Assembly (NCBI RefSeq): GCF_963921235.1
Contig: NC_086101.1
Span: forward strand, 16,058,001 to 16,122,000
Reading direction: 5' to 3'
Source of the DNA: Mobula hypostoma
Taxonomy: Eukaryota
Length of the DNA: 64,000 nt
Part shown: piece by piece, positions 1-64,000 of the stretch
How the letters are laid out: each line of letters opens with the position of its first letter
How positions within the stretch are numbered: the first letter of the stretch is position 1
Position numbers and translations under genes: made by a program
The notes under the pieces: model-generated
What the model was told of the DNA's origin: nothing
What the model saw: only the letters and a program-made list of their open reading frames with translations
The model's database searches: none

Positions 1-47
1 TGGAACCACACAGAACCGAGTCACAGAGATAGTCACCGACGCGCGTG

Positions 48-72
<25 letters not shown>
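48..72. repeat. (CA)n microsatellite
   Basis: Direct dinucleotide run. Confidence 0.95.
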
Positions 73-79
<7 letters not shown>

Positions 80-189
80 AATAGACATGTGCACAGACAC
101 ATAATATAATGCAGTATCCTATCGCATTATAATATTAATGAATATAAGAATAATATGTATATATAATAATATCATATATATTATTTGCA

Positions 190-630
190 CCGTTGCTCCC
201 TACTGACAGGAAAAGGATAAAGGCGGGTTATTGGCACCTTAAAACCTGTTGCTTCGGGCGGATGGAGCTCGCCAGCCATGGTTCGCAGCTCATCCAGGAA
301 AAAGTAAAACTCTGATCTGAAACCTCCGCTGCCTTGCAGCTCTACCCGCTCATGGGGAAGGCTTCGGGCGTAAACCCAGGGGAAAAATCCTGAGTTGGAT
401 TCCCTAAGGCAGTCCTCCATCGAGCTGACAGATTTCTGGTGCCAAACTGAGTTCAATGCTGACTGGTAGATCTGGCGACACTTCTGGTATCGGTCTCTAC
501 CGTTCCTTTGGGTTCAACAGATGCATGGAGAGGGGGGGGGAACTTGCTCTCCACATCATACTGCCCTGGCTTGCTGATCTAGATGCAATATCCATGACAA
601 ATTTTGTCCGGCGGAGGCCTCAACACAACT
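190..630. mobile_element. Interspersed repeat resembling the 5' region of RTE-clade retroposons
   Basis: Motif run aaaactctgatctgaaacctccgctgccttgc..catggggaaggcttcgggcgtaaaccc, which I recall from RTE 5' UTRs. No coding support. Confidence 0.4.
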
Positions 631-1949
631 CAAAGTCCATCCCAAAGGGGGATGCAGAGGGGCAGATTTCCTCTCATGCAGATGGACATTTGGGCACTTC
701 AGACCCGAGGAAGGGTCTCCATCTGTGACGCTGACTGCCCATTTCCCTCCACAGGTTCAACCTGACCCAGTGAGGGGTCCTTCAGCACCTTTGTGTGGTG
801 TTGGGTTTTCCCGAGCATAGCGCAACACTGACCCCTGCTGGCCGGCACCCTTTCACTGCAACTCTGTCCTCTACTGACGGACCAGAGGGAAGAAAAGCAC
901 ATCTCACTTTGTCTCTTTTCAAGGTTTAACAGTCCAAAGTACATTATTATTATCACAGTATATATACCATATGCAACCCTGAGATGGAGATTGTTGCAGA
1001 TAGCCGCAAAATAAGAAAAGCACAGTAGAATACACGATTTTAAAAAGAACCCACACAACCAAGACATTCAAATATCCAATGTGCGAAAAAAGAACAAATT
1101 GTGCAAACAATTAAAAGTAAACAAGTAACAGATAGAACATGAACCGCAGGGTCCCCGAAAGTGAGTACGCAGCCACAGAGCCAGTTGTGTGCTGAGAACC
1201 TCACGGAGTAGTGAGCTGAACACTGGTTTGTTCTTTACCCTCGGCCTTGACACCTTAAACCTGTTGCAATGCAACATGGCGAATGAGGCGAACCCAAGTG
1301 CAGGACACAAGCACGGAGATTGAGGATGCTTACACTGGCATAAACGCTGAACAGCGAACAGGAGGGATCTTGACACGAAGCCCTGATATGGAGCCTTGAC
1401 ACGGGGTCTTGATACGGAGCCTTGATTCAGAGACTTGACATGGAGTCTCATAGGTAAACCTTGAAACTGGAGATAAACTTAGAACAAACAGTTCTAAGCG
1501 GATGGGAAACATTAGTTATCACACAGAAAAAAGGCCAACGATCTGGAAACTAGGGTTTGTAACGCCGAGGTTCTTATACTGTAGGTCTTGATGGAGACTA
1601 AGTGTGCCGTCATCAAAGAAAATTAGAAGCCATTGGGAAATTAATGGTCGGAACTGTGGCACAATCGAAGGAAATTACAGGAAACTAGGGAACAAATGAT
1701 CAGGACCGTGACATAATCTTTTTAATCAGGTTCGGCGCTTAAATCGGCTAAATAATGTTTTTTTTTCGCTCTTGGGCCTGAAGTCTGCTCCAGCCATGGC
1801 TGCTGCAATCGTACCTGCATTCCTGAGAGTCCATTCTGCTGAATCCTTCAGGATACCGCAGAAATGCTACAGATGGTACAGTGCACAGGAGATAGATACA
1901 GCAGCTAGTTGCGTAGTGTCATACCAACAACCTGGCACTCAAACTTCAG

Positions 1950-2207
1950 TAAGACAGAAGGGCTGATTGTGGACTTCAGGAAGGGTAAAGTGAGGGATCA
2001 CAAACCAATCCTCATAGAGGGATCGTAAGTGGGGAGAGTGAGCAATTTCAAGTTCCAATGTGTGAAGATGTCAGAACATCTAACTTAGTCCAGACATATC
2101 GATGCAGCTATAAGGAAGGCAACACAACGGATATATTTCATTAGGAGTTTGAAAAGATTTGGTTTGTGAACTAAAACACTCAAAAACTTCTATAGTTCAC
2201 TGCGGGG
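1950..2207 (+). mobile_element. Rex1/Babar-like LINE RT fragment, cut by the LTR at 2208
   Basis: Degenerate ..LIVDFRK.. region of RT. The same family recurs at 57-60 kb. Confidence 0.65.
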
Positions 2208-2385
2208 TGTTATGTAACCGGCAACAATGAATATCAGTCGAGACAAGTTATATAAAAACAACCAAACATTTATTAAACACGGATAAACGATTAAAAAAAA
2301 ACAAAGAAAACCCTTAACCGGAAGTTAACCGCTATGCTGCTGTTCAACAAATTGTCACTAGGCAATGGTTCTTAAAGCGTTAAAT

Positions 2386-2824
2386 CCGATGACACAAAGC
2401 TGGGTAGCAGTGTGCAATGTGAGGAGGATGTTATGAAAATGCAGGGTGACTTGGACAGGCTGGGTGAGTGGGCAGATGTAGGGCAGATGCAGTTTAATGT
2501 GGATAAATGTGAGGTTATCCACTTTGGTAGTAAGAACGGGAAGGCAAATTATTATCTAAATGGAGTCAAATTAGGAAAAGGGGAAACACAAGAGATCTAG
2601 GTGTTCTTGTACATCAGTCACTGAAAGCAAACATGCAAGTACAGCAGGCAGTGAAGAAAGCTAATGGCATGCTGGCCTTCATAACAAGGGGAATTGAATA
2701 TAGGAGCAAAGAGGTCCTTCTGCAGTTGTACAAGGCAGGAACTGGATGATCATCCATGATCACAGTGAATGGCTGTGCTGGCTTGAAGGGCCGAATGGCC
2801 TACTCCTGCACGTATTGTCTATTG
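2386..2824 (+). mobile_element. 5'-truncated, internally deleted CR1 3' fragment inserted in the 3' LTR of element 1
   Basis: DDTKLG..QFNVDKCEVIHFG followed by the CR1 3' UTR. Interrupts the LTR relative to the other LTR copy. Confidence 0.85.
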
Positions 2825-5800
2825 AAAACCGTTCTTAAAGCGGTAAAGTCAGATATAGTTCTTAAAATGGTAAATTTGAAAGTCCAACAGATTTATACGT
2901 TCAATTGGGAGAGCCTTCTCCGGAGAAGGATTTCTTCATAGACGCGACTTTCTTGCTGGCTCTGTCCAAAGGATTCACGATGCAGTAAATAAACAGTTTA
3001 AAACATCTGACCTTAAATTCTAGAGAGAGCAAACCTTGCATGAACTCTTTGCTCTTTTGGCAAGAGTTATCTTTGATCCAGGTCACTACTCCTCCAAAGA
3101 AGACTCAATAAGGTCGATTCCTTGTTAAACTGCTGAACGATGCCAACTCCTCTCAATCCTTCGGCTCCTGTACTTTGATAAAGTCTTCACTCCCCACTAC
3201 TACTGCTGGAATAGGGTACATCAACACATCTAGCAAAAACTTCGATCCAGCAATATTGTATCTTGCAACAGAACATAATAACCATTTTAAAAATGAAACT
3301 GCGTCATAAAAATAAATACGCAACAGAGACGGAGACACAGTACGTTCTAGCTGGAAATCTAAAAACTAAAAACTAACTGCGTCATCTGGGGTCTTCCCTT
3401 GCATACCCGTGGTGCACGTCATCACGTGACCTCACATCGGCGGGAAAATTACATCAGGTGACCTCCAAAAGACCATTACATCATTCTCACAAAAAAACAC
3501 ACAAATCTCCTTGAGGTATGTAACACCTCCCTCCAAAAAAAAGAATTTTTGGTCTCTTAAAGAACAAAATTTTAACAATTAACAATTTACAAAAAAAAAA
3601 TACAAAGGTATAAAATTTACAACATACACAATATACACAGTCTTATCTTTCAGCACTTTACAAACTAATATACAGTAGGAATGTTACCAATATTAGAATA
3701 CCACTCCATAAAAAAACAGATTTTCATTGTACATTTAACATCTAGATAAACAATCAGCAATCACATTATCTTTACCCTTAATATGAGTGATCAAAATATT
3801 GTACTCCTGTAACATTAGACTCCAATTTAATAATCTTCTATTTTTGTTTTTCATCTTACTCAAAAACAGTAACGGATTGTGATCGGTATAAACTGTGAGT
3901 GGTTTAGGAGTAGTACCAACATACACTTCAAAATGTTGTAAAGCTAAAGCAAGAGATACAATTCTTCTTCTATTGTTGACTAATTTCTTTAATGCGCATT
4001 AAATTTCTTAGAAAAATAAGCTACCGGACGATCAACTTCATCACCATCATCTCTTTGAAGTAACACTGTTCCTGCAGCTTCATCAGTAGCATCTACAGCT
4101 AACAAAAATAATTTTTCAAAGTCAGGAGGAGTACTTGTTGACTACATATTATAGTTTTCAATTTATCAAATGCCTCCTGACAAAACTCTGTCCAAACAAA
4201 CTTTTCATTTTTCTTCAAGAGATTAGTTAATGGAAGAGCAATGTTTGCAAAATCCTTACAAAATTTTCTGTAATATCCTACCATACCAAAGAATCTTCTG
4301 GAAGTTTTTCTACCAGTTGGAGTGGGTACTTCTAAAATTCCCTGAACTTTCGCTTGAACAGGTGCCAATTTCCCCTGACCCACAACATAACCAAGATAAG
4401 TCACTGTGGCATGACCAAATTTACTTTTAGCTAAGTTAATAGTTAAGTTGGCTTTTGAAAGTCTTTCAAATAGTTTCTCCACTGCAGTAATATGTGCTTT
4501 CCATGTATTATTTCCCGTAACTAAATCATCAATACAGGCATTTGTATCATTTAATCCCTGAATCACGCTATTAATCATCCTCTGAAAACGACCTGGTGCA
4601 TTCTTCATCCCAAATGGAAGAACATTACATTCATATAACCCAGATGGGGTTACAAATGCTGAAATCTCTCTACCTCTATCCATCAATGGAACACACCAAT
4701 AACCTTTTAGCAAATCAATTTTTGTAAGGAATTTGGCCTGTCCAACTTTATCCACACAATCATCTACTCTAGGGATTGGAAATGCATCAGTTTTTGTCAC
4801 AGCATTCACCTTTCTGTAATCTGTACAAAACCTAATACTATTGTCTGGCTTAGGCACCATAACACACAGTGAACTCCAATTCGAATTAGAATGTCTAATA
4901 TTATCATTCTCTAACATATACTTAATTTCTTGTTCAGCAAGTTCACATTTTTCCCTGTTCATTCGATACGGATATTGTTTTATAGGTTTTGCATCTCTAA
5001 CATCTACAGCAGGTGTAGCTACAGTGGTTCTTCTAGGGTCGTCTGGAAATAAATCTCTATATTTAAAAATTAACTGTTTCATCTGCTCTCTCTGCTCTGG
5101 CTGTAAATGAACTAATTTTCCATCAATATTTTCTAGAATTTTTGAATTTAGTAACCTGGCTGAAATAATGTTGGGTTTAAAATGAGTTTCAGATGAATCC
5201 TCTATTAAGTTTTTATCAAGATCAGACTGATTATTGATCACAACAGTCATAGTAGCAACTTCTCTCTCATAATACGGATTTATCATATTTATATGACACA
5301 GCTGTGTTGTCTTTCTCCGATCTGGGGTTTTTACCACGTAATCTACATCATTTACCTCAGATTTAATCTCATAAGGACCATGAAATTTAGCTTGTAATGG
5401 ATTCATTTGCACTGGGAAAAGATCTAACACTTTATCTACAGGCTTAAATGACCTTTTCCTAGCTTCCTTATCATACCAAGTCTTCATCTTCTCTTGAGCT
5501 AATTTTAAATTTTCCTTGGCTAAGCTACAAGCTTTATACAATCTTCCCTTAAATTTTAAAACCTAATCCAGCAAATTAGTGTGTACCTCTTTATTAATCC
5601 ACTGTTCCTTCAACAAGGCCAAAGGTCCTCGAACTCTATGCCCACACACAAGTTCAAAAGGACTAAAACCTAATGATTCCTGCACTGCCTCTCTTACTGC
5701 AAAAAGTAGTAAATGTATACCTCCATCCCAGTCCTTTTCATTTTCCACACAATATGTCCTAATCATAGTTTTTAGTGTAGAATGAAATCTCTTCAAGGCG

Positions 5801-8800
5801 TCTTGTGATTCTGGATGATAGGCTGAGGAAATAATCTGTTTTGCTCCCAGTTTATAAACTATCTGCTGAAACAACCCATACATAAAATTACTACCTTGAT
5901 CCGATTGTATTTCCTTAGGCAACCCGAAATAAGTAAAGAGTTTTATAAGAGCCTTTGGCACAGTCTTGGCTGTTATATTCCTAAGAGGTACTGCTTCTGG
6001 AAACCTAGATGCTGTGCACATAATAGTTAATAAATATTGATGTACAGTTTTAGTTTTTGTCAAAGGGCCTACACAGTCTACAATGAGTTTTGAGAATGGC
6101 TCACCAAATACTGGAATTGGTTGCAGTGAGGCCACTGGAGTAACCTGATTAGGTTTACCCACAATTTGACACGTATGACACGTTCTACAAAATGTCGCCA
6201 CATCTTGTCTTAAACTAGGCCAATAAAAATGTTTAGAAACTTCGTTCATAGCTTTGTTTACACCTAAATGACCACCCAAAGGAATACTATGAGCCATAGT
6301 TAAAATCGCATTTCGGTAAAAGTTGGGAACTACTACCTGATTATTAACTTCCCATTCCTCACTAGCAGGAATTGTAGGTGATCTCCACTTTCTCATTAAT
6401 ACCTCTTTTTCAAAATAATATCCTACTGGTACTTTTCCAATTTCATTATCTGGAAGAGCTTGTTCTTTTATTTAACTATCTCAGGATCTCTACCCTGCTC
6501 TGCTATCATCTCCTTCCGAGATAAAGACAAATCTTCTTGGTCAGACTTACCACCACAATACTGATCAAATAATGCAGGTAAGAAAGTTTCTGATACATAC
6601 TCAAAATTCGAAACTTGATTTGAATTGTTACGGGTAACAACCTCATCCTTTGCATCAGTCTTTTTAGCCATAGCTCTTGTTACAACACAGGAAGAATCTG
6701 TGTTAGAATCCCTCTGTGGTTCCTCAGAATTTGAATTTATTGTCAAATACACTTCAGGAAAAACTTGTCCACCTGCTAAATCATTCCCTAACAAAAGAGA
6801 AACATTATTCACAGGTAAACTGGATTGAAGTCCTACTTAAACAACTCCTGTAACTAATCCTGACCTTAAATTTACTCTGTGTAAATGTTCTGGCATAAGG
6901 GCACTCCCTACCCCTCTTATATAATTTACCTCAGCAATGTCAGACTCATCACTAAACCTTAGCACACTGTCTAATATTAGTGATGGAGAAGCTCCAGTAT
7001 CTCCAAGTATTCTTATTGGTACTGAATTGGATCTTTCTTTCAAGGATACGAATCCTTCTGTTATAAAAGTTTCATATCCCTTCTTAACTTGGTCAGACTC
7101 TGACACAGCTTCATTAGTATTTTCTGAACCCTGTGGTTTTACAGGTTTTCCAATATGCTGCACACAAGCATCTGGGGCCACTTCTTTCTCTTTCCGTTTC
7201 AATCGGAGGCAATTAGCTGCTACATGTCCAGGTTTCTTACAATAATTACAAATAATACCAAAATGTCTTTCCTTCACATGTCTCCCTTCATCCTTACTTT
7301 TCTCACTAACTTCAGATTTAATTTCTGGTTTACCTTGACTCTCTGTGCTAGTTTTCCTTTTAAAAATTTTACCTGGAGAAAATTTATTCTTGTGAATTAA
7401 AACATACTCATCAGCCAATTTAGCAATCTCCTGCAATGTAGCAGTGTCCCGTTCATTTAAGTATGTTCTCACTTCAACAGGAATGCTTCTTTTAAATTGC
7501 TCCTGCAAAATCAGCTCTTTCAATTTATTATACTTCCCATTCACATTTTTAGAGGAAACCCATCTCTCAAAACACAGAGATTTCTCATAGTTAAATTCCA
7601 TAAGTTTTTTCCACCAATTTCTTCAAACTTCTAAATCTTTCTCTATACGCTTCCGGAACCATCTCGTATGACTTCAATATTTGCTGCTTAACAATATAAT
7701 CCAGTGCTTGCTCAGCATTTAAAGCTGTACAGTATAAACTTGTTGTGCCTTGCCTTTAATTACACTTTGTAACATCACTGGCCATTGGTCTTTCGGCCAC
7801 TTTAAACTCGGAGCAACTGTTTTGAAATGTTGGAAATATGTGTCCACATCAGCTTCATTAAATGGAGGAGCCAAAATAACCTCACGACAAGCAATAAACT
7901 GTTTAGTAGAACCAGAAGACTGACTCCTGGACTTTAGTTTCTGCATCTCTAGCTCGAATTTCCTCTGGTTTTCAGCTTCTCTTTCTGCAAATTCCCCTTT
8001 TTTAAGGGCCTCTCTTTCTTCGAATTCCCTTATTTTATTAGCCTCTCTTTCGGCCATTTCCACTTTAAATCTTTCAAACTTTAACTGTTCAAGATGCAAC
8101 TGCATTTCCAGATTACTCATTGGAAACTTATCTAACACCTCCTGATCAAACAATTCCAAATTAATATAATGTTCAGCAATTTTTCTTTGTATGAAAGCCT
8201 TGGTGGAATTTTTCGTAATTCCTTTAATATCCAACTTCCTAGCAATCTCTAAAACCTCAGGTTTTCTCGCATTCTCTAAAGATCCCGAGTCAGGCGTCTT
8301 CAAAAACCCGTCAATATCCATTGCTGTCAAATACAACACACACACCAATCAAACCAAAAAAAATCGGGTATTCCCCTTATCCAAATCAAAATGGCAATTA
8401 CCAGCACTTAAAACTCAAAATCGGAACATTTCCTGGCCGAGCCCCCACAGTTTATGTTACGTATCAACAACAAGGAATATTAATCGAGACAGGTCATAGA
8501 AAAACAACCAAACATTTATTAAACACGGATAAACAATGAGGAAAAAAAAACAAACGAACCTTAACCGGATGTTAACAGGTATGCAGCCGTTCGCCAACTC
8601 GCCACTCGGCTCTGGTTCTTAAAGCGTTAAATGCGAAAACAGTTCTTAAAGCGATAAAGTCAGACATAGTTTTTAAAGCAATAACTTGGAAAGTCCAACA
8701 GATTTACACTTTCAATTGGGAGAGACTTCTCTGGAGAAGAATTTCTTCACAGACGCACCTTTACCGCTGGTTCTGTCCACAGGATTCACGATGCCGAAAA

Positions 8801-8824
8801 TAAACAGCCGTGAAAATAAATATA

Positions 8825-10320
8825 GTCGTGAGAGGCCCCTTGGGTAAGAGTGACCATAATATGGTGGAATTCTTCATTAAGATGGAGAGTGACATAGTTA
8901 ATTCAGAAACAAAGGTTCTGAACTTAAAGAGGGGTAACTTTGAAGGTATGAGACGTGAATTAGCTAAGACAGACTGGCAAATGACACTTAAAGGATTGAC
9001 GGTGGATATGCAATGGCAAGCATTTAAAGGTTGCATGGATGAACTACAACAATTGTTCATCCCAGTTTGGCAAAAGAATAAATCAAGGAAGGTAGTGCAC
9101 CCGTGGCTGACAAGAGAAATTAGGGATAGTATCAATTCCAAAGAAGAAGCATACAAATTAGCCAGAGAAAGTGGCTCACCTGAGGACTGGGAGAAATTCA
9201 GAGTTCAGCAGAGGAGGACAAAGGGCTTAATTAGGAAGGGGAAAAAAGAGTATGAGAGAAAACTGGCAAGAAACATAAAAACGGACTGTAAAAGCTTTTA
9301 TAGATATGTAAAAAGGAAAAGACTGGTAAAGACAAATGTAGGTCCCCTGCAGACAGAAACAGGTGAATTGATTATGGGGAGCAAGGACATGGCAGACCAA
9401 TTGAATAATTACTTTGGTTCTGTCTTCACTAAGGAGGACATAAATAATCTTCCAGAAATAGTAAGTGACAGAGGGTCCAGTGAGATGGAGGAACTGAGCA
9501 AAATACAAGTTAGTAGGGAACTGGTGTTAGGTAAATTGAAGGGATTGAAGGCAGATTATTATCTGAATGGTGGCCGATTAGGAAAAGGGGAGGTGCAACG
9601 AGACCTGGGTGTCATTATACACCAGTCATTGAAAGTGGGCATGCAGGTACAACAGGCGGTGAAAAAGGTGAATGGTATGCTGGCATTTATAGCGAGAGGA
9701 TTCGAGTACAGGAGCAGGGAGGTACTACTGCAGTTGTACAAGGCCTTGGTGAGACCACACCTGGAGTATTGTGTGCAGTTTTGGTCCCCTAATCTGAGGA
9801 AAGACATCTTTGCCATAGAGGGAGTACAAAGAAGGTTCACCAGATTGATTCCTGGGATGGCAGGACTTTCATATGAAGAAAGACTGGATGAACTGGGCTT
9901 GTACTCGTTGGAATTTAGAAGATTGAGGGGGGATCTGATTGAAACGTATAAAATTCTAAAGGGATTGGACAGGCTAGATGCAGGAAGATTGTTCCCGATG
10001 TTGGGGAAGTCCAGAACGAGGGGTCACAGTTTGAGGATAGAGGGGAAGCCTTTTAGGACTGAGATTAGGAAAAACTTCTTCACACAGAGAGTGGTGAATC
10101 TGTGGAATTCTCTGCCACATGAAACAGTTGAGGCCAGTTCATTGGCTATATTTAAGAGGGAGTTAGATATGGCCCTTGTGTCTACGGGGATCAGGGGGTA
10201 TGGAGGGAAGGCTGGGGCGGGGTTCTGAGTTGGATGATCAGCCATGATCATAATAAATGGCGGTGCAGGCTCGAAGGGCCGAATGGCCTACTTCTGCACC
10301 TATTTTCTATGTTTCTATGT
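8825..10320 (+). mobile_element. Young CR1 LINE copy with an in-frame internal deletion, inserted in the 5' LTR of element 1
   Basis: Nearly identical to 12060-14370 but jumps from LKGLKAD to YYLNGG at the microhomology cagat. Ends in a (tttctatg)n tail. Confidence 0.92.
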
Positions 10321-11238
10321 TTAAATCAACTGACTTTAAATTCCTTTAGAGAGAGAGACAGAGAGCACCTTTTTGCATGAACTCCTTGCTCTGTTTGGCA
10401 AGAGTTATCCTCGATGCAGGTTGCTACTCCAACGAAAACTCAATAAGGTCGGTCCTTATTAACTGCCAAACGATGCCGACTTCTCTCGATCCCTCGATCG
10501 TGTACTTCGATAAATTCTTCACTCTCCCTTCTAATGTTGGAATTGGATAAATCAACACATCTAGCAAAAATTTCCAGTCCACACAACCGTTTTAAAAATT
10601 AAACTGCGTCACGAAACACAAACACGCAACAGAAACGGAGATACATCACGTTCTACCAGGAAATCTACAAACTAAAAAAAAACCCTGCTTCACCTGGGTC
10701 GAACCTTATATAGTCATGAGTCACATATCATCACATGACCTCACATCAGCGGGAAAATCACATCAGGTGACCTCCAAAAGACTATTATATCATTCTCACA
10801 AAAAACCACATCTCCTTGAGCATGTAACATACTCAATTCCCCTTGTTATGAAGGCCAGCATGCAATTAGCTTTCTTCGCTGCCTGCTGTACTTGCATGCT
10901 TGCTTTCAGTGACTGATGTACAAGAACACCGAGATCTCGTTGTGCTTCCCCTTTTCCTAACTTGACTCCATTTAGATAATAATCTGCCTTCCCGTTCTTA
11001 CCACCAAAGTGGATAACATCACATTTATCCACATTAAACTGCATCTGTCATGCATCTGCCCACTCACCCAGCCTGTCCAAGTCACCCTGCATTCTCATGA
11101 CATCCTCCTCACATTTCACACTGCCACCCAGCTTTGTGTCATCGGCAAATTTGCTAATGTTACTTTTAATTCCCTCATCTAAATCATTAATATATATTGT
11201 AAACAGCTGCGGTCCCAGCACTGAACCCTGTGGTACCC

Positions 11239-14200
11239 TAGAATGGTTGGGGGGTGGGAATCAAATTAAAGAGGCTAGGCGAGAGGAGGTTAGTTCACAA
11301 CAGGGGGATGGGAACGAGTGCAGAGAGACAGAGGGGTGTAAAGTGAGGGTGGAAGCAAAAAGTACTAAGGAGAAAAGTAAATGTGGCAGGCCGACAAATC
11401 CAGGGCAAGCATTAAAAAGGGCCACTTTTCAACATAATTGTATAAGGGCTAAGAGAGTTCTAAAAGAGCACCTGAAGGCTTTGTGTGTCAATGCAAGGAG
11501 CATTCATAATAAGGTGGATGAATTGAAAGTGCAGATTGTTATTAATGATTATGATATAGTTGGGATCACAGAGACATGGCTCCAGGGTGACCAAGGATGG
11601 GAGCTCAACATTCAGGAATATTCAATATTCAGGAGGGATAGACATGAAGGAAGGGGAGGTGGGGGGGGCGTTGCTGGTTAAAGGAGAGATTAACGCAATA
11701 GAAAGGAAGGACATAAGCCGGGAAGATGTGGAATCGATATGGGTAGAGCTGCATAACACTAAGGGGCAGAAAACGCTGGTGGGAGTTGTGTACAGGCCAC
11801 CTAACAGTAGTAGTGAGGTCGGAGATGGTATTAAACAGGAAATTAGAAATGTGTGCAATAAAGGAACAGCAGTTATAATGGGTGACTTCAATCTACATGT
11901 AGATTGGGTGAACCAAATTGGTAAAGGTGCTGAGGAAGAGGATTTCTTGGAATGTATGCGGGATGGTTTTTTGAACCAACATGTCGAGGAACCAACTAGA
12001 GAACAGGCTATTCTAGACTGGGTTTTGAGCAATGAGGAAGGGTTAATTAGCAATCTTGTCGTGAGAGGCCCCTTGGGTAAGAGTGACCATAATATGGTGG
12101 AATTCTTCATTAAGATGGAGAGTGACATAGTTAATTCAGAAACAAAGGTTCTGAACTTAAAGAGGGGTAACTTTGAAGGTATGAGACGTGAATTGGCTAA
12201 GATAGACTGGCAAATGACACTTAAAGGATTGACGGTGGATATGCAATGGCAAGCATTTAAAGATTGCATGGATGAACTACAACAATTGTTCATCCCAGTT
12301 TGGCAAAAGAATAAATCAAGGAAGGTAGTGCACCCGTGGCTGACACGAGAAATTAGGGATAGTATCAATTCCAAAGAAGAAGCATACAAATTAGCCAGAA
12401 AAAGTGGCTCACCTGAGGACTGGGCGAAATTCAGAGTTCAGCAGAGGAGGACAAAGTGCTTGATTAGGAAGGGGAAAAAAGATTATGAGAGAAAACTGGC
12501 AGGGAACATAAAAACTGACTGTAAAAGCTTTTATAGATATGTAAAAAGGAAAAGACTGGTAAAGACAAATGTAGGTCCCCTACAGACAGAAACAGGTGAA
12601 TTGATTATGGGGAGTAAGGACATGGCAGACCATTTGAATAATTACTTTGGTTCTGTCTTCACTAAGGAGGACATAAATAATCTTCCAGAAATAGTAGGGG
12701 ACAGAGGGTCCAGTGAGGTGGAGGAACTGAGTGAAATACAGGTTAGTAGGGAAGTGGTGTTAGGTAAATTGAAGGGATTGAAGGCAGATAAATCCCCAGG
12801 GCCAGATGGTCTGCATCCCAGAGTGCTTAAGGAAGTAGCCCAAGAAATAGTGGATGCATTAGTGATAATTTTTCAAAACTCGTTAGATTCTGGACTAGTT
12901 CCTGAGGATTGGAGGGTGGCTAATGTAACACCACTTTTTAAAAAAGGAGGGAGAGAGAAACCGGGGAATTATAGACCAGTTAGCCTAACGTCGGTGGTGG
13001 GGAAACTGCTGGAGTCAGTTATCAAAGATGTGATAACAGCACATTTGGAAAGCGGTGAAATCATCGGACAAAGTCAGCATGGATTTGTGAAAGGAAAATC
13101 ATGTCTGACGAATCTCATAGAATTTTTTGAGGATGTAACTGGTAGAGTGGATATGGGAGAGCCAGTGGATGTGGTTTATTTGGATTTTCAAAAGGCTTTT
13201 GACAAGGTCCCACACAGGAGATTAGTGTGCAAACTTAAAGCACATGGTATTGGGGGTAAGGTATTGATGTGGATAGAGAATTGGTTAGCAGACAGGAAGC
13301 AAAGTGTGGGAATAAACGGGACCTTTTCAGAATGGCAGGCAGTGACTAGTGGGGTACCGCAAGGCTCAGTGCTGGGACCCCAGTTGTTTACAATATATAT
13401 TAATGACTTGGATGAGGGAATTAAATGCAGCATCTCCAAGTTTGCAGATGACACGAAGCTGGGTGGCAGTGTTAGCTGTGAGGAGGATGCTAAGAGGATG
13501 CAGGGTGACTTGGATAGGTTGGGTGAGTGGGCAAATTCATGGCAGATGCAATTTAATGTGGATAAATGTGAAGTTATCCACTTTGGTGGCAAAAATAGGA
13601 AAACAGATTATTATCTGAATGGTGCCAGATTAGGAAAAGGGGAGGTGCAATGAGACCTGGGTGTCATTATACACCAGTCATTGAAAGTGGGCATGCAGGT
13701 ACAGCAAGCGGTGAAAAAGGCGAATGGTATGCTGGCATTTATGGCGAGAGGATTCGAGTACAGGAGCAGGGAGGTACTACTGCAGTTGTACAAGGCCTTG
13801 GTGAGACCACACCTGGAGTATTGTGTGCAGTTTTGGTCCCCTAATCTGAGGAAAGACATCCTTGCCATAGAGGGAGTACAAAGAAGGTTCACCAGATTGA
13901 TTCCTGGGATGGCAGGACTTTCATATGAAGAAAGACTGGATGAACTGGGCTTGTACTCATTGGAATTTAGAAGATTGAGAGGGGATCTGATTGAAACGTA
14001 TAAAATTCTAAAGGGATTGGACAGACTAGATGCAGGAAGATTGTTCCCGATGTTGGGGAAGTCCAGAACGAGGGGTCACAGTTTGAGGATAAAGGGGAAG
14101 CCTTTTAGGACTGAGATTAGGAAAAACTTCTTCACACAGAGAGTGGTGAATCTGTGGAATTCTCTGCCACAAGAAACAGTTGAGGCCAGTTCATTGGCTA

Positions 14201-14373
14201 TATTTAAGAGGGAGTTAGATATGGCCCTTGTGGCTACGGGGATCAGGGGGTATGGAGGGAAGGCTGGGGCAGAGTTCTGAGTTGGATGATCAGCCATGAT
14301 CACAATAAATGGCGGTGCAGGCTTGAAGGGCCGAATGGCTTTCTCCTGCACCTATTTTCTATGTTTCTATGTT
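11239..14373 (+). mobile_element. Near-intact young CR1 LINE (copy B), ORF2 APE endonuclease + RT
   Basis: ORF2 from about 11470 to 14280 (GITETWL, GDFN, SDHN, LDFQKAFD, PQGS, FADD). Only one frameshift (G-run at about 11660-11668) and a CGA>TGA at 13651. TSD taccc at 11234-11238 and 14374-14378. Confidence 0.95.
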
Positions 14374-15347
14374 TACCCCACTGGTCACCGACTGCCATTC
14401 CGAAAGGGACCCGTTAATCGCTACTCTTTGTTTTCTGTCAGCCAGCCAATTTTCAATCCATGTCAGTACTCTGCCCACAATATCATGTGCCCTAATTTTG
14501 CCCATTGATCTCCTATGTGGGACTTTATCAAAGGTTTTCTGAAAGTCCAGGTACACTACATCCACTGGCTCTCCGTTATCCATTTTCATAATTACATCCT
14601 CAGAAAATTCCAGAAGATTAGTCAAGCACGATTTCCCCTTCGTAAATTCATGCTGACTCGGACCAATCGTGTTACTGCTATCCAGTTGTGTCATAATTTC
14701 ATTTTTTATAATTGACTCCAGCATCTTTCCCACCACCGACGTCAGGCTAACCGGTCTATAATTCCTTGTTTTCTCTCTTCCTCCCTTCTTGAAGAGAGGG
14801 ACAACATTAGCCACCCTCCAATCCAAAGGAACTGATCCTGAATCTATAGAACATTGGAAAATGATTACCAATGCGTCCACACTTTCTAAAGCCACCTCCT
14901 TAAGTACCCTGGGATGCAGACCATCAGGTCCCAGGGACTTATTAGCCTTCAGACCCAACAGCCTATCCAACACCATTTCCTGGCTAATATAAATTTCCTT
15001 CAATTCATCCATTACCCTAGGTCCTTTGGCCACTATTACATCTGGGAGATTGTTTGTGTCTTCCCTAGTGAAGACAGATCCAAAGTACCTGTTCAACTCG
15101 TCTGCCATTTCCTTGTTCCCCATAATAAATTCACCCGCTTCTGTCTTCAAGGGCCCAATTTTGGTCTTAACTACTTTTTTTCCTTTCCACATACCTAAAG
15201 AAGCTTTTACTATCCTCCTTTATATTCTTGGCTAGTTTACCTTCGTACCTCATTTTTTCTCCGTGTATTGCCTTGTTAGTCACCTTCTGTTGCTCTTTAA
15301 AAGTTTCCCAATCCTCCGGCTTCCCACTCATCTTTGCCATGTTATAC

Positions 15348-16302
15348 TGTTACGTACTCCGTAACTGGGTTGCCAAACCAGCAGAAATGGATCACTCAGT
15401 TGGAGTCTGGATTACTAGAACTAAGAAAGTTTTATTAAAGAAACAAGCAACACAGTAATCGAAAGAATAATAAATGCAACAGTTCAGCAATAATAAACAC
15501 ACATGTGCACAGAATTAAGATAACAGCATCAATCAAGCTCTATCGTTGTCTAGGGGTAAATGACCAATTTCAAAGTGACACAAAAGTCCAGTTCGGTTTA
15601 GTTCAGTTCGCAGTAATTGTTGCCATGGCGATGGACAACGTGGGGGGAGGGAGAGAGAGAACAAGAACGACTGATCATTCAGAAACGGCTTCCACTCACA
15701 GACCGGCGATATTGCTCACAAGCAGCTTTCGGGCGGGTCCTTTGTGATGTTGCCTGAGGTCACCGACTGTGACCCCTCCTCCAGATGCACTCGATCCTCT
15801 GCAGTGAACCTGGCACCCAAGCGAGGGTGGACACACACCGGGTTCCCGCTGATCGTACCTTTCCACCCTGTGCGTTTAAGGTCCGGTACTTCCCACTGAC
15901 TCGTGAGAGGTGCACCGCTTCCAGGGTCTCGTTACCTCAGGTGTCGTGTGTGTGTCCTGCCTTAGCGAACCTGTCCCTTTTTATCCCCCTGCTGGGGTAT
16001 CGCCTGTCCATCACTTCAAACAGTTCAGGGTTCAAAGGGGGAGCCGCTCCAGACGGCTCTCTGTCCCGTCCCTTCATTACACATCTCCAGATCGCCTGTC
16101 CATCACTTCAAACAGTTCAGGGTTCAAAGGGGGAGCCGCTCTCGACAGCTCTCTGTCCCGTCCCTTCATTACACATCTCCAGATGCTGCTTCATTGTTCC
16201 TTATCTCTCCTTCCCCTGAGGACAGGTGACAGACCAACTGCTGATGCCACTGATGCTAGCCCAGGCCAGCAAACATCTTAATTTATGTGTATTCTCGTCA
16301 CA
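15348..16302. mobile_element. Solo LTR with 4-bp TSD
   Basis: TG..CA ends (tgttacg..gtcaca). TSD atac at 15344-15347 and 16303-16306. The host CR1 sequence resumes exactly across it. Contains a 92-bp tandem duplication at about 16000-16184. Confidence 0.9.
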
Positions 16303-17104
16303 ATACTTATTCTCTTTTATTTTTATACTGTCCATTACTTCCCTTGTCAGCCACGGCCTCCCCTTACTCCCCTTAGGATCTTTCTTCCTCTTTAGAATGA
16401 ACCGATCCTGCACCTTCTGCATTATTCCCAGAAACACTTGCCATTGCTGTTCCACTGTCATCCCTGCTAGGGTATTGTTCCATTGAACTTTGGCCAGCTC
16501 CCCTCTCATAGCACCACAGTTCCCTTTGTTCAACTGTAATACTGACACTTCTGAGTTTCCCTTCTCCCTCTCAAATTGTAGATTAAAATTTATCATATTA
16601 TGGTCACTACCTCCTAATGGCTCCTTTACCTCGAGGTCCCTGATCAAATCTGGTTCATTGCACAGCACTAAATCTAGAATTCCGTTCTCTCTGGTAGGCT
16701 CCAGTACAAGCTGTTCTAAGAATCCAACTCGGAGGGACTCCACAAACTCCCTTTCTTGGGGTCCAGCACCAACCTGATTCCTCCAGTCTACCTGCATGTT
16801 GAAGTCCCCCATAACAACTGTAGCATTACCTTTGCGACATGCCAATTTTAACTCTTGATTCAACTTACACCCTACATTCAGACTACTGTTTGGGGGCCTG
16901 TAGATAACTCCCATTAGGGTCTTTCTACCCTTAGAATTTCTCAGTTCTATCCATACTGACTCTTCGTCTCCTGATTCTATGCCCCCCTCGCAAGGGACTG
17001 AATATCATTCCTCACCAACAGAGCCACCCCACCCCCTCTGCCAACCTGTCTGTCCTTTCGATAGGACGTCTACCCTTGAATATTCATTTCCCAGGCCCTC
17101 TCCC

Positions 17105-20100
17105 GCAGAATCACATCTGCCAGAAGTGCATATCGCTGGGCGATCTGGAAGATCGTGTAAGGAATCTGGAGCAGCAGCTGGATGACCTTCGACTCATAAG
17201 GGAGAATGAGGCAGTCATAGATGAGAGCTACCGGGGGTAGTCACACCTCGGCTGTCGGAAGCAGGTCGTTGGGTGACAGTCAGAGGGGGGAAAGCGAAGG
17301 TGAGCAGACAGGTAGTGCAGAGCACCCCTGTAGCCATTCCCCTGAATAATAAGTTTACCGTCCTGGATACTGTTGGCCGGGATGACCGACCAGGTGTGAG
17401 ACACGGTGGCAGGGCCTCCGGCACTGCATCTGACCCTGTGGTGCAGAAGGGTGGGATGGAGAAGAGGAGAGCTGTCGTCATTGGAGACTCTATAGTCAGG
17501 GGAGCAGACAGGAGATTTTGTGGACGTGAGAAGGACACCCGTATGGTTTGTTGGCTCCCGGGTGCCAGGGTCCGGGATGTCTCTGACCGGGTGCACGACA
17601 TCCTGGTACGAGAGGGAAAGCAACCAGAAGTCGTGATACATGTTGGGACCAACGACACAGGCAGGAAGAGGGATGAGGTCCTGAAGTGTGAGTTTCGGGA
17701 ATTAGGCAGAAGGCTGAAGAACAGGACCTCAAGGGTGACGTCCTCAGGATTGCTGCCAGTGCTACGTGACAGAGATGGTAAGAATTGGAGGAGATGGCAG
17801 TTGAATGCATGGCTGAGGAGTTGGTGCAGGGAGCAGGGTTTTAGATTTTTAGATCATTGGGATCTCTTCTGGGGAAGGTGGGACCTGGACAGATTGGATG
17901 GGTTGCACCTGAACTCGACGGATAGCAATATCCTTGCAGGTAGGTTTGCTAGCATGGTTCGGGAGGGTTTAAACTAATTTGCGAGGGGGATGGGACCCAG
18001 AGCGATAGAGCACTGAAAGAAGTGCATGGAGTAAAGCCAGATCTAACATATAGAGAGGCTTTGAGGAAAGAGAAGCAGAATAAACGGTATAAAGACAGTA
18101 AGGTAGAAGGGCTGAAATGTGTGTACCTCAATGCAAGAAGCATCAGGAACAAAGGTGATGAATTGAGAGCTTGGATACATACATGGAATTATGATGTAGT
18201 GGCCATTACAGAGACTTGGCTGGCACCAGGGCAGGAATGGATTCTCAATATTCCTGGATTTCAGTCCTTTGAAAGGGATAGAGAGGGCAGAAAAATGGGA
18301 GGAGGGGTGGCATTACTGGTCAGGGATAATATTACAGCTACAGAAAGGGTGGGTAATGTAGCAGGATCCTCTTTTGAGTCAGTATGGGTGGAAGTCAGGA
18401 ACAGGAAGGGAGCAGTTACTCTATTGGGGGTATTCTATAGGCCCCCTGGTAGCAGCAGAGATACAGAGGAGCAGATTGGGAGGCAGATTTTGGAAAGGTG
18501 CAAAAATAACAGGGTTGTTATCATGGGTGACTTTAACTTCCCTAATATTGATTGGCACCTGATTAGTTCCAAGGGTTTAGATGGGGCAGAATTTGTTAAG
18601 TGTGTCCAGGATGGATTCCTGTCACAGTATTTGGACAGGCCGACCAGGGGGAATGCCATACTAGATCTAGTACTAGGTAATGAACCGGGTCAGGTCACAG
18701 ATCTCTCAGTGGGTGAGCATCTGGGGGACAGTGACCACCACTCCCTGGCCTTTATAATTATCATGGAAAAGGATAGAATCAAAGAGGACAGGAAAATTTT
18801 TAATTGGGGAAAGGCAAATTATGAGGCTATAAGGCTAGAACTTGCGGGTGTCAATTGGGATGATGTTTTTGCAGGGAAATGTACTATGGACATGTGATCG
18901 ATGTTTAGAGATCTCTTGCGGGATGTAAGGGATAAATTTGTCCCAGTGAGGAAGATAAAGAACGGTAGGGTGAAGGAACCATGGGTGACAAGTGAGGTGG
19001 AAAATCTAGTCAGGAGGAAGAAGGTAGCATACATGAGGTTTAGGAAGCAAAGATCAGATGGGTCTATTGAGGAATATAGGGAAGCAAGAAAGGAGCTTAA
19101 GACGGGGCTGAGAAGAGCAAGAAGGGGGCATGAGAAGGCCTTGGCGAGTAGGGTACAGGAAAACCCCCAGGCATTCTTCAATTATGTGAAGAACAAAAGG
19201 ATGACAGGAGTGAAGGTAGGACCGATTAGAGATAAAGGTGGGAAGATGTACCTGGAGGCTGTGGAAGTGAGCGAGGTCCTCAATAAATACTTCTCTTCGG
19301 TATTCACCAATGAGAGGGAACTTGATGATGGTGAGGACAATATGAGTGAGGTTGATGTTCTGGAGCATACTGATCTTAAGGGAGAGGAGGTGTTGGAGTT
19401 CTTAAAATACATTAGGACAGATAAGTCCCCGGGGCCTGACGGAATATTCCCCAGGCTGCTCCACGAGGCGAGAGAAGAGATTGCTGAGCCTCTGGCTAGG
19501 ATCTTTATGTCCTCGTTGTCCACGGGAATGGTACCGGAGGATTGGAGGGAGGCGAATGTTGTTCCCTTGTTCAAAAAAGGTAGTAGGGATAGTCCAGGTA
19601 ATTATAGACCAGTGAGCCTTTCGACTGTGGTGGGAAAGCTGTTGGAAAAGATTCTTAGAGATAGGATCTATAGGCATTTAGAGAATCATGGTCTGATCAG
19701 GGACAGTCAGCATGGCTTTGTGAAGGGCAGATCGTGTCTAACAAGTTGATAGATTTCTTTGAGGAGGTGACCAGGCATATAGATGAGGGTAGTGCAGTGG
19801 ATGTGATCTATATGGATTTTAGTAAGGCATTTGACAAGGTTCCACACGGTAGGATTATTCAGAAAGTTAGAAGGCATGGGATCCGGGGAAGTTTGGCCAG
19901 GTGGATTCAGAATTGGCTTGCCTGCAGAAGGCAGAGGGTCGTGGTGGAGGGAGTACATTCAGATTGGAGGATTGTGACTAGTGGTGTCCCACAAGGATCT
20001 GTTCTGGGACCTCTACTTTTCATGATTTTTATTAACGACCTGGATGTCGGGGTAGAAGGGTGGGTTGGCAAGTTTGCAGACAACACAAAGGTTGGTGGTG

Positions 20101-20962
20101 TTGCAGATAGTGTAGAGGATTGTCAAAGATTGCAGAGAGACATTGATAGGATGCAGAAATGGGCTGAAAAGTGGCAGATGGAGTTCAACCCGGAAAAGTG
20201 TGAGGTGGTACACTTTGGAAGGACAAACTTCAAGGCAGAGTACAAAGTAAATGGCAGGATATTTGGTAGTGTGGAGGAGCAGAGGGATCTCGGGGTACAT
20301 GTCCACAGATCCCTGACGGAAAGTTGCCTCACAGGTGGATAGGGTAGTTAAGAAAGCTTATGGGGTGTTAGCTTTCATAAGTCAAGGGACAGAGTTTAAG
20401 AGTCGCGATGTAATGATGCAGCTCTATAAAACTCTGGTTCGGCCACACTTGGAGTATTGTGTCCAGTTCTGGTCACCTCACTATAGAAAGGATGTGGAAG
20501 CATTGGAAAGGGTACAGAGGAGATTTACCAGGATGTTGCCTGGTTTAGAAAGTATGCATTATGATCAGAGATTAAGGGAGCTTGGGCTTTACTCTTTGGA
20601 GAGAAGGAGGATGAGAGGAGACATGATAGAGGTGTACAAGATAATAAGAGGAATAGATAGAGTGGATAGCCAGCGCCTCTTCCCCAGGGCACCACTGCTC
20701 AATACAAGAGGACATAGCTTTAAGGTAAGGGTGGGAAGTTCAAGGGGGATATTAGAGGAAGGTTTTTTACTCAGAGAGTGGTTGGTGTGTGGAATGCACT
20801 GCCTGAGTCAGTGGTGGAGGCAGATACACTAGTGAACTTTAAGAGACTACTAGACAGGTATATGGAGGAATCGAAGGTGGGGGCTTATATGGGAGGCAGG
20901 GTTTGAGGGTCGGCACAACATTGTGGGCCGAAGGGCCTGTACTGTGCTGTACTATTCTATGT
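17105..20962 (+). mobile_element. CR1 LINE (copy E) with SGNH-esterase ORF1 and degenerate ORF2
   Basis: ORF1 17273-17977 VIGDSIVRG..HVGTND..DGLHL. ORF2 pieces 18022-18897, 18901-19749, 19734-20342, 20335-20832. CR1 3' tail. Confidence 0.92.
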
Positions 20963-21249
20963 CAACTTGAAACCATGCCTCTGTTATTCCCACAACATCA
21001 TACTTACCAATTTGCAACTGTGCCTCAAGCTCGTCCACTTTATTTCTTATACTCCGTGCATCCATATACAATATTTTTAATTCATTACTCCCCTCACCTC
21101 CCATATCAATTCCTATTTCACTTGGCCATACTGTACGATCCCTTCTTGAGCTTTCTGCTCTGTTGATTCTGCTGTCTTTCTTAACTTTTCTTTATTCTCA
21201 CTTTCCTTTTATCTCCATCCTTATGTTTGCAGTTCGTCCCCTTGCCGCC

Positions 21250-21880
21250 CCCCCCAACTACTTAATTTAAACACACCCGTGTTGCAGAGGCAAACCTGCC
21301 TGCCAGAATGCTGGTGCCCCGCTTATTAAGGTGCAACCCTTTTGTACAATTCATCCTTACCCCGAAACATACTCCAGTGGTCCAAGAATGTAAATCCTTG
21401 CTTCCTGCACCAGTTGCTCAGCCACACATTCAGATCCATTATGTCCCTTTTCTTGACCACTCCAACACGGCGAACTGGAAGCAAACCAGAGATAACCACC
21501 CTGGAAGTCCTGCTTTTCAGCCTTCTTCCGAGTTCTCTGAAGTCGCGCTGTAGAATGTCTTTCCTCTTCTTCCCCACGTCATTTGTGCCAACATGCATCA
21601 CCACTTCCAGATGTTCACCTTCACTCTTGAGGATTCCCTGAAATCGGTCCGTGACATCCTGGATCCCGGCACCAGGGAGGCAACACACCATCCTTAAATC
21701 TCGCCCGTTGCCACAGAAACTCCTTTCTGTACCTCTCACTATGGAGTTCCCTTCTACCATGGCTCTGCCTGATGTCTGTCTCCTCGGCTTTGCCTCAGCG
21801 CCGATTGTTGACTCGCAGACCTGTCCGTCTCTCAGATTGGCACAGTCTTCTGTTTCGACAGCTTCCAAGAGGGAGAACCT
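21250..21880 (-). mobile_element. CR1 ORF1 esterase fragment
   Basis: ORF 21326-21868: GNSIVRGT..VCCLPGA..HVGTND. Confidence 0.85.
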
Positions 21881-21882
21881 CT

Positions 21883-24800
21883 TCCTCTGTCGCCATATAT
21901 TTCCTCAAAGCAGGCCAGAAAAAGTGTTTAAAAACCTTGTCCACGGTTTTATTCCCACCAAGACGGCTACCCAAGGGCATACTATCAGCCAAAGTTAAAA
22001 TCTGATTTCTATAGACTTTAGGGACTACTACCTGGTGGATATCAGCCCAATTCTCACTTGCACGAATCTCAGTTGGTCTCCACTTCCTCATTAACACCCC
22101 ACTCTTGAAATACGACCCTACTGGCACCTTCTCAATCTCATTATCTGGGACAACTTTTCCTCTTAAGGTGGCAATCTCAGGGTCTCTGTACTGCTCCGCT
22201 ATAATCTCCTTCCTAGACAGAAGAGACAAGTCTTTATGGTCAGACTTACTACAAGGATCTTGATCAAACAATGAAGGTATAAAAGTTACTGACAAATCAT
22301 CAAAATCTGAATCCCGATTTGAACTGTCATGTGCAGCAGACACAAGCTGCACAGAACTATCTGCCTTGGCGGACTTTTTGGCCATAGCTCGGGTTACTGC
22401 ACAGGAGGGGTACATGCTAGAATCCATCTTTGGATCATCACTGATTGGCTTAGTTGTCAGCAGCACTGCAAGAACAACTTTTCCCCTTGCTATGTTATTC
22501 CCTAACAATAAAGAAACACCATCCACCGGTAAACTGGTACGTAGTCCTATTTTAACAGGTCCTGAAACTAACCCTGACTCTTTGTGCAGAGGTACAGGTG
22601 GTCCCCAATACCTCGTATAAGATTTACCTCACCAGTGGCAGTCTCATCACAAAACACTATCTAACATAAGTGACTGAGAAGCCCCAGTATCCCAAAGAAT
22701 TTTTACCGGTGCTTGGGAGGACCCTTCTTTCACTGAAACAAATCCCTCTGACATAAAATGATCAAATCCCTTCCGAACTCGGTCAGACCTTGACAGAGCC
22801 TCCTATGAATGTCCCGAACCCTGAGGGTTTCTTGCTGTTTCAAAGTGTTGCACACAGGCATCTGGAACTGCTTCCTTTTGCTTCTTCTTCAGACAGAAGC
22901 AGTTAGCCATAACATGACCAGATTTCCTACAATAGAGACAAATAGGACCAAAATGTTTTTCCTTTATCACTAGCTTCCGACTTAATTTCTGGTTTACCCT
23001 GACTATCCATGCTATTCTTTTGGAAAATTTTACTACGAGTAAACTTACCCTTGTGGGTTACAGCAAACTCATCTGCTAATTTAGCAGACTGTTGCAATGT
23101 GGCAGTGTCTTTCTCATCCAAATATGCCTTTGTGTCATTGGGGACGCACCTTTTAAATTCCTCAATTAAAACCAACTCTTTCAACTTGTCATAACCTCCA
23201 TTCACACTTTTAGAGATGCACCAGCGCTCAAAACACACAGAATTGTCATAGGCAAATTCCACATAAGTCTGGTTCACAGATGTCTTCAGACTCCTAAATC
23301 TTTGTCTATAAGCTTCCAGAACTAGTTCATAACCTTTAAGTATAACCTGCTTCACAATATCGTAATCAACAGCCTGTTCACTGGTTAAGGCCATATAAAC
23401 CTGTTGTGTTTTACCTTTCATTACACTTTGTAAAAGGATGAGCCAGCCCTCTTTCGGCCACTGTGAACTCCGAGCAACTTTTTCAAAATGCTGGAAGTAG
23501 TTATCAACTTCTGCCTCATTAACTAGAGGAACCAATTTAATGGCCTGACTAGCAACAAACGGTACAACCGGTTTCCTTGAACCAGCTTGCTTCTCGAGCC
23601 TTAACTTCTCTATCGCTAGCTCAAATTACCTTTGTTTTTCTGCAGCTTCTCTCTCTTTATCTGTCCCTTTCCGCCACCTATACGTTAAATCTCTCTAACT
23701 TAATTTGTTCCAGTTGTAGCTGCATCTCAAGTTTACTTGTAGGAAACTTCTCTAATATCTCTTCATCAAACAATTTCGTAGCTATATAATACTCAGCTAT
23801 TTTCCTCTGAATCACTGGCTTTGTTGTAGTCGTCGTTATCCCTGTAAGCTTCAGTTCTTTAGCAATCTCCAGCACCTCACCATTTTTCACTTTCTCTAAT
23901 GCCGCAGGGGTTGTGATTCCAGAAAGTCCCCAACATCCATTGCTGCTGGTCATCACACACAAACCAATCAAACAAAAAGAATTGGGTATTTCCCTTCTCC
24001 CAATCAGATCGATAATTAAACAATCAATAAGCACTGAATTTGTTCATATCGGGACGAGCCCTCAATTTTTATCTTACATACCAGCAGCAATAGATATGAA
24101 ATTAAGTCGGGTTTTTATAGATAAACAACGATATTTATTAACCTTTACTCAAAAACATAGAAAAGTAAACAAACGACTAACTTAAACGGAAGTTAACAGT
24201 GTTATGCGTGTATAGCTATCAAACAGTCGAACTCAGAGACAATTTTTAACAGATCTTACTCAAGCAGTCTTAAAGTGGTAGTCTAAGAGGTCCAAGTGAT
24301 TCATGAAATAAGTGAGAAGACAGTCTTCATGAAGCAGCGATGAGGCGATTCTTGAAGAAACGAAGAAACCGTTGACGCCGATCCCAGCCGAGAAGGGAGG
24401 TGGGGTGGCGTTGCTGGTTAAAGAAGAGATTAACGCAATAGAAGGGAAGGACATAAGCCGGGAAGATGTGGAATCGATATGGGTAGAGCTGCGTAACGCT
24501 AAGGGGCAGAAGATGCTGGTGGGAGTTATGTACAGGCCACCTAACAGTAGTAGTGAGGTCGGAGATGGCAGTAAACAGGAAATTAGAAATGTGTGCAATA
24601 AAGGAACAGCAGTTATAATGGGTAACTTCAGTCTACATGTAGATTGGGTGAACCAAATTGGTAAAGGTGCTGAGGAAGAGGATTTCTTGGAATGTATGCG
24701 GGATGGTTTTTTGGACCAACATGTCGAGGAACCGACTAGAGAGCAGGCTATTCTGGACTGGGTTTTGAGCAATGAGGAATGGATAATTAGCAATCTTGTC

Positions 24801-27470
24801 GTGAGAGGCCCCTTGGGTAAGGGTAACCATAATATAGTGGAATTCTTCATTAAGATGGAAAGTGACATAGTTAATTCAGAAACAAAGTTTCTGAACTTAA
24901 AGAGGGGTAACTTTGAAGGTATGAGACGTGAATTAGCTAAGATAGACTGGCAAATGACACTTAAAGGATTGACGGTGGATATGCAATGGCAAGCATTTAA
25001 AGGTTTGCATGGATGAACTACAACAATTGTTCATCCCAGTTTGGCAAAAGAATAAATCAAGGAAGGTGGTGCACCCGTGGCTGACAAGAGAAATTAGGGA
25101 TAGTATCAATTCCAAAGAAGGAGCATAAAATTTAGCCAGAGAAAGTGGCTCACCTGAGGGACCGGGAGAAATTCAGAGTTCAGCAGAGGAGGACAAAGGG
25201 CTTAATTAGGAAGGGGAAAAAAGATTATGAGAGAAAACTGGCAGGGAACATAAAAACTGACTGTAAAATCTTTTATAGATATGTAAAAAGGAAAAGACTG
25301 GTAAAGACAAATGTAGGTCCCCTACAGACAGAAACAGGTGAATTGATTATGGGGAGCAAGGACAAGGCAGACCAATTGAATAATTACTTTGGTTCTGTCT
25401 TCACTAATGAGGACATAAATAATCTTCCAGAAATAGTAGGGGACAGAGGGTCCAGTGAGATGGAGGAACTGAGCGAAATACATGTTAGTAGGGAAGTGGT
25501 GTTAGGTAAATTGAAGGGATTGAAGGCAGATAAATCCCCAGGGCCAGATGGTCTGCATCCTAGAGTGCTTAAGGAAGTAGCCCAAGAAACAGTGGATGCA
25601 TTAGTGATAATTTTTCAAAACTCGTTAGATTCTGGACTAGTTCCTGAGGATGGAGGGTGGCTAATGTAACCCCACTTTTTAAAAGAGGAGGGAGAGAGAA
25701 ACCAGGGAATTATAGACCGGTTAGCCTAACGTCGGTGGTGGGGAAACTGCTGGAGTCAGTTATCAAAGATGTGATAACAGCACATTTGGAAAGCGGTGAA
25801 ATCATCGGACAAAGTCAGCATGGATTTGTGAAAGGAAAATCATGTCTGACGAATCTCATAGAATTTTTTGAGGATGTAACTAGTAGAGTGGATAGGGGAG
25901 AACCAGTGGATGTGGTATATTTGGATTTTCAAAAGGCTTTTGACAGGGTCCCACACAGGAGATTAGTGTGCAAATTTAAAGCACACGGTATTGGGAGTAA
26001 GGTATTGATGTGGATAGAGAATTGGTTAGCAGACAGGAAGCAAAGAGTGGGAATAAATGGGACCTTTTCAGAATGGCAGGCAGTGACTAGTGGGGTACCG
26101 CAAGGTTCAGTGCTGGGCCCCCAGTTGTTTACAATATATATTAATGACTTGGATGAGGGAATTAAATGCAGCATCTCCAAGTTTGTGGATGACACGAAGC
26201 TGGGTGGCAGTGTTAGCTGTGAGGAGGATGCTAAGAGGATGCAGAGTGACTTGGATTGGTTGGGTGAGTGGGCAAATTCATGGCAGATGCAATTTAATGT
26301 GGATAAATGTGAAGTTATCCACTTTGGTGGCAAAAATAGGAAAACAGATTATTATCTGAATGGTGGCCGATTAGGAAAAGGGGAGGTGCAACGAGACCTG
26401 GGTGTCATTATACACCAGTCATTGAAAGTGGGCATGCAGGTACAGCAGGCGGTGAAAAAGGCGAATGGTATGCTGGCATTTATAGCGAGAGGATTTGAGT
26501 ACAGGAGCAGGGAGGTACTACTGCAGTTGTACAAGGCCTTGGTGAGACCACACCTGGAGTATTGTGTGCAGTTTTGGTCCCCTAATCTGAGGAAAGACAT
26601 CCTTGCCATAGAGGGAGTACAAAGAAGGTTCACCAGATTGATTCCTGGGATGGCAGGACTTTCATATGAAGAAAGACTGGATGAACTGGGCTTGTACTCG
26701 TTGGAATTTAGAAGATTGAGGGGGGATCTGATTGAAACGTATAAAATCCTAAAGGGATTGGACAGGCTAGATGCAGGAAGATTGTTCCCGATGTTGGGGA
26801 AGTCCAGAACAAGGGGCCACAGTTTGAGGATAAAGGGGAAGCCTTTTAGGACCGAGATTAGGAAAAACTACTTCACACAGAGAATGGTGAATCTGTGGAA
26901 TTCTCTGCCACAGGAAACAGTTGAGGCCAGTTCATTGGCTACATTTAAGAGGGAGTTAGATATGGCCCTTGTGGCTACGGGGATCAGGGGGTATGGAGGG
27001 AAGGCTGGGGCGGGGTTCTGAGTTGGATGATCAGCCATGATCATAATAAATGGCGGTGCAGGCTCGAAGGGCCGAATGGCCTACTCCTGCACCTATTTTC
27101 TATGTTTCAATGTTTCTATGTCTACGAAGAGTGAGTTTTCTCAAAGTAACTGACTTTTCGCCGAAGTGGTCAGCACACAACACCCAAACCATGTAAGGGT
27201 TAACAAAAGGCCGTGCCACGTATGGATTATACCCAGTGTCAGTCACACCTGAAATGCACTGCATGCCGTTGATTAACCCCAATCCTTTCGGCTCGTTCGG
27301 AGCCTCCAATTTTCACTCTCTCTCCTTCTACCACTGCGATTCCCCAGCAAAGCGACTCCCAACTATCGGCGGTCCCCCTTTTTATACCAGTGAGATATGC
27401 CATCATGTGAGGCTCACAGTTAACAAGGTCATGGGGCACTCACGGGAATCGATACTGTGGACAGATAACA
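21883..27470 (-). mobile_element. Truncated Gmr1-like Gypsy (element 2): 5' LTR, PBS, gag, PR, start of INT
   Basis: LTR 24072-27470 split by CR1 D. PBS gagggctcgtcccgat at about 24049-24064. gag homologous to element 1 (23678-24034, 22927-23535). Integrase N-terminus in 21795-22526, then truncated. Confidence 0.85.
24392..27121 (+). mobile_element. Young CR1 LINE (copy D) inserted in the LTR of element 2
   Basis: ORF2 pieces 24372-25016, 25145-25669 and 25657-27021, near-identical to copy B. (tttctatg) tail. Confidence 0.93.
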
Positions 27471-28130
27471 CCTGTGATTAAGGGAGTTACAGTTCCCATA
27501 CCAGGCAGTGAAGCAGCCAGTCAGGATGCTCTCAATTGTGCCTCTGTAGAATGTTCTTAGGATTTGGGGGTCCATACCAAACTTCTTCAACCATTTAAGG
27601 TGAAAATGGCGCTGTTGTGCCTTTTCCACCACATAGCCAGTATGTACAGACCACGTGAGATCCTTGGTGATATGTATGCTGAGGAATTTAAAAGCTGTTC
27701 ACCCTCTCAACCCCAAATCCATTGATGTCAATAGGGGTTAGCCTGTCTCCATTCCTCCTGTAATCCACAACCAGCTCCTTTGTTTTTGCGACATTGTTTT
27801 GTTTGCACCAGTGTCCGCGTGATCACGTCTTCTCTGTCGACTGCCCAGTTATTATTTGAGATAAGGCCAATTAATATAGTATCACCTGCAAATTTAATTG
27901 GCAAGTTGGACAGAGAGTAAGAGGTGGCTTAGTACACTGGCGTGAGTGTCACCTGTTTTGAGGGTCAGAGGGGAAAGGTGAGGGAGCCCAATCGCACCAG
28001 CTGCTGGCAATCTGACAGGAAGTCCAAGATCCAGCAACACAAGGCAGCATTAAGTCTGAGATCTCTGAGCTTCTTTTCGATCCTGGAGGGAATTATGGTG
28101 TTGAATGCTGAACTGTAGTCCAAGAACAGC
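27471..28130 (-). mobile_element. Rex1/Babar-like LINE fragments
   Basis: ORF 27429-27632 KAQQRHFHLKWLKKFG..FYRGTIESILTGCFTAWYG. Confidence 0.75.
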
Positions 28131-28339
28131 ATTTTATTTATGTTTCAGTAATTTATTTACTTATTTTTTACATGTATTACATTGAACTACTGCTGCTAAG
28201 ATATCAAATTTCATGACACACGTCAGTGATAATAAACCTGATTCTCAAACACACAGCTCTCAAAAGGAAATTACAGTTGCCGATTGCAGTGATTGTTGGC
28301 CAGAAAATGTATATTTAATAAATTAGTTTTGTTTACATG

Positions 28340-29200
28340 CAAAAATCTGCAGATGATGGAAATTCAAAACAACACACACAAAATGCTGCAGGAACTCAGC
28401 AAGTGAGACAGCATCCCTGGAAATGAATAAACTGTTGACTTTTCGGACCGAAACTCTTCTTCAGGATCGGAATAGAACGGGGAAGACACCGAAATAAAAA
28501 GGTGGGGGATAAGGGAAGGAAGCTAGCTAGAAGTGAAGGCAGGTGGGTTGGAAAGATAACGGGCTGGAGGAGAAGGAATCTGCTAAGGAGAGGAGGGTGG
28601 GCCATAGGAGAAAGGGAAGAAGAGGGAAGTGATAGGCAGGTGAGAGGAGGTAGTAGGCCAGAGTGGGGAATAGAGGAGGGAAGGCGGAGGGATTTTTTAA
28701 CCGGAAGGAGAAATCGGTACTCATGCCAAATGGCTGGAGGGTACCCAAACGGAATATAAGGTGTTGCCACTCCACCCAGATGGTAGCGTCATCTGGGCAC
28801 AAGGGGCCATGAACCAACATGTAGGAATGGGACTGGGTGTGGAATTAAAATGTTTGGCCACCGGGAAGTTCCGCTTTTGGTGGATGGAGTGGAGGTGCTC
28901 GATGAAGTGGCAGCCCACTCCCCCAAATTACGACGGGTCTCACCAGTGTAGAGGAGGCCACAGCAGAAGAAGTCCACACAATGGACAACCCCAACAGATT
29001 TGCAGGTGAAGTCTTCTTCACCTAGAAAGACAATTTGGTGCCCTGAATAAAGATGGAGGAGGAGGCAAATAGGCAGGTGTAGCACTTAAGTTGCTAACAG
29101 GGATAAGGGCTGGGAGGGAGATTAGTGGTGAGGGATGAATGGACAAGGGAATTTCAGATGCAGTGATCCCTGTGGAGGTAAAGATATTTTCAGTGATAGG
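28340..29200 (-). mobile_element. Penelope-like element 3' end (GIY-YIG C-terminus)
   Basis: QHLIFRLGTLQPFG and CGLLYTGETRR motifs. Related copies at 33050-33320, 47500-48230, 52130-52720 and 58170-58720. Confidence 0.75.
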
Positions 29201-30424
29201 ATTCTGAAGGAAATGATCGATCTGCTTTGAGGTAGGGTCCCGTTGCAGATGGCAGATATGTTCAGTGCTGGGATCCCTTTGGAGACGGCGGATATGGCGA
29301 GTGCTGGGATCTCATTTAAGATGGTGGATATGTGTAGTGGTAGGATTCTGGTGGAAGTAGTAGGTTGGTGGAAGTTAGTTTTATTTGCTCCTCACAAAAT
29401 GTTGCCTTGTCTCACCAGTAACAACTTGGAACCTGGGACGGGCCAGACAGGCAGAGAAGGAAGTAGGAAAGTTGCTTTAATATACAAAACACTGCAGGCA
29501 CTCATTCGATTAGCACAACATGGTGATTTAGATTCAATGAGTCATAGAGGACTACAGGTCCTAGTAGGTTCTAGGATCCAGATTCCAAGTTCACCTATGG
29601 AGAGAATCGACTATTAATGTGTCTGGTTAAGACCATTCACAATATCTGAAAGGTAGAAGGGAGAGGGAACGTGGATACTATATCCATCCTATCTTTCAGC
29701 CTCTGACAACATTCCCACTCTCTGGCCCCTCCTCGTTTTTGGGGAACAGTTAACTTGTTGGTCGAAAAACGCTTCCATTGTGCTGGTCATCAAATGGCCC
29801 GTTTGAGGTATGAAGCAGCTCTTTTCCATTGGTTGCCTTGTATGCCATGGCACTGGTGGCCCGTGTCAGGCACCTGGGGCATAAGAATAACTCACGTGGG
29901 AGGCTTAGTCACTTTGCCTTTGTCTCCAAGGACTTCTCACACTGACGTTGCGACCTCTGCTAAAGAACCATTGGGAAAGTTTGCTCCAGGCTTAGAAGGC
30001 CGCACTAAGTTTCTGTTTGTTGAATATTTAGTTTTGCAGTTTGGGTAACTTGGCAACTTAATTGTTTGGTCGAATCTTTTACTATTTGTAAATAAATGAT
30101 TAATATGCTTACTTGTAGTCAGTGTCTTCTACCTGACTCACCAAAACCCATGAACCTGCTTCAACGTTACACCTCCCCCCGAATCTGCCGATCACCCCCC
30201 TCACCTGCCAGTACATGCTCCATCTTTATACATTTGGCTATCTTCCCTCTAGTTACCAGTGCAGAGGAAGGGTCTCAACCAGAGACTTTGACTCTCCACT
30301 TCCTTCCACAGATATTGCCCGACACACTGAGTTCCTCCAGCATTGTGTGTGCTGCTCCGGATTCCAGCCTCAGCCCGAGTATGTCTCTCTGGGATGGCTA
30401 TAGAGAGTATGATTCCCCTATAGG

Positions 30425-30430
30425 TTTATT
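30425..30430 (-). terminator. Candidate polyadenylation signal AATAAA of the receptor gene
   Basis: tttatt on the + strand, downstream of the last predicted stop codon. Confidence 0.5.
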
Positions 30431-30614
30431 ATGCCAACAATCCCACACTTGACTAGAGAGCTTGATTTAATCTGATGCTCTGTTAATTCGGGGAGAGTAA
30501 CCAATGTGGAAGCGGAAGTAAATGTAGAGACACAAACTCGGGCCATTGACAGATTTCTTTCCTCGAAGACACGGAGCATTTGTGAACAATCTGATGCTAT
30601 TGGGGTTTCAAGGT

Positions 30615-30746
30615 TCAATTAAAGGAACAGAAACTGGAATCCTTGTTATATTCACGACCCAACTGCTGAGAGCACGTTTGAGGACCTGGTTCTCCGATCT
30701 TCCCAATCTTCCTCAAGACCTGTTTGTTCACAGTCCCATCTTCCTA
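30615..30746 (-). CDS. Terminal exon C11 coding part (NAGNAG acceptor: immediate TAG, or 42 aa EDGTVNKQ...SFCSFN*)
   Basis: Acceptor ggctcttctgtgttttcag|tag|GAA, phase 0. TGA at 30615-30617. AATAAA about 190 nt downstream. Confidence 0.6.
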
Positions 30747-31618
30747 CTGAAAACACAGAAGAGCCAAATTAATTCTGTTAACTGGTATGGCCTGACCGTT
30801 GGGAGTAAAGAACCAACTCCTCTGTAGTGGCAAGGTACAGGAGGAGGATATTTGGCCTATCTAGGCTGTACTGGCTCTTGCAAAAACCAGTTTATCCCAC
30901 TGCTCCACTCTCAGCCCATCAACCTTCAGATGCTCTTCCAGCTCTCTTCTGCTCGCTGTGACTGAATGTAATCCCAGTTTCCAATAATTCGCTGAGTGAA
31001 AAAAGCCCCTCTTGTCTCATGAGGTCAGAGAAAAGGTTCTCTGCCCCATCGTGGCCGTGCCAGTGATCAAACTGATCCTACCTTCACCAATTTTACCTTC
31101 TTTGCATGCCTATCAGCTCCTCCTCCAGCAGACTCCGCCACTCATCTACACAATTGGATACTTACAATGGCCGATTATCCTACTGACCCAACCCGCACAT
31201 TGCTGGGGTCTGGGAGGCACAAATCATTGTCCTTATCAATAAGGTGAGCAGCTTCTGAATCACTTGTGTCAAGTGGCCTCTGATGTACACTCTCCCAGTC
31301 GAGAGCAGTTTTAGTTCAAACAGCTGTGCGAACACTCATGGTCTGGAATGTCTAGTTAATCTAGACTCAAGGGAATACACCCCTCATCTACTCAATCTCC
31401 CCTCTCACATCTCCAGTTTAGGGACTTACTGGAAATAATCCAGCCACAGGGACAGGAAATGAAAAATGTTCTGACAGATTCTAACCCAATCACCACTTCA
31501 TTTCATTTCTGAAGCTAAGGGCCAAACACAGCTCAATTTAACATTTCTCAGCTACATTTTCGAATCCCTCCAGGATCTCCCCACTTGCCCTGACCTCAGC
31601 AAATGCTTGCTTTCTTAC

Positions 31619-31656
31619 CTGGTTTGTGGCTTCTTCAGGCTGGAGGCTACGTTTTG
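31619..31656 (-). CDS. Cytoplasmic exon C10 (38 nt, AKRSLQPEEATNQ)
   Basis: Acceptor tttgcttctttctctaattcacag, donor CAG|gtaaga, phase 1-0. Confidence 0.75.
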
Positions 31657-31719
31657 CTGTGAATTAGAGAAAGAAGCAAATGAGGCATCTAAAGCATCAG
31701 TAAATGTTACTGACAGATG

Positions 31720-32600
31720 ACCCCGTTTAGTCTCATTCCTGTTTAACCCCCTGTCCCAATTTAGTCCCATTCCTGTTTAATCTCCTCAGTTCCCATTTAT
31801 CCCCATTCTTGTTTAATCCGGTCAGTCCCTATTTAGCCAATTCCTGTCACCATTTTAACACCTCTGCCTATTTTAACCAGTTCCCATAGAACCTCTATTC
31901 TCATTTTACCCCTCAATCCCCACTCGAATGACTGTATCCATTTTAAGCACTCCATCTCCATTTTAATCACACTGATATTTCCCCATCCACATTATATTCC
32001 AGTCCCCATTTTAAATCTGTTACCATTTTAACCCCACTGACTAGTTCACCCCGTTCCTATTTAACCCCACTATTTCACACCAGTCCCTATTTAAACCCCA
32101 TTGGTTTTACCCCATTCCCAGTTTAACCCCACTATTTTACCCCAATCCCCATTTTAATCCCACGATTTTATCCCAGTTCCCCTGAACCCCCATTCACATT
32201 TTACATGAGTCTCCGCTTTAATGACTATATCCATTTTAACCCCTCAGGCCCCAATGACTTTTACCCCAATCCCCATTTTAACCCCGACTTTTACCCCAGT
32301 CCCCATTTTAACCCCACTATTTACCCCAGTCCTCATTTTAACCCCACTATTTTACCCGTCCCCATTTTAACCCCACTATTTTACTCCAGTCCCCATTTTA
32401 ATCCCACTATTTTGCCCCCACTGACATTTTAACCCCACTGACTTTTACCCAGTCCATATTTTAACCCCAGTATTTTACTCCAGTCCCCATTTTAACCCCA
32501 CTATTTTACCTTTGTCCCCATTTTCACCCCACTGGCTATTTTACTTCAGTCCCCAGTTTAACCTCACTATTTTACCCCAGTTCTCATGTACCCCCAGTCT
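31720..32600. repeat. Degenerate ~19-20 bp minisatellite (ccccattttaaccccactattttac-like) in intron C9-C10
   Basis: Dozens of imperfect tandem units with a strong C/T bias on the + strand. Confidence 0.9.
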
Positions 32601-32632
32601 CTCCACCATGCGTTGCTACCCTTGATACTCAC

Positions 32633-32667
32633 CTATCACATTCAGTTCGTCATAGCCGTCGTCCTGC
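32633..32667 (-). CDS. Cytoplasmic exon C9 (35 nt, EQDDGYDELNVI), YxxL motif
   Basis: Acceptor catcctccccacttcctttggcag, donor TAG|gtgagt, phase 2-1. Confidence 0.78.
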
Positions 32668-33553
32668 CTGCCAAAGGAAGTGGGGAGGATGGGGTTAATG
32701 AGACCTGGAATCTGTGCTGGTGGCATTTTACGTTTCTGTGGCGACTGGCGTCAGATTTTTATTTTACGAAATTCAGCATCTACCTCTTGTAGTGGGACCA
32801 CCCTGCAGTATCTCACTAATCCCACCATTACATGCTGTACCCGGTGCACAGTAACACTGGTTGCACTGGAGCCAGACCTTTGGTGCATTTTGTAACAGGT
32901 ACCCATGAAGTGCTGTCTCCCCCAGTACTGTGTTTCTGACCCAATGTTCTGCAGGAAAGGGAGCAAAACTACTCAACTCATTCAAGGGGCGAGTAAAGTC
33001 CTGAAAAATATATATAATGTATGCTTTGCTTGAGAATAATGTCAGTACGATAAACACAGGCGATTCTGCAGAAGTTGGACATCCAACGCAACACAGACAA
33101 ATGCCACCCAGCTTCCCTCTCACCTGGTCTCACCTATCACCTGCCAGCTTGTATTCCTTACCCCCACCACCATTACCTTCTCATTCCGGCTTCTCTCCTT
33201 CTCCCCCCACCACCCCCACTTCCTTTTCAGTCACGATGAAAGGTCTCAACCAGTGTTTATTCCTCTCCATAGATGCTGTCTGACCTGCTGAGTTCCTCCA
33301 GCATTTTGTGTGTAACTCTGTTTACGTGATGCTATGTGATGCTTCTACAATTAACTGTTTCATTGCATCCATGCATATGACAATAAACTCCAGTGTGACT
33401 TTTACTCACAGAATTCAACCATGTCTAAAGTGACTATTTGGTGTTCTTTTTGGTTATATATTAATGCATTTTTATCATTATCTTAACTGTTTGATTATTT
33501 CATTAATATTAAAATTGAACAATTATAATAAACGTCAAATATTAGAGGAAATG

Positions 33554-33778
33554 TAGCTGGCTGGTGGCGCAGTGGCATCAGCGCTGGACTTCGGAGCGAA
33601 GGTTCCCGAGATCAAACCCAGTCGGCTCCCCTGGCACGCTTTCCACCCGTGCTGGGTTGAGAGTCGAGCTAGCAACTCGACCTAGTAAAAAAGAAATTGC
33701 CTGCTACAGAAACGTCAACAGCAAAAAGTTGATGGCCTATGTTCTCTCGTGAGTTTAAAGGGAATTTCTTCTTCTTTC
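33554..33778 (+). mobile_element. tRNA-headed SINE with (TTC)-rich tail and 11-bp TSD
   Basis: A box tggcgcagtgg, B box-like gagatcaaacc. TSD tagaggaaatg at 33543-33553 and 33779-33789. Confidence 0.75.
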
Positions 33779-33924
33779 TAGAGGAAATGCACTTAAGGTG
33801 AGAGGGAGAAAGTTCAGAGGAGATTGTGCAGTAAGTGGTTTTTTTTTAACACACAGAGAGTGGTAGTGGCCTGGAATGGTGCAAGTTGATATAGGAGTAC
33901 ATTTGAGAGGCTGTTAGATCACAC

Positions 33925-33925
33925 A

Positions 33926-33960
<35 letters not shown>
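33925..33960. repeat. (CA)n microsatellite
   Basis: Direct dinucleotide run. Confidence 0.95.
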
Positions 33961-33961
<1 letters not shown>

Positions 33962-34307
33962 CACTCATACAGACAGACACACACGCATCACACAGTTTAA
34001 GGTGCTGAAGATTTCTGTGTCTGCTGCCCTTTCACAAAGGAGTTCTGGACTCCCGCTCCACTCTTGTGAAAATGTTGTTCCCAATCTTCTCTCCAATTCT
34101 TCCACCTATAATTTAGTGCCAGAGTTAAAGATGATCTTTACCTGACACCCGCACATCGAACCCTGTACAGTGAAATGAGTTGTTTGCGTCCTCGAACAAC
34201 ATAGTCCGAGGATTATGCTGGGCTGGAGGGCTTATTTCTGTGCTGTGATTCTCCATACTCAGTCACCCTATGTATCCAGCCACAACTAAGCTAAGTAAGT
34301 AACTCAC

Positions 34308-34405
34308 TCCAAATCGCCATCTTCCACCGATGTCTTGGCAGGAGTTCGGTTTTTGGAGTAACTTGGATATATCACTGCATACTGGATGTTCTCTACAGTG
34401 GGTAC
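34308..34405 (-). CDS. Cytoplasmic exon C8 (98 nt, VPTVENIQYAVIYPSYSKNRTPAKTSVEDGDL), canonical ITIM IQYAVI
   Basis: Acceptor tctttttctccacaag, donor GGA|gtgagt, phase 0-2. I-x-Y-x-x-I matches the ITIM consensus. Confidence 0.78.
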
Positions 34406-34973
34406 CTTGTGGAGAAAAAGATTCGATTAGAATGATCTGAGTACAATCAGCATGGAAATCTAAGCTTTTCACTGTAGGCACGGCAATACAGTGAAGGATT
34501 AGATTAGACCAGGTCCATGTCTGCCTTGATGCTCCCCGAAGAGTCAGATTCAGATAAAAGAGATACGACAACAAATTATATCCCACATGATTGTAGCCGA
34601 AACGTCTCGAAAAATCTTGCCAAGCTTGCTGGTCAACCAAACTTCCAAATATCCCATCCTTCCCATAGCTGTCTGCCATCCACCCTTGTCTCCAAATTCC
34701 ACCCCTCTCTGTCATCTGCAGAGCATTATCTGCCTGTTATCCAGCAGCCCCTACCAGTTACCTCCAACACACCCTCATCTCTTTGTACAGGCCATCTCCA
34801 CTTCCAAGCCCTGGTGCAGGGTTCAGGGTTTTGAATGGAAATGTTTCACACCACCACTCCCCGCCACAGAGGCTGCTCAACCCGATTGACTCCTCCAGCA
34901 GATTGTTTGACACTCCAGATTCTAGCATTTGCCTTCTCTTGTGTCTCCAGCTAGTTATTTACAGATGGTTCAC

Positions 34974-37900
34974 CGTGATGAAATCTTAAGGATTACTCAT
35001 TACGGACTGTACCTTTAAAAAGAGAGAGAGTGTGCCGCTGGTTCAGAGAGAGAGGCACCGAGCATTTCATGAGTCGCCATTGTGATAGAAGGGCAGAGCT
35101 ATATTCTGGACAGCTGGTGTTCAGCATGTTTGGATATATATACAAGGTCAGCTGGCTTTCTGGTAGACATACAGAGACACAGAAGAAACTGACACCAGAT
35201 GAGCTTTGAGTGCCCCAAAACGGGTGGGTTTTGTGGATCGATCAGGAGAATCGACCAGTGGCTCTGGCAGTGCAGGAAAAGGGGTGACCGGTGGAAAGCT
35301 ATCAGTGTGTTTAACCCTTGCCTGGGTTTATAGTTTTACCACGTGAAGACGGTACCTTTAGTGTGGTTACATTCGGTGACCTTAAAGTATTCGGAGGACC
35401 ACGGAAAGATTGACGGCATCAGCTTACTTGGATAACAAATCACCTCTCTCTCGCCTCAATTCTATTCAACTCAATGTCACAAACTGAACTAACTTTGTTT
35501 ACATACCTTCATAAGACTGTATCAATTACCACCTAAGTTTGAAGAAGTTTGGGTTTTGTATTTACACACCTATATATGCATAAACTTTGCTAACCTGTTT
35601 GATTTATCTGGTTGTATGTTACTTTATTACATAGCTACTAATAAAACAGAGTTAGTTAACAGCAAAACCAGACTCCAGGTGCGTTCCATTTCTGCTGTTT
35701 CTTTTAACCCGTTACGGGTTACGTAACAAAATTGGGGCCTGCGTCCGAGATATGAACTAAATTGGGGGCTTACTGATTGAGTGATTAACAATCTTATTGG
35801 CTACTTTTCCTTTGATTGACTCGTGTGTAGAAAACAGCAGAAATGGATGTTTGGGATTTTCTGGCATCGCCAGACCCTGCAGCTTTGAAGAAAGCTAGAA
35901 AGGATGAGTTGTAGACATTGTTAAAGAGCTGAAACTTACGGAGCTAAAGAAGGGTATGACAAAGGTAGAAATTCAAAGGAAAGTAGTTGAATGCTATATC
36001 TCTACGAAGCAATTTGATGAGGAGGAGTTAAAGGGATTTCCTGTAGGTAAAGAGGAGATCCAGTTACGACTGGAACAAATGAAATTAGATAGACTTAAAT
36101 TAGAGACTGAGGATAAAGAAAGGCAGAGGCAGTATGAGGCTAGAGAGGCAGAAAGACAGAGTTCGAGAGGGAGAAATGGCAGCAGATATCAAGTGCCAGA
36201 CCGTGGTAATGACCTGGTTGTACTGTTTAATGTCAGCCAAGAAATTAAGTTGCTACCTCCATTTGATGAAACCGAAGTGGATAGGTATTTCCTGCACTTT
36301 GAAAAAGTTGTCCTGATTCGGAAATAGCCAAGGGATCAGTGGGTTGTGCTGTTACAAAGTGTGATTAAGGGGAAGGCTCAGCAAGCGTATTCTGCCCAGT
36401 CTCTTGTAGAGGCAAATGATTATAGCACAGTGAAAGATGTTGTGCTTAAGGGTTATGAGGTTGGATCCGGAGGTGTACAGACAAAAGATTCGAGATTTGA
36501 AAAAGTCTTGGAACCAAACGTATGTGGAGTTTGCCCATGGAAAACAGGTGTACTTCAATCGTTGGTGTAGCTCAAAGGGGCGAATGAGGATATTAATCAC
36601 TTAAGAGAGTTGATATTGATTGAAAAGTTTAAGAGCTGCGTCCCTGCTGAACTAAGGACGTACTTAGTTGAGAAAGAGTTGGCAACACTTTCAGTGTCTG
36701 CTTGGTTAGCAGACGAGTTTGCCTTAACCCATAAGGTTACGTTTTTCTCGAATAAGAGCTACCAAAAGTAACAGAGATAACCCACAGGTTAAACCAGAAA
36801 GTAAGTCGGGAACTATTGACAAATGTAAAGAGGAAGGAAAGCAGTCAAAAGGAAAATTTTCCAGTTTTACGTGTAACTTTTGTAAGAAACCCGGTCATGT
36901 GGCGTCTAATTGTTTTACTCTGAAAAGGGAAAAAGGAAAAGAAAAGGAGACAATCCCAAATGCTTGTGTTCAGTCGGTTGAGATACCGCTAAGGAAGGAG
37001 GGGTCTGACCGAATTCAAGCGTTATTTGAGCGGTTTATCTCAAATTGGTTTGTGTCTGTAAAGGAGGGGTCAACTGTGGTTCCAGTGAGAATCTGGCAAG
37101 ATACTGGGGCTTTTCAGTCACTAATATTAGACAGTGTTTTGGAATTCGGAGATGAAAACTGATGGAGTGAATATTATCAAAGGTATTGGAAAGGGGACTG
37201 AGGCTGTGCCTTTGCATAAGGTAATTTTGAAATGCGACTTGGTATCAAGACCAGTCAAGATAGGGGTACGATCTGGATTACCAAGACAATCCAGCAGCTC
37301 GGTAATGACCTTGCAGGTGGGGATGTTTATCCAGCAGTGCAGTTAACGAGAAAATCTGCAGCTAACAACCCACACATGGATACGGATATTTACCCCACAT
37401 GTGCAGTAATCCGAAGCATGTCTAAAAAATCTGCTGATGCAGATAGTTCGGGGCAGGGGGATTCTAAAGCCCATGATAGCCAAAACAGGGGTTCAGATCA
37501 TGATGATTTATCAGAGACTTTTCTACCGACCCTGTTTCAACAGGATTTGGGTAGTAAGGCTGATGAGAGAGTTTTATCTTTGTCTAGGAAAGAATTCCTA
37601 GCAGATCAAAACCGAGATCCTGAAATTGTGGCTTTAAAAAAGCAGCTCTCTCCGATGATGAGATTCAGAGGGAGTCAGTAGGATATTACCTTAAGGAAAG
37701 GGTGTTAATCAGGAAGTGGAGACCATCCACTGTGCCTGCAAGTGAGGATTGGACCATTGTGCATCAAGTTGTGGTTCCAAAAGTTTGCAAAGCTGAAATT
37801 TTAAACATGGCCCATAAGAAGCCGAAGGTGGACATTTTGGAGTGAATAAGACTGGGAGAAGGATTATGAAGGAATTTTACTGGCCTAATTTAAGGAAAGA

Positions 37901-40637
37901 TGTTGTTACCTTTTGCAGGGCCTGTCATACTTGCCAAATTGTGGGGAAACCTAATGAGACCATCCCAGTATCCCCACTTCAGTTGATACCTGTTTTTGGT
38001 AAACCTTTTTCCAAAGTCATAGTGGATTGTGTTGGCCCATTACCAAAAACTGCAGCTGGCCATCAGTATGGGTTAAGCATTATGTGTGCTGCATCTAGGT
38101 TCCCCGAAGTGATTCCTCTCCGAAATACTAAAGGTAAAACTGTGGTGAGGGTGCTCATCAAGTTTTTTTTACTCTGGTTGGTCTGCCCAAACAGATTCAA
38201 TCTGACCAAGGCTGTAACTTCACCTCAGGGTTGTTCCAGTGGATGGTTGGTGAACTGGGAGTTAAGCAGATCGTATCATCTGCATATCACCCAGAGTCCT
38301 AAGGAGCCTTGGAAAGGTTTCATTCCACTCTTAAGACAATGATTAAAACACACTGTGTGGAAAACGGAAAAGACTAGGATGAAGGTGTGCATTTACTTTT
38401 GTCTGCTGTCAGAGACTCGATTCAAGAATCATTAGGGTTTATCCCGTTTGAACTTGTTTTCGGTCACAGGCCCAGAGGACCTTTAACTTTACTCAGGGAG
38501 AAGTGGTCTAATCAGGAGGTATGTGTAAGCAGACATTGGAATTCAGAGATAGACTTAACAAGGTTTGTGTCCTTGCAAGGCAGGATTTGGAGAACTCTCA
38601 GAGGAAGATGAAGGTCTGGTATGACAGAAAAACTAGAGAACAGATGTATCATGTTGGAGATAATGTTCTGGTTCTGTTCCAACTTTTGATTAACCCACCA
38701 AGCAAAATTTAGTGGACCATACCAGATAATTTAAAAAATTGACTCTTTGAATTATGTTGTTAAGACTCCCGACTGAAGGAAGGCTACTTAAGTGGTACAC
38801 GTTAATATGATAAAGCCTTATTATAACTCGGAGACAGCACCTGTGAGTACTATTATGAAAACAAGTGGAGTCATGGAGACTGGAAACAAGTTACCAGATA
38901 ATTTTAACAAGCTAAGTATAGTCCCAACAAGGCTCAGGAATTCCACTGTTTTGGAAAACATTGACAGTAAAGTCCATCATCTGGAGCCTGAACAGCAAAA
39001 TCAATTGAAGGGATTAATTAGCAAATATGAGGATTTGTTCCCTGATATTCCAAAACAATGCACAGCTGCAGTGCATGATGTAATTTTAGGTCACGTTGAC
39101 CCAATTAAGCAACATCCCTATACAATGAATTTAGAAAAGTGTAAAATGGCTGAACAAGAAATTGGGTACATGCTGACAAACGGTATGATTAGGCTATCTA
39201 CCTCAGACTGGGCATCGCCCTGTGTAATTGTGCCAAAACTGGACATCAGCATAAGATTCTGTTCTGATTACAGGAAAGTTCATGCAGCGACCAAGACAGA
39301 TGCTTATCCTATTCCGAGAGTGGGTGACTGTATTAATAAGGTGGGAAAGGCTAAATACCTTACAATGATTGACCTGTTAAAAGGGTACTGGTGTGTTCCC
39401 TTGACAGAAAGGGCTAGAGAAATCTCTGCATTTGTCACACCATCTGGATTGTATGAGTGTAATGTTTTACCCTTTGGAATGAAAAATGCTGCAGGGATAT
39501 TCCAAAGAATGATTAATTCTATGATTCGAGGTTTATAAAATACAGAGGATTATATTGACGATTTGGTTGTATGGAGTGATACGTGGGAGAAGCATATCTC
39601 CGCAGTAGAGAAGCTGTTTGACTAGCTTTCCAAGGCCAATCTTACTGTTAAACTCTCTAAAATTGAACTTGGCCATGCCACTGTTACTCACCTTGGCTAT
39701 TGTAGTAGGCCGGGGCCAACTGGCTCCTGTGCAGGCCAAGGTACAAGCTATTGCTGAGGTTCCCGTTCCGACGGGCAAGAAAACTTTAAGAAGGTTTTTA
39801 GGAATCGTTGGGTACTACCGTAAGTTTTATAAAAACTTCACGGATATCGCTCTCCCCCTAACAAAACTACTAGGGAAGAGTGAAAGATCTGTATGAAGTG
39901 AGCTTTACCAGGAGGCCTTTGAACGACTAAAAACTATCCTGTGTTATCAACCTGTGCTTAAAGCACCTAATTTTACTCAACCATTTTCGGGAGCTGTACA
40001 TGCTAGTGATGAATCTGCTGGGGCAGTATTGTTACAAAAGGGTGATGATGACATTGAACATCCTGTAGCTTATTTCTCAAAGAAATTTAATGAGCACCAG
40101 AAGAATTATTCCACTGTTGAGAAGGAGTTGCTATCACTCATTTCAGCCTTGCAATATTTTGATGTCTATGTATGTCCTGCGCAGAAACCACTTGTGATTT
40201 ACACTGGCCATAATCCATTAGTGTTTCTGAGTAAGATGAAGGATAAGAATAGAAGGTTACTAAACTGGAGTCTGATCTTGCAAGAATATGACATGGAAAT
40301 AAAACATAAAGGGTACTGACAACACTATAGCCGATTGTTTATGCAGGTGTTAAGTTAAAATTTGTATACGCTTTTGCTATATTACCTGATAATTACACAT
40401 GTATTGCTTCAAGCTTTACAGTCTACAGTTGGACAAAAATTTGCTCCTTGCTCAAAATTTTTCCCAAAAGGTGGGAGGTGTGACAAAATCTTAAGGATTA
40501 TTCATTATGGAGTGTGCCTTTAAAAAGAGAGAGAGAGTGCCACTGATTCAGAGAGAGAGAGAGAGGCACCGAGCAGCTCCTGAGTCACTATGGTGATAGA
40601 AGGGTGGAGCTATATAATGAAAAGCTGGTGTTCAGCA
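34974..40637 (+). mobile_element. Gmr1-like Gypsy (element 3), degenerate, in intron C7-C8 of the receptor
   Basis: 5' LTR 34974-35728, PBS at about 35733-35750, gag from about 35845, CCHC at about 36870, PR (QDTGAFQSLILD), INT 37842-38611, RT 38792-39896, RH 39954-40319, PPT aaaaggtgggagg. 3' LTR starts 40479 and is truncated at a (GT)n run. Confidence 0.9.
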
Positions 40638-40899
40638 TATTTATTTGCGTGTGTGTGTGTGTGCGTGTGTGTGCGTGTGCGTGCGCGATCTCTGCTCTTT
40701 TATTCTGTGCCGAACGCTACTCTCACCTAGTTCCACCGACCTGCACTCAGCCCATAACCCTCCATTCCTTTCCTATCCATATACCTATCCAATTTTTCTT
40801 TAAATGATAAAAACCGAACCTGCCTCCACCACTTCTACTGGAAGTTCGTTCAACACTTACTTCAAGCTCCCCTGATAATTGACTTATCGCTATATTCAT

Positions 40900-41256
40900 G
40901 CGAGGAAAATATGCGCTGTGTGTTTAATATGAAATTCGTTAGATAAACCCTTTTAGAAACGAAATTGAGTGTATTAGCCACTTATCACCTATAACACCTC
41001 CCCCCCCGAACAGAATCACCAAAAACAATTTGTAGTTTAAAAAACATCGGCACGCAAATCACACATGCGCACTGGTGCCCGCGCAAGTCTTCATGGTCAT
41101 TGTAGTCCTTTCAGGGTATACCCAACGTATTTGACAGCTACTCTTGATCGTTGGCAACCCTACCACCACCACCCCCCGACCCCTGGGTCGGCCGGTCCGC
41201 AAGAATATTGTCAATATGAAACCGGTCCGCAGTGCGAAAAGGGTTGGGGACCCCTG
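40900..41256. mobile_element. hAT/Charlie-type non-autonomous DNA transposon end
   Basis: Ends in ggttggggacccctg, the reverse complement of the Charlie-type TIR caggggtccccaacc. No left TIR seen. Confidence 0.55.
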
Positions 41257-41412
41257 CACTAGACTAATATCCAACAAGGAGCAGCCCAGTGGGAATGTGG
41301 GGAGAACAGGTTGCAGGGGATCAAGTGGAAGAATTGGGGCAGACAGATATCAACAGGCTGAATGGTCTCCTATTTGTCAAGGATATGAACTACATACTAT
41401 ATATGTACTTAC

Positions 41413-41462
41413 CTCTCCATCGGAGACCAGCGAGTTGTCTGGTTGACACTGGGTGATCACAT
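41413..41462 (-). CDS. Cytoplasmic exon C7 (50 nt, NVITQCQPDNSLVSDGE)
   Basis: Acceptor cgtattcactctcacag, donor GAG|gtaagt, phase 1-0. Confidence 0.68.
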
Positions 41463-41613
41463 CTGTGAGAGTGAATACGAGAATGTCAGTGAACCTTTGC
41501 CACAGGTGAAAGCAACGGGCAGGAACATGGAGAGCGCAGGCGAGGAGGAGCCAACAGTGCCACAGGACACAATTCGTGATCCTAATTCCTTTTGTTGTCT
41601 CCTTGTGGGTTAC

Positions 41614-41633
41614 TCCTGTGCAGAGATTGGTTT
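41614..41633 (-). CDS. Cytoplasmic micro-exon C6 (20 nt, RNQSLHR)
   Basis: Acceptor atttattcccaatgcag, weaker donor GGA|gtaacc. Phase 2-1 is exactly what bridges C5 to C7. Confidence 0.55.
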
Positions 41634-42439
41634 CTGCATTGGGAATAAATGGTGGATTTCACTGGTTGAAAGTGCCCTCTCGTCCGAAGACAATTCTAAA
41701 CCCTGGTCTGCTTATTAGATTGGTAAGTTGTTTATTATTGCACTGAAGTACAGTCATCATACAAACCATACCATTACGTCAGTGCATCGAGATAGTACAA
41801 GGGAAAAGCACTAACAGAATGCTGAATGTAGTGTTATATTTACAGAGAAAGTGTGGTGCAAGGACATGAGGAGGTGGATTGTGAGGTCAAGACTCCATCT
41901 GATCGTACGAGCAAACAATTCAATACTCTGATAACAGTGGGGTAGAAGCTGTCCTGAATCCTGGTGGTACGTGCTTTCAGACTTTTGTATCTACTGCCTA
42001 ATGGGATGGGGAACGAGCGACAATGACCGGGGTGGATAGGATCTTTGATTATGCTGGCTGCTTTGCCAAGTCAGCGAGAAATACAGAGTGCATGGAGGTG
42101 AGGCCAGTTTCCATGATGTGCCGAGCTGTGCAACTCGATGTGGTCATGGGCACAGCAGTTGCCCTACCAAGCCGTGATACTGCCTTAGGAACTGGAGGTG
42201 TTGGTGAACTTTCCTGGCTGTAGCATCAATGTGGACGAACCAGGACAGGCTGTTGGTAATGCTGACAACTAGGACCCATGGGACAGATGGCCTGCTGAGG
42301 TAAGGAGTGACTGGGGTGTCAGGGAGTTCAGAGGTTGCTACCATTTTTGCATCAGCCACGCTCAAGGGGACTTACTTACCCATGCCATTGTCCATTGAGT
42401 TACTGAATGTCTTCAGGCTGTGAGGAGAAAGAGGGGGAA

Positions 42440-44830
42440 GGAGGTCACTCATTGATAAAGTGCAAGTTGGGGTGGTTGGGGGAATTGTCCTGTTCATGTG
42501 CTGCTTCATAAACCTGTGTCGCTGTGACGAGTACTGGGGCAGGAGATGCCCCAGACAGGAGTAGCCAAGTTTTCAAAGGACAATGGGGTAATGTATCAGG
42601 GCGAAGAGAGGGACCTGGAGTCAGATATGTACACAGGCCCAGTGTAATCCTTGTGCAGCAGCCATGGTTCAGGTGTTTGACGGCCTGACTAACCAAGAAA
42701 CTATCAACCCATGCTTTAAATATACCTAATGAATTGTCCTCTGCAAGCGTCCATGGCAATGAATTCCACAGATTCATCACCCTCTGGCTGAACAAATTTC
42801 TACTCATCTCTGTTCTAAATATACGTCCCTCTATTCTGAGGCTGCGCTCTCTGGTCCTAGATTCCACCACTATGGGAGCAATCCTCTCTGCCTAGGCCTT
42901 TCAATATTCATAGAGCTATAGAGAAGTACAGCACAGAAAATAACCCTTCGGCCATCTAGTCCATGCCTAAAACCATTTAAGCTACCTACTCCCATCAACC
43001 TGCACCAGGACTATAGCCCTCCAGATTCCTATTTCTCTTAACTTTGAAATCGATCTCGTGTGGAGCAATTGCACTGGCAGCTCATTCCATACTCTCATGA
43101 CCCTCTGAGTGAAGAAGTTAAACTTCTTAACTTAAACTTCTCACCTTTCACCCTTAAGCCATGACAAATGGTTGTAATCCCACCCAACCTCAATGGAACA
43201 AAGCCTGATTACAATCATCCTATCGATATCTCTCATAATTCTATAGGTTTCAATGAGATTCCCCTTCATTGTTCTAAGTTCCAGGGAATACTGGCCCAGA
43301 ATCATCAAATGCTCCTCATACCATAAGCTTGTCATTCTGGATCATTCTCTTGAAACTCCTCTGGCATCTATCCAGTGCCAAAACATCTTTTCTTAGATAT
43401 AGGGCCCAATACTCCAAGTGCAGTCTTATAAAGCCTCAGCATCACAACCTTGCTTTTATATTCTAATTCTCTTGAAATGAACGCTAACAGTACATTTGCC
43501 TTCCGTACCACTGACTCAATCTGTAAGTTCACCTTTGGGAATCCTGCACAAGTTGCACCTCTAAATTTTGAATTTTATCCCCATTTAGAAAACAGTCTAT
43601 GCCTTTATTCCTTCTACCAAAGTTCATGACCGTACACTTCTTTACACTATTTTCTACCTGCCACTTTACCCATTCTGTCAGAGCCCCTGCTTCCTCAACA
43701 CTACTTCTCTCTCCATCTATCATTGTATCATCTGCAAATTTGGCAACAACCCTATAAATTCTGCTATTCAAATTGTTAACATATAATGTGAAAAGAAGTG
43801 GTCCTAATGCCGACCCCTGAGGAAAACCACTAGTCACCAACAGTCAACTAGAATTGGTCCCCTTTATTCCAACCTTCCAACCCTCCTGGCAATTTTCTAT
43901 CCATGCTAGTATCTTTCCTGTAATACCGTGGGGTCTTATCTTGTTAATGGCCCTCACGTGCAGCACCCTGTCAAAGGCCTTTTGAAAATCCAAGTAAGCA
44001 ACATCCACCGACTCTGCTTTGTTATTTCCTTAAAGAATTCCAACAAATTTGTCAGGCAATATTTCTCCTTAAGGAATCAATTCTGAATTTAGCCTACTTT
44101 ATCAAGTACCCTGAAACCTCATTATTAATAATGTACTCCAATATTTTCACAACACTGAAGTCAAGCTAACTAGCCTATAAGTTCCTCCTTCTGCCTCCCT
44201 CCTTTCCAGAAGAATGAACTAGCTTACTTTCATATTTCATCTTTTCTCTCCTTATGGATTTTTAGCTGGCTCCTGTTGATTTTTAAAAGCTTCCCAAAGT
44301 TTTGCTATATTATATGCCCTCTCTTTTGCTTTTATGCTTTCTTTGTCAGCCCCGGTTGACTTGTCTTCCCTTTAGCATACTTCTTCATCTTTAGAATGTA
44401 TCTATCTTGATCTTCCCACATTGCCCCCAGGAGCTCCAGCCGTTGCTGCCCTGCTATCATTGCTGATAGTGACTCCTTCCAATCAGCTTTGGCCAGCTGT
44501 ACGCTCATGCCTCGGTAACTCCCTTTAATCCACTGTAATACTTACTCTCCCTCTCAAAATGCAGGGTGAATTTTATCATATTAAAGTCACTGCCTTCCAA
44601 AGCTTCTTTGCTTTAAGGTCCGTTATCAAATTTGGTTCATTGCACAACACCCAATCCAGAATCGCCTGTCCCCCACTGGGTTCCACCACAAGCTGATCTA
44701 AAATGTCATCTTGCAGGCATTCTACGAATTCCCTCTCGGGATCCAGCACCAATCTGATTTTCCCAATCTACCTGCACATGGAATTCTACCACGACTATCA
44801 TAACATTCCCCTTGTTAAATGTCTTTTCTA
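42440..44830 (-). mobile_element. Old, fragmented CR1 LINE pieces
   Basis: Decayed RT and C-terminal motifs (SGFPQGSALGP..KFADD, LWNSLP). Confidence 0.75.
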
Positions 44831-45700
44831 TTTCTTGTTGAAATCTGTATCTCACATCCTAGCTTCTTAGCTTGGTAAAAAATGACACAACAGACTTTTA
44901 AAACCCTATTATCAGTGAGTTGTTTGTTATGTCTCCTCTCTCATTGTGAAACAGGGACACCTTTTTTTCCCTTATTAGGGCAAGAGAGAGCCTGTTGCAT
45001 GCGAATTACCGGGTAAATGAGTAGTCTTTGGAGTACTGCAAATCGTTGTCTTTATTGATAATTTGCTGTATGTTTGACTGCTTGGTGGAGTGCGCCAAAG
45101 CTTTTTTACTGCTGGGGGAGGGGGGAATCGCTGCCTTGCTGCTGCTTGTGCGTGGGAGGGGGAGCTTGGGGGGGGGTCTTTGGGGTCTAATGTTTAACTG
45201 TCATTCATTCTTTGGGGCACTCCTCTGTTTTCGTGGATGTTTGCGAAGAAAAAGAATTTCAGGATGTATATTGTATACATTTCTCTGACATTAAATGTAC
45301 CCATTGAACCTATTGAAATAGTCCTGTATTCATCACCCTTTTTGACTTTGACCCCATGTTAAACTTCAATCCATCCCACTGACTACAATTTTGCTCTATC
45401 ATCTACATAATCTCACTACACAATGCATCAACTTGAATACCAACTACTCCTAGCATGATGTCAGTGCACCAGGCTTCACCGCTTCATCCTGCGGGTCCAG
45501 TCTGCTCACTGGATGGACAACAAACTGCACCATTACCTGATAATGAACTCTCCACAGCAGAGGGTCATTTTGGGATGGCCATACATCTCACTGCTTCCCT
45601 GCTGAATAGAGCACGCAGACAGCAGTGTAACACTGGACCCTGGGTAATGCTCCATTTGTAGCAAGCCAACTAATCTAGCGGTGGCTGGATCCATACTCAC

Positions 45701-45744
45701 CTTTGCATTGGTGTGTAGATCAATTCATCTTCTGGCTGGATCTC
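45701..45744 (-). CDS. Cytoplasmic exon C5 (44 nt, EIQPEDELIYTPMQ), Tyr motif LIYTPM
   Basis: Acceptor cttaattttccttctgtag, donor AAG|gtgagt, phase 0-2. Acidic stretch before YxxM. Confidence 0.78.
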
Positions 45745-45779
45745 CTACAGAAGGAAAATTAAGCCATGTCACAGATCAT

Positions 45780-47270
45780 AAGACCATAAGACATAGGAAT
45801 ATAAGACAATAGACATAGAAGCAGAATTAGGCCATTCAGCCCATCGAGTCTGCTCTGCCATTCCATCCTGGCTGATCCCAGATCCCACTGAACCCCACAC
45901 ACTGCCTTCTCGCCATATCCTTTGATGCCCTGACCAATCAGGAAACGATCAACTTCTGTCTTAAATATACCCATGGACTTGGCCTCTACTGCAGTCTGTG
46001 GCAGAGAATTCCACAGATTCACTACTCTGTGCCTAAAAAAATTCATTACACTGTTCTGAAGGGTCACCCCTCAATTCTGAGGCTGTGCTCTCTAGTTCTG
46101 GATACACCCACCCAAGGAAACATGCTCTCCACTTAAACCCTATTTGGTCTTTCCAACATTTGGTAGATTTCAAAGAGGTCCTCCCACCCCAGCCTGCTTT
46201 TAAATTCCAGTGAGTACAGGCCCAAAGCTGCCAAACTACCTCCTCATATATTAACTCTTTCATCCCTGGAATCATCCTTGTGAATCTCCTCTGGAATATC
46301 TCCAATGACATCACATCCTTTCTGAGGTATGGTGCTCAAAGCTGTTGACATCTTTTGAAAATACTCCAAGTGTGGCCTGACTAGTGTCTTTTAAAGGCTC
46401 AGAATAATCTCCTTGCTTTTATATTCGATTCCCCTTGAAATGAATGCCAACATTGCATTTGACTTCTTTAACACTGACTCGACCTATATTCAAACCTTCT
46501 GGAGTCTTGCACGAGGACCCCTAGGTCCCTCTGCAGCTCTGAGGTTTGAATTTTCTCCCCATTTAGGTAATAGTCTGCACAATTGTTCCTTTTATCAAAA
46601 TGCATTATCATTCATTTCCCAACTCTATATCCCATCTGCCACATTTATGCCCATTCTTCCAATTTGTCAAAGCCCTGCTGCAATCGCATTGCTTCCTCAG
46701 CACTACCTATCCTTTCACCAACTTTTCCACAAAGCCATCAATTCAACTATCTAAATCATTGACAAACAATGTGAAAAGCAGCGGTCCCAATACTGACCAC
46801 TGAAGAACACAAGAAGTCATTGGCAGCCAACGAGAAAAGGCCCCCTTTATTCCCACTCACTGTCCCCTGCCTGTCAGCCATTCCTCTATCCATCCATAAT
46901 CTCTTTCCTTTAATGTCACTGGATTTCATCTTGTTAAGCAGCCTCATGTGTGGCACCTTATCAAACGCCTTCTGAAGATCCAAGTAAATGACACCCACTG
47001 CCTCTCCTTTGTCCACCCTGCTTGTAACTTCCTCAAAGAACTCTAACAGATTTTTCAGGCAAGATTTCCCTTCACAGAAACCATGCTGACTTTGACTTAC
47101 TTTATCATTAACCTCATCCTTAACAATGGACTCCAACAGTTTCCCAACCACTGGGGTTAGGCTAACTAGCCTATTATTTCCTTTCTTTTGCTTTCCTCTC
47201 TTCTTAGAGAGTGGAGTGACATTTGCAATCTTCTAGTCCTCTGTGACCATACCAGAATCAAGTGATTCTT
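45780..47270 (-). mobile_element. Old CR1 LINE fragments
   Basis: ORFs 45759-46067 and 46756-47151 (YLDLQKAFDKVPH). Confidence 0.8.
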
Positions 47271-48789
47271 GAAAGATCACGCCCAGTGCATGTTTGATTC
47301 TATGACATCAAGAGATTTTAAAAATTCCAAAGTCAAGATTATTGTTCGATGCACAAGTACAGTATGTGCATGTACAGGTGCAATGAAAAGCTTACTTGCA
47401 GCAACATCACAGGCATCAGCATCAGGTACACAACATTCACAGAAAAATATGTATTAAACATGAAGCATATACAACATGCAAACATGAGAAAGTCTGCAGA
47501 TGATGGAAATCCAAAGTGACACACACAAAGTGCTGGAGGAACTCAGCAGGTCAGGCAACATCTATGGAAAAGAATAAACTGTCGACGATTCAGACCGAGG
47601 CCCTTCTTCAGGACTCAGAAGGAAGGGGGAAGATACCAGAATCAAAAGGTGGGGCTTGGGCGTAGAGAACGAGTCTAGTTGGAAGGTGTTAGGTGAAGCC
47701 AGGTGGATGGGAAGGGTCAAGGACTGGAGAAGAAAGAAACAGATGGAAGAGAAAAGTGTACCACAGGAGGAAAGGAACCTAGAGGAAAGGAATAGGCAGG
47801 TGAGAAGTGAAAGGTCAGAAAGGGGAATAGAGGAAGTTGGAGGGGGAAATTTGTTTCCTAGAAGGAGCAATCAATATTTATGCCATTAGATTCGAGGGTA
47901 CCCAGACGGAGTATAAGGTGTTACTCCTCCACCCTGAGGTTGGCCTCACCTTGCTCAAGAGGAGGCCATAGATGAACACGTCAGAATAGGAATGAGATAT
48001 TGGAATTAACCTGTTTGGCCACCAGGGAGTCCTGGCTCTTGCAGATGGCGAGGAGGTGTTCGACGAAGCAGTCCACCAATTTACAACGTGTCTCACCAAT
48101 GCAGAGGAGGCCATATCAGGAGCACCAGACACAATAGATGACCCCAGCAGATTCGCACCTGAAGTGTTGAATCACCTGGAAGGACTGTTTGGGGCCCTGA
48201 ATGGAGGTGAGGGAGGAGGTGTAAGGACAGGTGTTGGGTTGGAATGGACTAGAATAGAATAGAATACAACTCTATTGTCGTTGCTCAAGACGAGATTGTG
48301 GTGCTACTCCAGTCTGTGCAGAACAGCTATTTACAATGCATGTGGCATGGCTTAATTAAAAAAAATTTACATGCAACAAGTGACTTTGGTAGTCCATAAC
48401 ACTCAAAGGCCATCGTCGTTATTAGAAGAACCTGTTTTTGTGTTACAGTGCTCGATCGCTCCAATTACTTAACAGAAAACCCAATTAGAACAAATATAAA
48501 GTCCATTGTAGTGTAATGTTGCGCTACTGAGGTAGTGATTAGGGTTCTGCAGGTTGGTTCAAGAACCAAATGTTTAGTGATCAGATATGGAATAATATCC
48601 ATGGATTGTATTAGGAAAGGGGTCTGGGACCTTGTGTGGAGTTAGTGGGATCTCCCTGGGTCAATAGAGGAGGCAGAGGTCACTTTAGGTCAATAGCGTG
48701 ATCAGGAGCTCTCCTGGGTCAATAACATAGTCATACCTTATTGATCCCGGGGGAAACTGGTTTTCATTACAGTAGTACCATAAATAATA

Positions 48790-49160
48790 AATAGTAATAG
48801 AACCATAAATACTTAAATAGTAATATGTAAATTATGCCAGTAAATTATGAAATAAGCCCAGGACCAGCCTATCGGCTCAGGGTGTCTGACCCTCCAAGGG
48901 AGGAGTTGTAAAGTTTCATGGCCACAGGCAGGAATGACTTCCTATGACGCTCTGTGCTGCATCTCGGAGGAATGAGTCTCTGGCTGAATGTACTCCTATG
49001 CCCACCCAGTACATTTTGTAGTGGATGGGAGACATTGACCAAGATGGCATGCAACTTACACAGCATCCTCTTTTCAGACACCACCGTGAGAGAGTCCAGT
49101 TCCATCCCCACATCACTGGCCTTACGAATCAGTTTGTTGATTCTGTTGGTGTCTACTACC
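48790..49160 (-). mobile_element. Rex1/Babar-like LINE 3' end
   Basis: RINKLIRKAS..HPL..TERHRKSFLP C-terminal motif. Confidence 0.75.
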
Positions 49161-49490
49161 CTCATGTCATAATCATATGTATGCACAAAGGCAATAAAAA
49201 ACTGATTTGCAGAAGCATCATAGGCACACAGCATCAGAAACATAACATTAGCAAGAAAAACATCAATGAAACATCAATTATACACAATTTTTGCAAGATA
49301 GAACAGAATTAGACCAAACAAAGTTCATTTATTGATGCAAAATGTTGCCATACTGGGGCAGTGACTGGGGTTGTGCAGATTGGATCAAGAACTGATCTTT
49401 AATCGAGAAGTAGAGAACATGAAACTGGTGACATTTTGTTACAAATCAGTTTTCTTATGAGCACTCCGAGTGAAAGGGACACCATCTTAC

Positions 49491-49520
49491 CGGGCATGGA
49501 GGGGCATTCCCATCTTCAGC
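49491..49520 (-). CDS. Cytoplasmic exon C4 (30 nt, AEDGNAPPCP)
   Basis: Acceptor tcttatttcacaacag, donor CCG|gtaaga, phase 0-0. Confidence 0.72.
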
Positions 49521-50200
49521 CTGTTGTGAAATAAGATATTACAATGAGCATTTCTATTGGTCTACAGGAGCTCGAAAGCCTGGGTGTCCAGACTCAACAT
49601 TTAAGCTGAGACAGGGAAAGATTAAAAGAGGTGGGCAGAGCAAGTTTTTCTTTCCACACCGAGTGATGGCGTTGGGAATGTGCTGCCAGGGTTAGTGGTG
49701 GAGAAGACAGATACAATAGAGATGTTTAAGAGAATCGTAGATACTCACATGACATTGGACAGAATGGAGGGAAGTGAACCATGTACAGGTGGAGGAGATG
49801 AGCATAATTAGACACCATTACTTTAACTAGTCCAGCATTAATTGTGGGCTGAAATCCTGTTCCTGTAGTCTACTGTTTGACATGCTATGTCCTATGTCCT
49901 ATGTTCCTAGAACAGCTTTTTCCTCATTGCGGTCAGAGTTTTGAACGACTCGACTCTTTCATGTCCCTGTCCTGGTGGTGCTGCATTTTCTTGCAAGGAT
50001 TTACAGGAAAGTAAAGAAATACAATAGAATTTATAGACAAACTATGACGAACAAAGGCTGCCAAACAACCAGAGTGCAAAAGAAAATAAATAATATTGAA
50101 TTTGAAAGTTCTTGAAAGCGAGTCTATTGGTTGTGGAGTCAGTTTAGCGCTGAGGTGAGTGAGATTGTTCAACTGTTTCAGGAGCCTGATGGTTGTAGGG

Positions 50201-50280
50201 CAGGGTTTGAAAACTGGGATCCACGGACCCCTTGCCTAATGGTATTGGTCAATGGCATAAAAAAAGATTGGGAACCCGTG
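50201..50280. mobile_element. 80-bp hAT-type MITE
   Basis: Imperfect TIRs cagggttt../..gggaacccgtg. 8-bp TSD ttgtaggg (50193-50200) and ttgtaagg (50281-50288). Confidence 0.7.
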
Positions 50281-50786
50281 TTGTAAGGTAATAACTGTTC
50301 CTGAACTGGCAGCATGGGACCTAAGGGTCTGGTACTTCATGCTTTATGTTAGTAGTGAGAAGACAGCATGGCTTGGATGGTGGGATCCTTGATAATGGAT
50401 GCTCCTTTCTTGTGGCAGTGCTCCTTGTAAATAAGGTGAAGTAGCGACTTTCACAAAAGACAAAAAACAGAGATGAGCACTTGAACCTTTTCTTTGCAAA
50501 ACGAACTAGTTATCCACGTCCTCCCTCATTGCGAGCAATCCCGGCTATGACATCCAGTCTCTCTCGCTCTCCACTGTTATTCTCTCTACCCATCCCCTCC
50601 TCACAGCAATCCAATCTAAGTTATGCTTTCAATTTTGCCCAGTTCTGTTGAAAACCCACTGTTCCGGAACCTTAACTCTGCTTGATTCTCTGCAGATGCT
50701 GTTTAACCTGCTGAATATCCCAGCATTCTCTGATTTTATTTCAGATTTCCAGCATTTCCAGGCTTTTATTTTGCTTTATGACTTAC

Positions 50787-50827
50787 CGTCTCAGGTCCTT
50801 CCTCCAATTGGGGTGAAGGTAAATCAG
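50787..50827 (-). CDS. Cytoplasmic exon C3 (41 nt, ADLPSPQLEEGPET)
   Basis: Acceptor taattaattttacag, donor ACG|gtaagt, phase 1-0, open frame. Confidence 0.75.
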
Positions 50828-51922
50828 CTGTAAAATTAATTATGTGCATATTAATGCAGACACTGACAGATTTACAACTATCCTCTCCTTTCTACAGGCA
50901 CCCACACTCTCTGTGTAAAGAACTTAATTCTTAAATTCCCCCTATACTTTCCTCCAAACACCATAAAATTATGGCCCCTCATATTAGTGAGTTCAGCCTG
51001 GGGAAAAAGTCCACTTGATCTCTGCCACTTATCATTTTGTATTGCTCTATCAATCCACCTCTCTCCTCCTTCGCTCTAAAGAAAGCCCTGGCTCACTCAG
51101 CTTATCCTCTCCAATCCTGGCAGCATCATGGTAAATAATGATGTGAAGAGGACTCAGCACAATACACAATTGTGGTCTAACCAGGGTTTTATAGAACTGC
51201 ATTACTTCACGGTTCTTGAACTCATCTCCCAATTAATGAAGACCAACACACCATACGCCTTTTTCATGGCTCAATCAACTTGCACGGCAATGTTGAGGGA
51301 TCTACGGACATGGACTCCAAGATCCCTCTGTTTCTCCACACTGCAAGAGATTCTGCCAGTCACCCTGTATTCTGCCTTCAAATTAAGCCTTCCTAAGTGA
51401 ATCACTTCCCACTTTTCAGGATAGAATTCCACGTGCCATTCTCAGCCCAGCTCTGCATCCTATCAATGGCCTGTTGTAATCCTTGCCACCATTTCACACT
51501 ATCCACAACTCCACAAACTTCATGTTATCTACAAGCTTACTAACACACCCTCCCACTTCTTCATCCGAATCATTTCTAAAAATCACGAAGAGCGGCGGTC
51601 CCAGAACAGAGCAGTACAGAGCACCACAGTTCACCATTCTCCAAGCAGGATAGGCTCCATCTACAACTACCCTCTGCCTCCTACAGGCAAGAAAATTCTG
51701 AACCCCCTCTGTGGGTAAGGCAATTCTGAATCGACATTTGAATTGCCAAGGACACGAGGCTAAGTGGTGGAAGGTGGTGTTAATTCTGATGGGTACCCAC
51801 AGGTCAGCTTGGAGAAGAAGGGCTGAATGGCCAGGTTCTATGCTGCATGACACTCTACCTAACATCACAGACAAATCTGCCTAATGCGCTCACATGGATT
51901 GGCTCTGGGGGCTTTTACTTAC

Positions 51923-51960
51923 CCGCTGTGGTGCTGTCATTCAGAGTAGATAGCTCCTGT
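51923..51960 (-). CDS. Cytoplasmic exon C2 (38 nt, RQELSTLNDSTTA)
   Basis: Acceptor tttccactttttctcttcag, donor CGG|gtaagt, phase 2-1, 97-nt intron to C1. Confidence 0.8.
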
Positions 51961-52057
51961 CTGAAGAGAAAAAGTGGAAAATGTTTACTCCCTGTGTGTC
52001 CCTTTACATTGCAATGGAACACATTCTGTAAAACACAAGCGTGTAGCAAGCACTCAC

Positions 52058-52076
52058 CTTTGAAACAGGAGAGAAT
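52058..52076 (-). CDS. Cytoplasmic micro-exon C1 (19 nt, NSLLFQ)
   Basis: Long pyrimidine tract (ctttcttctctccttcccttcacag) and AAG|gtgagt donor. Phase 1-2 links the TM exon to C2. Confidence 0.78.
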
Positions 52077-53084
52077 CTGTGAAGGGAAGGAGAGAAGAAA
52101 GATGCTGATAAGTCAATAAACACAAGTAATTCTGCAGATACTAGAAGTCCAGCGATCCACACACAAAATGCTGGATGAACTCAGCAGGTCAGGCAGCATT
52201 TATGGAAAGCAATAAACGGTCGATGCTTCTGATCAAGGGCCTCCAACAGGACTGGAAAGGAAGGGGGTAGAAGCCAGAACAAGAAGATAATGTGAGGGGA
52301 AGGGAGTGGAGTACAAACTGCCAAGTGATAGGTGAGACCAGGTGAGGGGGAAGGTGGGCAGGTGATGGAAGGCGCATGAAATAAGAAGCTGGGGGGAGGG
52401 TGATAAGTAGAACAGGTGAAGGGTTGAAGATGAAGGAATCTGACAGGAGAGGACAGAGAATAATTGAAGGGAAGGACAAGGGGCATCTGAGGAAGGAGAT
52501 GATTGGGTAAGGAGAAGGAAAGGGGCTGAGAGGGTAACCAGAATGAGGAATGGAAAAAGAGAGAAGGAGAGAAGAGGAGAGGAATCAATGTTAATGCCAC
52601 CAGGTTGGAGGCTACCTACATGGAATATGAGGTGTTGCTCCTCCACCCTAAGTTTGGCCTCATTGTGGTGGTAGAGGAAGCCATGGACAGGATTGTCAGA
52701 ATGGGAAAGGAAGTCAAATTGAAATGAGTGGTCACCAGGAGTGCGCTTGTTCTCAGTTCCACCCAGGAGGGAAAGGTGGCTTCAGAATGCACTGGTTTCC
52801 CACTTAGCACTCATAACCGAGTCAGTTGTATGGACAAATCATATGGATACTTGCTTCCATTGGGCAGCACAGGGAGTATAAAAGATAATGATACGGCTTT
52901 ATAAGGAATTGGTTAGGTCACAGCTGGAGGACTGTACACAATTCAGGTACCACGCTGAAGGAAGGATGTGATTGCACTGGAGAGGGTGCAAAGACAATTT
53001 ACAAGGATGTGACCCACTGCCACTCACATAGAGATAATTGTTCTTAGTCTCTTCATTCTTGTTTATGTTATTTTTATTTAGGGA

Positions 53085-53330
53085 CACAGGGCAGTAACAG
53101 ACCCTTCCAGCCCAACGAGACTGCTCTGTGCAGTTACACCCATGTCACCAATTAACCTGACAACTTGTATGTCTTTAGGATGTGGAGGGAACTGCTGCAC
53201 CCAGTGGAAACCTACGCATTCACGGGGAGAACACACAAATTCCTTAGAGTCAGTGGAAGGAATTGTGCCACCCCTTTGCTGGCACTGTAACAGTGTTACA
53301 GGAACCACAATGTCACCGCGCCACCCCACT
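53085..53330 (-). mobile_element. V-SINE/HE1-like SINE
   Basis: Minus strand reads cagtttccctcc-like core ..ccacatcctaaagacatacaagttgtcaggttaattgg.., followed by a CR1-type tail. Confidence 0.6.
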
Positions 53331-54714
53331 ATTCTACCTTCACTGTCCCTGATGAGCATTTCTTTTTGCACTACGATGCATTGCACTGCTCTCCTTGCAC
53401 CAGTCTGTTGTCTTGTCCTCATGGCTGTATTTGTTGTTGTATTTAATGTTACCACGTACACCAGTGAGCTTCAAACAGGGAAGGGATTTCATCGCATCTT
53501 GGAGCGGTTGACAATAAATTTATCCAGCCTAGTCATCAGAGAAAGCTGCAGAATTGGGCACAATTACAATTAGGTTCCGACTGACTGGGCCTTGTGCCTC
53601 TTGATCGCACTGATGTTCAATACTGGGACCCACCAACTCGAGACAGTCCAGAATTCATGGGTGTCCTTTATGGACATTTTCACCCACATTACTAACCTTT
53701 GTGCACAGAGCAGAGGCCTAAACTCTGAATGTACTTCATCGCCATGACAGTATCGCTGGATTTCGAGCACGGAGCAGAGTCCTGGACTCGGAGTGCACCT
53801 TCTCAACTATCCACATCACTGGGCGCAGAGTGGAGTGCTGACCTCTACCTCCTTTACATCCCTGTCTATGTCCATACACCCTAATCTGACCCCTAACTCC
53901 ATTGACTGTCCTGAAAACCATCCCTACAAACTTAAAAGCACAACTTAGTCTGGGCCATGATCTCAAGAGATACCACAGCTCGCACCACGATGACCAAAGG
54001 CATATGGGACCAGACATCTCAGTCAGCAGAGATGAGTTGGGCTGAAGGGCCTGTGTCTGTGCTGATGACTCACAGATCTACTACCTCAATTGCCCTGCTC
54101 ATCTGCACATGCTGGTGAACCCCTTGGGCTTTCCAAACGTTCCTCACCTTTAAGGATATAAGGCATTGGTCAAAGAACATTGGTAGTGTTATGTGCAGTT
54201 TTGGGCTCCATATCTAGGAACCAATGTGCTGGCATTGGAGAGGATCCAGAGGAGAATAACAAAACTGATTTGGGAATGAAAGAGTAAGTGTATGAGGATT
54301 GCTAGCTCTGGGCCGTACTCGCTGGAGTTCAGAAGAATGGTGGGGAGGGATCTTACTGACATCTATCAAATACTGAAAGGCCTAAACAGAGTGTATGTGG
54401 CGACAATATTTCCAATATTGAGAGAGTCTTGGACCTGAGGGCACTGCTTTGAATAGGAGATAAGGAGGAGTTTCATTAGCCAGAAGATTCATTGCCACAG
54501 ATGAATGTGGAGGCCAAATCATTGGGTATATTGAAAACACAGGTTGATAGGTTGAGTATTGGTTTCTAAGGTTATGGAGGAAGGCAGGAGAATGGTGTTG
54601 AGAGGGAAAACAAATCCCTCAATGGTAGAGTAACTCGTTGGGCCGAATGGCCAAACCCTGCTATGTCTGATGATCCTATACTGGCCATAGAGGTATATGA
54701 TTCAGTCTCCTTAC

Positions 54715-54828
54715 TGGCTACGCTGCGTAGTTTTCTACGAAACAGGGTGCTGACGAGCAGGATGCTCCCTTGTATTCCAAAGACCGTTAACAGGATCACC
54801 AGGAGAATTGTGACAGGTTTCAGTATGC
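54715..54828 (-). CDS. Transmembrane exon of the NCR3-like receptor
   Basis: Acceptor gttttctcccccacag|GC, donor GCCA|gtaagg, 114 nt, phase 1-1. Encodes GILKPVTILLVILLTVFGIQGSILLVSTLFRRKLRSVA: a hydrophobic helix followed by a basic stop-transfer RRKLR. Confidence 0.88.
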
Positions 54829-55306
54829 CTGTGGGGGAGAAAACAACTCAGAACACATGAGCACAAATGGGCCATTTGGCCCTTCGAGACCTGTGAAGCA
54901 CGCAATGATATGGCAGCTGACCTGAAAGTGTTTAACCCCACTGGTGAAATCATTCCTGTTCCTGCCACACACCCTCCTCACTATTCCAGGGCAGGAAGCA
55001 CAGGGAAGTTGCTCTTCCAATAATTGTATAGGATGACCAAAAGGTAATAAAGTCACATTGAACGTTGATCTTCGTCTAACATTTAAATGTCCTACACTAA
55101 TCCCATTTATTTTCCTATTAATTTTACTGATAAATGATCCTCCCCACCTTCTCTTCAAATCCATCGAACTTTTACCACTTCCCAATACACTGGGGGCAAT
55201 TTACAGCAATCAATTAAACCACTGATCTTGGGGTGTGGGAGAAAACCAGAGCACCCAGGGGTGGGGGTTGGCCACACCATCACAGGGAGAATCCATTAAG
55301 AATAGG

Positions 55307-55560
55307 ATAGGACAGTGTGTGACCCACTACCCCACTGGGTCCCAGAGGGGAATAGGACAGTGTGTGACCCACTACCCCACCCGGTCCCAGAGGGGGAAGA
55401 GGGTAGTGTGTGATTGACTGCTTCACCTCAACCCAGAGCGGGAGAGAACACCTTGTAACTCACTGCCCCACCCAGTCACAGAGGGAAGAGGACAGTGTGT
55501 GACCCACTGCCGTACTGGGTACCAGTGTGAGAGAGGATTGTGTGTGACCCATTGCCACTC
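55307..55560. repeat. ~45-bp tandem repeat (ggacagtgtgtgacccactaccccac core) in the V-TM intron
   Basis: Two near-perfect units plus several degenerate ones. Confidence 0.8.
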
Positions 55561-55745
55561 TTCTATAATCTGCACACTGAGCCAATCATTGTTGATGGGT
55601 TGATAAGTGTGTGATCTCCAGCCAGTCACCCCAATGTAATTCTTGTTATCTGTAGTCTCCCATCTACATTCAGCGATGGTCAGCAGGGTGGGTGATGGTG
55701 GGTGGTAATAAGCTCAGTATTGTCTCGGGCTGGGGAACCACTCAC

Positions 55746-56075
55746 CTGTGTGACTGACGGTCAGCCGTACTCCTTCTCCGATTTCCTCGCCAATCCCGTC
55801 TATCCGTACTTTGCAGAAGTACATTCCAGAATCGCTCTCCCTCAAACCCACCAGCTTTATGGAAGCTTTGAAGGAATCCTCCTGGTCAGGCCCAAGGACG
55901 CGCCCTGCATACTCTGCCGTCCCGTTGGAGACTTCGGATGTGTTCCTGTACCAGCTGTAGAACACAATGTCTCCGGAGTGATTGGCATTATGGCTGCAGA
56001 CCATGAGGACCGTTTCACCCTCACCTGCAAATATACTGGACTGGCCTTGCGTAACTGTGAAGTTCTTGCTTTTTC
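55746..56075 (-). CDS. NCR3: Ig V-set (germline-joined VJ) domain exon, NKp30/NCR3-like
   Basis: Acceptor ttctcctttcccattgcag|GA, donor ACAG|gtgagt, 330 nt, phase 1-1. Peptide NFTVTQ..VLMVC..YSWYR..EVSNGTAEYAGRV..DSGMYFCKVRIDGIGEEIGEGVRLTV has B-strand C, C-strand W, DxGxYxC and a J-like GxGxRLTV in one exon. It resembles human NKp30 as I recall it (EVRNGTPEFRGRL, YVCRVEVLGLGVGTGNGTRLVV). Four N-glycosylation sequons (NFT, NHS, NTS, NGT). Confidence 0.92.
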
Positions 56076-56519
56076 CTGCAATGGGAAAGGAGAAAGTCAA
56101 TGCTTCCCATTTGGAAGTTGGCCATTGGAGTGAGAATTAAGACCCAGTGTTAAAAACTGGACACATTCAACATTTGAAATTGTTTGTTGTCAATCGTCAG
56201 TACAAGAGTTTAAAGGAGGATGAAATCATTCTTTCTCCAGTTCAGACGCAGCATTAAAGAGAGACAATAAGCGTAAAAACAAATAAATATATAAATATAC
56301 ACCCATCCTATAAAACACAACCTACAAGTAACTGTAAAGTGACAGTGCATGGGAAGGGTGCTGAGGGCTGTGGAGAGGAGTGGCTGATGTGGATGTAGTG
56401 GTAGTGGGGTGGGTTAATGGTGGAGGTGTTGATCAACCTGATAACATTGGGGGAAGTATCTGTTTTTGAGTCTGGTCCTTGGTGGTGGATAAGCCGATAC
56501 CAAGGATATGTTCTGTATT

Positions 56520-56995
56520 TTGAAGGGCTCATATAACAAGCTCTTCATTGGCTTGTCATATGAAGAGTGTTTGATGGCTCTGGGTCTGTATTCGCTGGAA
56601 TTCAGAACAAGGGGTGACCTCATTGAAGCCTATCGAACAGTGAAAGGCCTTGATAGAGTGGATGTGGGGAGGATGGTCCTATGGAGGACGAGTCTAAGAC
56701 CGGAGGACACAGCCTCAGAATAGAGGGGTGTCCTTTAGGAAGGAGATGAGGAGCAGTTTCTTTAGCCATTGAGTGGTTAATCTCTGGAATTTCTTGCCAC
56801 AGACAGCTGTGGAGGCCAAGTGTTCATGTATACTTGAGACAGAGGTTCTTGATTGGTCAGGACATGAAGAGACACAGAGAGAAGGCAAGTGATTGGGGTT
56901 GAGAGGAGAATGGATCAGACATGATGAAATAACGGAACAGACTCTTCCAAATCAGGCCAAATGGCCTAATTCTGCACCTATGTCTTATGGTGTTA
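56520..56995 (+). mobile_element. CR1 3' fragment
   Basis: LSYEECLMALGLYSLEFR..GDLIE motif and CR1 3' UTR. Confidence 0.8.
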
Positions 56996-57159
56996 TTTAA
57001 CTACCTGCTGTAGAGTCGTCCTATCCATCACTGTGAGTTTCTGTACCACACAGCGATCCAGCATGTTAGGATGCTCTCTAATGTGCATCCAAACATGTTC
57101 CATAACCTGGGCTTCTAAACGTCCCTCTGCAATTCTATTCTTGCCATCCTCACTGGGAG

Positions 57160-60100
57160 ACCAGAGTCTGTGCGGGTTGGAAATAATATCACCACCTCGC
57201 TGACAATCAACACTGGTGTACCTCAAGGATGCATGCTTGGCCCACTGCTCTACTATCTCTACACTGACTATTGTGTGGCTAGGCACAGCTCAAATGCCAT
57301 TTATAAATTTGCTGTCGTCACAATTATTCTTGGCAACATTTTAGATGGTGATGAGGAGGTGTACAGGAGTGAGAAAGACCAGCTGGTTGAGTGGTGTTGC
57401 AACAACAACCTTGAACTCAACATGAATACCTAGAAACTGATTATGTACTTCGTGAAGGAGAGGCCAAGGGAACACACCCCAGTCCTCATCAGAAGTGGAA
57501 ATAGTGAGCAGCTCTTGGGTGTCACCATCCCTGTGGATCTATCCTGGGCCCGGTATATTGATCCAATTACAAAGATGGTACAACATAGGCTCTATTGCAT
57601 TTTGAGTTTTTGGAGATTTGGTATGCCAAAAATACTTGCAGATTTGTAGATTTCTACAGATGTACTAATTGATTGCAGCACTGCCTGACACCGAGCGGCC
57701 ACTGCACAGGACGGGAAAAAGTTGCATAAAGAGTTTGTATATAAACTCTTATAGTAATTTATAGATTTTATTATTATGTATTGCTGCAGCTGTAAAAAGC
57801 ACATTTCATGACATCTGCCGGTGATATTAAACCCGATTCCATTCTCATTCTCATCCTAACATGCTTCATCGTTGTGTGTTATGGAAGGTTGTGAGTATTG
57901 ATGTCCAGCTATCTTCAGCATTCTCAGAAAATTGAGATTTCAGTGAGAGACAATCAGTCTCTCTCTGAGATGCATGGAATATCTTCCCCTAACAGGGAGC
58001 ATTGTCCTAGGGGCGTGGGGTCCAGTCTCAACAAAGCAGCTGGCTATTTGGATAGATGGCTCCATGGGCCGGAGAGCCTTAGGATGGTTATAGAGGCTGA
58101 GTTGCAGAGTATATTCAAGCAGAGATTGACAGATTCTGCCTTCCACCACTGATTTTGGAACCAGAGTTTTCCCATACTAATGCACACCAGATGCTGGAGG
58201 AACTCAGAGGGCCGGGCAGCAGCTGTGGGGGGAGAAATTTCCAGTCGTCTGGACTGAAAGACCGAAGAGATGTGGCCAGAAACAAAAAGATAATAGGAAA
58301 GGGGTAGAGCAAGTGCAGGTGGATCCAGGTGAGGAGGAGGTGATAGGCAGAAGGGGGAAGGAAGGTGGAGGTAGCCATGGAGGCTGGGAGGTGGTAGGTA
58401 GCTGTGACAAAGTACTGTAGATGTTGGAGTTTTAGAACTCAGGTCTCAGCATTTCTTTATTGTGCAGTTTGTCTTCTTTTGTTTGTAGGGATAACGGAGT
58501 AGATCAGGAGGAGGGGAAAAGGGTCAGAGGGGGAGCAGTGTGCAGGAAGTTGAAGAATTCAAAGTTCACACTGTCAGCTTGTGGACAGCCCAGGGGGAAG
58601 TAGAAGATGATGTTCCTCTAGCTTGCGTTTGAGCTGACCCTGACAGTGAGGAGGCTGAGGATAGATGTGTTGGTATGGAAATGTGGAGTGGAAATGAAAT
58701 GGGTAGCAAATGAGAATGGGGAACATCATGCATACAAGCTCGAGTGAACTTGTATCATTCACCATGGAAGCAACAACTTGCCCAAATATCCTGCTGGCAT
58801 TCTTCAAGGAGAGAAATGGATGATCTCAAACCGGGAATTTACTGCTCAGCACTTCAAGGCCCATCTGAAAGTAGCTGCCCCGTTCAAAGGCAAAGGAGGG
58901 AGATAGAATTTCCCCACATGGTGGGTAATCTGGCAGACTTCAGAAAGGGTAAGATGACAGAACATAAACCAATCCGTATAGAGGGATCGGAAGTGGAGAG
59001 AGTAAGCAGGTTCAAGTTCCTGGCTGTCAATATCTCTGAGGATCTAACCTGGCCCCAACATAATGATGCAGTAATATAGAAGGCAAGACAGCAGCTGTAT
59101 TTCATTAGGAGTTTGAGGATCGTTGTTTTGTGACTTAAAACACTTGAAAACTTATATAGATGTACTGCGGGGAGCATTTTGACAGGCTGCATCACTGACT
59201 GGTATGGGGAAGGGGGGAGTTGGTGGGGTGCTATTGTACACAATTGAAAGAAGCTACACAAGTATGTAAAATTAGTCAGCTCCATCTTGGGTACCAGCCT
59301 TCACAGTATCTAAGACATCTTCAAGCAGTGGTGCCTCAGAAAGGCGGCGTCCATCATTAAGGACCCCCATCACCCAAGACATGCCCTCTTCTCATTGATA
59401 CCATCGGGAAGGAGGTACAGAAGCCTGGAGGCTCACACACTCAGCGATTCAGGAACAGCTTCTTCCCTCTGCCATCTAATTTCTCAATGGACTTTGAACC
59501 TATGAACACTACCTCACATTTTTTAAATTATTTCTGTTTTTGCATGATTTTTAAATTAAGTTTATAATATACATTTACTTTACTTTGTTGTCGCCAAACA
59601 ATTGATACTAGAGCATACAATCATCACAGCGATATTTGATTCTGCACTTCGCACTCCCTGGAGTACAAATCGATAGTAAATATTAAAAATTTAAATTATA
59701 AATCACAAATAGAAAATAGAAAAGGGAAAGTAAGGTAGTGCAAAAAAACCGAGAGGCAGGTCCGGATATTTGGAGGGTATGACCCAGATCCGGGTCAGGA
59801 TCCATTCAACAGTCTTATCACATTTGGAAAGAAGCTGTTCCCAAATCTGGCCATACAAGTCTTCAAGCTCCTGAGCCTTCTCCTGGAGGGAAGAGGGACG
59901 AAAAGTGTATTGGCTGGGTGGGTCGTGTCCTTGATTATCCTGGCAGCACTGCTCCGACAGCGTGCGGTGTAAAGTGAGTCCAAGGACAGAAGATTGGTTT
60001 GTGTGATGTGCTGGGCGGTATTCACAATCTTCTGCAGCTTCTTCCGGACTTAGACAGGACAACTTCCATACCAGGTTGTGATGCACCCTAGAAGAATGCT

Positions 60101-60630
60101 TTCTACAGTGCATCTATAAAAATTAGTGAGGGTTTTAAGGGACAGGCCAAATTTCTTCAGTTTTATAAGGAAGTAAAGGCACTGGTGGGCCTTCTTGGCA
60201 GTGGACTTTGCTTGGTTGGACCAAGTCAGGTCATTTGTAATATTGACCCTGAGGAACTTAAGCTTTCGACCTGTTCCATTTGCGCACAACTGACGTAAAT
60301 AGGGTTGTGCGGTCTGCTACACCTTCTGAAGTCAACAACCAATTCCTTCGTCTTGCTGACATTGAGGTAATTGTCTTCGCACAATGCCACAAGGTTCTTA
60401 ATTTCCTCTCTGTACTCAAAACTCATCAATACCTGAGAAACGGCCCACAATTGTGGTGTCATCAGCAAACTTATATATTGAGTTTGATGGAAACTTGGCT
60501 ACACAATCATGGGTGTACAGTGAGTACAGCAGGGGGGTGAGTATACAGCCTTGTGGGGCACAGATCTCAGAGGGATTGTAGAGGAGAGCTTGTCCCCTAT
60601 TTTTACAGCCTGGGTCCTGTCTGTGAGGAA
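57160..60630. mobile_element. Cluster of Rex1/Babar-like LINE fragments on both strands, with a Penelope remnant
   Basis: [16 protein letters not shown] (57170-57433, +), fragments at 58900-59520 (+), LNVSKTKELVVDFRR (60226-60468, -) and ARCRSSAARIIKDTTHP (59795-60025, -). Confidence 0.8.
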
Positions 60631-61224
60631 GTACATTTATACTTACTGTAATTGATCTACTTACTTCTTATTTTTTCTACATTACCATGTATTGCATTGT
60701 ATTGCTGCTTAAGTTAACACATTTCACAACATATGCCGGTGATATTAAACCCGATTCTGATACTGATTCCGTTTCTGGTTCTGATCCTGCCATCAGTCAG
60801 AGTTGGCATTGGGGTAGAAACTTTGGAAGAATAAGGTGGTAAAACACGAGCAGAAATATTTTAACAAAGAGTTTGATTGGGCTATGGACTGGAAAGTGCA
60901 GTAGTTACTACGTTAAAAAACAGTACTGTACAGGGATGGGCCCTTCGGTAAACAATGTTGTGCCAAACTAATTGGTGACCAGATGTCCAATTAAACTAAC
61001 CCTTCCCAACATAATATCCGTATCCCTCATTTCCTGCACATCCTGTTTACGAGCCTGTTGAATGCCTGATTGTATCTGTCTGTGAAAAACACTTGCCCAC
61101 ACTTCTCCTTTGAACATTCCCCCTCACCTTAAATTCACACTCTCTGGAATTGGAAATTTTTCCCTGTGACAATGATATTAATTGTCTCCTCTGTCTATGT
61201 CTCTAATAAACTATAAACCTCTAT

Positions 61225-64000
61225 CAAGTCAGAGGCTTCAGCGGCAGCGGAAGGCAGGCGGAGCACCACCAAACGTGGTGAGTTCTTTCTCCTTGCGGGG
61301 GATTTTTCTTAAAAACCGTAGCCAGTGCGCAGGAGCAGGAAGTATCGGAGGCATCGGCAGTAGTGGAAGGCAGGCAGAGCACCACCAAACGTGATGAGTT
61401 CCTTCTCCTTGTGAAGGGATTTTTCTTATTTTTAAACCATAAAGGAGAGATCGGGTGCAGCAGAGAGGCCATCTTTGAAGTGGCCATTGTCAGAGTGGGA
61501 CAAGAAGAGGCTGAGGCCAAAGAAACAGGGAGGAAGGGTAGATTTTTTTCCTTTCCTTATTGCTGATTTGGTCCATATCTGCCCATAGTCCAGTGGAGGC
61601 AGGATGGCAGATATTGCAGTTGCTCTTGCAGGATGAGGGAGTTCATGGAACCTGATAGTCTCCCTGATGTCTACACCCGTGCAGCCAACTCCAGTTCATG
61701 AAAGACCAAATTAAAGAGCTGGAACTGGAGGTGGATGAACTAAGGATCATCCGGAGGGAGGCAAACTGATAGATAAGACTATTGAGTTACACCCAGAGTG
61801 CAGAATTCAGGGAGTGGATGGGTGAATACTGAAAAGATAAAGAGAAAGAAATCAGTGCAGGGTCCTCCTGTGGCCATTACCTCAGCAACAGGTATACCCT
61901 TTTGGATACTGCTGAGGGGGATGACCTACCTGGGCAAGGCAGCAGAAGCCAGACCAATAGGATTGTGGTCAGCTCTGAGCCTCAGAAGAGTAGGGTGAAG
62001 TCAGGCGAAGCAATAATCATCGGGGACTTGATAGTTAGGGTGACAGATAGGAGACTCTGTATCAGCAAAAGAGACACCAGGATGGTGTGTTGTTTTCCGG
62101 TTGCTAGGGTCCTGGATGTCTCTGAGTGGTTGCAGAATATTCTTAAAGGGGAAGGTTAGAAACCAGAGGGCTGGTTCCATTGTACTGGTACCAATGACAT
62201 AGGCGGGAGAGTGGTAGAGTTCCTGTGCAATAAGATTAAGAAGTTAGGAAGGGGGCTGAAGAGCAGGACTTCCAACGTCCTCTGGATTTCTCCCTGTGCC
62301 ACGAGCTGGGGAGGGCCAGGAAGACAGTGCAGAAGAATGAATGGCTGAGGATATGGTGCAGTGAGTAGAGTTTCAAGTTCTTAGATCATTGGAATCTTTC
62401 TGGGGAACCTGTACAAGTGGGATGGCCTGCATCTGAACTGGAGGGGAACCAATATCTTGGGAGGAAAGTTTGCATGTGCTGTTGGGGTGGGTTTAAACGG
62501 GATTTGCAGGGGGGTGGGAACCAAAGTGAAAAGGCAGCGGATGGGGCAGTTGGTCAATAAGTCAAGACAGCTTGCAGGGTGTTTCTGCGGAAGGACAGGC
62601 AGATGATAGAGCAAAGATGCACTCAGCCAGATGGTTTGAGATGTGCCTATTTTAATGGAAGGAATATCATAAATAAGGTGGATAAACTTCGGGAGTGAAT
62701 TAATACATGGAACTATGACATTGTGGGCATTACAGAGACTTGGCTATCTCAGTGGCAGGAATGGCTGCTGAGAGCGTCGGGCTTTAGATGATTCAAAATG
62801 AACAGGGACAGAGGCAAAAGAGGTGGGAATGCGACATTACTAATCAGAGATAGTGTCACGGCTGCAGTAAAGGAGGAAGTCTTGGAGGGATTCTCCACAC
62901 AGTCAGTGTGGGGGAAGTCAGAAACAGAAAGAGGGCAATAACTCTACTGGGTGCTTTAGTAGGCCCTTCCTCAGTAGTAACAGAGACATCGCGGAGCAGA
63001 CAGGGAGGCAGATTCTGTAATGGTGCAATAATAATAATGTTGCTGTGTGGGTGATTTTAACTTTCCTAACATTGACTGGCATCTCCTTAGAGCAAGGGGT
63101 TTGGATGGGGTAGAGTTTGTTTGGTGTGTTCAGGAAGGTTTCCTGATGCAATATGTAGATGCATCAACCAGAGGAGAGGCTATACTTCATCTGGTATTGG
63201 GAAATGTACCTGGTCAGGTGTCAGATCTCTCGGTAGGAGAGTATTTTGGAGGTAATGATCACAAATCTATCTCCTTTACCATAGCACTGGAGAGGGATAG
63301 GAGCACACAATTTGGGGAAACACTGAATTGAGATGGAAACACTGAATTGAGATAAGGGGAGATATGATTCTATTAGGCAGGAGCTTGGGAGCAGATGTTT
63401 TCAGGGAAGTGCATGGCAGGAATGTGGCAAATGTTCAGGGAAAATTTGCATGGCATTCTGCATAGCTATGTTCCATTGAGGCAGGGAAAGGATGGTGGGG
63501 TTAAAGAACCATGGTGTACAAAGGAAAATTAGATAAGAAAAGAAAGGTTTACAAAAGGTTCGAGAAACAGGGTACTGTTAAAGCTCTAGAAAATTACAAG
63601 GTTGCTAGGAAGGAGCTTAAGAATGAAATTAAGAGAGCTCGAAGGAGCCATGAGAAGGCCTTAGCGAGAAGGATTAAGGAAAACCCCAAGGCATTTTACA
63701 AGTATGTGAAGAGCAGGAGGATGAGCCATGTGGGAATAGGACCAATCAGGTGCGATAGTGGAAACCTAAGCATGGAGTCGGAGGCGGAAGCAGAGGTACT
63801 TAATGAAAACTTTGCTTCAGTATTCACCAGTGGAAGAACCTTGACAATCGTAGGGATGACTTACAGCAGACTGAACTGCTTGAGCATTTAGGCATTAAGG
63901 AAGAGGATGTGTTGGAGCTTCTGTAAAGTATTAAGTTAGATAAGTCGCCGAAACCAGACGAAATATACCCCAGGCTACTGTGGACAGTAAGGAAGGAGAT
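61225..64000 (+). mobile_element. Degenerate CR1 LINE retaining its 5' end (5' UTR, ORF1, start of ORF2), runs off the window
   Basis: GC-rich 5' UTR with a duplicated ~120-bp unit, esterase remnants (IIGDLIVRV..VCCFP), APE (MGDFNFPNIDW, GNDH) and ENPKAFYKYVK. Confidence 0.85.

Follow-up and report, generated by a model that had tools for sequence, protein, structure and literature searches.

The receptor gene in the window (the whole 64-kb stretch of Mobula hypostoma DNA analysed here) is LOC134346462, whose RefSeq product, XP_062903900.1 (P0002), is annotated as an 'uncharacterized protein'. The gene spans 56.7 kb in total, and its 3' two-thirds lie inside the window; the leader and the first VJ domain (residues 1-127) are encoded ~23 kb outside it, and residues 1-127 were absent when sought in the window DNA. 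The portion within the window runs along the minus strand, and comprises an exon for a VJ-type V domain, an exon for the transmembrane (TM) segment, ten coding micro-exons and a final exon carrying the stop codon and the 3'UTR (Table 1).

The translated V exon matches residues 128-238 of XP_062903900.1 at 100% identity. Moreover, a search for exon boundaries, which demanded AG and GT flanks and a translation equal to XP_062903900.1, gave exactly one solution: a GT-AG chain that matches residues 128-419 exactly, with strong splice consensus throughout the tail exons. The V exon is in phase 1 at either end, is bordered by AG and GTGAGT splice sites, carries four N-glycosylation sequons, and has at its 3' end a J-like G-x-G-x-x-L-x-V motif (G-E-G-V-R-L-T-V). 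Within the tail, exons 1 and 2 form an in-frame unit of 57 nt, and the peptide segment matching this unit, or exon 2, occurs as additional repeats in Heterodontus proteins; the segment corresponding to tail exon 4 (14 residues) is the difference between two Heterodontus isoforms. Each exon of the chain can be matched at the amino-acid level in orthologues from sharks and stingrays, and the boundaries of the tail micro-exons are identical in the DNA of Chiloscyllium punctatum. The chain is thus beyond chance, since it equals an independent gene model and both its exons and their boundaries recur in other species; the gene model is itself a RefSeq prediction, backed here by cross-species conservation only. 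A preliminary description of the locus had proposed 11 phase-matched exons downstream of the TM exon, and the unique chain that yields the RefSeq protein has ten coding exons there, with the predicted stop exon as the 11th. The coordinate at which that description began, 30425, proves to be the end of an AATAAA at 30430-30425, in the 3'UTR of the predicted terminal exon, which also contains an ATTAAA at 30471.

Table 1. Exons of LOC134346462 within the window (window coordinates)
Feature	Position	Strand	Length (nt)	Evidence or remark
V exon: membrane-proximal VJ-type V-set domain (domain 2, residues 128-238)	55746..56075	-	330	Pfam V-set, E 8.6e-13
TM exon: short stalk, TM, juxtamembrane RRKLRSV	54715..54828	-	114	splice chain
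Tail exon 1: micro-exon	52058..52076	-	19	19-nt counterpart in Chiloscyllium DNA
Tail exon 2	51923..51960	-	38	splice chain
Tail exon 3	50787..50827	-	41	splice chain
Tail exon 4	49491..49520	-	30	in-frame alone
Tail exon 5: conserved I-Y-x-P-M (YxxM), Tyr328	45701..45744	-	44	
Tail exon 6: conserved SLKTFSNS segment; opens the 186-nt ITIM cassette	42380..42417	-	38	
Tail exon 7: mid-cassette	41413..41462	-	50	
Tail exon 8: ITIM I-Q-Y-A-V-I (Tyr371); last cassette exon	34308..34405	-	98	
Tail exon 9: acidic D-D-G-Y-D-E-L-N (Tyr400)	32633..32667	-	35	
Tail exon 10: final coding residues, phase 0 end	31619..31656	-	38	
Predicted terminal exon (the protein alone cannot place it)	30425..30746	-		acceptor at 30746, stop codon directly after
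Candidate alternative last coding exon, seven codons and stop	29571..29594	-		similarity to the P0155 C-terminus only

Ectodomain and transmembrane segment

The ectodomain of XP_062903900.1 contains two VJ domains rather than the single V domain that had been described; the second is the one encoded within the window. The Hypanus orthologue, P0154, likewise has two, in the same order of domain 1, domain 2, TM and tail. Three lines of evidence agree with the original description of the V domain as NKp30-like. A search of the PDB with a family profile gives NKp30 as the best single-domain match, at 72.8 bits; the runners-up, at ~55-58 bits, are scFvs whose two domains are summed over the whole chain, and single pIgR domains score 17.4 bits or less. 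With an AlphaFold model (pLDDT 81) as the query, Foldseek places NKp30 chains at ranks 1-4, with TM-scores of 0.81-0.83. Finally, domain 2 shares with NKp30 the signature columns EV..T.E[FY].GR, D.G.Y.C.V and G.GT.L.V, and is 37% identical to the V domains of possum and guinea-pig NKp30. Assignment of domain 2 to the NKp30 family is, therefore, supported by sequence and by the predicted fold. In a tree of 44 NCR3-like V domains, built with no outgroup, the long-tail group forms its own clade (support 83/88); the same tree, which holds no non-NCR3 rows, sets the cartilaginous-fish sequences apart from bony-vertebrate NKp30 (support 98/95). Judged by its sequence, LOC134346462 is a member of the known elasmobranch NCR3 family.

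The hydrophobic core of the TM segment contains no Arg, Lys, Asp or Glu, in agreement with the preliminary description; its mid-span residue is Gln, and Glu occupies the same position in several sharks. Mammalian NKp30 has one Ig domain, relies on a TM arginine for coupling to CD3zeta or FcRgamma, and ends in a short tail devoid of tyrosine motifs; the arginine is present in the mammalian sequences P0127 and P0140. With no basic TM residue, this route would be closed to the ray receptor. The natural reading of a long, multi-exon tail in the same gene is that signalling would proceed through this tail, and not through an Arg-coupled adaptor, such that the original proposal of own-tail signalling appears well supported. 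The pairing of an uncharged TM with an ITIM of the form [LIV]QY[AST]x[IL] is likewise seen in shark, lungfish and gecko members of the NCR3 family.

Tyrosine motifs of the tail and predicted signalling

The tail consists of residues 268-419, and its length of 152 residues falls within the range of 146-188 that had been estimated. Orthologous or paralogous tails were found in seven other elasmobranch species, namely, Hypanus, Scyliorhinus, Heterodontus, Chiloscyllium, Carcharodon, Stegostoma and Rhincodon. In an alignment of eight full-tail sequences, 16 of the 109 ungapped columns are invariant, and 11 of these 16 lie within three motif cores. The first, IYxPM, is a YxxM (PI3K-type) site centred on Tyr328. 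The second, [IV][QH]Y[AT]x[IL], is an ITIM containing Tyr371, the consensus for which is kept in 8/8 sequences. The third, DLExD..Y[DE]ELN, is acidic and resembles a hemITAM or half-ITAM; it contains Tyr400, and its invariant residues are D393, E395, D397, Y400, E402, L403 and N404. All three tyrosines are invariant, whereas Tyr375 and Tyr378, which share tail exon 8 with the ITIM and the beginning of the acidic run, are not. The four motifs that had been quoted all lie on the minus strand where they were placed, and three of them are conserved: the IQYAVI ITIM, LIYTPM, which is better described as a YxxM site, and DGYDEL, which is better described as an acidic YxxL; the fourth, VIYPSY, is confined to rays and stingrays. 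The YxxM and the acidic YxxL are short motifs, each open to several readings.

Beyond these sites, the Mobula tail contains neither a second ITIM nor an ITSM, as Tyr375 and Tyr378 fit no consensus. Similarly, there is no ITAM: a single YDEL is present, a serine occupies the position of the second tyrosine, and Pfam gives no ITAM match. Only Scyliorhinus P0005 has the full ITAM spacing, YDEL-x6-YPQL. No Pfam family was matched by the tail as a whole, and the scores for look-alikes found through protein-language-model features were below a meaningful level.

The three ITIM-bearing exons (38, 50 and 98 nt) add up to 186 nt, and so constitute an in-frame cassette. This cassette is missing from both the Mobula paralogue P0155 and P0151 of Heterodontus, suggesting that the ITIM can be removed as one block, on an evolutionary timescale at least. 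The cassette-less paralogues retain the other tail exons, although the YxxM tyrosine is replaced in both, by Cys in P0155 and by Asp in P0151; indeed, the P0155 tail has lost its tyrosines.

Taken together, these features are most consistent with a type I receptor of the elasmobranch NCR3 family that would signal through three tyrosine sites in its own tail, as a mixed-signal co-receptor with an inhibitory lean; we would put the probability of this reading at roughly 0.6. The predicted protein comprises a leader and VJ domains 1 and 2, joined by a stalk of 8 residues to an uncharged TM, after which ten micro-exons supply a disordered tail of 152 residues. Whatever its putative ligand, it would most likely signal via the tail, the tyrosines of which would be phosphorylated by Src-family kinases. 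Tyr328 lies in IYxPM, the type of site to which PI3K binds through the SH2 domains of p85; Tyr371, as part of a canonical ITIM, would be expected to bind SHP-1, SHP-2 or SHIP; and Tyr400, in DLExDxGY[DE]ELN, could bind Syk or the SH2 domain of a Src-family kinase. These three tyrosine sites have been kept constant since the sharks and rays diverged. Accommodated in one tail, they would make the receptor comparable to BTLA, PECAM-1 or CTLA-4, leaning towards inhibition through its ITIM, and not a pure inhibitory partner.

A dedicated inhibitory receptor, in which the ITIM recruits SHP-1/SHP-2 and which acts as the inhibitory member of an NCR3 system of paired activating and inhibitory receptors, is closest to what had originally been proposed; we consider it unlikely, if by no means far-fetched. 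The uncharged TM and the invariance of the ITIM consensus in 8/8 full-tail sequences both speak for inhibition, and possible activating counterparts exist elsewhere: Cetorhinus P0072, with a V domain from the same clade, and nurse-shark QTT61904 (P0065), a more distant protein, each combine a basic residue in the TM with a tail that is short or missing. However, the ITIM is just one of three conserved signals, and the YxxM and acidic YxEL motifs, which are non-inhibitory by consensus, are equally conserved. The ITIM is also single, and strong SHP recruitment usually involves two phosphotyrosines. As the tail mixes activation-linked motifs with a lone ITIM, the designation 'inhibitory' is not established. 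The paired system finds no counterpart at the locus: no partner gene with a charged TM was found within the 64-kb window, and the TM of the neighbouring paralogue, P0155, is itself uncharged.

The opposite emphasis, a mainly activating or co-stimulatory receptor in which PI3K would be recruited by the YxxM, as it is in CD28, ICOS and DAP10, and Syk by the acidic YxEL (serving as a residual ITAM or hemITAM), with the ITIM merely tempering the outcome, seems to us improbable. It would account for the invariance of IYxPM and DLExD.GY[DE]ELN, for the full ITAM spacing kept in Scyliorhinus, and for the retention of the remaining exons by paralogues that are without the ITIM cassette. Nevertheless, the serine in place of the second tyrosine leaves Mobula with no ITAM, and the loss of the YxxM tyrosine from both P0155 and P0151 argues against selection for an activating form. 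Moreover, although the Mobula sequence D-L-E-Q-D-D-G-Y-D-E-L matches the hemITAM pattern, its setting is a C-terminal tail in a type I protein of the IgSF, whereas the known hemITAMs belong, to our knowledge, to C-type lectin receptors, where the tail is N-terminal.

That the gene model is an artefact, with the receptor ending shortly past the TM exon and the tail exons either unused or belonging to a separate small adaptor gene, is suggested by the predicted status of the model and by the frame open beyond the TM exon donor (~52 residues, then a stop), but it is highly improbable, given that the phase-1 end of the TM exon fits the phase-1 start of the next exon in a unique chain, that the tail exons by themselves supply neither a start codon nor a leader or TM, that the V-TM-tail linkage has been modelled independently in seven other species, and that a Heterodontus isoform, P0157, joins the receptor leader straight to the tail exons. 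The same read-through makes possible an additional isoform with a motif-free tail of ~52 residues.

Comparison with known receptors

The YxxM motif in the tail is reminiscent of the CD28/CTLA-4 family, the definition of which includes a proline-rich motif in the FG loop (PMC11599192). Membership of that family was rejected, as domain 2 has no Pro motif in its FG loop and the protein has two V domains rather than one (motif definitions from PMC11599192).

The likeness to mammalian NKp30 lies in the VJ-type V domain: it is encoded in one exon, gives the top profile and fold match, and accounts for the 37% identity noted above. Elsewhere the two differ: the ray protein carries a second VJ domain, its TM is uncharged, and its tail extends to 152 residues and includes three conserved tyrosine motifs; that second domain, the tail and the want of Arg or Lys in the TM core together rule out an activating receptor of the mammalian type. 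It is conceivable that the ancestral NKp30 was self-signalling, its TM being uncharged and its tail a modular series of micro-exons (YxxM, ITIM and ITAM-like YxEL), that removal of the 186-nt cassette, by splicing or paralogue loss, switches the sign of the signal, and that the mammalian receptor, with its TM arginine and CD3zeta coupling, is late and derived; we regard this as a doubtful conjecture.

Within the elasmobranchs, Kinlein and co-workers reportedly described eight subtypes of nurse-shark NCR3 in 2021 (Immunogenetics 73:333; GenBank MT914154-MT914161). The ray receptor belongs to the same V-domain family, and the deposited nurse-shark NCR3 proteins QTT61898 and QTT61904 are among its matches; however, these two, the identified nurse-shark proteins that were compared, fall in other clades and have short or absent tails. 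Shark proteins that RefSeq names 'NCR3-like' or 'SIRP-beta-like' (P0062, P0043, P0044 and P0080) also have NKp30-type VJ domains and an uncharged TM, together with a VQY[AS]xL ITIM, but their tails are shorter, with one or two ITIM/ITSM motifs, no IYxPM and no acidic YxEL. The ITIM regions of these proteins and of the long-tail group give a weak profile-profile match (probability 35%, P 4e-4). In Heterodontus, the RefSeq accession numbers of the two types of gene are close, which suggests that they reside in the same cluster.

In relation to BTLA, PECAM-1 and CTLA-4, the ray ectodomain differs in being of the NKp30 type, and the tail has no homology to known tail families in Pfam. The PECAM-1 tail is encoded by many small, alternatively spliced exons. 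In common with all three, the ray receptor has an ectodomain of Ig type, a TM free of charged residues, and an ITIM that shares the tail with non-ITIM tyrosine docking sites.

The gene and its ectodomain

All of the motifs listed in the preliminary description are found on the minus strand of the window, where they belong to a real gene that is in RefSeq as a model, albeit an unnamed one. With the V exon as query, an exhaustive HMMER search led to P0002, a 419-residue protein of the lesser devil ray, Mobula hypostoma (XP_062903900.1, "uncharacterized protein LOC134346462"), which contains this exon at 100% identity. When AG...GT boundaries and exact translation to P0002 are required, a single exon chain in the window yields residues 128-419: the V exon, the transmembrane (TM) exon and ten coding tail exons of 19, 38, 41, 30, 44, 38, 50, 98, 35 and 38 nt. 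The V exon encodes a V-set domain (Pfam E-value 8.6e-13) and closes at its 3' end with a J-like G-x-G-x-x-L-x-V motif. The TM span of the Mobula protein is devoid of Arg, Lys, Asp and Glu, and carries a Gln at its middle. The last coding tail exon ends in phase 0, and is followed by a strong acceptor with a stop codon immediately after it; beyond this lies an AATAAA, which coincides with the coordinate at which the preliminary description had begun its interval. Taken together, the exon chain, the stop exon and the AATAAA bear out the 11 phase-matched exons and the tail length that had been proposed, the tail comprising 152 residues. An exon-like segment lies roughly 0.8 kb past the inferred polyadenylation signal, and may represent an alternative or ancestral terminal exon.

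Coordinates of features in the window, with the invariant residues of the tail motif cores
Feature	Position	Strand	Remarks
V exon	56075-55746	-	330 nt; phase 1 at both ends; pyrimidine-rich acceptor; GTGAGT donor
45-nt tandem repeat	55309-55556		5.5 copies, 71% matches; intron between V and TM exons
TM exon	54828-54715	-	phase-matched to V exon; 8-residue stalk, hydrophobic span, basic stop-transfer RRKLR
LINE reverse-transcriptase fragment	38792-39538	+	7-kb intron separating tail exons 7 and 8, opposite strand to the gene
YDEL exon	32667-32633	-	
31-nt tandem repeat	32023-32587		18 copies; begins ~45 nt inside the intron that follows the YDEL exon
Acceptor preceding stop codon	30746	-	
AATAAA	30430-30425	-	
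Exon-like segment	29571-29594	-	good acceptor, seven residues and stop; matches C-terminus of the Mobula paralogue P0155
Transposon ORFs downstream of the gene	4099-7601; 11560-13653; 18022-20832; 25657-27021	-; +; +; +	LTR element and several LINE ORFs
Motif core 1, invariant	I327, Y328, P330, M331		
Motif core 2, invariant	Y371		
Motif core 3, invariant	D393, E395, D397, Y400, E402, L403, N404		

The ectodomain, which had been described as a single VJ domain, proves to contain two: residues 1-127 of P0002 form the leader and a first VJ domain, and these are not found in the window. LOC134346462 spans 56.7 kb, which places its 5' end about 23 kb past coordinate 64000. The layout is identical in the orthologue from the stingray Hypanus sabinus (P0154). 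Two further Mobula proteins with consecutive RefSeq accessions are encoded on the same 199-Mb chromosome: P0155 has three V domains and a TM span, and P0001 (XP_062903898.1) has five V domains and lacks a TM span; it could be a secreted protein with multiple V domains, or else the model may be incomplete. P0001 is made up of domain 1 and, after it, the domain 2 exon in four near-identical copies. A tblastn search of the window revealed no second V exon, leader or additional copies of the tail exons.

Positions 1-30000 hold nothing but transposon remains, namely, LINE endonuclease and reverse-transcriptase ORFs, together with the reverse transcriptase and integrase of an LTR element. The ORF at 6837-7601 also gives sub-threshold matches to SCAN and C2H2. 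Within the gene, the proline-rich repetitive ORFs on the plus strand beside the YDEL exon are accounted for by the 18-copy, 31-nt tandem repeat.

Family assignment of the V domain

When domain 2 alone (the V exon, residues 128-238) was compared with the PDB, the best whole-domain match was NKp30. A profile built from 15 family sequences likewise scored 72.8 bits against NKp30 over one domain; the runners-up (~55-58 bits) owe their scores to totals over the whole chains of two-domain scFvs, and pIgR reached at most 17.4 bits in any single domain. Moreover, the top four Foldseek matches to the AlphaFold model (mean pLDDT 81) are all NKp30 chains, with TM-scores of 0.81-0.83 and 29-30% identity. 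Against the V domains of possum and guinea-pig NKp30, domain 2 shows 37% identity, the common columns being E-V, G-R, D.G.Y.C.V and G.GT.L.V.

Among the 44 NCR3-like V domains placed in a tree, those of the long-tail proteins (the elasmobranch proteins that share the tail of P0002) form one clade (support 83/88), separate from three further elasmobranch clades, and the bony-vertebrate NKp30 sequences (mammals, turtle, geckos and lungfish) lie across a 98/95 branch. QTT61898 and QTT61904, two deposited NCR3 proteins of the nurse shark, group outside the long-tail clade, in other clades. Since this tree has no outgroup, membership of the NCR3 family rests on the PDB tests; on these, the gene belongs to the NCR3 family already known from elasmobranchs. 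What the preliminary description had observed in the sequence is confirmed, and its interpretation, an NKp30-like receptor that signals on its own and is probably inhibitory or tunable, is partly supported.

A conserved tail with three tyrosine motifs

Proteins with the same tail are present in Hypanus, Scyliorhinus, Heterodontus (several paralogues and isoforms), Chiloscyllium, Carcharodon, Stegostoma and Rhincodon, labelled throughout RefSeq as "uncharacterized" or with generic names, and each of the Mobula tail exons has an amino-acid counterpart among them. In DNA from Chiloscyllium punctatum (L001), the ray gene is matched by the exons for the leader, V domain and TM span, by the micro-exon of 19 nt and the 38-nt exon after it, and by the ITIM exon, and the exon boundaries occupy the same positions in the protein. 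The other exons lie in assembly gaps (14,496 N in total); these exons were left unmapped and the gaps unfilled. Mean identity over the tail is just 32%. An alignment of the eight full-tail sequences has 109 columns free of gaps; 16 are invariant, 11 of them within the three motif cores (see the table). The two remaining Mobula tail tyrosines, in the VIYPSY motif, had also been listed as part of the tail's repertoire; they are not conserved among these sequences. On this comparison, we take the tail to be real and conserved, and the three-site tyrosine form of the family to be kept in all eight elasmobranch species examined.

Read by established consensus rules, IYxPM (Tyr328) is a YxxM site, of the kind to which the SH2 domains of PI3K p85 bind, and [IV][QH]Y[AT]x[IL] (Tyr371) is a canonical ITIM. 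The third motif, DLExDxGY[DE]ELN (Tyr400), is an acidic YxxL similar to a hemITAM or to an ITAM's first half, and is close to the YEEI-type preference of Src-family SH2 domains. In the Scyliorhinus tail, full ITAM spacing is kept (YDEL-x6-YPQL); Mobula has Ser at the second tyrosine and so has no ITAM. The tail thus combines one inhibitory consensus with two sites usually tied to activation or co-stimulation, and it is from these readings that we infer the signalling mechanism. Pfam gave no family for the tail at E-values up to 10. A protein-atlas feature search returned leukocyte transmembrane adaptors (e.g. SIT1, LST1, SCIMP and C1orf162) as weak look-alikes, with scores of 0.62-0.78 that are below the level at which such matches carry meaning, and which offer flavour rather than evidence. 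A relationship to LST1, which adjoins NCR3 in the human MHC, was considered and dropped, the Pfam LST1 match being absent.

Exon phases vary along the tail, such that skipping most exons singly would disrupt the reading frame; in contrast, the lengths of tail exons 6, 7 and 8 sum to 186 nt, and this ITIM-bearing trio makes up an in-frame cassette. The cassette has been lost in paralogues: in P0155 and in P0151, a Heterodontus isoform, the YxxM exon is joined directly to the YxEL exon, and the YxxM tyrosine is likewise lost, being replaced by Cys and Asp, respectively. We found no gene that yields both kinds of isoform, one keeping the cassette and one lacking it; a splice switch is thus offered as a hypothesis, and the micro-exons of the tail invite splicing control. 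Two further Heterodontus models have unusual combinations: P0157 (RefSeq isoform X7) joins the leader straight to the tail exons, omitting the V domain and TM span, and the paralogue P0019 couples a V domain and TM span of the long-tail type to a short tail of the VQYSAL type, which belongs to another NCR3-like group. These two suggest shuffling of tails within the cluster.

Relation to NKp30 and to other NCR3-family members

Possible adaptor-coupled relatives also occur in elasmobranchs. P0072, from the basking shark (Cetorhinus maximus XP_078422539.1), belongs to the long-tail V clade; its TM span begins with an Arg, and its tail is short. The nurse-shark protein P0065 (QTT61904.1) has a Lys within its TM span and a short or absent tail. 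As judged by these features, both are candidates for adaptor-coupled, activating members of the NCR3 family in elasmobranchs. No activating counterpart of the kind represented by P0072 or QTT61904 lies within the 64-kb window. Separately, the shark orthologues P0151, P0156, P0168 and P0171 have a Glu at the mid-TM position at which Mobula has Gln. Receptors do not usually have an acidic residue in mid-membrane; here it might allow pairing with a partner whose TM span contains a basic residue.

An uncharged TM span together with an [LIV]QY[AST]x[IL] ITIM is also found in other shark NCR3-like proteins, in a lungfish NCR3-like protein and in a gecko relative; a second gecko model has the same ITIM in a predicted protein that lacks a TM span. 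ITIM-tailed NCR3 relatives are, on these examples, common outside mammals. Profile-profile comparison of the long-tail ITIM region with the other NCR3-like tails gave a probability of 35% (P 4e-4, 23 columns), a match too weak to prove common descent or to support the claim of a shared ancestral ITIM exon.

The NCR3 family has already been published for sharks (Kinlein et al. 2021; eight nurse-shark proteins, MT914154-MT914161), in which it is reported to be linked to the MHC, and the long-tail subtype may already have been described in nurse shark. Among the papers covered by full-text search, none described the tails of shark NCR3 proteins, and the ray/shark NCR3 family is outside the coverage of a 2024 paper on the CD28 family. 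The tail's anatomy and its conservation are what is added here; the receptor is not of a new kind.

NKp30 is among the few NK-cell receptors that can be traced across jawed vertebrates, and its signalling has been studied in mammals only, in which an arginine in the TM span and borrowed adaptors are required. Should the tail act in the way that its motifs suggest, it would offer a concrete, testable view of signalling in the family before adaptor coupling evolved, and three defined tyrosines are now available for mutation. Mammalian NKp30 has the TM Arg and no ITIM tail, in contrast to its ITIM-tailed relatives; the ray gene and its shark counterparts represent a different form of the NKp30 family, with a three-site tyrosine tail of its own.
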